This document shows positions 1 to 64,000 of a DNA stretch of 64,000 nucleotides, in pieces (within the stretch, counting starts at the first letter, position 1; every line of letters starts with the position of its first letter). Source of the DNA: Oopsacas minuta. Lineage: Eukaryota > Animalia > Porifera. Location: positions 372,001 through 436,000 of the forward strand of contig JAKMXF010000288.1 of the NCBI GenBank assembly GCA_024704765.1. The letters run 5' to 3'. The notes beneath the pieces were generated by a model. It saw only the letters and a program-made list of their open reading frames with translations, did not search any database and was not told the DNA's origin. The position numbers were made by a program, and so were the translations under genes.

Positions 1-67
1 AAAAGCTGATTTTATTGTTCTTTTGACATTTGATAAATATTTCTATATGATTATATTTTGTTGAGAT

Positions 68-148
68 GTTGCTATGGCCTAGTGGACGTGTGCTAAAGAC
101 TTAACTGCTGTATAGAGGCGAGGTCCGGGTTCGAATCCGGGACAGGAA
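68..148 (+). pseudogene. tRNA-like sequence (tRNA pseudogene or tRNA-derived SINE head)
   Basis: Pol III A-box-like TGGCCTAGTGG (75-85) and B-box GGTTCGAATCC in a T-arm-like hairpin (125-141). The acceptor stem does not pair, so it is not a functional tRNA. Confidence 0.55.
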
Positions 149-180
149 GAAAATTTGATTTATCAGCTATAACACACACA

Positions 181-710
181 ACAAATCGCATCTTTCCTTC
201 CATGTGAAGAAACGGCGACAAAAATACACGAAGTCACCTCAAGAAATCTTTTGTTAACATCAAGTATTTTTCTTAAAATATTTTCTCCATTTCATTCAGT
301 AAAATGAGAGAATCGTGTTTATAGAGTTTAATATCATCAAACATTTCAATTAAACAACCTTGCAAAGACTCATACTTTGTCCAATGGGCTGTCGCACTCT
401 GAACACAAAGATTGACACTCCTCCGTGGCAAGGCTACCTACGTTATCCTCATTGGAAAATGGAGTTGTGTTAGGAAAGGTTGTGGTGGAACAATTTCGGA
501 AATATTCGCACATTGCATTTGTATGGCGCGCAGCTTGCGTTGCTCGACATATGAAAAATGATAGAATAGTTTCATATCATCAAGGCTAATAAGGGTTATG
601 TCACGAATGGTTTTGACACCTAGCTCAAATAGCTCGAATCTAGATTCTAGGTCGTGTTTGATGAAAATCTCTCGCCATTTTCTTTGCTTAGGTGCTTGAA
701 AATCTGCCAT
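181..710 (-). pseudogene. Decayed caspase paralog with SAM-like N-terminus
   Basis: ORF 438-710 (KHDL...LGVKT...F.Y.E.RK) matches the N-terminus of the caspase at 4006-5307. After a stop and frameshift, 240-181 reads EVTSCIFVAVSSHGRKDAIC, the caspase catalytic-His motif. No QACRG exon follows. Confidence 0.7.
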
Positions 711-722
711 TTATGTATATTC

Positions 723-979
723 TACAGTTCCGGCAAAAAGTCTGGAATATTGTTGACAAAATGCGAATATTCTAGTATTGGAACAAAAGGTTACAACATT
801 ATTATTTCAGAACGTTTTTCTCAACCTATAGTGGAATGAATTACTATATTAAGGTAGGCTAATATTATCATCAATAATAATAGGCAGTAATTAGTAAATA
901 ATATTATCAGGATATTCCTGAGTAAATTCAACAAAGTTGAAAAATAATGAAATATTCCAGACTTTTTGCCGGGACTGTA
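723..979. mobile_element. Tc1/mariner-type MITE
   Basis: TACAGTTCCGGCAAAAAGTCTGGAATATT (723-751) is mirrored at 951-979 with one mismatch. The ends are TA (putative target-site duplication) followed by CAGT. Confidence 0.8.
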
Positions 980-1444
980 AATTGTTGGAGGATATTATGA
1001 TCTGAATTTGCCTTTTTAGAATCTAAATTAGTCAAACTATAACTACCCAAAAGGTGTGAAAATATTCACATATCCCCGAGGTACACATCTAAACCCCCCC
1101 AAAGTACCCATGTGCCAATTTTCTTGCCAATAGGATATCTCCCTGTAGGAGCTGTACTAAAAACGCCAAAACTTTAACCTATGCTGACACTTTGATATTT
1201 AACATATAAGTGTCGGCGATAACAAATAAAAATTCAATACCATCCGTCGTTCCAGTTTCCGAGGAAATTCCGGAAAGGGGCGTATCAGGATTATGCATAG
1301 TCCGGGGGAAAATGCCCCTGGGTTTTGCCTCCTGAGACCATCACTGGTTCTGATTGAGAAACTTCAGATTTCTATAAAACAAACTGATATTCATAATTTT
1401 TCGTATAAAAAAATAAAAAGCGAATATTATCCCATTTTAAATAT

Positions 1445-2377
1445 TCATATAAATAACTGAGCACAAAGCGTGTGTCTGACCTCTGGTGGTTGTTTTATAC
1501 ATTTCACATGGTCTGTATCATGTTTGTAGTTCTGTAGCATATGATTACTTGTAGCTGTCAACAGATCTAAGATATTGGAATGACCATGCATCTCATCGAA
1601 GCATTCCCGTAACGAGGTTACAAACCAAGATCCGTTGTCTTTATCACGCCAAGCTTTGTAGCCCTCCACGCATGAATAAGCGACGAATAAATCCGTTTGC
1701 CGGGTCGCAACTTCCGGGAGAGAGTCCGAAACTATTTGGCTGTCCATATTGTCTCCTCGACACGCCTGTATGAATAAAACTTTGGGTTTTCCCACCAAAT
1801 GGTCCACTTCTTGTAGTATATTTAGAATAAAACTTACTTCGATATCTCCGCCATCAAAACAAGCCAGTTTATCGGGCCCCGCGCCATGTGTCGAGATGGC
1901 AATGAAAACACTTCTCATTTTTGCATTGTCCTTCACTACATTTTTAATGAATTCTTTAAAACCCAACTCATCTCCCTTTTTATTACAACAAATATTAGTT
2001 TTTGTAATTATTTTTAGTCTTAAGAACTTGAAAATGTGTTCGAAGTGCTCTAGATCCTTTTTGGCGCCAAGTCGTTCAGTTGAGCCACATTTTTCGTTCA
2101 CAATTATAACACCTAGTCCTGTGTATTGATCCCCTTCTAGATGGTATGATGGGAGACAATCGAATTGGGGTCTTAAAGCTAGGCCGTTATGCTTCAAATA
2201 TTGTTTGTCTCCATGTTGTATCAAATCCCCAATACAAACATTTTTGTTGTCCCAGTCGTAGACTTTTATGTGATTGTCTGTGTCAGTGCTTTTTGGGTCG
2301 AAAAGTTGTGGGAAAAAAGGTACATGTTCCACAGGTGTACCAGGATCCAAAGCTAATGGACCTGTGCTTTGGACCAT
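1445..2377 (-). CDS. Caspase (peptidase C14A), short prodomain, intronless, 310 aa
   Basis: STHG and QACRG catalytic motifs, S1 Arg residues (ERLG, AWRD), GSWF motif and putative linker site IVSD/S. Confidence 0.92.
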   Translation of the reverse strand: MVQSTGPLALDPGTPVEHVPFFPQLFDPKSTDTDNHIKVYDWDNKNVCIGDLIQHGDKQYLKHNGLALRPQFDCLPSYHLEGDQYTGLGVIIVNEKCGSTERLGAKKDLEHFEHIFKFLRLKIITKTNICCNKKGDELGFKEFIKNVVKDNAKMRSVFIAISTHGAGPDKLACFDGGDIEVSFILNILQEVDHLVGKPKVLFIQACRGDNMDSQIVSDSLPEVATRQTDLFVAYSCVEGYKAWRDKDNGSWFVTSLRECFDEMHGHSNILDLLTATSNHMLQNYKHDTDHVKCIKQPPEVRHTLCAQLFI

Positions 2378-2556
2378 CTCTGATCTTGATGGTAATTCTA
2401 AACATAAATAAAACGGGTCAGAAACGAAAAGGGCCGTGTAGCCTCAACAAACGGGGTGTTAGGGACACCGACACCAGTTTCCACGTTTGTGTAGGTTACA
2501 CTGTATATTGTGTCGATGAATTTGAGACACTATTTTCGGGAGAGAAGCACATTCCA

Positions 2557-3636
2557 TCAATACTTACCTGTTTCTAAGCAACGAACATTACTTTCAGACT
2601 TTAGCAATAAAAACTTTTTCAAAGTGGATTCGAAATGAGAGGGTTGTGCTACTTTCGTGTTATCTCTCTCCCTATTACATCTTAACATCAAACTATGATT
2701 TGTTAAAGTTAAGATATCCATAAAATGGTAACGATCGGAGTATTCCTTGTAGGTGTTGAATAGTTCGTTTAAGAACCATGCTCCCTCTGTTTTAGTTCGA
2801 TATGCCTTGTAATCTGGCGTACAGGCGTACGAAATGAGGTAATCAGTCTCTAATGAGACTATTGGGTCCTTTTCCATCGCGTCAAAGTAGACTTTATTTG
2901 TTAAATAATCACTTTTATCGCCTCGACATGCCTGTATGATAAATATTTTTGGTTTCCCTTCAAGGACTGGACAATTTTCTGGGTTAAATATCGGTAGAAT
3001 TTCGCTACGCAGTGAAATACGACCCCTATCACTCCCGAAGAGAATATCATTCTCACCTCCGTGAGTGCTAAATGCTACGCATAACATGTAATGTTTGTAT
3101 GTAACTTCCTTCGCTAATTGTTTCAGTTCTTTTAGAATCTCCTGGGATGTTTTTTCTTCACATTTGTATACTTTAAGTTGCATCATTGTGAATATCTTAT
3201 CTAAGTTATCAATATCTTTCCCAACTCCTGGCCGTGTCTCGCCCCCCGCGAAATTTGTGTTCACGAAAATCGCGCCGATCCCTCTCTCATCTTTATTTGG
3301 CATTTCATAGTTAGTGTCCTTCAGTGGTTGATAGGGCATTATATCAGAGAATATAGAATCGTCTCCATGTGGTATTGAAGTTGGTTGCGGTGTTTGGTCT
3401 AATTGTCTTTGCATGTTCTTATGCAATAGAGGTGGGAGTAAGATTTTTTGATTATCCACACATTGCTTAGAAACGTCAAAATTAATACTAGGTTGCTGAT
3501 CAGGGCTGTTGTTCATTGTTACTTGTGGATATATTGCTGGTTCTTGTTGGTTAGGTGGTGGTGTCCTCAAGGGGCTATAGAGTATATGCGTAGGACTCAT
3601 AGCTGTGCTAGGAGGATTGCGAAACCTTTCTGCCAT
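2557..3636 (-). CDS. Caspase (peptidase C14A), P/Q-rich N-terminus, intronless, 359 aa
   Basis: STHG and QACRG motifs, GKPKIFIIQ, AYRT and GAWF; putative linker site VYFD/A. Confidence 0.93.
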   Translation of the reverse strand: MAERFRNPPSTAMSPTHILYSPLRTPPPNQQEPAIYPQVTMNNSPDQQPSINFDVSKQCVDNQKILLPPLLHKNMQRQLDQTPQPTSIPHGDDSIFSDIMPYQPLKDTNYEMPNKDERGIGAIFVNTNFAGGETRPGVGKDIDNLDKIFTMMQLKVYKCEEKTSQEILKELKQLAKEVTYKHYMLCVAFSTHGGENDILFGSDRGRISLRSEILPIFNPENCPVLEGKPKIFIIQACRGDKSDYLTNKVYFDAMEKDPIVSLETDYLISYACTPDYKAYRTKTEGAWFLNELFNTYKEYSDRYHFMDILTLTNHSLMLRCNRERDNTKVAQPSHFESTLKKFLLLKSESNVRCLETGKY

Positions 3637-3656
3637 TATAAAGCTAATTAGTTAAT

Positions 3657-3880
3657 ACAATCAACTCTCGTTACACCTAACACGGTTATATAGAAATATC
3701 CGCGTATATAGAAGTGTGAAAGTGTACAAATATGGTCCCAAACCGTCAAAGTACATATAGTAGACTCTGCTTAATAAGCTCACATCGGGAACAAGCCATT
3801 TTGGCCCGATTAACCGGTGGCTCTATTAAGCGGAGTCTGCTCTATGTTTAAGTTGTATCGAAGTAATTATTACGGTAACT
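3657..3880. mobile_element. MITE with a second MITE inserted (about 3757-3844)
   Basis: The outer part resembles the family at 6580, 8583, 15580, 42826, 46441 and 60395. The inner part has inverted ends TAGTAGACTCTGCTTAATA...TATTAAGCGGAGTCTGCT and resembles 43320-43396. Confidence 0.55.
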
Positions 3881-4005
3881 TGACGCACGTTTACCAGCCC
3901 CCCCAATCAATACTCACCAACATACAAACTGTTAAGCTGTAATTCGCGTAAAAAGACAAAAATAAGTCTTATATTATCACAAAAAGATCCATAAAAATTT
4001 TACAA

Positions 4006-5307
4006 TTAGGAACTCCTGGGCCTTACATCAACCAGTTTAGTCAAAGTAGATACTAACTGACACGTTTGTACATAATTACACTCACCGCTTGCTTGTATAG
4101 ATTTCTGTATCACCAGCTGATTAGTGAAAGTTATTATAGCTGATAAATTAAAATCGTTCCTATACTTCTCAAAAGCTCGTTTTAGCTGTGTAACGAACCA
4201 CGAACCGCCTGTTGTACTTCTAAACGATTTGAAGCCTAGAACGGCTGAATAGGCAATGAGAAAATCACTTTCGAGTGTCACTGAAGCTCGTTCGTAGCAA
4301 TCTCCGCGGATTTGTGGGATATTCCCTTCCTTATTGCCTCGACAAGATTGTATGAAGAAGATTTTCGGTTTCCCCTTTAGGCTCGGGCAATTGTCCGGTT
4401 TGAATGGTGACACTATGTCGCGGTGGAGTGAGTAGGGTTTTTCATCTCTTCCATAAAGCAGGTCGCCTTGATCCCCGTGAGTAGATATTCCAATCACGAA
4501 CATATCGTGTTCCGAAAGATCTTGCCTTTTGGCAGTTATGGCGATTATATCGAGTATTTCCGCCTTGGTGTGATCCGGATACACTTGAATCTCTAGTCCC
4601 ATTTCTCGGAATAACTCACCAAAATTGATTTCATCTACTACTGCACCGGCTCTGTTTTCTTGCTCTGGGAATTCTTCATTCGTGAATATTAATCCAAGTC
4701 CTCTTATTTTATTGCTGTTTGTATTTGGGTAGTAAAGCTCTGTCAACATTGGTTCTGCATCTGACACTGACTGGGGGTTATTTTGGTTGTGAGCAGTAGC
4801 TGGGTGATCGCTTCCAGTCCTCACCACTGGTTGAGAGTGTTGTTGTGCAAACACGGGTGGATAGGAATGTTCACATACAGGGTTCGGGTATGACGGGTAT
4901 CCATAAATACTAGGTGGTCCTGATGGTAAATGGTTGACTGGTAACGAGTGGGACATGTTAATGTCCATTGGGCCTCTACTTGTAGTCATCGGCAGCGGGT
5001 TGATGCTTCTTGGTGGAAGTATTTGCGGCTGGACATACTCACCGGATAAGGATGGGCTCGATGAGCGCGGATCCCCGAGTTCGTCGAGAACGGTCCCCGT
5101 TTCTTGTGCTTTTGTCATGGTAATACAAACTTCACGAAGAGCATCGAATTTACGGAGTTCTGAGTAATCGAAAAATAGATTCTCTTTCAAATAAGTTTGT
5201 TCTACCCTCGCCATGTCTTTGAATGTTTTTACTCCCAAAATAACCAACATTTCTTTCTTATGTCCCAAGTCATGTTTGAACAATTCTGATTCTAATGAAG
5301 GGTCCAT
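4006..5307 (-). CDS. Caspase with SAM-like N-terminal domain and Pro-rich linker, intronless, 433 aa from ATG 5307
   Basis: STHG and QSCRG motifs, GKPKIFFIQ and GSWF. The N-terminal ~60 aa is helical with a SAM-like hydrophobic pattern. Confidence 0.9.
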   Translation of the reverse strand: MDPSLESELFKHDLGHKKEMLVILGVKTFKDMARVEQTYLKENLFFDYSELRKFDALREVCITMTKAQETGTVLDELGDPRSSSPSLSGEYVQPQILPPRSINPLPMTTSRGPMDINMSHSLPVNHLPSGPPSIYGYPSYPNPVCEHSYPPVFAQQHSQPVVRTGSDHPATAHNQNNPQSVSDAEPMLTELYYPNTNSNKIRGLGLIFTNEEFPEQENRAGAVVDEINFGELFREMGLEIQVYPDHTKAEILDIIAITAKRQDLSEHDMFVIGISTHGDQGDLLYGRDEKPYSLHRDIVSPFKPDNCPSLKGKPKIFFIQSCRGNKEGNIPQIRGDCYERASVTLESDFLIAYSAVLGFKSFRSTTGGSWFVTQLKRAFEKYRNDFNLSAIITFTNQLVIQKSIQASGECNYVQTCQLVSTLTKLVDVRPRSS

Positions 5308-5604
5308 TTTAATTTTGGCTAGGAAAGGAGGATATGAAGAAATTGAAAATATAGAACTGAAGATCGAGGAAAATATTCCACACATTTAGAGCTAAGTATT
5401 AATAGATTTATCATATTTGAGTTTTTACGAGAGCCAAGTGATATTTGAAATTGGATCATGTATATTGGTAACACCAAGACAAGCATGACCCCAGGTTCAG
5501 ACCGATCATATAACAAAAGACTCTATAACTCTGTACTAATTCAAATCAACATGAATAATAAATCAATTCAAATCTACTACTATCTTCCTCCTTCTCCAAA
5601 TAAC

Positions 5605-8600
5605 TCAATAAACTTTACTACTACTCTCCTTCAAGGCTAGTGTTCTATTAAAAATAAGCTTATTTTTACTAGAATCACTGTCCACACAGAAATATCCAAC
5701 TCTCTCAAACTGGAATTCATCAAACACCTTCGCTTCTTCTACACTACGATCAATATACGCGGTTACAACTTTGAGAGAATTTTTGTTGCAGTCTGTAATA
5801 TATCCACCTGGAACTACCTAAAGGAATGAATATAGCCATTAGCAACTAATACGTGCAATGGAATGTCTTCATCCATAATTCATTGACAAATTGAACTGAA
5901 ACTGAAACTATCGACCGTTGTTGGCGGAAAGATGTAAGGAGGAAATTTTGCATAAAATTTCATTTTCCTCGAATTAGTTTTGAGCTGTCGTACGGGCTTT
6001 TTGAGAGCCCTTGGGTGTTATGAGAGACCTCAATACCTCATATTTTGTGCTCTACAATTTTCCCTCGCGACCATCTTACCGCCTTTTTGTATGCCCACAG
6101 TCTATTGTATACCGGTTATAAGCACATGGATTGCTATTCCTCCAGGGTGTTTGTATAACCGGCATATACTGTATCTCTCAATATATTGTTTTCAAGAGAC
6201 ATACCTTTGGATCTTCAGGGTGGCTATGTTTGAATAGTTTCTCATATAATCTGACTTGACACTCCAAATGGTTGCTAACCCAGTGTATCCATGCCTTTGG
6301 CTTGTTAGTATCACTAACTAACTCACAAGTAACTTTCACTTCATTTATAGCTCCATTTATGTCTTTCAATATTTCTTGTATTGATATGGTGTATCCGGTG
6401 TGACGCAGGCCTACCGCTTGTCCGGGAGCTAGTCGCCGATAGTCTGGTAACAAAGTGTCAGACACATCACTACGTTCGATAAACACCTCTCTAAAGGGAG
6501 GGGGTAATTTCGTTAGAAATTATCGGAGTTGTTTTTTAAGTGAATGACAGAGCTGTCCTTAAATTCAGAGTTAATCCCATTATATCGAAGCTCAAGGGAC
6601 CATGATAATTCCTTCGATATAACCAATGGAATATATGTTACTTTGACGGTTTGTGACCATATTCGTACAATTTCACACCTCGATATAAGCGGGTATTTCT
6701 ATATATCCCTCCCTGTTAGATGTGTCCAATGCCTAAACCGTGACATTAAGTAAACTAACTTTTCGAAATTCACTTTATGAAATGTAGTATTATCCTTCTT
6801 TGGAAAATCTGGAATATCAACAGAGATCGGTTCAATTTGTGGAAAATTCGTAACAGATATTTTGACACGATCAAATACTGCCATAGCTCGTCTAGCCGTC
6901 ACATCAAGAACCTCAGTGATACACGCGTCGAGCATGACAGGTTCTATCACGGTTTGTGTCTGAGTAACTCCAACCTAACAACGAGATAGATACATAGATA
7001 TGTTTAGCGGAACACCTCGAATAATAGCCCCCGTCTCCCTCGCTGAGGGGTGTAGCCAAATACCAACGAGGTAACCATGGAAACTGGGACATAACACGTC
7101 ACAGAAGCACGATAGGGAGTTGGTGAATATATTCATGGAATATAGTATGTGATTATATGTTATGTCCCCGTACAAGGGTGTTAAAATATGGATAATCACC
7201 CTGGCTACTATTCGTTATTGATTCATACCTTGGCACAAAAGGCATTGATGGCATCTGGGGACACTCCTCTCCTCCTTAGCGCGGTCAAAGTGAACAATCT
7301 CGGATCGTCCATCCCATCGATAATTCCCTCGTCAATCAGTTTACGAAACTTCCGTTTGGAAATAACTGTCCCAGTCAAGTTGAGGCGGGAATACTCCCAT
7401 TGAACTGGACAATAAATCCTCAGCGCGTTACATAGCCAGTAGTAAGCAGATCTTCTAGCCTGGAACTCCTTAGTGCATAAGGAATGTGTGATATTCTGTA
7501 TAGAGTCACAGAGACAGTGTGAATAGTCGTATGTGGGATATATGCACCATTCGTCACCTGTACGAGGGTGTGGTTGGTATTTGATACGATAGGCCACTGG
7601 GTCTAGCTTCCCATCTTCCATTGTGTACTGTAAGATTGATGGTAAACAAACAAACAAACAAACAAACAAACAAACAAACAAACAAACAAAAGCGTACGCA
7701 AAAAACTAGCGAAAGGAAAAAATCTAATATTACAATCGTTAGTGCCTCCAATTAATAGTGCCAGTGTTGGCACAGATTGAAATTGTTGATTTTACAGCTC
7801 CGCTCCTAGTTTAAACAACAACTCACCTTCATTCTCAATGTAGCCTCTCCTTCCTTCAACAACCCAGCTTTCATGTCCCTAAACAATTTGATACTCTCCT
7901 CTATTGGTCTATCCCTCCACGGAGAGAACTCCAGATTCCATCCTTTGATTTCATCGTGTTTTTGATGATCCACATAAGCATGTCCGGTCTGAATTAGCTC
8001 AATAGCCCAGTCGTATAATTGCTGGAAGAAGTCAGATGTGTATGTTATCTATTAGAATAATAACAGTCATTGTCACCTAATTTCGAGGCCAGTTAAGGAG
8101 GCTAAATTGACCCAAAATACCTTACAAGGTTCATGACCCATCCATGCCACCATTTCAATAATTTGTGTGAAGAATCTTTTCTCTTCTTTCTCCGGGTTTG
8201 TATCATCAAATCTCAAATAACAGATTCCTCCGTTTGCTTTAGCATAGCCGAAGTTGAAATTCATTGCCTTGGCATGACCTAAGAAATCACATATAGAGGT
8301 AACCAAAGGTGACTAAAGGGTACCTTCAATGGGCACGAAGGGGCTTGTAATAATTCCCTAAACTGACCAATATGTAATATCCCATTAGGTTCAGGTGGGA
8401 ATCTTGTAATTACAATTCCACCAGTTTCTTTCAAATGTTGAGAAAGGAGGTCTCTTGTGAATGGTGTCACTATGTACCCATCTGTTTTGTGGTTCTCTCC
8501 TGGTTTGTGGAAGTTCAGTGCATCTCCAGATATTTCATATGATTGTTCATGTTTTGTCACCTACAAATGTACTGTTAATTCTTGTTATATAGAAGCTCAA

Positions 8601-9438
8601 GGGATCGTGATAATTGCTTCAATATTAACCGATGGGATATATGTTACTGTGACTGTTTGGGATCATATTTGTACAATTTCACACTTGGATATATCCGTGT
8701 TAGATATAACAGGAGTTGTGTCTGTATGTACGATTGTGCCAGATTTGGATTGTTTTGTTGTTGTTTATTACCTGTTTAGGAACATTAACATGAGTTTGTT
8801 TGGCCTCCTTCGACAGGGGTGCTAAATCCTCCGCAGTTTTCGGGCCGAGTAGGCCCTCTATCTTGGAATCAATCACCTCTTTTATAACTTTACCATCTGC
8901 CCATTTTAACACAGCCCTCACCTTACCAACCATCTCACCTACAAATATGTTACGTTAAATACCATACAGTCAAAAGTGTAACTAGGTTACGACTACCTTT
9001 ATTATATCTATATCTTCTTTGTAGAATTACATCTTTATTTGTCTCGATTAGCTGATCGACACAATTTTCAACTTCACCCACACTCACTTCTATTCCGATC
9101 CCGCAAAATTGTTCAAATTCTGGCGGGTTTATGGATCTAAAATTAGATTTTATGTACTGTATCGCCGCGCTAAATTTTGCATCAGTTTTTATTTTAGAAT
9201 TTAATATATATTTGATTATAAACGGGAAGTGGTTCTCGTGCCCTTTTAGCTTAGAGGCTAGTTGGTACAAAAGTGTCGGAGCTGTGGCTGGAATAGGGTG
9301 TGAGGCGAGTTGGGCTTTGCATTCCTCTGACACTTGGAGTAAGGTGGTTGTTAAGGATTTGTTTTTGAGTGTTTCTGTACATTTTTCGTCAGAGAATTTG
9401 AAAAATTCCTTCAGAATATTTGAAGATGATTCGGCCAT
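5605..9438 (-). CDS. QARS1: Glutaminyl-tRNA synthetase (multi-exon)
   Basis: Exons read [27 protein letters not shown]...[27 protein letters not shown] and KPKAWIHWV. The last exon, translated by hand, is [12 protein letters not shown]...[11 protein letters not shown] with stop at 5605-5607. Confidence 0.96.
6580..6710. mobile_element. Dispersed MITE-like family B, representative copy
   Basis: Core GTTATATCGAAGCTCAAGGGACC...CACACCTCGATATAAGCGGG recurs near 8583, 15580, 42826, 46441-46700 and 60395 (inverted). Several copies end in TACAGT. Confidence 0.65.
7017..7214 (+). mobile_element. MITE family A (13-bp TIR TCGAATAGTAGCC), in a QARS1 intron
   Basis: TIRs at 7017-7029 and 7203-7214. The internal sequence is nearly identical to copies at 38420, 44170 and 63760. 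Confidence 0.8.
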
Positions 9439-9834
9439 TTATCGCTAATTATAGTATCTGATTTATTGAGGAACTGTAAGAGTTACCAATTTGGAATTTG
9501 GTATGTGTATTGAGTGTGATTAATCTAACAACCCGTTCAAATATCTTAGTGATATCTCTCCAACTTCCTCAGAAAGGTGTTAAAAACCATATACCACTTT
9601 TTTGCCCTTCAAACATTTATAAGTGAACCACAAAATGACATTATTAATTCAATACAATTTATATATTTAGATGTGTGCCCACATTTCCCCGTATCCGTTA
9701 CTTTGAGAAATCTATAAATCCCGTGGGCATCAAATTCGACCTATGGGTACATCTAGGGGTGTATATGTGCACCTTAGCCCGGATAAAAAATAATTCATGA
9801 TTTTCTGAAAAAATTGTCAAAATTTCCTACCTAG

Positions 9835-12800
9835 TGTTTTTGAAGATACACAACTTCCTTGTTCACCAACAGAATACACTAGCACAAGTTCAAAGGAGGA
9901 AAAATCTAAAAGTAACATCAAATGGTGGAAAAGTCCACTCGTCTCAAATGATACTAAAAATAACCTTTGTGAAAATGGATGGGAGTGTTTGGTATCTAAA
10001 AGTGATATTGTAATATTCAGAAAACCTAAGGAGAATTCTGCAGCTTATATTTACAAAGGTATCAATCTGTTTAAAGTGTAACCTCTATGAACGGAGTGTC
10101 AGGGACGCCGAAAAATGCTACCCGCTTGTGGAGGTTCATTCTTATGGGGCTAGGAAGTTGCTCTTTTCATTTTAACCCCATTTCCACAGGTCCAGTTTGT
10201 GGAGGTTACACTGTATTAGGATTTGTAAACTTCTTTATACAAACCAATTTATAGTTTTTGGAAGAAATTTTGATATATCAGCGGCAGATTTTTTCTTCAG
10301 TCAAGTAAGTATTGGACCTCTAAATAATATTATTATTACTATTAGTATTATTATTGTTCATAGGTAGATAACAGTTACAGGAAGACATGGGATAAATACG
10401 TTTGGGATATAGTATGTTTAGGCGAAGATAAGGAATCAAAGCAACAGCTCTTATATTGGGTTGTCAAGTATCCGGTTAGTTCAAAAGATACGGTGTATGC
10501 CGGTTATAAGCACCATCCTTTGGAAATCGGTTATCATATATATTCCTGTATATTTATACCGGTTATAAGAACATGCATCGCTACTCCTAAGGATGTTCTT
10601 AGTTCTTACGTACAACCGGCATCTACTGTATTGAAAATTTACTTTTATGAGCTCATAAAACGAAACTTTACCCGCATAGAACTATTGAACCTGTGTGAAC
10701 TTTTGGTTCCCGAAAATTGAATTCTGGCGCCTTAAATGAGCTATAATTTTTACATTTTAGTGAATACCATTAATTTCTATATTTGAAATTCGTTGCTATG
10801 ACAATTCTAATAATAAATCTAACGAACTAGTTAGTTTCTCTATTTTGCTACAAAGAAATATATCTCTAAGAGGTCCACGTATCATCACCCCAATTTTTGT
10901 GATCATCAGGAGCTGTCGCGGTTGGGAGAAAAGATTGTGTCAGTACGGGTTGTAGTGCAGCAGCCTCTTGGTCCCCCCAATCCGGATCGGCTTGTGAGTT
11001 CTGATCTGGTCCCGCCCATTGTTGTGTCTGCTGGGCGGCCGGTTTCACTTGACCATCCAAACCCTCGGTCCAGGATTGTGGTTCATACTCTGCCTCGTGG
11101 ACCTGGGGCCCCTCTTGCTCTTGTCTTTCTACGTCAGCAGGATCTCGATAGAAAAACAGATCCACCATTACCTCTGCCCATTCCTTGTCATCCTTCAATT
11201 CCCCACGCATTCTCTTTACCTGTCGATTACATAACACATTTTTTCTAAGTCAGAATAATACTACGATACATTTCAATGATTTCATTCCACCCTTCGCCCG
11301 CTATTAACCTTAGTTTGCTAGCATGCCAATGATGATGTCATAGATCTCCACATTCCTTAATATGGAACTATCTAATTACAGTGTAATCTCGTTAATACGA
11401 ACAACAACAGACGGTCATAATATGTCCGCTTTAACCGGAGTAATATCAATTGAATTACAATTGTAGGGAGCTGATTATGTGTAACTCTTCGTTCGTCTTA
11501 TTCGGAACTTCGTATTAACGAGGTTCTCTTGTATATACTCACCTCTCTAGCTAGTAACCACCACATAAGTCCAATACTGTGATTATTCTCCGTATTACAA
11601 GGAATAGCAATATCGATATACTTCAAATTAGCGCTCGTATTACAAAACGCTAGAGTCGGTATTGCTACGTAGCTGGCCTCAGCTATCGGTTGATGATCTA
11701 TTATTGGATCTGAAACTATGAGTAGGCGAGGTTCCCGAAAGGAGCTTGTGATCTGATTCGTCAGAGTGCCAGGGGTAAAACGTCCGGCGATTGGTGTCGC
11801 TCCGGTATGGGTGCAGAATTTCAAGACAGCCCGTTGGCACTGCTCGTTTCCACTGACCGCCACTACATCGGCAGGATTTTTCACTGCTACAATCACGCGA
11901 GCCGCGAGCAGAACTTTTTCCCAAATTTTCTTGACATCAAATATCGGGATACCATCTGGTCGTTTGGAATGTATGTACTCTTCCATTTGGAAGTTAATAT
12001 TAGCTTTCCCGAGATGTGTTTTGGCTAATAGCATCATTGCTACATCGTTCTTCTTCAGGGCTAGAGCTTGTCTTCTTCCAGACATTCTAATGGTTATAAT
12101 GGTAACTAGATTGTGTTATATGAGATAATGAGATTAGTCATAATAGGGTTGATTTCGCGCTTGTCAAAAGTCCCCCCTAAATTATCCAATAACGGAATTT
12201 CCCGCCTTTTTTGTAAGCCAATCTGACATACAGATATGCTATATATCCCGCCTAAATCTCCGAAGTCCCGCCTATTTTATGAACTCTAATTGTTGTGTGT
12301 GTATTTTAAAAGGCAAAGTTTATCACCAAAATACTCAAGAAATAAGAATAATTTCTCTCAAAAGTTCAAATACCATAAATCCCGAAGAGATAACTGTACT
12401 AGTACAGTTTTTTTGCAATACAAAAACCCCATACCCCCATTAGAAAAAGGTGACTTTCATTAACCCGCACGAAGTTGAGAATACAGTATAGTTTCTACCT
12501 CCCAGAATAAGTGTCTGACCCCAGTGGTGTCGTCACAATGAATGCAAAAATTATCACATTTGTGTTCGTTATCGTAACAGATTAATTAATCACATGTCCT
12601 AAGCCACAATTGAACTATATAACTTTCAAGACACAGACGTGGCATACGTAGACAATATGAAGTAATAAACAACCACCCTGAAGGAAATCTGAGATAATTT
12701 CAAATGCAACCATAAATATGCAAGTCCATTGGAAGCATACGAATATACTAATAGCTATTCTATTTTCATTTGGAAATATGGGACAGAATTCTACTAAGCC

Positions 12801-14746
12801 GAAGAAAACACAACTTAGCAAACCTCAAGTTTCTGAACAAATAATTGAGACTATTCCTGAAATGGATCTACCAGTGCGGTCGAAAAAAACATCGACACCT
12901 CCCCCACAAAGTTCCAAAGGTGACTCCTTAGAGAGTTTTTTCCTAACTTATAAAGATTCGGACAGTGACCAAATTATGGCAGGGGGTGTTGAAAGGTTCT
13001 GTAATGATTTGAAAGTCGATCCGACGGATTTTATCGTCCTTGCGATCGCTTGGAAATTCAACGCCGATCAGATGTGCATGTTCACGAGGGAGCAGTTTAT
13101 TACTGGATGTAGTGAACTGAATGTTCATAACATCAAAGAATTCAGGAAGATGCTTCCAACTCTAAAATCGGAAACTTCTGACAAGTCAAATTTCAAAAAG
13201 TTATATTATTTCACTTTCCAATTTGGCCTTGAGCAAGGACAACGTACTTTACCGATCGAGATGGCTGTCCCACTTTGGCAATGTGTCTTTCTTGGCGCGG
13301 AAAACAGACCAAAACTCCTTGACGATTGGTTGACATTTCTCCAAGAATCGAGCGCTAAATTTATTAGCAAAGATACTTGGAACATGTTCTACTATTTCAT
13401 TGAGACCGTCCAAGTGGATTTGTCCAACTATGATGAAACCGACGCGTGGCCGACACTTTTTGATGATTTTTATGAATTCCAAGAAGACAAGAAAAACACA
13501 AAAACAGCCTAAAATATGTACCATAAATAATAGAGTTTTATGTCTGAGGTGTGGAAATGTATATGTATTAAATAGTTTGTTTTGTTGTAGTATCCTATGA
13601 TGGCAAGAGATTATCTTTTGATACGAAAGACTATTGTAAGTAAATGTTTGATGTTTTGTTATAGCTAGCTAGCACCTTTAGCACATAATGGACCAGAGCC
13701 TTGCCACTACGAGGGGTCTGTTATGACAAAACTTGTCTTTTCACTCGAAACCCCTGGGAACAATTGAGAAATCGATGTCCGCAATCACGTTTGGAGTGAC
13801 AAATGAATTCTGATAATTTATAAATTTTGTTACTAATCTAGGTAGACAGAGATAACAATCGTATGGGAATCATATCAAGGTAGTTGTCTAACCACCGTAT
13901 TAGCAGATCCAGAATTGTCCAAAGGGACTGGGCTAGAGCGTTGTGAGTACTTCAGCGGTTCAGCCCCCCTGCCTCCTGGATCTGCCCTTATTTAAGGTGT
14001 CGGTAATTAGCATTCCACGGGGCCACGAATCAACAGTTAGCACCCCATAAAAGTGTGAATCGAGTGTGTCCTGAAGACCCATTGTAAATTCACCTTGTTT
14101 CCATGTTTAGGCTAATAATGTTATTATTTGTTTGTTTACTTCTAACAGGACAACAACAAACAAAGAATGGCCACCTGTTCCTAATAACGTTAGAGTAGAA
14201 GAATTTTCATCAAATATGTTAATCTTCGCACACACAGGAATTGATCAGGTATACATAGGAGAAAATCTCTAAAATGGTGTTAAAAATATCTTTGGACAAT
14301 TTTTTGACCCCAGGTGGATATTGACACCCTCCAGTGCACCTATTGTCCAATTTTCAAGTCAATCGGACAAGTATAGTATACAGAATCTGTTTATATATTT
14401 TCACACCTTTTAGAATGGATTTGACTTTCAACTAACGAGCGTAGATAATCCCAAAACAAATTTTCCACGGAGATTCTCAAACTATGCAGTAACTTCAGGT
14501 AGGTGACAGAATATGCAGATTTAAATCAGTACCATATAGTTATCAATTCTTACCCAGTACGGGGGGATTGAGACCTTTCAATAACCTCACCCCCTGGGGC
14601 GTGTTCAGAGGTCAATCCAGTCCGGAGTGGGTAAGGAAAGGTAACATACCTATCTCACTATAGGGTTGCCAGATTACATAAGCAGATTATATGAAGCAAC
14701 AAAAGACTTGGGAAGAATCGGAAATGAAGAAATACCTGATTGTTAA
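9835..14746 (+). CDS. STARD7: START-domain lipid transfer protein, STARD7/PCTP-like; 5' exon(s) unresolved
   Basis: Hand-stitched GT-AG exons in consistent phase: 9835-10058, 10255-10304, 10364-10474, 13591-13635, 13842-13879, 14149-14248, 14414-14498, 14664-14746. They read [17 protein letters not shown]...[35 protein letters not shown]...[36 protein letters not shown]...[15 protein letters not shown]...[19 protein letters not shown]...GLPDYISRL, collinear with the STARD7 START domain. Confidence 0.88.
10075..10215. mobile_element. Dispersed MITE-like family D, representative copy
   Basis: Ends GTGTAACCTC...GGAGGTTACACTGTA. Related copies lie near 2440-2505, 19060-19205, 24655-24735, 36645-36730 and 44826-44925. 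Confidence 0.6.
10866..12085 (-). CDS. RPSA: 40S ribosomal protein SA (uS2); exons 12085-11543 and 11219-10866
   Basis: Motifs [33 protein letters not shown] and [11 protein letters not shown]|KRMRG...DLFFYRDP; one GT-AG intron in phase. Confidence 0.97.
12778..13512 (+). CDS. DCUN1D3: DCN1-like protein 3, intronless
   Basis: Myristoylation-type start MGQNSTK (ATG at 12778). The PONY/DCUN1 domain has [29 protein letters not shown] and [14 protein letters not shown]. Confidence 0.9.
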   Translation: MGQNSTKPKKTQLSKPQVSEQIIETIPEMDLPVRSKKTSTPPPQSSKGDSLESFFLTYKDSDSDQIMAGGVERFCNDLKVDPTDFIVLAIAWKFNADQMCMFTREQFITGCSELNVHNIKEFRKMLPTLKSETSDKSNFKKLYYFTFQFGLEQGQRTLPIEMAVPLWQCVFLGAENRPKLLDDWLTFLQESSAKFISKDTWNMFYYFIETVQVDLSNYDETDAWPTLFDDFYEFQEDKKNTKTA

Positions 14747-15061
14747 TTACAATAATTATTGTGTCGTATTATTAGCTAATTAGTCAATCAATCTTTTCTC
14801 TTACATGTATATATTGTTTGTGGTAATGGGGGAACGAATATTAGCGTTCGGGACCCCTGTTGACAAGGTGTGAATTTATAGTATTTTAGGAGACGGCTAC
14901 AGCAGAACTAAAAATTATTGATTGAGACTTGAACTTCAATTTTGGTTATTTTAGTCATGTCTAGACACAGATAAATGTGTCCAGTGACACTACTGCTTGT
15001 ACCACTAATAAAAGTGGCAGCAAATAACAAGTTGAAAGTTGAGCCAATAAATATCCATTAA

Positions 15062-15150
15062 TACAGTGAATCCCGATTATAAGAACACCGTCTGGAACTG
15101 GACACAATGTTCTTATATCCGGTATGTTCTTATAACCGGCATTTACTATA
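15062..15150. mobile_element. Dispersed MITE-like family C, representative copy
   Basis: TACAGTGAA...CCGGTTATAAGAACA core recurs near 6040-6170, 10494-10630, 15768-15822 and 37460-37607. Confidence 0.55.
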
Positions 15151-15320
15151 CCAAACTTTTGTGGCACTTCCTTAATAATAGCGGGACATCGTGGACGTAG
15201 CATATTTGTATTAGACTGGTAGGTAGTCGGAATTATATCTATGGTAGGTGAAAATGTAACACAGAATGTAGAATATAACTATATATGATCTGCTATATAC
15301 AAACAGCTGATTAAGCAAAG

Positions 15321-16516
15321 ATGGCACGGATCGAACTTGTAAACCAAATTTTATCTGTTTCAAATAAAGCAAGAATTGCTACTTTCTTGACAACAGATAA
15401 GGATAGATGGAATGTGAAAGGAAAAGAAGCTATGAATCGATCAGCTGTTCTGGTACCGATATGTTCGTATCGAGGGAAACTGAGTTTATTATTCACCATT
15501 AGGAATGTTAATTTGTCCTCTCATAAGGGGCAAGTAAGGTGTGAAAATTTATTTTACATATATTATACAAGTAACACCTGTTATATCGAAGCTTAAGAGA
15601 CCGTGATATTCAAATCGATATGACAGATAAAATATATGTTTCTTTGACGGTTTGGGACCATATTTGTATAACTTCACACTTCGATATACGTGGGTATTTC
15701 TATAAATCCGTGTTAAATATAACGGAGAGTATAGCTAATATGAAAATAGCTATAGAGTGGGTGCCGGTTATAAGACACCCTTGGGAGTAGTAAACATGTT
15801 CTTATATCCGGCATTCACTGTATGTGTGTATTTTCTAGTTTCCCAGGGGGTCACGAGTCTCCAGGAGATGAGTATCCTATCGGGACAGCGATAAGAGAGA
15901 CGAGAGAGGAGATAGGGTTATGTATTAACAGAGAGGATGTTATTGCTTGTATTGGACCTGTTCCTAACCGGGTAAGTAATTCGTCCCTAACCGGACAGAA
16001 TTTCATAAGAAACCTTGCCCTCTGAACACGCCCCGAGGTGAAGTAATGAGTGTCATATCACACCTGAGCGGACACAATTTTAGAATTCTAACTATTTAGA
16101 AATTGGTAAAGAATATCGCAGCAGTGATAGCAGATATTGGAGAAGTTAATGAAGATAGTTTGACACTTAATACTAATGAGGTAAACAAGTAAACAACAAA
16201 CATACAAACAAACATACAAACAAAGAAACGACAAACAAACAAAGAAACGACAAATAAATAACAAACAAACAAACAAACTTTTCATACATTTTAGGTGTCA
16301 GAAATATTTTTCCTTTCATTTGAAACTATATTAACAGAGAAAAACCAAAGATATACAATCTTTAGAAATTTTAGACACTTTGGTATGCCTGTCTTTCTAG
16401 GGGGACCCAGACACATCTGGGGTCTAACTGGAACTATACTAGACATAGTCCTGGAAATGATCCTACCCGAACAGCTGGAATATAAGCCAATCAGATTGAG
16501 ACCTTGGAAAAAATGA
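15321..16516 (+). CDS. NUDT8: Nudix CoA pyrophosphatase, NUDT8-like (4 exons)
   Basis: LLFTIR...SSHKGQV|SFPGG (splice 15538/15839), Nudix box GGHESPGDEYPIGTAIRETREEIGL, and IWGLTGTIL. Confidence 0.85.
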
Positions 16517-16728
16517 ATTCCTATGTAATTTGTATGTGAATGTAATGATATCTATATTTAGCTCATTTTGACATTCCAATGGAGTATAACATTCTTAAAC
16601 ACGGGTTTGTAACCAAGGAAAGATTCTCTTATCTAGCAAATGAATATTTTCAACAAACGAGCTAATAAATAAATAAACACAGCCCCATTCCCATTCTGAT
16701 AAATAACAACAAACAAACACAAATAATA

Positions 16729-16759
<31 letters not shown>

Positions 16760-16918
16760 TAGCACACTTGTTTGTATATATCTAATTTACATCCTCCTAT
16801 AACTACTAAACAACAACACAACAACAGATAACAACACATCCATTCTATTAATGTAAAAACAATAAAAGTACCAGAGTTTTAGATAAATACTAATAAACCC
16901 AATTTCTAATCGTCATAA

Positions 16919-18454
16919 TTAGAAAATTGAATTTTGTGTGGGTCCATAAGGGTTTGTGGAGCTCCAGGTGGGGTAGGAGGTCTGTGGCGGTGCCGCAGGG
17001 ATTTGGGTCGTGGAAATCTGGGTGGGGAGCTTGGAGTATGCGTCGCCGCCGGTTAAGCGGACCTCTTTCTCCTCCCATACGTGTGCTCTTGATTTTGAAG
17101 GCTTGTTTACTAAACTAAGCTCGTCAAGGGTACGCTCCAGGCCCGTTTCTACATTGAAACCGAGGCTCTGTTTGGTCTGTCCAGCTGTGGCAGTGTTTGG
17201 ATCGTTCAATTTTTCTGGCTGCAAGATTGTGTCGAATAGTGTCGGTTCTGAAATGGTAGAGTGAGTGGTGTTAGAAAAGGGAGATGGCTCAAAAGTTGTC
17301 ACAGTTGGGAAAGGATTCCCTGTTGAGAAACCGACCGAATTGGTGGCGGTTGTATCGACCCATGGGTCTTTAGTTGGCGCAGGACTATTGAAAACATCTT
17401 TTAACTCTAGGAGAGAGCTCTCTTCTCTTACTTTTTGAGGTTTAGCGTATAGCGCCTCGTCAGAAGAAGCGAATGGGATTACTTTTTCTACCGATAAAGT
17501 TGTTTTAAGCGGCTGAGGTGATAGCACCCTTTTCACGTTACTATTAGGTGATGTAGTTTGGAAACTGGTTGGTGATTTGGACCCATGTGGGGATAATTTA
17601 CCATCTAGGGAGGCCAGATATGTATCCATCGCTTGGAGGAGATCAGCACCGCTCGCTGAGGAATCAACAATCGATTGATCCTCTACCCCAACTTCGCTAG
17701 CAACGGAGAAATACGTCCGTGCGTTTTCACAACGATTCAAATATTTTTTATAAATTTCAAGACCTTCTTTGGCATTAGTCTTTTTGAAATCGAAATAATG
17801 CTCTAACATTATAATTATTCCTTCGTTATAAAGAGCAAAGAGTTTCACTAAGTCTTGGAAACAGCGCACAAATGCCGCGTATATTACCGCGTTACTCACT
17901 TCATGAGCTTGAGGATCAAAATTCAAAAGCGAATCGAAAAGTTCTTGCAGTATGGGAAAATGAGTCATCAATTTTGCGATTGTCATCGTGCGTAGGAATC
18001 CATTCTCACCTCTTTTGACACGACAGTAATCGAAACCAGCCCTCTGGTAAGTGGTTGCCTTATGGTTCAGATATCGAGCATATTTCCGCACAAAAGTTGA
18101 CATATTCATCGTATCGATACTCGATCGATCCGACAAGTTATCTGTGTGGAAATTTGTAGTCCTTGGGGCGAGATATTGTATGAATCTCTCATTACCTTGG
18201 ACCATAAGAAAATGCGCCGTAACCAGAGCCTTGAATGACACAATCCAGTTTGTGAGTTTGACCCTTTCGAGTATAAAAGTTGCCAAATCTGGAATACTCA
18301 CCATCGGTTCATTTGTACACAGGACCAAATAATCAACATGTTTCCTTTTTGGCGCGATTAACTCATGACTACTCGCTTTACAGACCGCCTTATTCAAGTT
18401 GTCACCTGTCAAAGTATTTTTCGCCGCCTCTATTTTATCAATTACAACAGCCAT
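16919..18454 (-). CDS. PICALM: ANTH-domain clathrin assembly protein (PICALM/AP180 family), intronless
   Basis: KAVCKASSHELIAPKRKHVDYL, NWIVSFKALVTAHFLMVQGNERF and QDLVKLFALYNEGII, followed by a disordered tail with DPW/NPF motifs. Confidence 0.93.
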   Translation of the reverse strand: MAVVIDKIEAAKNTLTGDNLNKAVCKASSHELIAPKRKHVDYLVLCTNEPMVSIPDLATFILERVKLTNWIVSFKALVTAHFLMVQGNERFIQYLAPRTTNFHTDNLSDRSSIDTMNMSTFVRKYARYLNHKATTYQRAGFDYCRVKRGENGFLRTMTIAKLMTHFPILQELFDSLLNFDPQAHEVSNAVIYAAFVRCFQDLVKLFALYNEGIIIMLEHYFDFKKTNAKEGLEIYKKYLNRCENARTYFSVASEVGVEDQSIVDSSASGADLLQAMDTYLASLDGKLSPHGSKSPTSFQTTSPNSNVKRVLSPQPLKTTLSVEKVIPFASSDEALYAKPQKVREESSLLELKDVFNSPAPTKDPWVDTTATNSVGFSTGNPFPTVTTFEPSPFSNTTHSTISEPTLFDTILQPEKLNDPNTATAGQTKQSLGFNVETGLERTLDELSLVNKPSKSRAHVWEEKEVRLTGGDAYSKLPTQISTTQIPAAPPQTSYPTWSSTNPYGPTQNSIF

Positions 18455-19350
18455 AGTATTCTGCTTATATAGAACTGGAAGTATGTTTATATATAAATTC
18501 CTATACCTATATTTTATAGTTTAAGCTATACTAGATAATTCTATTGTGTCGCCATGGTGACGACGATAGTTAATAGCAATGCTTAAATAGACTTATGAAT
18601 TCATATTTGTATATTTACGCATTCCAGAGAGATGCAGTCAATAAAGAAATCTGGAAAAGTCAACACGTAGAAACTAGAAAGTGTTAAGATAAAAGTACTT
18701 TTCTAAAAATAAAAGAAATGAGTATTTACGTATTTATGCAACCTAATCAGTCCTTGACGACACCATGGTGACATAGGAATGTGTGTTATGAACACTCTGG
18801 GTTTCATTGGAAAGGGGTAACCGGAGTGTATAATATAAATATAAAACAGAGATGGATTGTAGTATTTACGCGGATATCTAGTTTTAGTTTGCCACAGGAA
18901 AAGGCGGGAAATTAGATTTTTATCAGATTTAGGCGGGAAGTCCGCCAAAACGAGACAGCAACTAAAATCCTAAATAAACCATGAATATCATATTCAATAG
19001 AGAATACAGTAATTATTGGCAGAGGAAATACGTATGCATATTTTGTGAAGGACTTTCACAATGTGTAACCAGCACAACCTGGGTCTGTGGAAACGGAGTG
19101 AAAAGTAAACAGAGCGAATCTTAGTCCAATACAAATGAACCTCCACTAAAGGGGTAGCATTTTTCGGCGTTCTTAGCAGCCCGTTGGTTGAGGTTACACT
19201 GTGTACTTTTATGGACAAATTATTGGACCCTTTTGGGTGCAAAATAAGTGGTCATGATTTGAAAGACATTAGGAAATTACTCGTAAATATCTCAACATAA
19301 TAACTGTCTTGAATTACGAAAGAATATATAAATGTAAGTAATAAATGGAA

Positions 19351-20583
19351 CTATGGAAGGATAGCTGGAACTAAATACTGCAGAGCAACTTGATCATCAA
19401 GGCAGAGGAACACCTGGAGCGCTCTATCTGCTACAATATTACAAATTGCCCGCGTGGGTTCAAAACTTGATTGTAGTATTTGTAGGAATTTTTTAATATC
19501 CACGGTAACTTCTTTCATGTCACCAGGATCGTTGGTCGAATCGGACAAAAATTCCTTGCATTTGATCGATTCTACATCTTTGAATGACATTTTAACTGAG
19601 ATCTCGTCTGTCTCAATCTTTAAGAACATATCTCCTTGGCTGTTAGCGGCGATTTTTAATTGTGTCGACATATTTTTCAGTCGTTCAACTGCCACTTTAA
19701 TTTTCTTCAAATCGGGTAGGACAACTGACGCGTCTAATTGTGGCATAGATGGTTCTTGAAATAAATGCCACTCTTTTTGACCAATCAATTCAACTTTGAT
19801 GTCGTGTATTGTTGTTTTTTGTTTAGAAGCGGCCGAGGCGAACGCGCATTCTAATCTCAGACAGGGAGATTCCTTCCCTCCGTCCCCAAATTGTTTATTT
19901 TTGAGGATCATTTTGATCTCCATGGCGTTTTGTCCGGTTTTGAAAGCTTCTGAGAGATGTGATATATGTAAACGGAGGTAGAGCTCTGAAGGAAATCCAT
20001 CTGTCTCTTCACACCTATAAGAAGAACCATGGATGTGTAATGGGACAACAATAAGCACAGTATATTTATAATAAAAATGAAATGGATAAAAATATTAAAT
20101 CACCAGTTTCATATTTTAGAACTTTCACTACAAAATATGATAAATTAAAATTTTGTGTGTAGTGGCGGATCCACGTTTGGGGCATAGCTCAATACAATTG
20201 AAATACTAAAGTGGAAATCGGTGTTTCGCCTCCCTTAACGGTACCTAGAAGAGGGAGGACCGGAGGATGGTAGGCAAAAAGTGACGAAGGGAGGGAGGCA
20301 ACTGTTAGAGAGTTGAACGACCCCACGACCCCAAAGCTAGACAGTTGTAACAGGCAATTGTCTCGGCCTGTTATTCAACCTACCTATACTCGTGGAATAA
20401 GTCACTATGATTCATAACACAGTAAAGCGCTTGATCTGATAGAGATCCTTCTGCCATGAAAAAATTAATTTTCTTCATAGAGAAATGTATTACACAATTT
20501 TGTACAGTTTTCTTGATTGTAGAGATTACATTCGAAAGTAGTTGGATTGAGTTTACATCGATTATATGAGCTCTAAAACGCAT
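19351..20583 (-). CDS. HUS1: 9-1-1 checkpoint clamp subunit HUS1; exons 20583-20384 and 20014-19351
   Basis: Starts MRFRAHII...FHEYR and ends with the PCNA-like fold LQYLVPAI; one in-phase GT-AG intron. Confidence 0.9.
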
Positions 20584-21162
20584 ATTTACTGAAAATTTTG
20601 TTTCTAAAAAGGTGTGAATAATGAGTAGAGGGTAACCTCCAGAAATGGGGTGTCAGGGGAACTGAAAAATGCTTCCACGTTTCCCAATTTCTCGTTTATG
20701 GAGGGCTAAGGATTGGTTCTATTTTTTCGCTCCGTTTCCAGAAGTTCCCCATTTCCAAAGGCCCCCGATTGTGAAAGTTAAGCTGTAGAATATCTTAAGG
20801 GTTTAAAATATTACCATTATAAACATTTGACCAAAACATGTACAACCAAATCAGTGGTTACACCTTATCCATCCGTGGAACCCTTCTCATAACTTCAATA
20901 CGAATTTTGATATCTTCACCAAGAGGTTCAGGAACCACAGGCCCAATGATCCAATATTAATCTCTCTGGAACTGTGAGAACATCGATAATATATGTTTCA
21001 AAAGTGAAATACAAAACAAGTAAACAGAAGCAGAATGAAAGCATAATTCGTGAGATCAAAAGAAACGATCAACTTTGAAGATCGATTTCAAAAAGACGCG
21101 CATAAATTTCTATAATTACCCTATCAGATCTTTAGCTATAAAATAGGCATATCGACCATTTT

Positions 21163-22231
21163 CTATATAAAAGCTCGTATGTAAAATTTTCGCATTTGTT
21201 CTAACAGAATAAACGTGATTACTGTGTGTGGACCTATTCTCGCGAAATATGGCAAAAATCCTTTCCATAAACTGAAAATTCCTTCTTTACCGATAACTTT
21301 CCTAGCAACATCAAAGGAATTCTTGTAAAATAAAGTACCATCAGGTAACGGCTTTTGATTCTGAATTCGAGTTTTACAAATATCAACCGGCATAGAAGCG
21401 ACCGTAGTTATGAAACCTGACATCAGTGAAGCGGCGAAATGACATAAAATATCATCTTTGAAGTATTTAGATTCTAACAGGAATTGTTTTGCCTGTGAAT
21501 AAGATGCTAACTGTGCGATATTTACAACTATAGCTCGAATTACTGTCGGGCGCCAGCCATTCCACATTTTCGTCACTCCCTCCTCGCGGGAGATCCTGAC
21601 TAAACCCTCTATCGCGTTTTTATAATTTCGTCTTAGACCCTCGGGAAGCCGTCCGTCACTCGTCATTCTTATGAGCGTCAGATCAGCGGGGGTACCAACG
21701 AAGGCGCCAATTCCTCCTGCAATCAATGCCATACCTCCCTAAAGATACATAAGCAAGTAAGTTATTTATTTTGAAACAAACAACACACAGTAGAACCTCG
21801 TTAATTAATACAAGTTTCCTGATAAGGCGAACATAAATGACCACCCGTTGGGTGTTCGTATTAACGAGGTTCATGTAAATTTCACTATGCAAACTACAGA
21901 CCTTAATCAATATGTTTGGATTTTTCCCTTCTCTTGCAAAATAACGATCCTGTAGTGTTGAGAATATGCCTAGCCGTGTGGTAGTATAGGTAGCTTGTCT
22001 TAACAACCCAGCAGATATTCCATTCCACATTCCTAGAACACCTTCTGCACGGCCTATTTTAACGAATGCATCCAAAGAGCTTGTATATAATTTCCTATTC
22101 TTGCCCTCCCCTGCCATCTGTAATCTGTTCTTTAACAGGTCTAGAGGTTGGACGACAGCTGTTGCTCCCATGCCCGCTAGACCCCCAAACGTGAAGTTTA
22201 TTGATTTTGGAAGTTGTTTTTGTTGTGACAT
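21163..22231 (-). CDS. SLC25A11: Mitochondrial 2-oxoglutarate/malate carrier; exons 22231-21902 and 21738-21163
   Basis: Three PxDxxKxR carrier motifs, GLLRQATYTTTRLG and RIGPHTVITF. Confidence 0.94.
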
Positions 22232-22810
22232 GTGTATAGCTAACTTCAGTAATACAATCACATATTAGAATGCGAGGGATTGACGGACATAAGTCGGGAC
22301 AATCTATGGACTCCTTGGTGGCCAATGGGCGACACCAAGGGGTCCAAAGGATCTCTAAATTTGTATCACAGTCTATGGAGGGCCCAAGGGTGAAAAAGGT
22401 TGAGAGTCGCTGGCTTAAGTGCGTATGACCCTTTCCATAATATATCTTGTGGATCCTTGGTTCGGATTTTGGAAAAAACTGCTATAGCCTTTCCAAAGGT
22501 CTTGATAAGGCTTATGGCGCCATGTTTGCAAATTTCTCATAAAAACACGTATACGTACCAGGCAAGGCAATTGTAAGCCAAATTCTTCGGATATCTGTAT
22601 TAAGAGCATGTAACTCTATGGAAAGGCCTTAACAATTTCATTTTGCTTCCGCCGTGGCTACCAGGAGACTATTAGAATCTCATACCCCAGATTGGACATA
22701 ATAGCAACAACAATATTAAACTTTTTGAACATTAAATATCACAAAATCTAAGATGAATTCAGTTACAATTAGAAATCCCAAAAATCTACATATACATAAT
22801 AAAGCAAAAT

Positions 22811-25441
22811 TCACACAAAATTGGGGTCTAGCATAAACTTCAAAGCATCTGGTATCCGTTCTCGCCATAATTTATGATGGTGTGTAGTAAAATGTCCGTC
22901 ACATTCAATCGGTGTCGAATAATCCACTTGATAGAAAAAGTCCTTCTCAGGGATCCAGTTTAGATCTCCCAGTGATTCTGCCATGGACCGTGTGACGTAG
23001 AAATTGTCCTCTTCACCCGTGCCACTATCGATATACACACGAAATTTAGGCGCCACATTTCTACTCTCTTCTATGACATCAAAAACTGATTGATCGTTCA
23101 CATCATGGTACCAAAATGAAGGCGCCATACAAATGGCCCCTGAGAAAATTTCGGGTCGCAGGGTTGTTAGGTAAAACGCGAATAATCCACCTAGAGACGA
23201 TCCGAGGACAAAGGAATTATCTGCGTTTGAAATTGTCCTGAAATTATTGTCGATATACGGTTTGACAATCTGAACCATGTAGTCAAGGAATGCATTTGAT
23301 TGGTGAAAATCACGCGGGCAATATTCACGAATTCTATGTCCAGGTTGGATGTCATCGCCATTCGGAACAGCTACGAAAATAAACTCCTTAATCTTCTTTT
23401 TCATCCACAAATCATCAAACATTCTATCAAGATGCCAACCGTATACACTAGACGAGAACATGGATTGTCCGTCCATTGCGTACACAACAGGGAAACTCTT
23501 GGATTCGTTAGAATACCCCGGGGGTAAATACACATAAACAGGACGCTCCACTACACCGAATTTCCCGACAGAATCATTGATGACAGGGGTGTGAATTTGG
23601 AAGTAGAAAAATGACGCGTTTTCTCGGGTATATTCAAGCAGAGGTGGTGATGGTGGCGCGGTGGGATGTTCGTTAGCAGAGTCAGTATTGACAAAAATGA
23701 TTGAATTATTAAAATATTGTGAATTGAAATGGTTATAGGAGTCATTCACGAAATTTCCATTAATTTGGAATTTATACTCGTATCGGCCCTCTTGGAGATC
23801 AACACACCGGGCGTAGCCTTCGGGACAAGGGTGCATTTTATGAGCATTTATGTCCCAACCATTGAATTCTCCAACTAAAGACACATTGTTACTTTTCTGT
23901 TTGGTGTGGTAAACGAATAGACAAGTGTACCAGTAATCACTCTTGAATTCAAATACTTGAGTGCTTCTGTCTAGAAAATGGAAATTCTATAATTTCTGAT
24001 TCGAAATTTATACCCAAAATTCAATTGTCTAATATTGCAGATATCTTATTTTTCAGAAATGAAGTAGCGTTTGATAAGATAATACGGTCTTCTTTCCTTA
24101 GAATTTTGCATTTAAGGAAAGTAGACTGACAAGATATATTGGCTTCAGATATTTGATCAAATCTGATTAGAATACATGTCCACTGAAGAAGTATAAGAAT
24201 ATGATTAAACTGGAAGTATAGCCTTATATAAAGTGATGATTTGTACAGCATGCCACTCAACCACTCTTAATCATGTAGATATCACTATGTTGCAATAGCA
24301 TACTAGCCTCGTGATGGATTATGTATATAGATTTCTAGAAATTGCTAATTAAAATTCTAAATTAACCTTCAACGTATTTTATTAAATATTTGCCTAACTT
24401 CTTGGATAAAATATAATCTTAAACTCTTCTAAAAACAAACAACAACAGTTCAAAGGTGACACTTTCATGTTGTAGGTCCTATACCTTCACTTGGGGTCAG
24501 ATCTGGCGATGTTGTAGACCGTCGGGAGCTTGAAGGTAGTTCTGGAGAATGTGGGCTTAAGAGGGATGAGGTCTGGCCAGATGTCTCGGTTTGGTTTATT
24601 TCCTCAGATATAGGTTCAGTTATTCGTATAACTATAGAATATACACGATAAATAGCGTAACATCCACAAACAGGGTGCTAGAGACGTTTCTGGCAAATTC
24701 CCTGTTTGTGGAGGTTCATTTGATGGGGCTAGATATTCCCTCTATTTATATTTCGAACTGTTTCCAGAAGTTTCCCGTTTTTTTGGAGGATTAACTTAGA
24801 TAATTTGAGAAAACCTCTGAATGCCAAATTTCAGTACCCTCTCTTAAGTTGTCGTTATTGGCAGAATACATTGATTTGTAAATAAGTACCGCGTTCTTGT
24901 CTCCTACTCAAGTCCTCAAAACTTCCTGACATAGGTTTGGATTTGACTTCCTCTAGAGTTTCGAGTATGTTCTCACTACTACGGGAGTATGTCTTCACCA
25001 GAGATGAAGGACCTAAAAGTAGAATTCATGTAAACTGAATCATGCAAAATGAAATTTCACCCTTTCCCTAATCTGGATGAAGTAAGGGTCCCACCAAGTT
25101 GTGTCGAACCCTCCCATAATGCTACGAATACCATACACAACTTTCAAATCACTCAAGCGTCCAACAGAATTTTCACCGCTCCAGTTAGCTAGATTCTTCT
25201 CCCAATTTTCAAACACACATAATTTCTTGAAATGGCATATAAACCAACCTATAAGCAGATTGGATTTAGATAAAGAAGGCCAACTATCTTTCCTGGTTAT
25301 GGAAGGCATTTTGGTGGCCATTGGGGTCATACTTCGATAGAGAGGGATGGAGTAATCAACTTCTGAACTGCTAAATCTTCTGAGTGGAGGTTTAGGAGAA
25401 CTTGTCCTTGAAGTTTCTGGCTCTACCAGTCGTGTTGTCAC
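22811..25441 (-). CDS. Ser/Pro-rich N-terminus + CBM48-like domain + bacterial-type alpha/beta-hydrolase (putative esterase), about 540 aa
   Basis: Proposed exons 25441-25249, 25012-24890, 24631-24485 and 23970-22811, all phase-1 GT-AG, give one open frame. Motifs: SLVGEFNGW...GRYEYKFQING (CBM48/E-set), VYLPPGY...PVVYAMDGQ, GSSLGG nucleophile elbow, YIDSGTGE and H...WRERIP. The last exon is certain; the upstream exons are inferred. Confidence 0.75.
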
Positions 25442-25714
25442 TATTGTCTATAACGGAATTCGTAATTTCTAGTATTTGTAAAGTGAATTTACCGCCATAC
25501 TTATAATTTAGGCTCCAAATGAAATTATTACATCGATTCAGGCGCCAAATGAGCAATTTATATTGAATTAGGCGCGGAAATTGAACATTCTAGGTTTCCA
25601 TTTTAGCACTATCTTGTAAATTTTGGCGCCTAATTGGAAACTGCGTGTATATCGATTTAGGCGCGGAAATTAACTTTATGAACCAATATAACGGCCTGAA
25701 GTGGTTTAAATGGT

Positions 25715-25984
25715 TCACAACGAGCTAATCTTGCTGATATGGCCGAAATATTTCTGTAAGAACTGTGCAAAGCTCACCTGCTCATCTTCATCCATCTTTT
25801 CTCCAACATACCATTTAGAAAGTTTCTTCCAAGAATTGTCACCTTTATTATAAACAAATTTCACACTTTTTGTTGGTATTGTATAAACAAGAAACACACT
25901 CGACTGATAAACAAGTTTACTCATTACTAAGGGCAGACGTACAATATAGAAAATCAGCGACAACATATTTGAGAGAATGTTCAT
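25715..25984 (-). CDS. Small hypothetical protein (89 aa) with hydrophobic N-terminus
   Basis: ATG-started ORF between two genes with a protein-like composition; no recognisable family. Confidence 0.3.
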   Translation of the reverse strand: MNILSNMLSLIFYIVRLPLVMSKLVYQSSVFLVYTIPTKSVKFVYNKGDNSWKKLSKWYVGEKMDEDEQVSFAQFLQKYFGHISKISSL

Positions 25985-26088
25985 TTTTGTTTTTGATAGT
26001 ACATAATGACAGATAAATATATTTCAGGTATATATATATGAACCTATTAACCTATAGAATTACCAGTATATCGGATAACAATACACGA

Positions 26089-29000
26089 CTATGGAGTAAT
26101 TAATAGTGGCAGTGTAATGTGTTGAGTTGTGCCATCATTTGACTTGGCAATAGTGTCACCTTTGAGTGCGTATGTCCATAGCATGTTGTTTGTTTCCACT
26201 ACGACAAGGCCATGAGCTTCACAGCCATATTTTACTGGACGAAAGTTAGCGGTTATTTTCGCGAGGAGGTCGCTGCCCCTTTTTGGAAGTGTGCCACTTA
26301 GAGGAGCAATAGTGAAGGAAGGATCGCTGTTTTTGTCAAGATAAGCGTGGAAATTTTTGTCTTCATCACAGCCAGAATTGAGGCTAAAAAAGACACTCGT
26401 TGGTATGCCCCCTACCTTTTTGGCGCGTATATTTATGACATCATCTGGTTCTGGAAGTGTCGATCTTAGTTTGAGTGAAATTCTCCACAAACACCCTTCA
26501 AATTCCACTTCTAAGACACAATTTGTTTTTATTGCCTTATAAGGAAGGAAAACAAGATGGAAAGCTAGGTTTGTGCCATTTTTCACACCTTCCAAATCCT
26601 CATATGCACCTATGAATTTCACACCTAGGGATCTGTCAAGGAAAGATTTTGAGGTATCTATAGTTCCACTTTGAGAAGGTGTTACTTGGAATTTTACATT
26701 TTCAATTTGAGCGGGAGAATGTTTTAAAGCATAATGTGTCGAAACTGTCGGTGAAGTGAACACTGCCACTTCATCTACATTTGTATTTGGGCGTAAAACA
26801 AGACATATTTCATTTCGAACACGAGAAGCTGATTGGAGGATTGGAGTGTCACTGAAATGTATTGGTCGTGTTGAAGGGTGGCATCTGATTGGACAAGACC
26901 AGATTAATGGTTCATTACTAAGCCGTGTTTTGGTTGCTATGGTAAGTACGTGACACACATGACTCATTTCTAACGGCTTAAAACGTATAGGAATATCTAG
27001 GTTACCATGTGCTGGGATTGGAATGTGTCTTGAGTTTGTTAAAAGAATAGACATGGTTTGATTTGCAATTTCTGGTAGAGATATATCTACAGATAGGTCG
27101 ATATCAAGTGGGTTTTGGAAGTAAACAAATTTTGCGGCGTTCGAGCCGATTTCTGAATAAATATGGACGGGGTCAATTTCTCCTGGTGGCAGTCCGACAC
27201 CTTTCAAGTGGTACGAGAGTGTCCCAAGATCTTGCGACACAAAGTTAAGTGTCGTTGAATGCCCGCCTTCTCCAAGAGTCGATGGCTTAAACCGAATTAA
27301 AATCTCCAACTCATTGCGTGGGGGAACTGATATCCTTTCAGATTGGTTGAAAACGTAAAAGTGATCGGTTCGACTTATGTCCCAAAAGTAGACTGTTTGG
27401 ATATCAAGTGGGTTACAAAGCAAGACCTTATGGGTCGCTTCTTTTCCGAGGGGACATTCTAGAACTGGACATGTAATCGGTTCGGGATCTGTTCCAGTTA
27501 GTTCCAGTTTGAACCATATTTCGTCACCTTTTGCCTCTGTTATGGTTACACTTGCCTCTTGTGTACCCTTTCTAACTGGTGAAAATGTCAGATTTATGAC
27601 ACATTTTTCAGAAGGTGTTAAATCCAATTCACCAGGCCCAGTGAGTCCCTCCCCGTCGACACATAAAGTGGCGGTAAAACCTCTATTTTCATGAGGATTT
27701 TGGAAATTGAATCCGATTATATTATTTGTGAAAATCGGTTTTGAGATTTGAATAGTGTCCTGTGGCATACCTGGGCTCACAAACACCTTTATTGTGTACC
27801 ACACCCGATTGGTGGTGCCATCTGGATGATCCACATTATTGAATCTAGGCGACACATGGCCAAGTGGCGCGTCAGCCACAAATATGATAGTGCCACAATA
27901 TGTTCCTCTATGTTTGGGTGAAATTAGAAGTTCGTATGTCATTATGCTATTCGGGTGAACTGAAAAACTTGTGTGGCCAGTTGAGAATTCGAGATTTGTG
28001 CTTGCTTTGAAATTGGCGGTTCTTTCTGAATAATTTGGCACTGAAATGGCACAGGTCTGTTGCTCACCCACGCGACAACTTACGACAATTTCCCCCATTG
28101 ATTCTGGAACTAACGAACGGCCTAAAACCGAGAAATGATGCTCAGTTCCAGTTTCACCATTCGTCATTTCTACTTCGCCACTAAAATGCCCTGGAATCGT
28201 TGGTCGGAAAATAAGTGGGAAGTATGCTGTTTCCAACGCGCGTATGGTGAAGAGAGAGGGTCCATGGAACCCGACACCCTTGAGCACAACATCCAAGACC
28301 CATTCTCGCTTAGATGGATTGACAACAGGGATTTGTTGGCTAATATTTTTGAGTGCAGGACATTCCATTTGGATTACAGGATGGATTTCTGAGGGCACGA
28401 CTAATGATAAGATTTGGTAGAGACGGGTCTCATGAGAATTTTTCAACACCACCCGACATTTATACTGCCCAGCAACCGTAGCTGTGAATTGGAATGCAAG
28501 ATCAGCTGATTGATTTGGCGGTAAGGTAATGGTTGGGGGGAAGGTGAAATTCTCAGAATTGGAACTAATCGAAAAAGTCATTTTCGGATCCTCAAGTGTT
28601 TTGTTTTTATTTACGGGTTGAGTTGAGATATTTAGGGCTCGCGTGGCAATGTCTAAAATGGCCTGAGGCATCGAATCAGTTAGAATTCTATAATCGTACT
28701 CTTCATCCGACATATTTTGGTGAGCTAGACTGTAGAGTGCTTCCTCAAGTGCCGGATTTTGTGGTGAAATTATAAGAATTTCGTTCGCCATTTGGTCGAT
28801 AGCCGATTTTGTCAAATAAGTCTCATCATCCGCTTCCGAAATGCCAAATGCGCTTGCTTGATTGGTTGTTATTCGATTTGAATCAGAGTTAGTTACATAT
28901 GGAACTAACGTAGGTAGTGGATAAGTTGTGTGGCTATCTATTGCGACAACAAACTGGCCTTTCTGTGTATTAGTAAATAACAACAAACAATATCTGTCGG

Positions 29001-32000
29001 ATAGATAGAACGGGATAAATGTCACGAGGAGAGAAGTGTAATCTTTCGAGTGAAGGGCTAAAGCATTTCCGTCTGGGCAAAATAAATTCACTTCAAGATT
29101 GAATGATTTTTCGAATAAACCGATTGGAATTTTTGATTGTTTTTCGGAGCTCAGATTTCCCTCAGCTTCGAATACTTGTATTTTATAGGTTTCAGTTCCA
29201 GTTTTGTCAATTGACACCCACAAATCTTGTTTTTCATACAAAAGCGCGCGGATTTTGACCACTTTCAAAGGAATAATATTTGTCACCTTTCCGATAAGAT
29301 TGAAAGAAAGAATCGATCCATGATTACTGCCCGGTTCCCCAACAAGGAGAAGCAATGCCCGCTTAACCGACACAAACTGCACCACATAACTAACTGGCAG
29401 ATAAGTAACACCTTTGGGTAACACCTTAATATGAATACCATTTGGAAGTGTGAAAAATTCACGATCATCCCCTTTCAAAAATGCAGTATAAACCAAAGTT
29501 TTCTGTGACGGATTTTCGATTTTGATTTCATAAGTTGTCGACTGGTTCGTGGGTGTCAAAATACCTTCAAATTCAATGTCACGTTTTGGGAGGTAAGAAG
29601 GCAAACGTATGAACAAATGGGTACAGAGTAGGATCATGAAAATAGGGTTGGGCATAATTAAATCGCTGACAGTAACTTCAAAGTCGAATAGAATGCTCTG
29701 TAAACTTTCGATTATCTTGCTTGCATTATGCAGACAATGTTCAGGACTCTGTGGTTGTAAATATAAATTGTTCAAAAGTGTCTTTCCCAAATGTGGCACA
29801 TACTTTAAAATTGTACAAGCAAACATTATGCCATCAATTAGGTCAATGTCAAAACCGACAATTTTTCGATCTATCAAATTCTCACAGGTTGCGCCTTGTA
29901 AAAGGTGTTTGTTTGTTTGGAAGTTGTTGTTTAACCAGTCTAATATTGTCAGTTCTTGTTGTGAGTAAACATTACTTTGTTTACCAATAAAATTGGGGTT
30001 TATTGACACCTTTGCAAGGACGAAAACTTTCACAATCTGTAAGAGAATATCGGTCCAAGCACGTGAGGAACATTCATGGAATTTATCCAATTCGGAAATA
30101 TCCGGCTGACGTTGATAGACCTTTTGGAACCATAAATTGTACTCTTCTGGAACTAATAGGATTTCAGGAGAGACATGTGGCAGATGCGCCCCATGTACTT
30201 GTAAAACCGCGAGGATAGCTGTGACCATTTGGTATTTGTATACGATACGTTCATTTTCTGGATAATGAATCAACGTATTGACCGGGACATCCGGTATTAA
30301 TCTGCCACTTAGATGTTGGACAATTTCCAGAATTCCTTTCGATTTGTATTTTCCGATCGACAGAGCGAAGGGCCCGCTGGAACAATCCATGGTTCCAAGT
30401 ACCTCTGGCGACTGAATTGGGAAATAATGCTTCGGCCAAGCATGATACGTTAGCCAACGACAGATCGCAGAATTTACATCTTCAAGGAAAATTGTGTCGA
30501 GACTGGAAAGACTAGTTTCAAAGTGTGAAAATAGTGTCGACATGTTAGGAATGGTTTGTGAGCTGGTGGATGAAGATATTATTGTGTCGCCTGGTGGCAC
30601 TAATTGTGGCACACCATCAGAATCAATTTGGAAATTGATAGATTCAGAATGAGATGCGAAAAATCTGTATAAGCTAAACATACAATTTTCAACTGAGAGC
30701 AACAACGGAACTTGTACTTTTTGCCCAAAATTGTCGGTAAAGACAATCGAATCTTTGAGGCAAATTCTGTCGCTTCCTTTGACAGTAATTGTGACAGACA
30801 TGTGGCACGATTTGTCGATGGACGGATGGATAGTTCCAATTTTAAATTTTTTCGGGAAATCAGTGGGTTTGGCATCGTTAATAGATAAGGTGACAAATTG
30901 TGGCAGAGTAGGTGGTTCACAGTATAATATGTCTGTTGATGAATAGCCCATCAAATTGCAGGTTAGCGTGCGTTTGAGTGAAATATTGAGCGGGATATTT
31001 GTGAGAATTAATTCGGTTGGTGTGACCGAAATTTCTGGCGAAATAACCCGGCCTTTAAGGGAAACAGTAGCGAAGGGCTGAGACAATTCTTCAGACAGAA
31101 ATATTTGTATTTGTGATTCGAAATTTGCATGACAGGATGGCGAAAATGCCACTAAAAGTGTCACAATTTCATTTGGCAGAATCCCAAGTGGCTGGGTGGC
31201 GTCAAGTGGCATCATAGAGGTGTTAAACAAAATAAAAACACAACTTTCGATATTTCTAAGTGCTTTTATTGTTGCTACAAACTCCATTCTTCTACTCGAA
31301 ATATTTCTAACATGAATCGATTTGAAATTATTCGGTAACACATAAGCTGTTTGTAAAAATACTTCCGGTTCCGTGAAACTTAGTTCCAGATTGGAGACTG
31401 TTAGCGGCGTTTCTAATGACGTGGCTAGGATACGGCGTGATGGGGTTGGAATGTCTGGTATTTTGGGTAGATAAAATGTCTGTGATTCTGAGACAGGAGG
31501 CCAGGGTGAAGCGGGTGGGGGAGCAGCCAATTCTGAGTTAACAAAAATTGGAAGTGTGAAATCGTATGACGCAACTTCTCGAGGCGTGAATATTAGTTTA
31601 ACTTTGAGGGTCGATTTTGATTGGATGTCAAGCGTGTATACGTCAGGCGGCAAATTTGGCTGTTGGTTTAGAAATATACATTTTTCTGAGGACTTAAATG
31701 TTGAAATGGAAAAATCTTTATGATCAATGAAATCGAAAGTTAAGCGCGCCAAAACACCTGACTTATTGGTCAGTGAAAATGGAAGGATAGTTTTAGCGCC
31801 ACAATACACGCCACCAAACTTGAAAAGTGGCACATCTGCCACCACAATTGGTCTGATAACATTCCCCGAAGCACGAATGGAAATTGAAGAATCTTGTTTG
31901 AATTTCAAAATAATTGGAACATCGAATTTCCCTATTTTGGAGGCACTAACCTCCACAGTTAGTTTAACCACTCCTCCAGTTGGAACTATGCCACTTGACG

Positions 32001-34839
32001 GCGACACATGAATTCCCAAATGGCTGAAATCACATTCCAGTTTGTAGTAAGCGTTGTTAGGGCCTGGGTTATGAACATTGCAGTATTGGATACAATTTAA
32101 GCTGATTGGAATGTCGCCAAATAGAACACGGCGTTCTAGGAATTTTGATTCATGTTTGCCGGTTTCTAATTTCATTTTCAAAACGGATTCCTTGCCATTT
32201 TTGGCATAGATAGTTGCGGACACATTTTCAGGGGTTGAAAAATGTGGCACACAAAATGCCTCACATTGGAGTTCACCAAAAAGTGCCACAGTGCCATGTG
32301 TCGGGTATATATAATAATCAGAGAATTCTGGCGCGATTTCCCAGTAAAATTCAATTGGAGTATTCAAAGAATTGACTAATAAAAAGCTCTGTCTTAACCC
32401 AGTTGTAATGGAACTAAAATGTGGTGGCGTTAAGGTGATAGTTCCAGTTTGGATGGTTAAATATGGCGCGACTGCTTGAGCTGATAATAAAAAGTGATTT
32501 TTATGGATACCATTAATGAGAAATGGAATGCTCTGTTCGTAGAATCCAGTCTCAACAGCCGTGAATTCCAAGGAAAGTGTCGTTTCAGATTGGGCGGGAA
32601 CAAGCAAATTTTTAGGTGCATATAAAAAGTTCTCGTCACCATTCACAGTGAACATTATCATTTTTGGATTAGAATTTATGATTGAAACTTGTTTTTGGAG
32701 GTGTGAAGTGGTTGTAACTTCTCCAAAATCAAATTTTGTCGGCGACACTTTTACTGAGATTAATTCTTCAGGTGTTAATGGCATCTTCACACACTTTTTC
32801 TGTTGTGCTGTAATAGGATTTGTCAACAAATCGACCTCATCCAAAAAGGTCGTGACACACCCGGAGATCTCAAATTCTGTTTTAATAGTTTGCTCTGGTG
32901 TCGGTTTTGGAATAAATTGCGTTCCTCTAGGTGGTTTCAGTTCAGGTGGCACAATGCCACTAAGTGGCTCTATACCCAAATCTTGTGTATTTATGAACTT
33001 TTTCATATTCAAATCCCGCGCGAAATCAATTCGTTTCGACTGGCTTTCCCGCAAATAATTTATATAGCGGTTTTTATGCCTTTTTCTTTGCAAAACTTCT
33101 TCGTCAGTCAAAGCATAATCGTTGTCAATATAAGTGTGACGATTTTGTCCGGTAAAAGGTGTCTGAATTAAAATAGTCCGATCATGTGGCTTAATCGAGC
33201 GTGGAAGGTCATTTGGTGTCGCTACAAGTGGTCCAAGAGGTGTTGAAAGTTTGGGTGGCATTTTAGAAGTGGCAGTGATTTTTAGTGACAATTTTTGGAT
33301 GATTTTAGGATCGAATTTGACCAATGAATTTCGTCTATGACCGCCAATTGCTTGTATTATTAGACACTTTTCAATATTACCAATCGCAGTAGCTGTGAAA
33401 GTGATTTTAAGCGCCACTTTTGAGTTTGGTCCCAATTTGCCACTTGAAGGTGTCACAACCAAATTCGCTATATGTGGAATATGAAAATTGATAGGTAAAA
33501 CTGTTGATTGATTGGTCAATTCAGTTTTGAGGGTATATGGCTTGTTCACGGAGCAAAGGTCTAGTTCCAATTTGGTGTCGTTCAGTTCCAATTCAACTGG
33601 TTGAGCAATTGCCTTGACTGCAATTTCAACTAGCTTCCCCTCATATGCAGTTGTGTTGGACGGATTGGCCGGTATAATTTGTGTAATCATTGTATATTCA
33701 CGTTTATATGGACTTTCCCTATTATGAAGCCAACCGATTGGATTCGAGACGAAAATAGGTGAAAATTTGTAAACTATTTTGCGCTTTTCAAAGGGCTGGA
33801 GTGTTCCTTGGTTTGGCGCCACGGAGAGTATATGGGAGTGAGGTGGTGAGTCGCCATGTTCTAGGTTGGCGGGGTAGCCTGTTTCTGAGGTGGCGAGTAA
33901 AGTGGCTGGGTGGTCAAATCGCGACACATTTGTGCCAATTCCATTTTTCTGAGGCGCGAGGATGATCACGAAATTCGTGGCAGTAGGACAATTATTGAAT
34001 AAAATGGCGTTCCGTACCATGGATGTATCGTAGTAAGCATGTCCAAAATCGATTTTCGAAATGGCACAGGAATTTCCTTCACTACAAGTGAGAAGTGTTA
34101 GATTCCGCGACATAATTCTGCCAATTATTGGCACACAAAATATATCACTTGTGTCAGAAAGTTTAAACTGGATCTCAGATTGGAAATTGATTGGCTCCTT
34201 TGCGATAAGTTTTATCAAAAACGTTGACATTTCTCCAGATTCAATTGTCCCAAATTTTGGCTCAATTTTGAGACCAGTGGGACATTGGGTAGTGTCAATA
34301 GAAAATATGGCTGACAGAGCACCGGTATTTCTGACCTTAAACGTCCGTGTTATGAGCTCTCCGTTAGCTAAACAGTCTCCAAACGAAATCTCCCGAATTC
34401 CTTCTAGTGTTAATTCTGGTTTGGGCGGGTAACCGTAGCAAGGTACCTAAAAATAGAACAATTTAATTACAGTGATATCTACAGAATTTGATAGGTCAAA
34501 ATTATTGTATGAATAAACCAATCAAACCTCAAACATCTGTTCTCCATTGATAACAAATCCCAGCTTAAGACTCGTTGTTTCAGCACGAATAGGCGTATAC
34601 TCAAGTCTAAGTGGCAGTTTTAAACCGGCGGCTAGAACCACTTCATTTGTGTCGCCATGCCATCTAAATTCTCTACTGGATTGTCCTGGGATGTTTAATG
34701 GGAGTATTTGGAGGGTTTTTGTCGTGTCGGTTAGATTTTGGAGGATTAGATTTTGTGTGTAGGATTGTCCTGGAGTTGCTGAGTTGAAATATAGAATAGA
34801 AGGGACTACTAATATACCGAAATGTATTGAAGTATCCAT
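26089..34839 (-). CDS. CFAP47: Cilia- and flagella-associated protein 47-like (ASH/Ig-like repeats + CH domain), about 2889 aa; exons 34839-34528 and 34446-26089
   Basis: Many hydin/ASH-like beta repeats (FG.V...I.N), a CH-like segment FDIDLIDGIMFACTILKYVP, and size and layout typical of CFAP47. The frame is open from 34446 to 26089. Confidence 0.85.
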
Positions 34840-35156
34840 TCAGGACTTATCATATACAATTCTAGGAAGTAAACAAATTTTGATGAGTTATGAAGAATAA
34901 ACAAATAACAAATATGATTAATATGCAGTGTAACAGCCATAACCGAGGAATATTTTCAAAATATGCGAAAAACAGAATTCGCCGAAGTGACAATAAGAAT
35001 TGAAATTACGATATAATCAAGAAAAATAACAACAAATAAACAGAAATAGGTAAAGAAGATCCACAAACAATTTGTAGGTGTGTAACAAATGAATTAATTT
35101 AATTATAAACACTCACAGAGAGAGTAAACATCAACAACAACAAACGGTTGTACCAA

Positions 35157-36469
35157 TCAAAAATCGTTCTGTGATGCAGATATGGCGGCCTGTAACATCT
35201 GGTCTTCACTGAGTTCATAATCAACTAATTCACAGTAATCCAATTTGTGACGTAACGCTAGATGTTGTTGGAATCCGCCACTGACCTATCAGATTGCATT
35301 CTATGTAATTTTGATTAATAGGCGTATAGAGGGGTATTTATATGTTCTGGGGATTTTCGGGCATTTTGGGTCTTGCCGATTTGTTGGAAATGGAATTCAA
35401 ATCAGGGCGGGTAGTTAAACTCTTTCAGAATTGGCGCCCTATGCAGTTATAGAACTGTGCGCCCGTGTGCCATTACCCAAATTTTCAGTACTCAAAGAAT
35501 AAAATCCGAAAAAGATTATGCGCCCCCTAATAAGAAAGGTCCCGCAGGCGGGTCCTGATTCAATTATGGGTTAATGTAAGATTATGTGACACAAGAACAT
35601 AGGAAGCCCTGAGGCCCAATTATCATAGAAAATGGCGGGAAATTTCATATTTGGAGCCTACCAAAAAGCTGAATTTCCGCTTTTTGGCGCGTTCTCAGAC
35701 ACATAATTGCATAACACTCGACAAATGTAGAAAAGTGTGTGCAAAACCAGCCAGTTGACCAGTATATGACAATTTTTCATTCAATATCACTCTAGTTGGG
35801 CTTCAGTTATATCTAAGTGGTCTTGTCGACCTCCGGGTCGCGAATTTATCATAAACCTGGGGCGTAACTGGAGATCCCAGAGCGAGGAGGCAATGATGGA
35901 TATTTGCCTCAATGGTAGTTACGCTCTAGTAAACTTACTTGAGAAGAGTCTCCCCAAGGCTGTACCGCACAAATTGGACAAACAATCTGAGTAGTGTCAC
36001 CCGTGTGATTCTCTTTAACATGCTCTATCAGATCTGTATTTGTCAAATTTGTGGTTTTGCAATAAGGACAAGGAAATGTCGACCGATTTGTTGAAATTTC
36101 GTTGTGTTTCGCCTTACATATTGATTCCTCTTTTATCATTTGGAATTTTGATTGATACGCGACACATTTCGCCATATGTGCGTCATATTTTGATAATTTT
36201 ACTTGCTTATTACAAGATTCACATGCGATAATCGAATGTTTTATTCTATTATCAATCTCAGAATTCTTCCAACATTTCCCTAAACTGAGGCCTGCACGAC
36301 ACACAGGACAGGTACTTTGTACTGCTACGTGTTTACCAATGCACCCTGTACAAAATTTATGACCGCAAGTACTCTGCATTGCCCCCTGTATGACGCCTAA
36401 ACAAATCGGACACTCAAACTCATCCACATCTGTAACTAACTGCCTTTTTTCTGCCATAAGCAAAGACAC
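35157..36469 (-). CDS. RING-C2HC-C2H2(Di19)-UIM E3 ligase, RNF114/RNF166 family; exons 36469-35939 and 35285-35157
   Basis: RING CPICLG...CGHKFCTGC, C2HC zinc finger, FPCPYC and CPICAVQPWGD. Exon 2, found by hand, reads VSGGFQQHLALRHKLDYCELVDYELSEDQMLQAAISAS (UIM-like). Confidence 0.9.
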
Positions 36470-36957
36470 TTCTAAAATTATTGAATTACTGGGCCTATTA
36501 TTTTCTAAAAATATTTTTAGTTATGAATGGATATTAGCAATTATAAGATTTGGTTTTTATAAAATAACAAATATGTTGGATAAGTTATATCTTCAGCTTT
36601 GACACCTTTATGTTCATAATAGAGCGAATTCCTAGTCCCATACGAACGAACCTCCACGAACAGGGTAGCAGTTTCCGGCGCCCTTGACACCCTTTTCATG
36701 GAGGTCCTTTTTGTTGTAGGTTAGCGACTTAACTTCCCCTTAGTTACGCTCATGTAGTAATGGCATGCTCATACAATGTTCGGATAGATAACTATTGTTC
36801 AAGGTTTTGCCACGACGGGTAAATTACTTCATAGGGTACTCTACTCTAAATATGTTGCCCCTCGGTGGACACTTAATATTGTGTCCCTCAGACCACATAG
36901 AACATGGCTTATGCCACATTTTTCTCCACTCGTATTATATTTTAGTTCAATTTTAGG

Positions 36958-39900
36958 ATGTTTATGGACATGTCATTAAGCTGCGACACAATTGCCAACA
37001 CACAAATTGACACTTCCCCCTTACGTAAATCAACATGCTACACGCACGAACAGACCACACATATATCAGATTCCACGGGTGCAGCTTGGTTGCTAGGCAG
37101 AGAGTATTATTTACCACAAGAAAAACCTGAATTTATTTCTGATGTAAATTCACTTCTATGGTTTAGTTATCGTAAGGGTTTCAAACCGATTGGAGGCAGT
37201 GGGAACCTGAAATCGGATACCGGTTGGGGGTGCTGTTATAGATGCGGACAGATGCTGATGGGACACTCCTTAATACGGTGAGTAACGGGCGGTACAATAT
37301 CTAATTGTCCTCATGTAGGTAAGAAGGAGGATTATTAGATAAAAGAAGGCCTCTAGAATATTCGTTAGTGTTTATAGTCATTTTGAGACACTCCTCGCTG
37401 TGTTTTGAGCTAAATTAGTGACTATACCTGCTACCAATTTCTCACCATTCCATATACTTACCAAGAACATCTGATCGGTTATAAGAATATGCCGGATATA
37501 AGCACCACCCTCTGGAAAACGGTTCTCATATATTCCTGTATATTATGCCGGTTATAGGAACATGTATTGCTACTCCCAAGGGTGTTCTTATAACCGGCAT
37601 ACACTCTATAATAAATACAATGATGAAGATTTATGATAGTCTACATTTAGTAACGCGTTAGGACGTGATTGGAAGTGGAGAGTCAAAGACAATGGAGTCG
37701 AGGATATGAACCCTCACTACCCTGTTATCCTAGCTGAATTCTTAGACACTAGCACAGCATGCTATTCAATACATCAATTAACTTCACAAGCTGTTGACTT
37801 TGGGAGAGATCTTGGTATGTAAATAACAACAAATATCTTGACATACATTAGGTGAAATGTTTATTACACCTGACTTTATCAATTTCCAGTGTCAGTAGGT
37901 GTTAACATATGTACATAAACCTTGTACATCAATAGGGGAACTATTAAATCTGATTGGTCACACATTTTGTCACCTATCTCAGAGTGATTTAGAGATATCG
38001 TTTAGATATTTTAAAGGTACATATTTATGTCATAATCCGCACAGGTGTCAAATTTCAAATTCATAACTCAAGAATGACATACCAAAATTATTATCAAAAA
38101 TTTGTTACTAATCATAGGCACTTGGGCTGGACCTAATACAGTAGCACAAGCACTGAGGTGTCGAGCTAAATCAGATCCGTTATGTAACATAGTTGTACAC
38201 GTTGCTATGGATATGCTAGTTATTAGGCAGAGTATTAAGAAGGAATGTCAGATGTCTGAAAGACGATTGGCGGAAGATATGCCAGTGGAAGTAGAGCCGC
38301 TATTTTCTCCCAGACAATTTTCTCTTTCATCTCCCATGGGTAAGTTATTGTCCCATGTGTGTTAACACCTTTTATAGACTCCAATATGGCCTCCTAATCT
38401 CATGTTTTGTACCCCATATGGGTGTAGCCAAATACCAACGAGGTAACCATGGAACTGGTACATAACACGTCACAGAAGCACGTTAGGGAGTTGGTGAATA
38501 TATTCATGTATAGAATGCAATGATTCATGGTATGTAATATGTGATTATATGTTATGTCCTCCGTACAAGGGTGTTAAAATATGAATAATCACCTTGGTTA
38601 CTATCCGTGGTATATTCACATATTATTGAAATATAATATGTATAAGCTCAGCTATAAATAATGAAAAACTATAGAATTCTGAGATAAATATGGCACAGAG
38701 TACAGATGTGAGTGAATATAATCCTCTACTCAAATCAATAACACCCCCTATACCAATTATCCCGCTGTATAAGTCGATTATTGTCACCTCAGACCACTAT
38801 ACTAAATCTCTAAGGAAAAGACTTGGCGAGATTGAAATGCGTCCACAACTCGATCTAACAGACGCTACTCTCCACCCTTACTGCTTGCAAAGTGATGTAC
38901 AAGTACATAACGCGCTGTATTTGGGGACTAAAAATTCTGCGTCGAATAGTTTGCCAGCTGGTGAGAAGAAAGTAACGATTGGAATTTATGCACAACTCCA
39001 ATTAGGTGTTCGATTCTTAGATTTCGAGGTGACGACTCTGAACTCTGAACTACAAATTGTGTGTAATGGCATTCCGTTGATGACTGGTAAAAAATTGTTT
39101 GAGATACTTAAAAGATTTGTTGACGAACAAAACGAACGTCACAACAAACTTGGTGAGAAGATTTTGTTGAATTTCCGTGAATGTGAATGTAAACATTTCT
39201 ATCTGTTACCGACACTTGAATTGTTAAGCGATCTAATCAAAGAGCTTCCTCCCTCGTATCTTGTAAAACGTGAAGACATTACTGAAAATCTGTCAGAAAT
39301 GGACGGAGTGTTTATCATATTCGGACCAATAGATCTAAATTTAGCACTTAACGGGACTCATGCCATGTTTAACTGGGGATCTAATTTGCTTGTTAAGGTG
39401 CAACCACGATTTAACGGTGATCCCAGCTGCATCCTACAATGGATAACTCATCAAAAGCGTGACAAATTCGAAGCTTTTCCCATTCCATCTCCACAATATG
39501 GTAACCTAGTCTGGCTTGATATTTCTGATCCGTTGTACAGAGGTGAAGCTAGTCATGAGGTCGGTTCTATGAAAGACGGAGGGCTGCTCTTCCCTACTGA
39601 AGCAGCGAGGTTTAATATTATTAGCTTTGGGTCACTGAATTCAATGGAAATAACTCTTTATATGAAATGTTATAGGAGACAGTGTAAAAATATATCTGCT
39701 GTTGTTTGTTAGATTTTTTTTGTATACAAAACTGTGTGAGCATTTTCACCTTTTCTCCGAGATGGTTGTACATCTACATACCAAGTTTTATATTGGTTGC
39801 TATGGCCATTTCTTCAATACAGTCAGAAATTATTTTCATTTTTGATTAATAAACAATCTTACTTTTAGAATCAGCCAATCAGATCACAAAGCCAGCAGCT

Positions 39901-41157
39901 GACGCGCCCAATCCTGACACCTCCAAATACGAAACAAATCTCAGCCAATCAACTGTCATTCTAGGCGGGTATGAACACGACCCTGAAAGTGACGAGTGGC
40001 GGGAAATTGCGCCATATCCTTTGGCGCCCACTGCGGCACAAAATACCACCAAAAATAATCTGAAAACTTTCCAGAATCGAATTTCTCAATCGAGACACTT
40101 TTCAATTTTAAGTAATATATTCAAAACAGAAAAAATACCCAAAAATTCCAACTCAAAAGTGGAATTTTCTCAAAGTTTAGGCAGAATACATTCTCCATAT
40201 TGCGGTAACGTCGCTAGACGGATGTCTGAACCGTTAAACATGCGAGTAAGCACAAATATAAACAATATTAACAAGGAATTTGTTGTTGTTAGTAAGTCGT
40301 CTAGACAGAAACATGAGAGTTTTAACGGTATTAGTGGCTATAAAGACAATAACAAGCCTGCGAAAATGCAAGACAGTTATCAAGTTTATTCTATAAAACC
40401 GTCTTCCAAAATTGATACCAATTTGGACCTAAAGATGGACCTACCATCTCTGGAATCAATCGGTGCGCCACCAGAAAATGTGTCGACATCTGACACACAA
40501 ATTGACACTAGTGTAAGCTCGTGTGTATTTGTATCTGACCAGAATACCACAATGGATCTAAGTAACATTTCTGAGCCAGACCCAACTAATATGTTCCATC
40601 CACTCCTGCTTTTGATACCGTTAAGGTTAGGACAGGACAAATTCAACCTTGAGTATGCAAGGCCACTAATGACATGCTTCAAACTGCCACAATCAGTGGG
40701 AATAATTGGTGGTAGACCTAAACATGCCTTGTACCTGATTGGTTACCAGGATGACCATATATTTTATTTAGACCCACACACGACACAATCTACTGTCACT
40801 ACACCACAGGGTTCAGTCCATATACCGGATAAGACGTTCCATACCAACCATGTGGAATCCATGCATTTCTCGGAATTGGACCCATCACTTGCTATTGGAT
40901 TTTTCTGTGAGACTGAGGCTGTTTTTGAGGATTTATTAGACCAACTTGAGACTCATGTCCTATCCCAGAAACCGAAACTATTCGAGATTTCAGATTCAAT
41001 TCCGTTTTTATTCAATCGGCCTAACTCAATCGGAACTAACACCAAACAGGAACCATTCTCATTGGTGGATAAAGACGATTTACTGAATGACGTAATCGAC
41101 CTCGCTTTGGATGAAGATATCGACGATTGGGACATAATCCCAGAGCATATCTCATGA
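36958..41157 (+). CDS. ATG4: Cysteine protease ATG4; exons about 36958-37277, 37651-37814, 38118-38339 and 39869 (or 40181)-41157
   Basis: Catalytic Cys in SDTGWGC, LGRDWKW, YSIHQL, WAGPNTVAQAL, PLLLLIPLRLG, GIIGGRPKHALY and the Asp/His motif YLDPH. Splice phases are consistent. Confidence 0.92.
38420..38607 (+). mobile_element. MITE family A copy in ATG4 intron 3 (left end degraded)
   Basis: GGGTGTAGCCAAATACCAACGAGGTAACCATGG... nearly identical to 7048-7214. Confidence 0.75.
38690..39712 (+). CDS. PI-PLC X-domain (PLCXD-like) protein, probably catalytically inactive, intronless
   Basis: LGTKNSAS...IYAQLQLGVRFLDFEV...LQIVCNG...GEKILLNF follows the PI-PLC-X pattern (GTHNS...EQL..GIR.FDLR...HG), but both His positions are substituted. 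Confidence 0.65.
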   Translation: MAQSTDVSEYNPLLKSITPPIPIIPLYKSIIVTSDHYTKSLRKRLGEIEMRPQLDLTDATLHPYCLQSDVQVHNALYLGTKNSASNSLPAGEKKVTIGIYAQLQLGVRFLDFEVTTLNSELQIVCNGIPLMTGKKLFEILKRFVDEQNERHNKLGEKILLNFRECECKHFYLLPTLELLSDLIKELPPSYLVKREDITENLSEMDGVFIIFGPIDLNLALNGTHAMFNWGSNLLVKVQPRFNGDPSCILQWITHQKRDKFEAFPIPSPQYGNLVWLDISDPLYRGEASHEVGSMKDGGLLFPTEAARFNIISFGSLNSMEITLYMKCYRRQCKNISAVVC

Positions 41158-41649
41158 TTAATCATATGACACCTTTTGTGAGCATGTTATATTAAAATTC
41201 CAACTGACATTAATGGTTACTAAGCTGTAAACTATGTTGTTAATGTGTTTGTACAATTTGATCAAATTTCCTAAGATATATTGGATATGGAAGTATACAT
41301 AGGTGTCAAAATTGTGGCATTTCCTGAGTATTATATCTAGGTGTTAGAAATGTGGCTTTTTGGTGGAAATACGTAAGTAGTGATTTTATCTTCACAGACC
41401 TCCTTTAACGCGCTTAATTAACATCAGTGGGTCCTCTCTAATTGTGGACAGTTAGAGAGGACCCAGTAGAGTCATTGAAATATTTCCTTGAATTGGACAC
41501 TTTGTATTTATGACTTCACAATGACATATGGGATGCCACCCGCTTTGATGGATATCATGTGGAGCTGAAACAAGTTTCTCATTAACAGGGGCCTTATACC
41601 AATTTTTTCCAATTGAACTTTCTAAAATTAGCAAATTCTATACTTAGAA

Positions 41650-42108
41650 ATGTCACTTGTTACACCAGACAAATTCCAACACATACTGCGCGTGCTAGGC
41701 ACTAACATAGATGGAAAAGAGAAGATTATGTATGGCATAACAGCTATCAAGGGTATTGGGCGTCGATACGCGAATATTTGTTTGAAAAAAGCAGATATCG
41801 ACATGACCAAAAGGGCTGGCGAATTATCGGATGAAGAAGTAGATCGATTGGTGACAATCCTACAAAATCCTATCCAGTACAAAATCCCGAAATATTTCTT
41901 AAACAGACAGAAGGACGCGAAAGACGGGAAATATCAGCAACTTTTGAGTAACGCGCTCGACAACAAACTGAGAGAGGACTTGGAGAAACTCAAGAAAATA
42001 CGAGCCCATAGGGGTCTGAGACATTTCTGGGGGCTTAGAGTTAGAGGACAGCACACCAAGACTTGTGGACGTAGGGGAAAGACAGTAGGAGTGTCCAAGA
42101 AGAAGTAA
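41650..42108 (+). CDS. RPS18: 40S ribosomal protein S18 (uS13), intronless
   Basis: [21 protein letters not shown] and [21 protein letters not shown]; 152 aa. Confidence 0.98.
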
Positions 42109-43013
42109 TTTGGGGGGAAGGAGTTTAGGAATATTTCTAGTTAGCAGATTAGTGATTAGTAGTTTGTAGGAATATGTTTATTAAATAGCGTAGATTATAT
42201 TTGTTTGTTTGTTTGTTTGTTCACAGTTTGGTAAATAGAACATTCGCTATCTCGAGAAGATTTTGATTTCACCAGAGTTTGAGTTATCGGAAGTTAAACT
42301 GTATTTAAACAAACAAACACACACACACACACACACAAACACACACAAACACACACAAACATAAACAAAAACAAACAATTAACAATTCGACAGATAGACA
42401 ACAAACAAACAAATAATACAGTTTAATATCCGATAACTCAAACTTTGGGAAATCAATCTTTTCGGGATAGCGAATGTTCTATTTACGAGATGTTAACTAT
42501 ATAGAAACAAACAAACAAACAAACAAACAACACAGAAACAACAGACAACACAAGTTTGTTTGTTTATTTGTTACTTCCTCTTTGGTAATCTTATGATTGC
42601 AGTAATCAATTGTAATGCTAATATATCTTACAATAAATAAGATATGATTAATGATATGCTTAAGCATATGCTTAATCAAATAATATTACATTATTATATC
42701 TCATCAATGATATATACCTAACACACACATATAAATATTATAAATTTGATTCTGATTGAATTTTTTAACTTTCATGTTCCTGTCTGGGTCTCACTGTACC
42801 GATGCGATACACACAGTCAAACCTTGTTATATCTAAGCTCAAGGGACCGTGAGTATTCCTTCGATATGACCGATGGAATATATGTCACTTTGAAGGTTTG
42901 TGACCATATTTGCACAATTTCACACCTCGATATAAGCGGGTATTCCGGAGGTTTCACAATTGACACCTATTCATTAGTATATTCATATTTCATAGCTATA
43001 ATAGTATTAATAA

Positions 43014-46000
43014 ATGGATTCACTTCCAAATTATCCAAAAGAGTTTGACCCAAAAGAAGTAGAAAAGTTACGTAACTTTCTTAACAAAGCACTTCTATCA
43101 AAATACTTTACACCTTTCCTTAGCAACGGGGTGTATAGAGTGAAAGATCTACAGGAACACGTGAAGGATGAATTCCTATTGAGTGTTAATATGAGCCAAC
43201 CAGAGAGAGACAGGTTCTGGAAGAATGTGGAGCAAACAAGGAAACCACTTTGGAAATTGAAGGTGTGATAATATTATTAGCTCAAATTATTCTTCTGGGC
43301 AAAATGGACCTCCGAACACAGTAGGCTCTGCATAATATAGCCGCCGGTTAATCGGGTAAAAATGGCGTGTTCCCGATGTGAAAGCGGAGTCTACTGTATG
43401 TTTGAGTTCACGACACATTTGTGCCACTTTTCACACCTTATTATCTACTCCTTTAGCAAAAATTCCGGAGATATGAGGATCCTGATTCGAGTATTTATGA
43501 AGAAATTGGACAATCCAACACAACTCCTGTTAGTGGCGCCATTCTGATTAGTCATCAAGAAATAGTGGAATTAGGAATTATTGGTACAGGAAATTTTGGA
43601 GAGGTGTCAAGAGGAATGTGGCGCTATAACCACAACATGGCGCCTGTGAGTTGATAAACAAACAAACTAACTAACTAACAAACAAACAAACTAACACTCA
43701 TAATTGGTGTCAAAATATGAATATATACTACTTCCACTTTTCTAGAAACCAGTAGCTGTCAAAATAGTGTCCACAGTTTCAGGTGAGAACAGAGATCAAA
43801 TTATGAAAGAGGCAGAAGTGTGGAATAAATTGGAACATGAAAATATTGTTAGATTATATGGTGTTACTGTCACACAGCCTTACAAAATGGTATGTTGTTG
43901 TTGATTTCACACCTTGTGACAATATTTTACAAGATATTTAGTTTCAATTCCAATATAGATTATGGAACTAGCACCTAAAGGTTCACTAGACAAGTATCTG
44001 AGGTCTAAAGTTAATCAGCTGTCAATTGAAAGGATGTGGCAATATTCATGTCAGATATCTAAAGGAATGGAATATCTACATTCCAAGAGAATTATACATA
44101 GAGATCTTGCTTGTAGGAATGTATTACTTAGTAATGATACACAGGTATGTTTATTGGCTGTTGTGTACTTAGATTAGTAGCCTGGGTGATTATTCATATT
44201 TTAACACCCTTGTACGGGGGACATAACATATAATCACATACTACATTCCATGAGTCATAGCATTCTATACATGAATATATTCACCAACTCCCTAACGTAC
44301 TTCTGTGACGTGTTATGTCCCAGTTTCCATGGTTACCTCATTGGTATTTGGCTACACCCGTCAGTGAGGGAGGCAATCATTGAAAGAGGCTACTATTCGA
44401 GACAAAGGTGTGAAAATATACATATAACTAATCATTTTTAATAAACCAATGAAATGAGAGGGTTTGTAACAATCTAAGAAGTTCATCTATAAATAGAAGT
44501 GATTACGTCATCATCATTTCTAGTTGTACCAGTCTAGCGCTCGTATCTCCTGATAATCTATAGGGTAACATTCCTGCAAATGTCACAAGTTTGCGCGCCT
44601 TTTCTTGTAACAGCATTATGTCCTGCCTTATCTGCTGATCAGCTGTTCCATGGCCAATCATTTCTTGTGTTTGTTTATAGAGATTGTGTATTGAAATCTT
44701 GATAGAAAAATTGTATTATTGAACCATGGATAATTGCAATGTATTACAGCAACCCTCTATACCTATTTTAACATATTCTGTGGACCACCAAGGGGTTCAT
44801 GTACCCCAGGTTGGGAACCCCTGTATCGCAGTGTACCTCCACAAACAGGGTGCTAGGGGCGCCGAAATGCTACCCCGTTCCCCGTTATATTACAGAGATA
44901 TTCCCAGTTTGTGGAGGTTGCATTTTTTCATTTTGCCAATTTATCCATGGTTCTTTGATATACATTCAAAATGGTCATTGCAAATAATCTGAAAATTCAC
45001 ATTTTTAACATACCATTGTTGCAAGAATGACGTCAGGGAGACTTCTCCTAATCTCTTCCTCCAAGGTGTGAAATTTCGCAATACTATTATCAACAGTTAC
45101 ATCGGATTTAAGCGGGAAAATACCCAAACGGTCCATAATTTCTAGGGCAACATCGAATTGCCCCGATTTGAAATATTCATGGAATTGTGTCAGATCTAAA
45201 AGTAGATAAAAAGTTGTACACTTCTCGCGTGTGGCATTGTGTCCTGTTGTCTTGAATCTGTCAGCTAGTGAGTATGCGTATTGGATTATTTGTTGTTTTT
45301 CTGTGTCTCTTGAGCTTTGAGAAGATGATATTAATTGGGACATAGAATTATTGAGGAGGTCTAACACCTGTGAAGAAATGTAAACAAACAAACAAACAAA
45401 CAAACAAACAAACTAACAAACCTTTTGATGGTTACCAGCTAAATCATATAACTTAATAGCATCAATAACCAATCCATGGTTCTCTGATTTTCTAGCTACA
45501 TTACTAATGACGTCACTGATAGATTCCTTATGAAACTTCTCAATTAATCCTTGTTTCCTGACTCCATCAGGCGCCAAACTGCCTAGCAATAACTAGAAGA
45601 GATTGGAATGTTATAACATAGCAACAGGAAAGGGGTTAGGAATGTACATGCCTCGTATTCTCTTGACTCCCAAACCATCTCAGCCAATGAATTCACGAAC
45701 AAATCTTCACCGCCACCTAATGGAAAATGGTGTGAAAATAAAGTATACATGATTAATCATATGAATATTTCACACCTTCCATGCCACGTAACAAGAACAT
45801 ATATTGTATGGCTTCTCTAGGATCTGTAGTCACAAATTTCCTTGTATATACTTTGATCATTCTAGCTAGATTTATTTGAGGTCCAGTTGGTGTGTCGGTT
45901 AGAAATGCTGCTTGAGCAGTTGATGTTGATTTTATCAGATTTATTTGGTGAAGAGAGATCGCTAGATGGATCGCATGACACCTGAGTGTTTCTATCCGCC

Positions 46001-49000
46001 ACAAGAAGTCGATAGCCCGCTCAAATTGCAGTGATAGACAGAGTATCTAAAAATGGTACACCTTGAAAATTTCTCCATTAGTGTATCTATAATGAATCTC
46101 GCTAATACCAACGGAGTCTACTGTATTCTAAAAATAGAACAACCTGGAAATACAACATCGGTTTTTCATTTGCCCTAAAATGAGACTCTCCAAATTGATT
46201 GGTTATCTCCTGCTGGAATTGACCAATCAATTGTTTGTCTGCATGTTGTCCTTCTGGTAATTCTCCTGTACAATAGCATAGTCTTAGTTTCAACCACAAC
46301 CAATCCTCTGTTTTGGCAGCTGTTACTTCTCTATGTGGGTTCTTTATGTCACATTTAGCGAGTATGCATAATACAGCACGTTTGTATGGGTCTTTGATTT
46401 GAGAGTTTAGTTTCCTGCAAAAGTGGTTCACAGTCAATCCGTGTTATATCTAACACGGATATACTGAAATAACCGCTTATATGGAAGTGTGAAGTTGTAT
46501 GAATATGGTCCCAAACCATCAAAGTAACATACAGTTAACATACAGTTAACTCCTGTAATATCGAAGCTCAAGGGACCATGGTAATTACTTCGATGTAACC
46601 GATGAATATATGTAACTTTGACGGTTTATGACCATATTTGTATAATTCACACTTCGATCCATCCGTATACATACATTTTATCGGTATATAGAAGTAATTA
46701 TAACGATCCCTTTATCTTCAATGTGACTGGAGTTAAGTATATAATTCACTCCAAATATTCCCGAATATATTTAAGCCAGTTTAAGCGGGCTAATACACTT
46801 TTAAGCGGGCGTATTCTTACCAATAATTTCCTCTCAATTGTGCCTCTGCCTTGTGACTCAAATGTCCATCTTGTGCGAACTCCTTCAGGTATCCTACCCA
46901 ATCTGCAATTTGGTTAAGTGCACTCCCCGCACCGGTCAAGCCTTCCCTCAAACTTCCACAACGCATAGCAAAGAATAAAACAGCCCATAGCGGTTTTCCG
47001 TCCGAACTTCCATCTTCAAATCGTATTTGTGAGGTTTCGGGGGATAATAATATATTCAGATATGCCAGAACAAGTTGGTAGGGACCCGGGACACCAGTGC
47101 GTCGCGCCAGAGCCGGATGGGAACTTACGATATTCTCCATAAACTCCATATAACGAACCTCCAAATACGAAATACTTTTTCGAAGTAATTTGCTTTGTAA
47201 TGGAAGCGAACGAGGCGAGTGTAGATCCAGATCAGCTGATAAATTGGGTATATCAGTTTGTGCACGAATTAACTGCCAAATATCCAACATTCGTGCATTC
47301 TTATTGCTCAATGCAGTTGCTAGGAAGCTCTCAATCAAGTCTGGATGTCCGCCTAGATATTTTTTCGGGTAAGGGCTGCTCTATCAATTTGGTCTCCACC
47401 TCCCACATACTGGACTTAAGGAATTTGACACCTTTCAATAATCCCTACCCTCATATCTGAGGCAAAGTTTCTTATTAAAGTGATCAAACCCAGTCAGGAC
47501 TGGGAAGGTGGGAGGGGGCAATTGGTTACCTTTGAGAATCGCATCGGTATATATATACAGCTGTTTGGCATATGCTATTTCGAAACTATCCAAACTTGTC
47601 CTATCAACCATTGTCATTGGTCCAACTGTCATTTTTTGGCGCTCAATCACTATGTCAGTCAAATTCTGATCTGGTCCCAACGCGCCAAGGATTTTCTCCT
47701 TTTGTTTGTCCCAATCATCGTCTACTTGGTTCCATAATAGTTTCTCACACTTCTCTTGTACAGAATATCTAAATTGAGCTTTTATGACACCTATATGCTT
47801 ATCAGTTATCTAACCATGGATGGTGGATTTAGTAAATCTGCTTGGATATTGGAGGACAATTTTTGCCAAACAGGGCGATTGTTTTGTCGCCATATTTCAA
47901 ATGTCAAGATTGTTAATTTTGACTTGTCCACCCTAAGCCACTGACACACACACAAACAGACTAACAGGAAGACAGACGAAGAGACAGACAGACAGACAGA
48001 CGGTCTTGTCAATTTTACTCGATTTGTTACTCACCTGCTTTCCTTCACAGCTGCTACGAGAATATTCTCATAAGCGCTTTTAAGAAAACTTGAGAGGTCG
48101 ATATCTTTCTCTTCAGAGGGTATCTATAAATAGAAACTTAGTTCCAATTGGAACTTGGTAAATTAATTATTCCTAACACTTATCTCATCGTTTGGCTAAA
48201 TCTGATGAGAATAAGCAATTAGATTGCAGCCTGACAAACAGATGGAATTCACATTACATGTAGGCACATGACCTTTATGATAAAAGTGGAGCATTTCCCC
48301 ACATTCGACTGCCACTTGAGTGTCATAATATTACGTGTATAAAGCATATACAGTGGTGGATTTTGGCGCCTACATGAAACCTATGTAGGACGCTGAATTT
48401 TGTTTTGGTGGTAAAATGGGTAATTATAAATTCGTTTCGCCTGGTAGGTATAATTATGGAAATCGGCTGACTTGGTCGAATTTCTTGGTCGCGTGAAGGC
48501 CTGCGAGACGCTCATCCATCCGTGGTGGCTCTAAGCCACGTGATCCCAATAGTTTCACTGCCTGAAGGTCTACATTTTCTTTTGATGCCAGAGGGGCATT
48601 TTTTGTCAGAAGTTTGGATGCTGCATCTTGCAATTGTTGTAGATTTCTATTCAAAGTTGGTAATTCCTTGGTTACCAAGCCTGTGGATCGGAATGCTTGT
48701 GCTTTTTGTAAGAGTTCATCAAATGAACCTGGTCCTTGTGACATAGGATTCCTATAACAAGAATTCTAACAAATTAATTATTATCCTTGGTACAAGTGCC
48801 AATTTGCACATAGGGAAATCTGCCAATTGGAAATAGTTGTAATTAGCGGAACATTTGACGGGACCATTCATACTTGCAATTTGTCTACAAAAAAGTGAGA
48901 CATTGAACTCAATAAGTGCGAAAAGGTGAGACATCTCGCCAAAAATGTAATTGAAATATATTTTGTGAAGAAAAATAGCAGTGTTGCCATCGAAGTTATT

Positions 49001-52000
49001 TGCCACATTATTGAAATTTCATATTCTTGCCACAGACACAACAGTTCTTGCAATGTACATGCTATATCCATGCCACGCAGTCCATATTTATGTCTAAGAC
49101 CTGTAAAATTCATGAGGCAAGTTCTTGCAATGCTACCAAAATATTTAAAAATAGATACAAAAATTGGCTTCAATATATTATACATGTGTTTTATCATAAT
49201 ATACACTTTATGGGTGTATAATAATTACAAAATTATACAAGTGTTACGAGAATATTTCGTTGTGGTTCGATTTCAAACTCCTAATTGAGTCATAAGATTA
49301 ATAACAGTCCTGATAATCATCAATTCATCCAGCTGAGTCCTAATTTTAGCTATTTTAAAGTGTCCACGTTTAATTCCTGACAACTTTAACCTTTTTACCA
49401 AAACTGTTGATTCATCTTTACCCCTTTTATACTTGCTCCTCCTCCGCCAGGTGGTATTCTCTCTAGAACATTGACAAATCAAATTACAGTTTTGTTCCTT
49501 ATCTCATTTACAACTTTACCTTTTAAGAATGTCTGTTAATTTATTGAAATATTTACTTTCAAGTTTACCCGCAATTACTTTATTTATTTCAAACACATTT
49601 GGCGCACATCATGTGCTGAGCCTTGAGTGCTAAAGCCACTTTAACCACTTTTATAGAATCGAACAAATGTTCGACTTTTTGATAATTTTTGTTTCGTTAC
49701 CAAGGAAACCGCTTCCTTAATTATAGTTACGGAATGTAATACTTGCTAATGCAATATAATGTGGCTATTTTTTTCTATAATTTTAATGATATAATTACAT
49801 GATTCAACAATCTATTTTAGGAATTATACTGTAACCTTTTGACACAATCAGTTTCATATTTGTAGACCTGTTATTATTCAACCAATATAGACAAAACATT
49901 TGCATATTTCAAATCTAAACACTCATGAAAATTATTTAATATTTACATATTTACGTTCTGGATGGCAAAGGCGGATAAACAATTGAGTGTTGACGAAGAG
50001 TTTATCAGCAATGTAGATTCTAAAATATATCATTTGAAGGAGCAAGTCAAAAAGGATAAAGTTGAGATCAACGAAAAGTTTCGAGAATTAATACAGTCCA
50101 TACTGCAATGTCAAGAGAATGTTTTGGAAAGAATGGACGATACTTTGCATGAGGCTATAAGCGAGGTGACTAATCAAACTATCGAAATCACAAAATTGTC
50201 AGCAAATAAGGAAAATTTCAAAAGTGTGGGGAATGTCGGCATAGTAGATGAAATTCAAAACCAAATTCAGGATTGTAAGCTCCATGGCAAATATGTTCCA
50301 GAAATCCACATAAATTGGAAAATTGAACCACTTACGAAAGAGTTAGGTGAATTATGTCAAATAGAACCCACAAACCATCCTTATGCTTATTTAGGGGAAG
50401 ATTTGAATAGCATCAAAGCAGAAGGCATGCTTAAAAGCGTACCTACATCTTTCGAAATTGATGCGCGTAATGGAGATGTCTATCTTCTTTGTAATGAAGA
50501 TTCAGAGAATTTTGACTTCAGAATTTTAGTTGTTGATAAACTTGGCAAATCGAAATTCGATAGGAAGCTCGAGAGGAAATTCTGTCCAGTTGGCATGTGT
50601 GTGGGTGAAAATTCCTTTTTTGTGTCAACTAGTGGTGGCAGTGCCAAAGCTCAAATGGACTCTCACAGAAAAGAACTCCCAGTCGATACTGAAATCCAAC
50701 AGTATCAGGAAAATATCCTGAAGTTTGATAAAGAGAATGGAAAAATGGAAAACTTTCCAATAACTGATGTTAAAGAAATCGGCCTAATTGCATATGAACC
50801 TAAATCTAAATCTTTGTTCTTGCTCACCGGCACAAAAAATTCCCCTATTTTGCTTGTTTTCGATTCGGAAACAATATCGAGAAAGGCAAGTACGAATTTA
50901 GAACTGAGGTCTGGATATATTTCCTCTGCCCCAAAGATTCAAAAAATTGAAATTTTCAACGAAAATGTCATTTTGTTTTACGATAAATCCAAATACATCG
51001 ACGTTTACGATTTGGAAGGAAGACGTTTGTCATTTTTTCCTGATGGAGAATTTATTTCTCAGCTCACAACATCCGACGCTTGGGGAAATATCTTGGCATT
51101 CAATAAGAAGTCTAATGTCATGAAAATAATGGATAAAAATCACAAACTGTTGTCGCAGAGTGTCATCCAGTTAGATTGTGATCCAATAGACCTAAAGTTC
51201 AACATTTCAACTCACAAAGTTCTTTGTTGCGGCCTTGTGAAGGAATCTAAACTGAATCTAGTTCATTTATACATATAGTATTTTCTAATTTCGTTGCAGC
51301 AATATTATTTACTTCGTCTCCCTTTGAACCTTCCACAAGTTGCCTCCCATGACTTTTTCGAAAAGCAGAATTTGCCTCGCAGCCGCAGCCCCTTCCCCCT
51401 GTAAGGGAGTATTTGAACGGCCCCTAAGCAATCCCAGTCTGAGTCAAAACAAATTCTCTCAAACAAACAAATATACTTCACACTGAACAATATTATCCAA
51501 TTAGTTAACAGAAATTTATACTCATAAACATTAAGTAAACATTCCACACATACTTGTCATCACCATGGCAGCCTAATACTCAATTTCCTTCCTGAGTTTA
51601 GTGATCATCATTTCGCGTTTGAGTGCGTCAATTCTTGAAAACTCAATTTTTGTTACTTTGTGTTTATCAAAAACTTTTACATCCGTTTCGGCGATCAGCC
51701 GTGCAACTTCCCAGTCAGCGAAGTCAAAAACTTCCCCCTCAATTGCATACCCTTTCATTTCTTTAGCCACACGCTCTGCTTCCAAAAGCAACAATTTTGA
51801 TACTCCTCGTTTTTGGAAATTTACACTTACGGCCACTGCTTCTAAATATATAATTTTCTTCATTTCATTCTCTATATTTTCCATATAATGACTGATTGAG
51901 AGTGAACCGATCATTTCATCGGTTGCCTTCAGAAATGCGATTAATATTCTCCCTTTTTCCCGTGTTTCTTCAAAAATTTCGGGTGTAAACCTCACATATT

Positions 52001-55000
52001 TTTGTAAATCAATATTTTCGTTATAACCCTTGTCAGAGTTAAATGCATTGTTTACCATCTGAATGCATTCTAAGGAAGTTGATTGGTCAACATCTCTGAA
52101 AATTACTTCATGTTGCTTGATTTTTGACACTTCTTTTGAGGCCATTTTTTTTGGAAATTTTTTTTCACGAATTTATATTTATTTTTGCATGTTGTCATCT
52201 ATAAATTATTTCATAATAATGATTGTATTTTGGGGAACCATAGGAACACAGTTCTCATTAATTATTTTATTTGGCGCCTAATACGTGTTAATTTGATTAT
52301 ATAAATTGACATCGATATGTAGATAGATCCATCAAACAAAATATCGAATTGAATCACTTTTACATTGTTTTTACATTGCCGCCAAATTTATATATATTAC
52401 AAAAACAAATCCCGCGTGTTTGACCCTCATATGGCGCTAAAAATATTAAAGTTCCAGTAATGGCGCTCAAATTTTTAGGAGCTTTAATATGCGTTAATTA
52501 AAAAATCATATTTAATTGGTCGATTCGCGCCCCTCTTGTCAATATCATTTGACTTTAACTAATAGAATCGTTGATTTGAGTGAATACTCATTCTATTTTC
52601 ATCTGTCTCCCTTTGGGTTTGGCGCCTGAATTTCATAAACTACAGGAAATATTCTTTTCAAAGATAATTAATCTGGCGCTCTTCAGCTAATAACCATTAT
52701 GTATAAATATCAATATATGTAAATTTACAGGTCTTGGGTGGCATAACTCATCCTACGACCATCTGACCACATTTATTCAATATGTGTACTCCAGACTATT
52801 CATATTAAAATCATGCTAATTTGGGGAAAGTTTGTGAAAAATGTTTGGACCGCTGGCGTAATCTGTCCCCCAACCTGGTGTTAATTGGTCCCTAAGGGTT
52901 CTCACACAGCTTGTGGCTGAGAGAAGGTTCGATGGTTTGTAAACACCCTTAAAGTGGAATGTGCCCATAAATTCCATTTTTCCCCACTATCTTGTCGAAA
53001 ATTAGTTCAGTCAAACTGTTATTCTCTCCCTAACAACCAATAGTTGACTAGGAATGCAAAGTTCTGAGATGCTAGCCAATCTAATAATCACAAACCAAGC
53101 AATGAATCGTGGAAATTGAATTTGTACAAAATGGTTTCTAACTTTTTAGGTTTTAAATAACTTCCTTACAATCCTAGAAACATGAAAAGGGTTGATTATA
53201 ATAAACCCATATTTGTAAGAATATTCTATGGCTCTGCGACACTATTTACTTCCCACATCTGTTCCAAATACGAAGAATAATGTGACACTATTGTTTGTGA
53301 CAACAATTATGTTTTATCCTGTTGTTTACGAATTCTTATAGAAATTGTTTGTTTACTGTTAGTGACACAAATATTTGAAAATTTGGAAATCAGGTTTGGC
53401 ACCTAGCGGACACTGAAAATATTCACACCTTTTGAGAGATTAAAAAGTGAAACGTTGAGCAAATATTCGTTTGTTAATTTCAACTTAGAACTCGCACTAA
53501 ACTGATATATTTTCTTAGTTACTAAATTGGCAATAGGAATGTTCAATTTTGTAGACCTCTCACTAACAAACCAGATACGTCTAGGCTATTAAGGTATTAC
53601 ATAGCAACCAAGATTAGCATTAGAATGTATGCTCGATAGTTCACAACAGTATGCATATGTTTCCACATAGTTTTATTATCACCATAGCACCTTAATAGTA
53701 TTATGGAATGCCTCTTTAACCTTATACGGAGATTGGAATTTGTATTTATAATAACTTCACCCCTGGGGCGTGTTCAGAGATTTTATCCACAAAATGGTTG
53801 AGCCACAATTCATGCCACATTTGAAACCCTCCAATCTGATTGGGTCATAAAATTACTTGAAAATAACATGATGAACATCCTTATGACTAACCAACAGGTT
53901 TCAGAATACACTTGCTGTTACCTCACGTCACTTATCTGTCAAGAAATGGTTTCATATTGAACTTAAACAAATAAGATTTTTGTTGTTTGTGAACCCAAAA
54001 TGTTTATTGCCATTTTTATGGCATGTTGAATAGATTAAAATTATAGCATTGATGGTTGCCTTAGATAGTGGTCATTCATCTTTTGAATATTATTTGAGAA
54101 TTCGTATGGTCTCTTTGAGATATTTTGCTACGCGTCCGGACTGAATGAGGGATCTCGTAAGAACTTTGCTATAGGATATTTTACAGGCCCCAAGTTTGGG
54201 TACCTGGGGGATCTGGAAAAGTATCAAGAATTCTGTGTGTTGTCCTCCTAGTTTGATTATGTTTCCGAAAAATTGGCGCCTTTATGGATTTGACCTCTAA
54301 CACACCTCAGGGTGGTCTATTGAAAAGTGTCGAATTCCAAACCACAGTCCTACATGGTTGTTTTTAAATTGGCCACTTTGGTAAATAAACATATGTCACA
54401 GCAATGACGTGAAATTCGAATTATTTGTAAGTAGTTTTTGGTTACAATTGTGGATTTCTGCCTTATCTGCTTACAATCATAGAATTACATATATATGTAA
54501 CCTTTTGGTTCCATTAATTAGCATAGCTTTATCTATATGATGTACCCAACTAATTGATTTTTAAGTATTTGAGGTTTATGCGTAAGTTGTCAGTTTAGAA
54601 ATGGAGCATTTTCCAAGAAGTAACCCGCGTATTTCGCTTTTATATGGCGCCTAAAAGAGAACTATTCCAGTAACTGGCCCTTAAACTTCAGTACTTGTGA
54701 TAGAACATGTAAATTTTTATATATTTCATTGAATAGGAATCCTTTTGTCCTATTCTCGTGTGATGCATGCTTTGTAGTATTACACATTCCTTCCATTCAC
54801 CATAGCAACCATGAAAACGTCTTAGATATTTTTGATGATTTTTCCTTAAAATTGATTTGATTTGCAATTTCTTATACCCATTAGTATTTCTTTACAAAGG
54901 TTGTGCTTGGTTGTTAATTAAGATGGCCAGTTCAGCAGCCATAAAGGACACAAAGTGCCGACCCTGAGGCTCAATTGGTGCAGGATCAATATGTTACGGT

Positions 55001-58000
55001 CAAAAAGTGCTGGCTCATACATTCCTAGAGAAAACCCTGTTTGCGTCACGTTTTTCCATGATTTGCGCATGATTGCCCGCGTGTATCGCCAAACAATCAT
55101 TTAATCATATTTGAGCGCGTATTTATAACAAAGTTCAATTGTTCAAACCCCAAACTCTAATTTTCAAATCACTTAAGTTTTGGAATGAAGTGATATCTCT
55201 AAAACTGCTTATAATTGTATTAACGTGATATCTCCGCACAGCCAAATTGCAACTTCTTTAATTTACTTAAAGCAGTTTCCACATTATTATTTATAGAAGT
55301 TTGCGTAAGGTCCTGGACAATTATTATAATTTTGAACATTAAGGGGTAGTTGTATAGCAAACACTTTCGACACAGCTCGTGTCGAAGGAGTTTATTGAGT
55401 ATCATTCCTCACAAAAATATGAGAAAATTATCACCAAAACCCGCTATATTGACTTGTATTGTTGTTGTTATTATTAATCTGTTTACAACAATAATTCATT
55501 CTAAACAAAAAATAATTAAACCCAAGCTTAATTCAGTTACAAAATTCATTTCTTAAATACCAATCAATTCCCATTAATCAATAAATGTCAATCATTCAAC
55601 TGTTTAATAATTAAATATTCATATTTACTATTTTGTATACAATTGGCGACGAAATATGATTAATTCACGCCTCACTACTCCCTTGATAATTGAATATTTT
55701 GAAAGTTTTGTTCATTTTTCTGAGAGTTTTTGATTTCCTTTCTTTTCCAATAATTTCATTTTGTTCCTCAAAACTGTGAATTTCATTTTTGATTTCGAGA
55801 ACTGATTTTGATTGGAGGAGAGAAGACATTCCAGATGGCGCGTTCGGTTTCAAATACTCAATCGCCCGCCTAGAATTATTATCCCGCAATTTTATATCAG
55901 CTCTAAATTCAACTACTAACGTCTCTACTACATTCCATTTCCCAGATTGCGTTGCTAGGTGTAGAGGTGTAGAACCTGACACTGACCGGATGTCAATTAA
56001 GGCGCCAGAAGTTAATAACATTGCGATAATATCATTCCGACCCTTTTTTGCTGCCCAGTGGAGTGCGGTGTACCCAAAAATATGGTCCGCACAGTTCACT
56101 AAATGTGTGTCTCGCGTTAAGAGTCTTAAAATAGAATCCGCATCACATTCTCTGGCGCTTTTATTCCACGAATTCCTATCGTTCTCTTTGATCTCTAAGG
56201 AAGCTTCTAAATCCAAACTGCTGGAATTCAGTGAGGACTCTAAGGATTTTTCTGGCGAATATGTCGGCTGCTCGCCTGTACTTATTCGCTTATGAATCCA
56301 TTTCTTGTTGTTAAAAGTGTCAAAAATGGCATGAATTGAGTGTCTGTGTTTGTCACTTTTTTGGGCTTGTAGATTTATTTTATTTTGTAACTCGTCTAGA
56401 TCTTCTTTCATCAGCTGTTCCAAATTTTCAGATTTTACTCTTTGGTGATTGCAGTTGGATTTTGGTACTCCACCAATGAACTGTAATTTCGTCTCTTTCC
56501 GAGATGACGATCCTCGTTCGCTGTTCGAATCATCACTCCATTTTGTATCCACGTATAGTGGAGAACTTGTTTGACTGAGTCGCTTAGGAAATTTTATTCT
56601 GCTATTTGCCCCCAAGTGGTCTTGTGGTGATGAAATATCATATTCTCTACAAATGCCACTTTTATTCAATTCATTCAAGAGCTCTAGCGACGCATTTTTT
56701 TGGAAATTCGTTTGACGAGATAAAATTTCAATCATTTTAAAACCCAGTTCTTGTATAATATATAGAAATTGGCTAGTAGCTGATATTTATATACTATTAA
56801 GACTATTTTAAACTGGAACTTAAAATGGAACTAAGGATTCTAGGGACTTTATATGAATCTTTCTATGTGTGTAAAATATCTTATTTTAAATTTACATATG
56901 AATATTACTTTGAAAAGCGTTTTGTTGGTGTCCATTGTCGAATTTTTTTGTACAATGTGGGTAAACACTTAATTGCCAACTTTGGCGCCTTTCATCATTG
57001 AAAAATTGTTCATCAATTTTAAGGGGATCCCCAAACTCCTTCCCTTCTTCACGCTAATTTATATTATTTATTCTTTTAGGTTAAAATTAGTGACTTTGGG
57101 ATGACACGATTCCTACCCACTGAACAGGACTTGATTCAAACTTTCACACCTCAAAAGGTCCCATATGCATGGTAATATTCCTAGAAATACACATAAATTC
57201 ATATATTTCGAGAGGAAATGTCCTCAATGCAAAAATCCACGAAAATCGTAAAATTATGCCACTTGTGGTGACCTGTGCGGACACCTTAAAATTCCAAATT
57301 TTGATGCCTAGAAGGGTGTCATTAATAATGCTATCCAATTTGTAATTTTATTTATTGATGTAGTTCATGATATGAACTATATGGTTACCCGCCTAACGCC
57401 CACACCGCGTCACAAAAACACCCGCCAAATAGAATGGAGTTTTAGTTTCAATTCAAACCGCAGAAACTTTAATCGGGGTTTTAATCAATTAGGACTGCTA
57501 TAGAGGTGTTGGAGAGCGGGCAATATTCTAATGCAAATGATGTTTGGAGTTTTGCTGTAACACTTTGGGAGATATTTTCACATGGCGCCAAACCGTGGAA
57601 GGATTTAAATGTAAAGCAAGTAAGTTATACTGGACCATGGATGATATGATTAACTCTATTTGTTAAATGAATCAAGGATATTATGGGTGAATCTTACTCA
57701 CAAGTGGAAGTAGATTATGATGGTCAAAAAAGGTGAAATTCCAAAATGGTGGTCGCTGTCCAATTGGTTTATCCAGGAATTCTGCACTTTGTGTCCTTCA
57801 TGGCTGCTGAACTATAGGTGTCTGCCACACCTAGATTGAGGGCGCTGACCGCCTGTGGCACATGACTATTAGGCAGTTTTGAGTATATTTCTAATTAGGT
57901 TCTTGCTCAATTACAGATGGAAAACAGATTGGAACAACCATTTATTTGTAGTGAAGAAATTTTCTCTTTGATGTCAAGGTGTTGGAATAAGGAACCAAAG

Positions 58001-60038
58001 GAGAGATTAACATTTACTAAAATAATATCACAACTTGAGAGGGTAACAACAAACACACAAACACACAAACAAACAAACAAACAAACAAACAAACAAACAA
58101 ACAAAACAGATAAACATGCAAACAAACATACAAACAACAAACAAACAGACAAGCAGACAATCAATCAAACAAACAAACAAACAAACAAACAAACAAACAA
58201 ACAAACAAACAAACAAACAAACAAACAAACAAACAAACAAATACACAAACAAACCAATGAACAATATCTCTTATAGATGAAGCCTCAGTTTGCTATTGCT
58301 AAGATGGACTCTCCTTCCAACTTAGATGAGGATCAATGTGTCCCTTATAGGAAAGATGACATCATCAATATTGTTGAAAAGTGTGTTTATTGTTGTTTGT
58401 TGTTTGTTGTTGTTTAAGATTGTTTATTTAGGAAATTAGGAGATTATTGGATAGGACAAAGTCAAGTCAATCTTAAATCTGGATATGTATTATCTTCTGA
58501 TATGGAGACGGACACTAGGAGTGAGTTATCTACTTTTGTGCCAATTCTATTTAACACCTCTCTCTTGAGAAAGTTGGGGACTTCAAAACTGATCTGTGAC
58601 CTCTGAGGGAGGCTAGATGGTGCCCTGATTGGATACTTATCCCTTTGTTGTCTGTATGTAACATACGTATGCTTCATCATGGATTTCCTTCTTTCTCTTA
58701 GAAATCCATGCAATTCAAAGAATCAAATCCAAACGAAAAAAGCAACGAAATGTACCGACACCTCCACTACCACCACCACCACCATCAGAATATCAAAATT
58801 TGGATGATTTTGCCCAGTTTAGAAAGAAAAATATTGAACATGATGGTGATTCAGAACATCCATATGATAATCTAAGTGGATTTCAACAGGAGAATAATCC
58901 ACCAGATGATGAAACACCTGATATCGTTTATGAGGAACCTGATACTTTGAGCAAACCTTCAAAAGATCAGTAAGTTGCCTCCACCACTTTATCAAATGAA
59001 ATTTCGTTCCCTTTGTATTCGATTTTGGATATTTTCATATATTTTATATTTATCACCAAATTATATCCCCCGACTATTTTATCTTTTCCCCGCCAAAAAA
59101 ATAGGCGGGGAAATCATTAATAGGCGCTAAGTTAGTGATTTACTGGCGCGTGTTTTTAGAAGATATTTCTCAGTGTGTTTGGCGAATAGAATGAAGATAA
59201 CAGATTCTGTTGGCTATACTACCATGAGTCCTGGAGGAGTATTAGCAGAGAATAATGTGGACAGAGAACTGGAAGAGCGAGGTCTAGTTGGAGACGAGAG
59301 TGGATCTGAAAGTGAAGACCCTCCTTATCAGGAAATTGGTTTGTGGAAGGGTCGTTTGAAAGTAGAGTATACTGTATTTATGTATATATTTTAGCTAGAA
59401 GCTTCGATGCCTACGAAACACATCAAAGACAGGCAGATGAAGACAGTGACGGCTATCACCTACTTTCAGAAATTGACACGATTACATTACGAAAAATCGA
59501 CGGGGATTACAAACCGAAAAATGCATTCTATGATGATACTATTAATAGCGATTCAGCACTTACCCCTGAACAATTAACAATGAGAAAAAGAGCCAGTAAA
59601 ACTTTCGAAAAACGAGGAGATTTAAATCCTCCTCGTAAAAATAATTATGAAAATTCGCCCACATACCCGAAACCAATTCCACCACCTAAGTCCAATAAAC
59701 TGAAACTATTTAGCCGACAAAACACTGACACAAAAATAGTGAAGAAATATTCCAGACCCATAAATGAATCGATTTTATCCGCGGAATTTCCCCAAATTCC
59801 TGACAATGAAATAAGTGTAATTCTAGAAATGTCTTTGGGAAGTTTAACCGAAGCGAGGAAAGATGCAAAATTTCGTATTTTCCGTGAACACATGCTGGAA
59901 CAAAATCCAATGCTACAATCTGTATTTTGCTATGACGTATTTCAAAAATCTAATTTTGACTCGGAAAAAGCAGAAAATGTAATAATGGAAAAATATTCAA
60001 AAAGACGGGAAGATGGCTGCTATGAATATTTATCTTGA
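43014..60038 (+). CDS. TNK2: ACK/TNK2-like non-receptor tyrosine kinase (SAM-kinase-SH3-Tyr-rich tail-UBA-like)
   Basis: Exon 43014-43262 is a SAM domain. It is followed by GTGNFG (from 43457), VAVK, and [16 protein letters not shown] ending at 44144. The gene resumes at 57080 with VKISDFGM...[26 protein letters not shown] and CWNKEPKER, then SH3 exons at about 58278-58530 and a C-terminal UBA-like segment. The 3' exon boundaries are approximate. Confidence 0.85.
44170..44400 (-). mobile_element. MITE family A copy (inverted) at the start of the large kinase intron
   Basis: Reverse-complement match to 7017-7214; terminal GGCTACTATTCGA at 44388-44400. Confidence 0.8.
44503..48744 (-). CDS. 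NUP93: Nuclear pore complex protein Nup93 (multi-exon)
   Basis: Starts FDELLQKAQ...[11 protein letters not shown]; contains [37 protein letters not shown] and [15 protein letters not shown]. The last exon, translated by hand, is [28 protein letters not shown] with stop at 44503-44505. Confidence 0.93.
49962..51278 (+). CDS. Coiled-coil + NHL/beta-propeller-like protein (TRIM-NHL-like without RING/B-box), intronless, 438 aa
   Basis: Helical heptad-rich first ~110 aa, a W...L...LG.L linker, then beta-rich repeats (PTSFEID...[27 protein letters not shown]). Confidence 0.6.
   Translation: MAKADKQLSVDEEFISNVDSKIYHLKEQVKKDKVEINEKFRELIQSILQCQENVLERMDDTLHEAISEVTNQTIEITKLSANKENFKSVGNVGIVDEIQNQIQDCKLHGKYVPEIHINWKIEPLTKELGELCQIEPTNHPYAYLGEDLNSIKAEGMLKSVPTSFEIDARNGDVYLLCNEDSENFDFRILVVDKLGKSKFDRKLERKFCPVGMCVGENSFFVSTSGGSAKAQMDSHRKELPVDTEIQQYQENILKFDKENGKMENFPITDVKEIGLIAYEPKSKSLFLLTGTKNSPILLVFDSETISRKASTNLELRSGYISSAPKIQKIEIFNENVILFYDKSKYIDVYDLEGRRLSFFPDGEFISQLTTSDAWGNILAFNKKSNVMKIMDKNHKLLSQSVIQLDCDPIDLKFNISTHKVLCCGLVKESKLNLVHLYI
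51573..52145 (-). CDS. GNAT-family N-acetyltransferase, intronless, 190 aa
   Basis: Motif A: [29 protein letters not shown], preceded by a beta strand MIGSLSI. Confidence 0.8.
   Translation of the reverse strand: MASKEVSKIKQHEVIFRDVDQSTSLECIQMVNNAFNSDKGYNENIDLQKYVRFTPEIFEETREKGRILIAFLKATDEMIGSLSISHYMENIENEMKKIIYLEAVAVSVNFQKRGVSKLLLLEAERVAKEMKGYAIEGEVFDFADWEVARLIAETDVKVFDKHKVTKIEFSRIDALKREMMITKLRKEIEY
55665..56735 (-). CDS. Ankyrin-repeat protein, SOWAH (sosondowah)-like, intronless
   Basis: [17 protein letters not shown] and [14 protein letters not shown] ankyrin pair after a disordered N-terminus. Confidence 0.75.
   Translation of the reverse strand: MIEILSRQTNFQKNASLELLNELNKSGICREYDISSPQDHLGANSRIKFPKRLSQTSSPLYVDTKWSDDSNSERGSSSRKETKLQFIGGVPKSNCNHQRVKSENLEQLMKEDLDELQNKINLQAQKSDKHRHSIHAIFDTFNNKKWIHKRISTGEQPTYSPEKSLESSLNSSSLDLEASLEIKENDRNSWNKSARECDADSILRLLTRDTHLVNCADHIFGYTALHWAAKKGRNDIIAMLLTSGALIDIRSVSGSTPLHLATQSGKWNVVETLVVEFRADIKLRDNNSRRAIEYLKPNAPSGMSSLLQSKSVLEIKNEIHSFEEQNEIIGKERKSKTLRKMNKTFKIFNYQGSSEA
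58044..58260. repeat. (AAAC)n microsatellite-rich intron
   Basis: Long imperfect ACAA/AAAC array. Similar tracts lie at 7643-7689, 16190-16280, 42300-42420 and 45385-45420. Confidence 0.9.
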
Positions 60039-60539
60039 AGTATTTTATTTGTATATATTTTGCTATGATTTGTTGTTTTATGCTATTTTATATGTGTGAA
60101 CATTTGATGTTTGTGCTTCTGATAAATTTGGTGAGATTTTGGCGGGAGTCCCATTTTCTTTTCCTTCAAATACTCTCTCGATTTTGTTTGGTGACTATTG
60201 AGAGAGTATTTGCATATTTTGACCAATTATACACATTTCTTTGCTCTCTATGCCCAATATTTTGGTCCAATTAACCACCAATCTGCCCAAATGATGTTTG
60301 TTTGTAATAGAGTAGACTCTCTGGATAAGTGACAAGTTGGGGACATCGCTTCTGTCCGTTTTGGGAGACTCCACTGTATATATGTACACTACAGTCAGCT
60401 GTTATATCTAACATGGATATATCGAAACACCCGCTTATTTTGAGGTGTGAATTTTACAAATATGGTCACAAATCGTTAAAGTAACATATGCTCCATCGGT
60501 AATATAATTATCACGGTCCCTTGTTGTGTTGTTTATTAG

Positions 60540-61277
60540 ATGTTGTCGAGTTTCACAGTCAAAATATTTGTCATCACTATTCTCTTCACATGTAACGCGC
60601 CAATTTCATTTTGTTGTTCCAGATCTTATTCAAAAGCTGCTCGTAATATTTTGACCGAGAAAGGATTTTTTGAATCAATAGAGTCGTATGATCTTCCTAA
60701 AAATTGCCCTCTGCATCCTGCCAATGACGTGTTTGTTGTCCAAGAGGATCACAAATTCCATGACCCCTATAACAAATGGGGATGCGGGTTTTGCGGGAAG
60801 TTTTTCAGTAGTGAGCATTTTTTGGATTTGCATTTCGACCGGAAACATGATCATGAGAGAAAAAGTGGCACAAATGTGGCGTGTTTGGCTGATTTTTGCG
60901 ATATTCTCAGGTGTGATATTTTAAGTGGCGCCGTCCAGACCACTTATTGGGAATTAGCCCTTTGTGTCGATTCCAAATTTGACACTTTGAGAGAACGATG
61001 TCATAAAAGTATCCTTGATTGCTTGGATACAAGTTTGGATGCCAAGAATGTTGAAACATTCTTGAATACATCAGATAGCTTATTGTGCTCAGACTTGAGG
61101 TGTGAAAAGTATTATATAACAAACAAAGATTCACTGATGGATTATTTGTATTATTTCTTTAGATATTTGTGGATTTTCTTGACTTGTATTTTTATTTGTT
61201 TTATTTATGCTATTTGTTGTTCTGTAACGTTGTATCAATCTGAGATGAGTGAAAGAGAGAAATTGAAGGTTAATTAA
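60540..61277 (+). CDS. Signal peptide + single C2H2-like finger + Cys-rich region + C-terminal transmembrane helix, 245 aa
   Basis: Hydrophobic N-terminus, WGCGFCGKFFSSEHFLDLHFDRKH, CLADFCDILRC and TM segment LWIFLTCIFICFIYAICCSV. Confidence 0.75.
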   Translation: MLSSFTVKIFVITILFTCNAPISFCCSRSYSKAARNILTEKGFFESIESYDLPKNCPLHPANDVFVVQEDHKFHDPYNKWGCGFCGKFFSSEHFLDLHFDRKHDHERKSGTNVACLADFCDILRCDILSGAVQTTYWELALCVDSKFDTLRERCHKSILDCLDTSLDAKNVETFLNTSDSLLCSDLRCEKYYITNKDSLMDYLYYFFRYLWIFLTCIFICFIYAICCSVTLYQSEMSEREKLKVN

Positions 61278-61590
61278 GTTGTTGTTGTTGATGTTTATTT
61301 CACGATTTTATTGTTGTTGTTGATTTGCGAATGAGCCAACAATGCACAGTGTGGCAGAATGGCCATAATGGGGAAATAGGTAAATGAATCTGTATTATCA
61401 CCACAATTATACTTACATATACTAAATCGACACTGTAGATTTCAAAAATACCAATGATTTTTTAGTAGCACGACTACAAACCTAGTTATGACGTAATTAC
61501 TTACATTTTCTAATTTTTAACACTTGTGGTTCATTAGTGAGGATATTATGAAAGTTGATAATACATGCATGTCATGGTCTCTATTCTGCT

Positions 61591-61876
61591 AGATGTGTAT
61601 AAGAGACAGCTTAAATACCAATCAATTCCCATTAATCAATAAATGTCAATCATTCAACTGTTTAATAATTAAATATTCATATTTACTATTTTGTATACAA
61701 TTGGCGACGAAATATGATTAATTCACGCCTCGCTACTCCCTTGATAATTGAATATTTTGAAAGTTTTGTTCATTTTTCTGAGAGTTTTTGATTTCCTTTC
61801 TTTTCCAATAATTTCATTTTGTTCCTCAAAACTGTGAATTTCATTTTTGATTTCGAGAACTGATTTTGATTGGAGG
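61591..61876. other. Assembly artefact: Nextera/Tn5 mosaic end followed by a copy of 55552-55818
   Basis: AGATGTGTATAAGAGACAG at 61591-61609 is followed directly by sequence matching the SOWAH 3' end (one synonymous A/G difference seen) and runs into the N gap. Confidence 0.92.
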
Positions 61877-62484
61877 NNNNNNNNNNNNNNNNNNNNNNNN
61901 NNNNNNNNNNNNNNNNNNNNNNNNNNNNNNNNNNNNNNNNNNNNNNNNNNNNNNNNNNNNNNNNNNNNNNNNNNNNNNNNNNNNNNNNNNNNNNNNNNNN
62001 NNNNNNNNNNNNNNNNNNNNNNNNNNNNNNNNNNNNNNNNNNNNNNNNNNNNNNNNNNNNNNNNNNNNNNNNNNNNNNNNNNNNNNNNNNNNNNNNNNNN
62101 NNNNNNNNNNNNNNNNNNNNNNNNNNNNNNNNNNNNNNNNNNNNNNNNNNNNNNNNNNNNNNNNNNNNNNNNNNNNNNNNNNNNNNNNNNNNNNNNNNNN
62201 NNNNNNNNNNNNNNNNNNNNNNNNNNNNNNNNNNNNNNNNNNNNNNNNNNNNNNNNNNNNNNNNNNNNNNNNNNNNNNNNNNNNNNNNNNNNNNNNNNNN
62301 NNNNNNNNNNNNNNNNNNNNNNNNNNNNNNNNNNNNNNNNNNNNNNNNNNNNNNNNNNNNNNNNNNNNNNNNNNNNNNNNNNNNNNNNNNNNNNNNNNNN
62401 NNNNNNNNNNNNNNNNNNNNNNNNNNNNNNNNNNNNNNNNNNNNNNNNNNNNNNNNNNNNNNNNNNNNNNNNNNNNNNNNNNNN
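61877..62484. other. Assembly gap (608 N)
   Basis: Run of N characters. Confidence 1.
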
Positions 62485-63009
62485 AAATATGTCTATTTCC
62501 CACATTGCCACATTGCCACACTGTGGCAATGTATAATTTTTCTGTGAGCGTTGCGTCTCAAAGTCTTAGATTATAATCTGTACAGACAGATATATCAGGG
62601 ACACTATAAATTCTAGGCACTAAGTGCATTTTTTTGACATTGTGAAAGTCTTTATACAGCTCTCCGCACAGGTTGTACTTTTGGGTCTTCATGAGTCTAG
62701 AATGTGATATATTTTGAATATCTAAGTGATATCTACGCAACTCTCTGAATTAGGTGACAATTGTGTCGTCCTTAAGAACTGAGGGTGTGTAAGTGCTACG
62801 GTTCCTGACCTGATGTCCATGAGGACAGTAGGGGTCCGCATTATGTCCCAATATTGGTATAGAGATTCACTGGTGAAAGTTCCATATTTAAACTCCATTC
62901 ATAGTTATTAACAATTCATGGTTTCAATTTACATTTTCCTAATAACCATTGTTACTATAGTTACCAAATAATATGCTTATTAGAGTATCCAGTTTAGTAA
63001 AGGTGTGAA

Positions 63010-63360
63010 ATGGCAGACAAACCATCTACACCACCTGACAGCCCAGAGTTAGTTCGCAGCCCAGTTTCAAACATGAGGACACATGCAAATGTGTCAGGGG
63101 CTGATCTCCAAAAAGTGACAGATATGTCCACAGAGGAGGAGAGCCACAATTTGGGTAAGGCAGCCACTTTACTTCAAAATGTGGCATTCAAGGGAAGAGC
63201 AATTGGAACTGAAACTAGTAAAGAGAAGATAGTATTGAATAAAGAAGATGTAGACTTTATTATAGAACACATGGAGGTGTCAAAAGTTGTCGCTGAGAGA
63301 ACACTAAGAGAGCAAGAGGGCAATCTATATAATGCATTAGTTCAATTGATAAATTCTTGA
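63010..63360 (+). CDS. HYPK: Huntingtin-interacting protein K (NatA regulator)
   Basis: H...SGADLQKVTD and C-terminal UBA-like KEDVDFIIEHMEVSKVVAERTLREQEGNLYNALVQL. Confidence 0.88.
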   Translation: MADKPSTPPDSPELVRSPVSNMRTHANVSGADLQKVTDMSTEEESHNLGKAATLLQNVAFKGRAIGTETSKEKIVLNKEDVDFIIEHMEVSKVVAERTLREQEGNLYNALVQLINS

Positions 63361-63555
63361 ATATTATTAGCAACCGTTCTTGGATGTAGAATGTGGCATA
63401 GTGTCTTACAACTGTCCCGTTTTTGTAGATGGCGTCTGCCACTTTTTCTGACATAATCGGGATAACACCTCTGTTTATTGTGTCGGTTTATTATTATTTG
63501 TTGTTTATTTGAATATTAGCTATCTTATCTCTCCCAGAAATACACAAACTCTGAA

Positions 63556-63729
63556 ATGTAAGTAAACCTTCCATCAACTGTTTTACTGGTTACTTGTTTG
63601 TTTGTTTGTTTAGGTCTAACGTTCAGAATCTACAGGATAAGACAAAAGAGGTTCAGGGTGTAGTTAAAAGTAATCTTAACAAAGCATTAGATAGAGATCA
63701 AGCTCTGGGTGATATCGAACAAAGAGCTG
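63556..63729 (+). CDS. Synaptobrevin/VAMP R-SNARE, first two coding exons (63556-63557 and 63614-63729); gene continues beyond the window
   Basis: AT|GTAAGT...TTTAG|G TCT AAC gives MSNVQNLQDKTKEVQGVVKSNLNKALDRDQALGDIEQRA, an R-SNARE heptad with zero-layer Arg in LDRD. Confidence 0.8.
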
Positions 63730-63759
63730 GTAATTTATGTATATATTTAATCTAACACC

Positions 63760-63990
63760 TCTAATAGTAGCCCCATTCAATGAACCTCTCCCTCCCTGAG
63801 GGATGTAGCCAAATACCAACGAGGTAACCATGGAAACTGGGACATAACACGTCACAGAAGCACGTTAGGGAGTTGGTGATCATATTCATGTATAGAATGC
63901 TATGATTCATGGAATGTAGTATGTGATTATATGTTATGTCCCCCGTACAAGGGTGTTAAAATATGAATAATCACTCAGGCTAATAATCGA
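63760..63990 (+). mobile_element. MITE family A copy in the VAMP intron
   Basis: Ends TCTAATAGTAGCC and GGCTAATAATCGA; internal sequence nearly identical to the other copies. Confidence 0.8.
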
Positions 63991-64000
63991 GTATATATTT

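Follow-up and report, generated by a model that had tools for sequence, protein, structure and literature searches.

A caspase with a SAM-type N-terminal domain in place of a death fold, encoded in a tandem caspase array of Oopsacas minuta

Results

The SAM-caspase gene and its start codon

The window analyzed here is a 64,000-nucleotide stretch of Oopsacas minuta contig JAKMXF010000288.1 (positions 372,001 to 436,000), and positions below are numbered within it. Part of a tandem array of caspase genes occupies the minus strand of positions 1-5400, and the first member of the array, located directly downstream of the glutaminyl-tRNA synthetase (GlnRS) gene, encodes a caspase with a SAM-type N-terminal domain (hereafter SAM-caspase). 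The minus-strand open reading frame at 4006-5385 encodes 459 aa, and the product that begins at the ATG at 5307 is the 433-aa protein P0001 of the protein collection. This coding sequence (4006-5307, minus strand, 433 aa plus stop) is a single exon, as indicated by the open reading frame listing, the match in the protein collection, and contigs of the RNA-like run X4 described below. P0001 has three parts: it begins with a conserved domain of 70 aa, continues with a Pro-rich linker of approximately 120 aa that is predicted to be disordered, and ends with a caspase domain.

A start at the in-frame ATG further upstream (5385) would lengthen the protein by 26 residues, beginning with MCGIFS; this alternative was considered and rejected. 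This ATG lies 5' of the acceptor site at which a leader is joined, and the position of the acceptor therefore sets the start at 5307 rather than at 5385. The lack of the upstream ATG in the related locus L002 and the M-D/N/E motif at which all paralogs begin agree with this choice. The approximately 80 nt upstream of the start (5308-5385), including TCTATATTTTCAATTT, are conserved at the nucleotide level in four genomes (the window and those represented by loci L002, L005, and L006). This stretch and its counterparts in the three other loci stay open in frame and the upstream ATG is not conserved; its role is probably in regulation or 5' processing, not in coding.

Transcription and leader junctions

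Four public runs, all derived from one sample, contain the DNA of the window. Three of these are DNA-like, with flat depth and contigs that pass through introns, and the fourth, X4, is RNA-like. Depth in X4 reaches approximately 23,000 and 16,700 on GlnRS exons versus 35 in the intron between them, one X4 contig skips positions 2398-2567 (GT..AG on the minus strand), and the ends of X4 contigs at AG acceptors carry additional letters that are absent from the genome at those sites. The SAM-caspase gene is covered by X4 contigs and is transcribed.

The loose end of an X4 contig at 5320 marks the AG of a 3' splice acceptor (5319-5320, minus strand), which follows a pyrimidine tract 11 nt upstream of the ATG and is joined to a non-genomic leader. 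At this junction the contig carries 11 foreign letters, 9 of which are shared with a foreign stretch of 20 letters at 3645, a short distance 5' of the ATG of the next caspase gene, and a pyrimidine tract and AG precede both junctions. The shared leader ends in ...AAAACTTAC and is joined at the AGs at 5319-5320 and 3644-3645, 8-11 nt upstream of the start codons. Its sequence was sought within the window and is not encoded there, and an equivalent TTAG followed by C occurs upstream of the ATG in relatives. Each junction is represented by one contig, which makes the support good, short of conclusive. Spliced-leader trans-splicing has been reported in the glass sponge Aphrocallistes vastus (PMC10282587), and this precedent, together with the leader junctions, leads us to read the leader-bearing contig ends as probable trans-spliced 5' ends. 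A single X4 contig (5291-5602) also runs unbroken from the end of the GlnRS gene, whose stop lies near 5605, across the leader acceptor and into the 5' end of the SAM-caspase gene. This one contig could reflect read-through or polycistronic transcription that is later resolved by trans-splicing.

Conservation of the N-terminal domain

A sequence-only reading of this DNA had proposed that the caspase begins with a SAM-like prodomain, and the residues on which that proposal was based were found where it had placed them (5307-5122). The domain as delimited here comprises residues 1-70 (5098-5307, minus strand). When the whole protein was used in a word-index search, 12 relatives with 31-43% identity were returned, all from ENA assemblies, and a search restricted to residues 1-75 returned P0001 itself only. 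The N-terminal 68-70 residues are common to 12/12 relatives, one of which carries the domain twice. Among these 12 full-length relatives, the N-terminal domain is 39-56% identical to that of P0001 and the caspase domain 35-55%, as against 18-31% for the linker. The segment is also conserved in the paralogous fragment at 438-710, as had been claimed from the sequence alone (BLASTP, 35% identity over 60 aa, E 1e-07; family HMM, E 7.6e-25). Because identity in the N-terminal domain is far above that of the linker, and because the domain is conserved both in relatives and in the 438-710 fragment, we regard it as a separate and constrained unit.

Predicted fold and homology of the N-terminal domain

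The AF2 model of the N-terminal domain, for which the input alignment was shallow (15 sequences), has a pLDDT of 93.9 and a pTM of 0.80, and predicts five helices (residues 3-11, 15-23, 29-33, 37-43, and 48-69), the last of which is long. The full-length P0001 model reproduces this five-helix fold. When the model was compared with solved structures by Foldseek, the top 50 PDB matches were almost all SAM domains, with probabilities of up to 1.00, TM scores of 0.70-0.74, and weak E-values (best 0.17); these included SLy1, tankyrase, Eph receptors, SAMSN1, caskin, BICC1, and p73. In an exhaustive VIA search of 48,161 chains, ranks 1-29 were all SAM domains (Z 9.2-6.9, with 58-71 of 72 residues aligned), and NusA and "SAM-like" domains of the helix-hairpin-helix (HhH) type start only at rank 30. 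A structural search of the ESM Atlas returned mostly SAM-bearing families, with TM scores of 0.67-0.77. CARD, DED, DD, and PYD folds were absent from the top 50 of Foldseek, from the top 50 of VIA, and from the Atlas rows. SAM-type clusters also appeared in an ESM feature search at 0.82-0.85, a result that is taken as a lead only because these scores fall below the reliable range.

Pfam returned no match for residues 1-72 of P0001 and no death-fold match in any of 15 family members. The gathering score of the Pfam SAM families is not reached by the N-terminal domain of P0001 or of these 15 members, in which sub-threshold matches were to SAM_EPH (E 0.0078, two members) and SAM_2 (0.07, one member); P0029 matched SAM_TNK at 0.072, which is likewise sub-threshold. 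A profile-profile comparison by hhalign of 22 SAM-caspase N-termini with five Pfam-verified SAM_TNK domains gave a probability of 98.1% and an E-value of 7.6e-14 over 57 columns. One of the five references is the SAM of the ACK kinase encoded in the window (43014-43268), and the test is partly circular because the other four were chosen from matches of the family profile.

The family profile was also searched by HMMER against 1.84 billion representative proteins, and 20 proteins were recovered at E ≤0.001. These were 13 caspases with the N-terminal domain, two true SAM proteins, four repetitive HhH proteins, and P0033, which has only scattered short Pfam matches. The two SAM proteins, P0035 with one SAM_TNK domain and P0032 with three SAM domains, were matched at a library-wide E of about 4e-4 and over profile positions 1-57, whereas the HhH proteins were matched over positions ~18-41, a single hairpin whose scores are summed over 4-8 repeats. 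Against PDB sequences, the profile gave a chance match only (E 1.7).

The ACK SAM at 43014, to which the sequence-only reading had compared the prodomain, is a real SAM_TNK domain. Its central proposal, a SAM-type prodomain rather than a CARD or DED, is borne out by the AF2 model, the structural searches, the profile-profile comparison, and the library-wide HMM search, and the predicted structure of the N-terminus resembles solved SAM domains and no death fold. Judged by predicted fold and sequence homology together, the N-terminal domain is a member of the SAM clan that is nearest to SAM_TNK (PF22931) and too divergent for current Pfam thresholds.

Linker and caspase domain

Residues 71-199 (4711-5097, minus strand) form a Pro/Ser-rich linker that is predicted to be disordered, with pLDDT values <50 at residues 80-188 of the full-length model. 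Its length varies among relatives and its alignment contains large gaps. The caspase (Peptidase_C14) domain, residues 200-433 (4009-4710, minus strand), is well modelled. Over residues 228-451 of the 459-aa open reading frame it matches Pfam Peptidase_C14 (E 1.8e-42) with a score of 146.1 bits, where the cut-off is 21.4. Its best PDB sequence matches are Drosophila drICE (1e-31), Spodoptera Sf-caspase-1, and caspase-3/6/7, with E-values from 1e-31 to 1e-25, and the catalytic domain is thereby closest in sequence to effector, not initiator, caspases.

Alignment with drICE and Sf-caspase-1 places the catalytic His277 of the STHG motif (4477-4479, minus strand) on their SHG, and the catalytic Cys322 of QSCRG (4342-4344, minus strand) on their QACQG. 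On the same strand, Arg219 (4651-4653) aligns with the arginine of "SRAG/SRTG" in solved caspases and Arg363 (4219-4221) with that of "SWRNTTRGSWF", and these two residues and Gln320 make the S1 pocket for Asp complete by alignment. Asp336 of the IRGD motif (4300-4302, minus strand) lies in the intersubunit loop, which is predicted to be disordered (residues 325-346), and is a candidate site of (auto)processing; 13/13 relatives retain this Asp together with Ile or Val at P4. As far as alignment can tell, P0001 is a caspase (MEROPS C14A, Pfam Peptidase_C14) with all catalytic and S1 residues. The earlier description of an intact caspase tethered by a disordered Pro-rich linker is supported by the Pfam match, the active-site alignment, and the full-length model.

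The caspase array and its relatives

The profile search of 1.84 billion proteins yielded 13 SAM-caspase clusters, and those that were traced lie in tandem arrays in six ENA assemblies. A SAM-caspase is the first gene after GlnRS in five of these assemblies, and the sixth has its array beside ATG3. A family-HMM scan of the loci showed a conserved layout of DCUN1D3, RPSA, GlnRS, SAM-caspase, caspase, caspase, two or three SAM-caspases, and ATG3, which holds in ERZ25072730, ERZ25766962, and ERZ25072740. The array in ERZ25071281 is larger, with at least six SAM-caspases, one of which has a double SAM, and further SAM-caspase arrays are present in ERZ25069837 and ERZ20067936. Overall, the SAM-caspase design is kept in at least seven related genomes. 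Two genes encode caspases with tandem SAMs, P0007 (L010, 10001-11383) and a 539-aa product (L001, 11429-13045), both of which have two SAMs ahead of the caspase domain.

Several members of the family have decayed or lost catalytic residues. In the window, the fourth array member has decayed: what survives is its SAM domain (438-710, minus strand), identified by BLASTP and the family HMM, with no caspase half behind it; the caspase HMM gave no match on this open reading frame. Array genes 4-6 of the relatives encode SAMs like this one, to judge from its similarity to P0023 and P0024. In the relatives, the SAM-bearing paralogs P0011-13 and P0022 are catalytically dead, with Gln for His, loss of both S1 arginines, and an altered Cys motif, and P0030 and P0031, likewise catalytically dead, keep the SAM and have Tyr in place of the catalytic His. 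Dead and live SAM-caspase paralogs were observed in the same arrays (L001, L009, and L003).

Downstream of the SAM-caspase gene, two caspase open reading frames that appear intronless are one gene (1445-3636, minus strand), whose product has a tandem pair of complete caspase domains and lacks a SAM. A 170-nt GT..AG intron (2567-2398), supported by an X4 contig, lies just before the stop of the first frame, and its splicing joins the two exons (3636-2568 and 2397-1445) in frame into a product of 673 aa. An equivalent in-frame intron is found in L002, L005, and L006, where the products are 699, 712, and 718 aa. Between this gene and the SAM-caspase gene, at about 3724-3876, lies a high-copy repeat at which contigs break and have many different continuations; over this repeat, depth summed across the contigs of the DNA runs rises from approximately 73-350 to 12,900-17,500.

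Discussion

What is new here is an intact, transcribed caspase with a SAM prodomain in place of a death fold. A literature search for SAM-caspases returned no description of one, and a search for Oopsacas together with caspase returned nothing relevant. When the whole protein was searched against the Atlas, no cluster combining SAM and Peptidase_C14 was found among the nearest 40. The amphioxus domain-shuffling paper lists TIR-SAM and no SAM-caspase (PMC2575513), and a paper from the Aravind group contained nothing pertinent. The TNFR-caspase and LRR-caspase of that study (PMC2575513) resemble the SAM-caspases in that both represent lineage-specific shuffling of domains onto a caspase domain, although the SAM-caspases constitute a conserved multi-gene family and the amphioxus case is a single gene model.

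The overall design of P0001 is that of the long-prodomain caspases (caspase-9, -2, -8, -10, Dronc, and CED-3), in which a small helical N-terminal interaction domain is followed by a flexible linker and a caspase domain. These proteins also share with P0001 the His/Cys dyad, the S1 arginines, and the Asp site in the intersubunit loop. However, P0001 is predicted to carry a five-helix SAM rather than a six-helix death fold, and its catalytic domain is closer to effector caspases. The joining of a SAM to a proximity-dependent enzyme has counterparts in SARM1 (tandem SAM octamer and TIR), tankyrase (SAM polymer and PARP), and ACK1/TNK2 (N-terminal SAM_TNK and kinase). The structural and profile searches with the P0001 SAM recovered SARM1, tankyrase, and the SAM_TNK family, and tandem-SAM members exist in the SAM-caspase family as well. 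The SAM-caspase differs from these enzymes in that its effector is a caspase and in that self-association is predicted here by analogy. A further parallel is offered by the caspase-8/caspase-10/cFLIP cluster, which, like the SAM-caspase array, consists of tandem paralogs with one prodomain type and includes live and dead proteases. The shared domain of the array is a SAM and not a DED, and the likeness is one of analogy, not orthology.

Caspases are activated by proximity-induced dimerization and loop cleavage. SAM domains commonly self-associate, as is established for polyhomeotic and TEL, and SARM1, tankyrase, and ACK1 are enzymes that are switched on in this way. Many other SAM domains remain monomeric, or have heterotypic partners, RNA, or lipids as their only ligands. 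Against this background, P0001 is best explained as a caspase zymogen whose SAM_TNK-like SAM occupies the place held by CARD or DED in long-prodomain caspases, tied by the flexible linker of ~120 residues to a catalytically complete caspase domain. The SAM is most likely the homotypic association module of the family. SAM-SAM contacts, both between copies of the same protein and between live and dead paralogs of one array, would bring caspase domains together, and the resulting proximity would control dimerization and processing at Asp336. The catalytically dead SAM paralogs may then serve as cFLIP-like partners or decoys. To the reading that the SAM mediates association within the family and so gates activation, with dead paralogs acting in the manner of cFLIP, we assign a probability of roughly 0.6 on the basis of known SAM and caspase behavior. 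By the same analogy, activation of the caspase through SAM-mediated self-association or polymers is plausible.

In the main alternative, which is conceivable if rather unlikely, the SAM instead serves for docking or localization, binding a non-caspase partner (a SAM receptor, kinase, or adaptor) or a membrane, and an upstream protease cuts IRGD with no SAM self-assembly. Effector caspases such as drICE and caspase-3/6/7 are constitutive dimers that are activated by an upstream protease, not by proximity, and the docking explanation gains weight because the catalytic domain of P0001 is effector-like, with effector caspases as its best PDB sequence matches. The nearest Pfam subtype is also SAM_TNK, the SAM of the ACK kinase, one of which is encoded in the window, and heterotypic SAM pairs (EphA2/SHIP2, EphA5/SAMD5, and CNK/HYP) rank among the top structural matches. 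Yet in the library-wide search this subtype of SAM was confined almost entirely to caspases, and these assemblies yielded no candidate for such a partner. The retention of the same SAM by dead paralogs is also easier to explain by association within the family than by docking to an outside partner.

The remaining explanations concern the identity of the domain or its relevance. A divergent CARD, DED, DD, or PYD missed by sequence methods has the expectation raised by other long-prodomain caspases as its sole support; it is already contradicted by the confident five-helix model with SAM topology, by the lack of any death-fold chain in either PDB top 50 or in the Atlas rows, and by the lack of a death-fold Pfam match in the members, and we consider it the least credible of all. 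We also think it very improbable that the domain is a helix-hairpin-helix (SAM-like) nucleic-acid-binding module that recruits the caspase to DNA or RNA. The family profile does match repetitive HhH proteins at E-values of 1e-4 to 1e-6, P0023 has a weak match to RNA_pol_A_CTD (E 0.018), and NusA AR and the RNA polymerase alpha-CTD appear lower in the structural lists, but the profile matches are confined to the one repeated hairpin, as opposed to the longer SAM matches, and true SAM domains fill the first 29 VIA ranks. Little credence is likewise given to the suggestion that the gene is a lineage-specific relic whose N-terminal domain has no present function. Such a view is in keeping with the turnover of the array and the decayed copy at 438-710, but the gene has an intact reading frame and a full set of catalytic residues, RNA-like coverage extends to a processed 5' end, and across at least seven genomes the conservation of the SAM is on a par with that of the catalytic domain.

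Induced-proximity activation of caspases is known almost entirely through death-fold assemblies, namely the apoptosome, the DISC, the PIDDosome, and the inflammasome. A conserved, expanded, and expressed family of caspases that uses a SAM in one of the earliest-branching animal lineages thus offers a natural test of whether the death fold is special for caspase control or whether any self-associating module is enough, and of whether pairs of live and dead paralogs like caspase-8 and cFLIP arise repeatedly. As a tentative extension of the association reading, which we hold to be possible though doubtful, polymers or rings of SAMs from live and dead array paralogs might set the threshold of protease activation, in which case glass sponges would possess a death-fold-free system and an independent invention of induced proximity.

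SAM-caspase fusions with other SAM subtypes may exist in other phyla. The closest non-caspase relative of the SAM-caspase SAM is P0035, a 105-aa protein with a SAM_TNK domain encoded on a 1.7-kb contig from an unrelated run (L007, 127-1613). It is directly followed on this contig by a 363-aa open reading frame without a recorded Pfam family, and the two may constitute another pair of SAM and effector.

Follow-up and report, generated by a model that had tools for sequence, protein, structure and literature searches.

Complete genes nested in long host introns of the glass sponge Oopsacas minuta: conserved layout and a suggestive bias against introns in same-strand guests

Nesting of genes inside the introns of other genes has already been described for glass sponges. 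Francis et al. 2023 put the number of nested genes in A. vastus at 2432 (12.4%) and listed O. minuta with 83, a figure the authors blame on the annotation method, i.e. on under-calling (PMC10282587). Microsynteny between the two species is extensive, and they are alike in being glass sponges with compact genomes, short introns, ~60% single-exon genes and many genes inside introns. The main text of that study has no table of strand versus intron number for the guests, and the loci presented here are not described in it. For Drosophila, Lee & Chang 2013 found a tendency towards single-exon structure among nested genes on the strand of the host and ascribed it to mis-splicing (PMC3814207): in Drosophila melanogaster 28.7% of guests lie on the host strand, and the single-exon share is 72.5% for same-strand guests as against 37.4%. 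The present loci are further examples of published glass-sponge nesting, and both the idea of intronless same-strand guests and its mis-splicing rationale are already known from the fly.

The window analysed here is a stretch of 64,000 nucleotides from the O. minuta v1 assembly (61.46 Mb, 365 contigs), covering positions 372,001 to 436,000 of contig JAKMXF010000288.1 (C288). An initial annotation had described three hosts (STARD7-like, ATG4 and ACK) containing seven guests, and had suggested that this genome packs genes into introns systematically. All three hosts and all seven guests have the positions, strands and intron status that it gave (Table 1). Its count was too low, however: exon 1 of the STARD7-like host lies outside the window, so that three caspases and QARS, all antisense, are also guests. 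The window therefore holds at least 11 guests among ~27 genes, which is denser than the A. vastus genome.

Table 1. Hosts and guests of the window. Positions are those of the window unless given on C288.
Feature	Position	Strand	Placement	Remarks
STARD7-like (START-domain), exons 2-9	9835..14746	+	host 1	exons 2-5: 9835-10058, 10255-10304, 10364-10474, 13591-13635; exons 6-9: 13842-13879, 14149-14248, 14414-14498, 14664-14746
STARD7-like exon 1	C288:371070-371371		upstream of window	10.5 kb from exon 2
STARD7-like intron 1, in-window portion	1..9834			full intron at least 10.46 kb
Caspase	1445..2377	-	antisense guest, intron 1	single ORF, 310 aa; Peptidase_C14, E 1.3e-27
Caspase-like	2557..3636	-	antisense guest, intron 1	single ORF, 359 aa; resembles adjoining caspases
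Caspase, long N-terminus	4006..5385	-	antisense guest, intron 1	single ORF, 459 aa
Glutaminyl-tRNA synthetase (QARS)	5500..9438 (low end approximate)	-	antisense guest, intron 1	multi-exon
RPSA (ribosomal protein SA)	10869..12085	-	antisense guest, intron 4	two coding exons; Ribosomal_S2 match
DCUN1D3-like	12778..13512	+	sense guest, intron 4	single ORF starting MGQ; Cullin_binding, E 1.9e-33
ATG4	36958..41157	+	host	exon limits near 37278; 37640-37819; 38078-38339; then 39868-41157
ATG4 intron 3	38340-39867			phase 1; splice sites GGTAAGT, TTTTAG
PI-PLC-X-like	38690..39712	+	sense guest, ATG4 intron 3	single ORF, 340 aa
ACK/TNK-type tyrosine kinase	43014..60038	+	host	kinase domain interrupted by intron 44146-57079
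NUP93	44506..48765	-	antisense guest in ACK	~ten coding exons; Nic96 match, chain of ORF pieces
TRIM-like coiled-coil/propeller	49962..51278	+	sense guest in ACK	single ORF, 438 aa; weak TRIM_CC match
GNAT acetyltransferase	51573..52145	-	antisense guest in ACK	single ORF, 190 aa; Acetyltransf_1 match
Ankyrin-repeat protein	55665..56735	-	antisense guest in ACK	single ORF, 356 aa; Ank matches

Among the hosts, RNA joints come from the STARD7-like gene only, in RNA-like contigs of run X4 with one contig per joint. GT..AG joints are present at 10056>10253, 10473>13590, 13635>13842, 13877>14147, 14246>14412 and 14496>14662, and together with a 59-nt intron (10305-10363) they give an open spliced frame of 345 aa. 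The second of these joints spans intron 4 and bridges RPSA and DCUN1D3: transcription of the STARD7-like host continues through its guests, and splicing of the pre-mRNA joins the exons on either side. At acceptor 9835 an RNA contig carries a 25-nt overhang that has no copy within the 64-kb window and matches C288:371347-371371 exactly, the 3' end of an ATG-started ORF that is followed by GTGAGT. This single overhang is the basis for the exon 1 junction; exon 1 was also sought in two related assemblies (L027 and L028) and not found in them. In both of these relatives, exons 2-9 flank RPSA and DCUN1D3. With single exons as queries, exon 4 has PCTP as its top PDB match (E 0.012), and exon 2 reaches STARD4 only at E 1.3; a Pfam scan of individual exons, which are too short for Pfam, returned no match. 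The host is thus a putative START-domain lipid-transfer protein of the PCTP/STARD7 group, as judged from these single-exon matches.

For ATG4 and ACK, collinear profiles, canonical in-phase splice sites and a layout that recurs in three or four hexactinellid assemblies argue that both are real hosts. Peptidase_C54 profile positions 2-50, 52-102 and 104-155 lie 5' of the PLC-X-like ORF and positions 143-275 lie 3' of it, and Ephydatia ATG4 aligns collinearly across the same pieces in tblastn. The PK_Tyr_Ser-Thr profile (30-258) is spread over five ACK exons, with segments 30-79 and 79-142 before a 12.9-kb gap and segments 141-170, 171-213 and 213-258 after it. Canonical splice sites in phase 0 join ...SNDTQ to VKISDFG in ACK, and the kinase domain is split likewise in L008. 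A TNK-type SAM domain (SAM_TNK, E 1.8e-07) precedes the kinase domain on its N-terminal side; the SH3, CRIB and UBA parts received no confirmation from Pfam.

Related sponge assemblies were reached via homologous proteins and then the contigs encoding them. The ATG4 nest, including its PLC-X-like guest, is kept in L001, L003, L009 and L010, the ACK nest in L008, L011 and L012, and the STARD7-like nest in L027 and L028. RNA joints, Pfam coordinates and tblastn place whole guest coding regions inside single host introns, with host exons on either side. The guests are intact genes with complete ORFs, family matches and orthologues, and expression was seen for RPSA and DCUN1D3. Orthologous pieces of NUP93 are 77-87% identical in the three relatives that keep the ACK nest; identities are 62-65% for GNAT, 57% for the ankyrin-repeat guest (L008), 61-70% for DCUN1D3, one of whose orthologues is a complete transcript ORF, and 38-49% for the PLC-X-like guest in eight relatives. 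The PLC-X-like guest had no match in a Pfam scan, and its label comes from a protein atlas, in which its features score 0.96 to PI-PLC-X clusters with a TM of about 0.6. The long caspase has an L027 orthologue with 40% identity over 497 aa that carries Peptidase_C14. For QARS, tRNA_synt_1c_R1 and tRNA-synt_1c match different ORFs and the ORF map consists of many pieces, a split layout also seen in L027 and L028. The RPSA intron is present in RNA as a CT..AC joint on the minus strand (11217>11541, run X4). When a 3.5-kb stretch without genes (52145-55665) was compared with three relatives by tblastx or blastn, no coding blocks proved to be conserved. The dense, systematic nesting proposed at the outset is thus present and is shared with related glass sponges: nesting here is real, conserved and ordinary for the hexactinellid clade.

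It is hardly credible that one or more hosts are artefacts, in which two independent or decayed halves of genes happen to flank other genes. Such a view could draw on the confinement of RNA joints to one of the three hosts and on the small number of nested genes in the public O. minuta annotation (PMC10282587). Against it, each half lacks essential parts of its domain, the halves meet with an overlap of just a few profile positions, ATG4 and ACK have canonical splice sites of matching phase, and both halves are found at 63-84% identity in other species with the same guests between them; the STARD7-like gene, the least certain host, is the one confirmed by RNA. Several same-strand genes in one transcribed unit are also a feature of the spliced-leader operons of nematodes and tunicates, and the same-strand guests might accordingly be cut from the host primary transcript, with a leader added at the 5' end and polyadenylation at the 3' end. 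The poly(A) hexamers of DCUN1D3 (ATTAAA at 13567, 17 nt before the acceptor) and of the PLC-X-like guest lie 14-17 nt 5' of the host acceptor, so that forming the guest 3' end and splicing the host could be competing events. Both candidates for a spliced leader at the STARD7-like locus were nevertheless rejected: the overhang at 9835 comes from a cis exon of C288, and a loose end at 12403 (a 19-mer) is a dispersed repeat found on three other contigs. No shared leader was found at guest 5' ends in the RNA contigs, which would easily miss rare 5' ends. Leader use in a ctenophore is discussed by Francis et al.; of their A. vastus long reads just 4% carried a leader, and no leader was dominant (PMC10282587). 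Guest word depth at this locus is far above that of the host, being very high for RPSA and several-fold higher than the host for DCUN1D3 in the RNA-like run. In contrast to spliced-leader operons, most guests here lie on the strand opposite to the host, whose exons are joined across them, and we regard an operon as very improbable.

A more serious question is whether strand and introns are linked at all. The initial annotation had proposed that sense guests offer no splice sites. Within the window alone this pattern is at chance level (Fisher P 0.29 with seven guests, 0.34 with 11), and as ~60% of O. minuta genes are single-exon, three intronless sense guests out of three would be expected about once in four or five. 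We consider the window together with a host-first survey of other parts of the O. minuta genome, in which guests were called from Pfam and from ORFs with a minimum of 75-80 aa, a procedure that yields too few multi-exon guests on either strand and to which UTR introns are invisible. Long introns of adaptin on C199 (12 and 20 kb), like gaps L045, L056 and L063, contain transposon remnants and do not count in the tally; a kinesin on C304, with collinear pieces 28 and 36 kb apart, was left out as an uncertain host. In own-genome domain searches, SNF2, HSP70, PI3_PI4_kinase and DHC_N2 showed no domain gaps >1.1 kb, and TRAPPC10 (PF12584) gave no match. Same-strand guests are a minority: the window has three among its 11 guests, and with the survey added the share is 32% (13 of 40). 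Introns were found in none of the 13 sense guests but in 8 of the 27 antisense ones (one-sided Fisher P 0.029), although some of the split antisense cases (two TRAF copies and an ALKBH-like ORF) may be pseudogenes or partial matches. The wider trend thus agrees with the proposal. P rises to 0.060 with tandem paralogues collapsed and to 0.10 when, in addition, only clear intron-bearing cases are kept.

These numbers leave the strand bias suggestive and not settled, and it is possible, if somewhat doubtful, that the nesting is real while the apparent rule reflects base rates and small samples with no splicing constraint behind it. Single-exon genes make up 60-63% of genes in O. minuta and A. vastus (PMC10282587), and of the 128 kinase-domain matches that score best in the genome some 110 are uninterrupted; as only best candidates are scored, this kinase search is of no use for finding hosts. 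The TRIM-like guest points the same way: its orthologues in three relatives (37% identity, same position) have the opposite strand relative to ACK, and it is a single ORF in either orientation, so its lack of introns is not due to sense placement. The chance-level result in the window and the weakened P for clear cases fit this explanation too. Set against it are the excess of intron-bearing antisense guests in the 40-guest sample, the probability of 0.001-0.02 (0.6^11 to 0.7^13) that all sense guests would be single-exon given the base rates, and the direction of the effect, which agrees with Drosophila (PMC3814207). When the small sense ORFs were scanned, no overlooked multi-exon guest on the host strand came to light, and there are no RNA joints inside DCUN1D3 among the run X4 contigs. 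At the other extreme, the hexactinellid rule could be near absolute, with same-strand guests essentially never carrying introns, even though guests in these genomes are old and essential housekeeping genes, and with a guest poly(A) signal at the host 3' splice site serving as a built-in switch. For DCUN1D3 and the PLC-X-like guest, a signal in this position would decide whether the guest is completed or the host spliced. We consider this stronger version unlikely.

The reading we prefer, with a probability of roughly 0.7, is that the hexactinellid layout consists of old conserved hosts with few long introns, each holding one or several complete, independently expressed genes, of which the sense ones are probably filtered. 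Transcription of a guest would start at a promoter and stop at a poly(A) signal that both belong to it. Host transcripts would bypass these poly(A) signals, and the entire guest would leave with the intron. The suggestion that the host ignores guest poly(A) signals is borne out in part, since the 10473>13590 junction in RNA means that the host transcript passes the signal of DCUN1D3. Same-strand guests may be filtered for intronlessness because internal splice sites on the host strand would lead to mis-splicing, the explanation given for Drosophila, and antisense guests may retain introns. Such a filter is probable but not proven. The O. minuta sample resembles the fly in its same-strand minority and in its apparent single-exon excess (13/13 sense versus 19/27 antisense guests), although the figures do not yet secure this bias statistically. 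In the fly, a typical guest is a young gene with fast evolution and testis-biased expression (PMC3814207), whereas the guests of O. minuta include core housekeeping genes (RPSA, QARS and NUP93 in the window; RARS, ATG12 and a Rab elsewhere) that are conserved across hexactinellids.

The practical gain is better gene models. Eleven nested genes in a single 64-kb window compare with 83 in the whole public annotation of O. minuta, and the STARD7-like gene becomes a gene of ~15.7 kb whose first exon lies beyond a caspase array and QARS. The wider question is a modest one, namely whether the mis-splicing constraint known from flies also acts in an early-branching animal whose guests are old housekeeping genes and not young testis genes. 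The A. vastus annotation is well suited to answer quickly whether this constraint shapes glass-sponge nesting (PMC10282587). Should the near-absolute rule with its poly(A) switch hold, glass sponges would offer a natural setting in which to study what keeps splicing and polyadenylation separate in overlapping transcription units.

In the STARD7-like host, splicing across guest genes is visible in contigs of an RNA-like run. We compared read contigs from four runs of one sample with window positions 9600-15400 (5,801 letters). Three of the four runs behave as DNA, since their depth is flat and joints are absent, and run X4 behaves as RNA because its word depth peaks on exons and it is the sole run with GT..AG joints. 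One of these joints, 10473>13590, skips 3,116 bases containing RPSA (minus) and DCUN1D3 (plus), and establishes the host junction that the initial annotation had inferred across both genes. A loose X4 end at 10307 revealed a further 59-nt intron (10305-10363); taking it into account, the joined exons form one open frame of 345 aa that ends at 14744-14746 (script join, frame test), whose predicted protein reads ...LLYWVVKYP up to the long intron and then continues with further residues. The START assignment is modest and comes from exon-wise matches: exon 4 has phosphatidylcholine transfer protein as its top PDB match (E 0.012), and exon 2 matches STARD4 weakly (E 1.3). At short dispersed repeats (10124-10140, 10538-10575, 12403-12432, 15106-15147) the DNA contigs are broken or jump in every run, and apparent joints there, such as 10140>15124, are false and do not reflect splicing.

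At acceptor 9835 (tttcctacctag before the junction, T after it), X4 depth rises from 128 to ~1,700 and an X4 contig carries 25 extra letters. This overhang was not found within the window; on contig C288, to which the window belongs, it occurs at 364755 (+), 368910 (-) and 371347 (+). At C288:371347-371371 it forms the end of a 100-codon ORF starting ATGATG, followed by GTGAGT, with a frame that runs into exon 2. The ORF, the GTGAGT, the continuous frame and the depth jump together place exon 1 at least 10.46 kb upstream, the junction with 9835 being carried by one contig and 25 letters; no exon-1 orthologue was found in two relatives (L027, L028). No spliced leader was seen in the contigs of this locus; the loose end at 9835 is a cis exon on C288, and the one at 12403 a dispersed repeat. 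The STARD7-like host is thus larger than noted earlier, with three caspases and QARS in its intron 1. The initial picture of hosts and guests was right and even understated. Exon 1 belongs to a segmentally duplicated stretch, with three copies within ~7 kb upstream of the window; these point to duplications inside the nest, and the caspase array seems to have been duplicated along with the exon.

The other two hosts are predicted from protein homology. For ATG4, three ORFs at 36946-38362 cover Peptidase_C54 positions 2-50, 52-102 and 104-155, the long last exon covers positions 143-275, and the Ephydatia muelleri protein is collinear (residues 18-88, 86-125 and 125-169 upstream of the guest, 190-381 downstream). 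ATG4 is a likely host spliced across a PLC-X-like guest in intron 3 (38340-39867; GGTAAGT...TTTTAG, phase 1). The guest ORF had no match in a Pfam scan and was placed with PI-PLC-X families by a protein atlas (features 0.96, TM ~0.6). For ACK, 43014-43265 encode a SAM_TNK domain, PK_Tyr positions 30-79 and 79-142 run up to 44145, and positions 141-170, 171-213 and 213-258 follow from 57080 on. The predicted junction (ACACAG/GTATGT ... TTTTAG/GTTAAA, phase 0) would join ...NVLLSNDTQ to VKISDFG... across a 12.9-kb intron with four guests. Within this intron, the 3.5-kb stretch 52145-55665 has no conserved coding block relative to three relatives and no ORF >80 aa; its GC is low (33-34%). Across the 64-kb window (G000:C288:372001-436000) we count ~27 genes (ORF lists and Pfam scans) at ~37% GC, in an assembly of 61,460,524 bases and 365 contigs. 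An N run lies at 61877-62484; beside it (61723-62529) the final 50 codons of the ankyrin gene at 55665-56735 occur a second time, probably through an assembly duplication at the gap.

Guest genes, splice joints and related features (plain coordinates, window; G000, O. minuta assembly; L, extracted loci)
Feature	Position	Strand	Structure or remark
Intact caspases, STARD7-like intron 1	1445-2377, 2557-3636, 4006-5385	minus (antisense)	
QARS, STARD7-like intron 1	up to 9438	minus (antisense)	multi-exon
STARD7-like X4 joints	10056>10253, 10473>13590, 13635>13842, 13877>14147, 14246>14412, 14496>14662	plus	GT..AG in contigs
RPSA intron, X4 joint	11217>11541	minus	contigs
PLC-X-like, ATG4 intron 3	38690-39712	plus (sense)	single ORF, 340 aa
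NUP93, ACK intron	44506-48765	minus	~ten exons
TRIM-like, ACK intron	49962-51278	plus	single ORF
GNAT, ACK intron	51573-52145	minus	single ORF
Ankyrin protein, ACK intron	55665-56735	minus	single ORF
STARD7-like exon-1 copies	G000:C288:364455-364779, 371047-371371		identical over 500 bp (L004-L006 compared)
Third exon-1 copy	G000:C288:368910-368934	inverted	donor GT -> AT
TRIM-like in relatives	L008:11085-12437, L011:3815-5467, L012:4920-6269	antisense to ACK	between NUP93 and GNAT
Arginyl-tRNA synthetase	G000:C66:417277-424864 (L048:2004-4046)	same as host	681 aa, between collinear host pieces
ABHD16-like lipase ORF	G000:C302:147436-149628 (L058:1-1692)		564 codons, stop-free from upstream HECT ligase exon
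CCT chaperonin subunit intron	G000:C343:74603-83943 (L041)		9.3 kb; array of six TRAF-like genes, five antisense (three intact, two split) and one sense
ATG12 and MCTS1-like PUA protein	G000:C221:143552-144784 (L055)	antisense	106 and 184 aa, adjoining, in 1.2-kb kinesin motor-domain intron
Kinesin motor pieces	G000:C304:378334-442993	one strand	profile 1-131, 123-266, 254-327; 28 and 36 kb apart
Two adaptin introns	G000:C199:215981-249530 (L029-L032)		12 and 20 kb; transposon genes, no cellular guests

The nests recur in related sponges. Relatives of the guests were taken from sponge assemblies in ENA. These other sponges are presumably hexactinellids; they are the closest to O. minuta (38-87% identity) and have gene order in common with it. 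ATG4-N, the PLC-X-like gene and ATG4-C lie on one strand in four loci (L001, L003, L009, L010); a fifth, L002, has a paralogue of the guest that is not nested. in L008 the two ACK kinase halves enclose NUP93, TRIM-like, GNAT and the ankyrin gene, L011 and L012 have the upstream half and the same guests, and L027 and L028 have RPSA and DCUN1D3 between STARD7-like exons 2-4 and 5-9, with QARS and caspases upstream. The TRIM-like gene, a single ORF in either orientation, is sense to ACK in the window and antisense, on the NUP93/GNAT strand, in all three relatives. It is 37% identical between window and relatives vs 63-69% among the relatives, with neighbouring genes at 62-87% (GNAT, 62-65% to the window and 77-82% among the three). 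The three relatives thus group together, apart from the species of the window, and the TRIM-like gene may have been inverted on either side of this split.

Transcription of the STARD7-like host runs through antisense RPSA and through sense DCUN1D3 with its poly(A) hexamer, and the intron is removed with its guests. Host read-through of guest poly(A) signals, as proposed initially, is thus observed at DCUN1D3; poly(A) signals of the other same-strand guests would likewise be bypassed in host transcripts. In X4, word depth over DCUN1D3 and RPSA is several-fold to ~100-fold that over the host, contig depth being a poor measure, and the guests probably use their own promoters. The only canonical hexamers 3' of the two sense guests abutting a host exon are ATTAAA 13567 (DCUN1D3) and AATAAA 39848 (PLC-X-like), 17 and 14 nt before the host acceptor AG. 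This nearness is only mildly unexpected, since just 78 and 155 nt, respectively, separate guest stop and host exon. With such spacing (13567-13590, 39848-39867), guest 3'-end formation would physically overlap use of the host 3' splice site.

We also asked whether same-strand guests are intronless as a rule, as the initial annotation proposed. Its seven guests (single-ORF/intron-bearing: sense 3/0, antisense 2/2) give a Fisher one-sided P of 0.29, and adding the intron 1 guests (3/0, 5/3) gives 0.34; with 60-63% of genes single-exon genome-wide, chance would give three of three single-exon sense guests in 22-25% of cases. For a larger sample we started from hosts, defined as Pfam domains with collinear own-genome pieces on one strand >1.1 kb apart, guest type not being a criterion. 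Adaptin_N, Cullin, Cpn60_TCP1, MCM, tRNA-synt_1, Myosin_head, Kinesin, HECT and UCH had such gaps; the profile search found none in SNF2, HSP70, PI3K and DHC_N2. Gap ORFs of ≥75-80 aa on both strands were scanned with Pfam, leaving out transposon remnants. All sense guests were single ORFs: two bZIP_Maf genes (cullin host), a TRAF-like gene (CCT subunit), an AIG1 GTPase (MCM), a complete arginyl-tRNA synthetase (another class-I tRNA synthetase gene), two NHL-type genes and an MCM-like gene (myosin), the ABHD16-like ORF, open from the upstream exon (HECT), and a RING protein (USP). Antisense guests spread over several ORFs were a prenyltransferase beta, an ARHGAP20-like gene, two TRAF copies and an ALKBH-like partial ORF; those in single ORFs were an unknown 229-aa ORF, an ankyrin gene, three TRAF genes, a G-alpha gene, three NHL genes, a ZnT transporter, MCTS1-like, ATG12, a PRK-like kinase and a Rab.

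Window and survey combined give sense 13/0 and antisense 19/8 (one-sided P 0.029; sense share 32% of 40 guests), in a survey that favours single-exon guests on either strand, separates multi-exon sense guests less easily from host exons, and is blind to UTR introns, a single ORF not being proof of an intronless transcript. Counting tandem paralogues once gives 11/0 and 15/6 (P 0.060), and clear intron cases only 11/0 and 16/5 (P 0.10). DUS2 (between two GTF2F2 halves), GPN1 and GTF2H2 are further sense single-ORF guests, chosen by lead and kept outside the tally. In the combined sample the trend leans suggestively the way proposed initially (P 0.029-0.10); the window alone does not carry it.

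The survey also yielded observations on the nests themselves. An ALKBH-like ORF lies antisense beside the arginyl-tRNA synthetase on C66, in a stretch with a 211-N assembly gap, and the HECT domain on C302 resumes 1.9 kb after the upstream exon. Besides the TRAF-like array, small tandem arrays of caspase, NHL/TRIM-like and bZIP families occupy host introns, a pattern suggestive of family expansion within introns. The C304 kinesin may be one very large host gene or, alternatively, three fragments. The C199 adaptin introns contain MULE transposase copies in inverted orientation, a Tc3-type HTH and a zinc-finger ORF.

The initial interpretation, genome compaction by nesting under a strand constraint, is partly right, and both the architecture and the proposed constraint are already in the literature. 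The glass sponge A. vastus has 2,432 nested genes (12.4%); the 83 in the O. minuta annotation were explained by annotation method, and single-exon genes make up 60-63% genome-wide (Francis et al. 2023, PMC10282587). In Drosophila, 71% of nested genes are antisense and same-strand ones are single-exon in 72.5% vs 37.4%, a bias argued to come from selection against mis-splicing (Lee & Chang 2013, PMC3814207). What the literature lacks is a sponge table of guest strand by intron status, as well as the observation that these guests are old housekeeping genes, not young, narrowly expressed ones. In O. minuta the strand rule is a reasonable tendency that 40 guests support weakly.

What the first reader, a model, noticed from the sequence alone, without database searches (positions are those of the whole stretch)
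44145..57079. An ACK/TNK2 kinase domain split by a 12.9-kb intron that contains four whole genes, including NUP93
Seen in sequence: the kinase exon ends at [16 protein letters not shown]|GT (44144), and the next kinase residues VKISDFGM start after an AG at 57080, in the correct phase, joining subdomain VIb to VII with nothing missing. Between them lie multi-exon NUP93 (-), a coiled-coil/propeller gene (+), a GNAT (-) and SOWAH-like (-). Other introns here are mostly 50-600 bp. Inference: this is one host transcript spanning an essential, intron-rich gene plus three others, or two half-transcripts joined by trans-splicing. Either would be unusual.
Basis: partly seen in the sequence, partly recalled or inferred. 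Interest (0 to 1): 0.85.

Follow-up and report, generated by a model that had tools for sequence, protein, structure and literature searches.

The report
Split kinase gene hosting four genes
In the glass sponge Oopsacas minuta, one ACK-type tyrosine kinase gene is interrupted by a 12.9-kb intron holding four complete genes, a layout shared by five related genomes; this is normal for glass sponges, but the public annotation wrongly splits the kinase in two.

Summary
Kinase exon E4 ends at 44144 (…[16 protein letters not shown]|GT). The next kinase residues (VKISDFGM…) start at 57080 after an AG, in phase 0. Pfam kinase-profile positions run on across the gap (E4 to 138, E5 from 141).

Between the two exons lie NUP93 (-), a coiled-coil/propeller gene (+), a GNAT (-) and an ankyrin gene (-).

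The window is Oopsacas minuta scaffold JAKMXF010000288.1. GenBank annotates the kinase as two half-genes of 266 aa and 541 aa.

Five independent long-contig assemblies of related species show the same layout:
- The order is E1-E4, NUP93, (propeller), GNAT, ANK, then E5 onward.
- GT and AG sit at the same codon boundary wherever the exon is in the fetched DNA, across introns of 9.7 kb to more than 19.9 kb.
- Both halves are intact and under purifying selection.

An assembly misjoin and a pseudogene are therefore excluded.

The best reading is one roughly 804-aa ACK-like gene with a conserved nest of guest genes, mis-split by an annotation pipeline that rarely calls nested genes. Glass sponges are already published as rich in nested genes. 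This scan also noted other multi-guest introns elsewhere in this genome.

The parts
43014..43262 (+). Kinase gene exon E1, from the start codon; N-terminal SAM domain of the TNK/ACK type
   Evidence: Pfam PF22931 SAM_TNK, E 1.8e-7, 31.6 bits against a cutoff of 25. Conserved in relatives.
43457..43645 (+). Exon E2 (linker and glycine loop GTGNFG)
   Evidence: ORF and splice context. tblastn to relatives gives 48-61% identity.
43746..43889 (+). Exon E3 (VAVK lysine, alpha-C helix)
   Evidence: Pfam PK_Tyr_Ser-Thr profile positions 30-74.
43959..44144 (+). Exon E4, ending in the catalytic loop HRDLACRN...Q and followed by a GT donor
   Evidence: Pfam profile positions 79-138. 74-84% identical in five relatives, with GT at the same codon boundary shown in four (A-D); for E the same exon end is read from its read-through ORF.
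44145..57079 (+). The 12,935-bp phase-0 intron that hosts four genes
44503..48744 (-). Guest 1: NUP93/Nic96, multi-exon, 819 aa in GenBank. Its stop codon lies about 360 bp from the E4 donor.
   Evidence: Pfam PF04097 on two exons. Annotated range. About 80% identical in relatives.
49962..51278 (+). Guest 2: single-exon coiled-coil/propeller gene, 438 aa, on the same strand as the host
   Evidence: Weak TRIM_CC hit. The exact protein is in NCBI. Relatives B, C and D have a 37%-identical gene at this place on the opposite strand; A and E have none.
51573..52145 (-). Guest 3: single-exon GNAT acetyltransferase, 190 aa
   Evidence: Pfam PF00583, 31.2 bits against a cutoff of 20.7. ORF. 60-66% identical in all relatives.
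55665..56735 (-). Guest 4: ankyrin-repeat gene, 356 aa. Its start codon is 345 bp from E5.
   Evidence: Pfam Ank/Ank_2. Annotated range. 57-66% identical in all relatives.
57080..57172 (+). Exon E5, starting VKISDFG (DFG motif) after a pyrimidine-rich tract and AG
   Evidence: Pfam profile positions 141-170. AG|GTTAA(A/G)AT kept in relatives A, C and D.
57494..58039 (+). Exons E6 (57494-57619) and E7 (57899-58039): the rest of the kinase C-lobe
   Evidence: Pfam profile positions 171-211 and 213-258.
58277..60038 (+). Exons E8-E12: SH3-like region, proline-rich tail, C-terminal exon and stop. The E11/E12 splice choice is not settled.
   Evidence: tblastn to relative A. The GenBank 541-aa model ends at 60038.

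Best explanation
This is a single ACK/TNK-family non-receptor tyrosine kinase gene of the glass sponge Oopsacas minuta, about 804 aa, with the architecture SAM - kinase - SH3-like - long tail. An ancient phase-0 intron between kinase subdomains VIb and VII is about 62 bp in a bilaterian Ack gene. In this sponge lineage it has grown to 10-20 kb and carries a stable nest of guest genes: NUP93, GNAT and an ankyrin gene on the opposite strand, plus a variable propeller gene. Inferred, not shown: the host is most likely transcribed across the nest and spliced in cis from 44144 to 57080. The two GenBank models are annotation artefacts of a pipeline that seldom allows nested genes. One is 266 aa and reads through the donor into the intron. 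The other is 541 aa and starts at the Met right after DFG.
For: Sequence and domains:
- Canonical GT...AG, phase 0 on both sides, and a pyrimidine-rich acceptor.
- Pfam kinase-profile positions continue across the gap, 138 to 141.
- Gap-free alignment of the joined model to insect Ack.
- SAM_TNK domain in E1.
- No other kinase exons in the window.

Comparison with relatives:
- Five independent metagenome assemblies with long contigs (126 kb-1.25 Mb) have the same order: E1-E4, NUP93(-), [propeller], GNAT(-), ANK(-), with E5 onward seen in A, C and D. B and E end inside the nest.
- GT follows E4 at the same codon boundary in A-D (for E the same exon end is read from its read-through ORF), and AG precedes E5 in A, C and D, across introns of 9,749, 9,807, 17,552, 16,403, more than 19,900 and more than 10,200 bp.
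- Wherever fetched, both halves are free of stops. dN is 0.18-0.30 while dS is saturated; dN/dS is 0.06-0.16 where it can be computed.
- The read-through tails after E4 are not conserved.
- An in-frame TAG sits directly before E5.
- The same intron position and phase occur in an unrelated animal's Ack gene, where the intron is about 62 bp.

Context:
- A Nextera junction-adapter artefact implies a real DNA fragment spanning 55552-61590.
- The literature reports that glass sponges are rich in conserved nested genes, and that the O. minuta annotation found few of them for methodological reasons (PMC10282587).
Against: No RNA-derived protein crossing the junction was found in the protein collection, and the length and ranking limits of those searches make the blanks weak. 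The public annotation has two separate models. One guest, the propeller gene, lies on the host strand, so host transcription would have to read through its poly(A) site. Spliced-leader trans-splicing exists in glass sponges (PMC10282587), so an acceptor alone does not prove cis-splicing.
Confidence: 0.8

Rival explanations
1. The two halves are transcribed separately, with the 3' half perhaps driven from the 345-bp region shared with the divergent ankyrin gene. They are then joined by mRNA trans-splicing into one kinase mRNA.
For: The splice sites and phase fit this as well as they fit cis-splicing. E5 lies only 345 bp from the start of a divergently oriented gene. Glass sponges possess trans-splicing machinery, of the spliced-leader type (PMC10282587).
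Against: The first and last 500 nt of the intron show no complementarity beyond chance: the longest match is 9 nt, and 139 of 200 shuffles do as well. Intron-sized nests spliced in cis are the documented norm in glass sponges. An earlier follow-up in this scan reports, from RNA, a host spliced across three guests elsewhere in this genome (s1-242589, not checked here). Gene-internal trans-splicing is rare in animals (own knowledge).
Confidence: 0.05
2. The GenBank annotation is right. The halves are two independent genes giving a 266-aa SAM+N-lobe protein and a 541-aa C-lobe+SH3 protein. The second might be made from a spliced-leader-capped mRNA that starts at E5.
For: Two models are annotated. 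The Met directly after DFG is conserved in every relative in which E5 was fetched (A, C, D). An SL acceptor cannot be told from an intron acceptor by sequence alone.
Against: Neither half would be a functional kinase. The 266-aa model ends in 10 residues of intron read-through that are not conserved in any relative. The spacing from HRDLACRN to DFG (12 residues) and the phase are kept exactly wherever both exons were fetched. This points to selection on the joined sequence. The paper on A. vastus describes exactly this split error, in which neighbouring models match the first and second halves of one homologue, as a common annotation fault (PMC10282587).
Confidence: 0.08
3. The interval is an assembly misjoin or insertion artefact, and the kinase is contiguous in the real genome.
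For: The scaffold does contain an assembly artefact nearby: a Nextera adapter, then a 267-bp duplicated block, then a 608-N gap at 61591-62484.
Against: Five other assemblies from long contigs, two of them with two contigs each, show the same nest between E4 and E5. The adapter artefact itself implies a real fragment of about 6 kb joining the ankyrin gene to the 3' half of the kinase.
Confidence: 0.01
4. The kinase was broken by a rearrangement and both halves are decaying pseudogene fragments.
For: None beyond the physical separation.
Against: In all six genomes every kinase exon within the fetched DNA is open, with splice sites kept. dN is far below the saturated dS in both halves.
Confidence: 0.01

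Closest known systems
Nested genes of glass sponge genomes (Aphrocallistes vastus and Oopsacas minuta; Francis et al. 2023, PMC10282587)
   Same: Small compact genome; complete genes sitting in introns of other genes; many nests conserved between species. The O. minuta annotation under-calls them, and the paper describes neighbouring models that each match half of one homologue as a common annotation fault in A. vastus.
   Different: This particular nest is not mentioned in the passages of that paper that I read. It consists of an ACK-type kinase host with NUP93, GNAT and an ankyrin gene, plus or minus a propeller gene. With four guests, the intron is about 38 times the genome's mean intron length.
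Classical multi-guest introns: human NF1 intron 27b (OMG, EVI2A, EVI2B) and the large intron of Drosophila dunce (own knowledge, not tested here)
   Same: Several complete genes, mostly antisense, inside one intron of a host gene that is spliced in cis.
   Different: Those hosts have generally long introns. Here the host's other introns are 50-320 bp, and one guest is on the host strand.
ACK/TNK family kinases (human TNK2/ACK1 and TNK1; insect Ack, e.g. P0053 and P0097)
   Same: N-terminal SAM_TNK domain, tyrosine kinase domain, an SH3-like region directly after the kinase, and a long proline-rich tail. The intron position between HRDLACRN...Q and VKIxDFG is shared with a bilaterian Ack gene.
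   Different: No CRIB/GTPase-binding (PF09027) or UBA domain was detected in the tail. The APE motif reads AIE.
Gene-internal mRNA trans-splicing (Drosophila mod(mdg4) and lola; Giardia Hsp90). Own knowledge.
   Same: Exons of one protein encoded far apart, with other genes between them.
   Different: Those cases involve separate promoters, often opposite strands or distant loci, and in Giardia complementary intron halves. Here the exons are collinear on one strand with ordinary splice sites, and the intron ends are not complementary.

Membership tests
ACK/TNK non-receptor tyrosine kinases | N-terminal SAM domain of the TNK type | tested here: met
   PF22931 SAM_TNK, 31.6 bits against a cutoff of 25, on E1. 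The same domain is called in relatives.
ACK/TNK non-receptor tyrosine kinases | Complete tyrosine kinase catalytic domain | tested here: met
   E3-E7 tile PF07714 positions 30-258. GxGxx[13 protein letters not shown] and DFG are present. Exons were tested separately, because a joined sequence could not be submitted. E4 alone matches EGFR and JAK kinases best in the PDB, so the kinase piece by itself does not identify the family.
ACK/TNK non-receptor tyrosine kinases | SH3 domain immediately C-terminal to the kinase | tested here: inconclusive
   E8-E9 align to the SH3 region of insect Ack, but the two short exons give no Pfam hit on their own.
ACK/TNK non-receptor tyrosine kinases | CRIB / Cdc42-binding region (ACK1 subtype only; absent in TNK1) | tested here: not met
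   No PF09027 hit on E10, E11 or E12, nor on the relative's last exon. No ISxPxxxFxHxxH motif appears in the alignment. This argues against the ACK1 subtype, not against the family.
Nested (intron-hosted) genes | Guest genes lie wholly between two exons of one host gene | tested here: met
   All four annotated guests lie within 44145-57079. The host exons on both sides belong to one kinase domain.
Nested (intron-hosted) genes | Host mRNA is spliced across the guests | not testable with these tools
Protein-database searches found no junction-crossing product. The junction 32-mer is absent from JGI metagenome contigs, which is uninformative.
Gene-internal trans-splicing | Separate primary transcripts for the two exon blocks, often with complementary intron halves | tested here: inconclusive
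   Complementarity is no better than chance. Transcript structure could not be examined.

The most novel reading that the evidence does not exclude
The two kinase halves are made as separate primary transcripts. The 3' half would come from a bidirectional promoter shared with the ankyrin gene. They are joined by gene-internal trans-splicing, a mechanism conserved across at least six glass sponge genomes. This would spare the host from transcribing through an essential convergent nucleoporin gene and a same-strand guest.
Probability: 0.05. Interest if true: 0.75.

Novelty: new member of a known kind. Interest (0 to 1): 0.22.

Why it matters
The practical gain is a correction. Two GenBank models of O. 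minuta, each half a kinase, should be merged into one ACK-like gene. This bears on counts of tyrosine kinases, and on claims of missing or truncated signalling genes, in early-branching animals. It is also a concrete example of how gene finders that disallow nesting break host genes.

Biologically, the locus is a well-conserved nest. An essential nucleoporin gene converges on the host within about 360 bp of a splice donor, and the guest content varies between species: the propeller gene is present, absent or on the other strand. That makes it a reasonable test case for transcriptional interference and for how nests grow. The phenomenon itself is already described for glass sponges.

Tried and rejected
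The junction is therefore untested at the RNA level.

2. Searches for an RNA-derived or annotated protein crossing the junction:
- E4 against cluster representatives found only a relative's genomic ORF and distant kinases.
- E4 against the 90% clusters found four genomic ORFs of relatives.
- A profile on a full-length insect scaffold was flooded by insect Ack proteins.
- A 110-column profile of E4+E5 added a fifth relative but no junction-crossing fragment.
These blanks are weak because of the length windows and the 120-row listing limit.

3. The spliced-junction 32-mer was absent from JGI metagenome contigs, which is uninformative.

4. The multi-fragment protein alignments A1 and A2 misplaced short exons and were not used for searches.

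5. Rfam found no RNA family in 42500-61000.

6. tblastx and blastn found no conserved coding sequence in the 3.5 kb between the GNAT and ankyrin genes. A fifth guest there is unlikely.

7. The assembly-misjoin idea was raised by the exact 267-bp repeat and the N gap. It was rejected once the Nextera junction adapter explained the repeat and the relatives showed the same nest.
Full report
**Observation.**
- Exon E4 (43959-44144) ends with the catalytic loop [16 protein letters not shown] and is followed by GTATGT.
- Exon E5 (57080-57172) begins [11 protein letters not shown] directly after a T-rich tract and TAG.
- Both boundaries fall between codons. The intron is 12,935 bp.
- Scanned exon by exon, the Pfam tyrosine-kinase profile is tiled with nothing missing: E3 covers positions 30-74, E4 79-138, E5 141-170, E6 171-211 and E7 213-258.
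- A joined model, built only inside a script, aligns to two full-length insect Ack proteins with no gap at the junction.
- tblastn of each exon against the whole window finds no second copy of any kinase exon.

**The host gene.** E1 (43014-43262) carries a SAM_TNK domain above Pfam's cutoff. This domain marks the ACK/TNK family.
- The domain order is SAM, kinase, an SH3-like stretch (E8-E9, aligned to the insect SH3 region), then a proline-rich tail.
- Pfam finds neither the Cdc42-binding/CRIB region nor a UBA domain in E10-E12.
- E4 by itself matches EGFR and JAK kinases best among solved structures. The family call therefore rests on the SAM_TNK domain and the architecture, not on the kinase piece.
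- I call it ACK/TNK-like, without a detectable CRIB.

**Where the window comes from, and what the public annotation says.** Exact look-up of two guest proteins showed they are NCBI proteins. Their locus is GCA_024704765.1, JAKMXF010000288.1. The genome paper gives JAKMXF as the Oopsacas minuta whole-genome project (PMC10280926). The annotation there has these models, in window coordinates:

| Model | Window range | Strand |
|---|---|---|
| 266 aa, SAM_TNK + kinase | 43014-44177 | + |
| Nic96/NUP93, 819 aa | 44503-48744 | - |
| 438 aa, coiled-coil/propeller | 49962-51278 | + |
| GNAT, 190 aa | 51573-52145 | - |
| Ankyrin gene, 356 aa | 55665-56735 | - |
| 541 aa, kinase | 57101-60038 | + |

- The 266-aa model is E1-E4 plus ten residues of read-through into the intron.
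- The 541-aa model starts at the Met that follows DFG.
- The public annotation therefore cuts one kinase domain into two genes.

**Is it an assembly artefact?** A 267-bp exact repeat (55552-55818 and 61610-61876) abuts the window's only N gap and at first suggested a problem.
- The second copy is preceded by the 19-nt Nextera junction adapter at 61591-61609, with none expected by chance. The genome paper states that Nextera Mate Pair libraries were used.
- The second copy is therefore an artefact of a read across a circularised mate-pair fragment.
- That artefact implies a real DNA fragment of about 6 kb, running from the 3' end of the ankyrin gene to beyond the end of the kinase.

The stronger evidence is comparative. 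The E4 peptide retrieved genomic ORFs from five ENA metagenome assemblies, on contigs of 126 kb to 1.25 Mb at 115-315x coverage.
- All five show RING gene, ATG4 with a guest, RPS18, then kinase E1-E4, NUP93(-), GNAT(-), ANK(-). Where the fetched DNA reaches far enough, E5 and later exons follow.
- The E4-E5 intron is 9,749 and 9,807 bp in the two contigs of assembly A, 17,552 bp in C and 16,403 bp in D. It is more than 19,900 bp in B and more than 10,200 bp in E.
- GT follows the last E4 codon in A-D, and AG precedes GTTAA(A/G)AT wherever E5 was reached, that is in A, C and D. For E the same exon end is read from its read-through ORF.
- The residues read past the donor differ completely between species, as expected for intron sequence.

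**Selection.** Between the window and these relatives, synonymous sites are saturated, while dN is 0.18-0.30 in both halves. dN/dS is 0.06-0.16 where it can be computed. No fetched exon has a stop or frameshift. The number of residues between HRDLACRN and DFG is identical wherever both exons were fetched. This fits selection on the joined sequence. A misjoin and a pair of decaying fragments are both excluded.

**Age of the intron.** In an unrelated animal's Ack gene (a Logan contig, L013), the same codon boundary carries a phase-0 intron of about 62 bp. The intron position is therefore old, and in this sponge lineage it has been inflated by guest genes.

**The nest itself varies.**
- NUP93, GNAT and the ankyrin gene are present in all six genomes, on the strand opposite the host.
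- The propeller gene is on the host strand in O. minuta.
- A 37%-identical gene sits at the same place on the opposite strand in B, C and D.
- A and E have none.
- The 3.5 kb between the GNAT and ankyrin genes holds no conserved coding sequence. Rfam finds no known RNA family in 42500-61000.

**How it most likely works.** Shown: the two exon blocks belong to one conserved, selected coding sequence, with ordinary splice signals, on one strand, in one order. Inferred: RNA polymerase II transcribes the host across the nest, and the intron is removed in cis. I could not test this.
- Three protein-collection searches designed to catch an RNA-derived product across the junction found none.
- A junction 32-mer is absent from JGI metagenome contigs.
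- These blanks are weak, for reasons given under Tried and rejected.
- A simple check for complementary intron ends, as in Giardia-type trans-splicing, gave nothing beyond chance.

**Comparison with what is known.**
- Francis et al. [quoted passage not shown] A. vastus has 2,432 (12.4% of genes), and about half of its genes are in microsynteny with O. minuta.
- The same paper counts only 83 nested genes in the O. minuta annotation. It attributes such low counts to gene-finder settings.
- It describes neighbouring models that match the first and second halves of one homologue as a typical annotation error (PMC10282587).
- Earlier notes of this scan list other nests in the same window (ATG4, a STARD7-like gene) and multi-guest introns elsewhere in this genome. 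One has a follow-up reporting RNA support for host splicing across three guests. I did not check that claim. I did see the ATG4 guest conserved in the relatives.
- Multi-guest introns are also classical in human NF1 and Drosophila dunce (own knowledge).

**Verdict.** It is an ordinary feature of this kind of genome, not a new mechanism. Its value lies in correcting a split kinase annotation and in giving a well-documented, conserved example. Trans-splicing remains formally open at about 5%.

Noticed in passing
window 61591-62484: The Nextera mate-pair junction adapter (19 nt, exact) is left in the assembly. It is followed by a 267-bp exact copy of 55552-55818 and then the window's only N gap (608 N). 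This is an assembly artefact from a read across a circularised fragment of about 6 kb. The duplicated partial ankyrin-gene end at 61723-61875 is not real.
   Followed up: yes
window 43014-44177 and 57101-60038: GenBank annotates two half-kinase genes here, of 266 aa and 541 aa. The first reads 10 residues into the intron. The second starts at the Met directly after DFG. They should be merged.
   Followed up: yes
window 49962-51278; L008 10001-11653; L009 10919-12268; L010 11012-12364: The propeller guest is on the host strand in O. minuta. A 37%-identical gene is at the same place on the opposite strand in three relatives, and two relatives have none. This means gain, loss or inversion inside a conserved nest.
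   Followed up: partly
window 44172-44401, 38405-38603, 63759-63988, 7034-7137: A short interspersed repeat family, with copies 92-95% alike. One copy starts 28 nt after the E4 donor, between the donor and the NUP93 stop codon.
   Followed up: no
window 58040-58276: The intron between kinase exons E7 and E8 is almost entirely (AAAC)n-type microsatellite. The same repeat type recurs in several other introns of the window (family D1).
   Followed up: no
window 38340-39868; L001 1967-2947 and equivalents in all relatives: The ATG4 (Peptidase_C54) gene upstream also carries a conserved guest ORF of about 326 aa between its exons in all five relatives. That is a second conserved nest in the same window.
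   Followed up: partly
window 44503 versus 44144: The NUP93 stop codon lies only about 360 bp from the kinase E4 donor on the opposite strand. The NUP93 3' end and the start of the host intron must therefore overlap or nearly touch.
   Followed up: no
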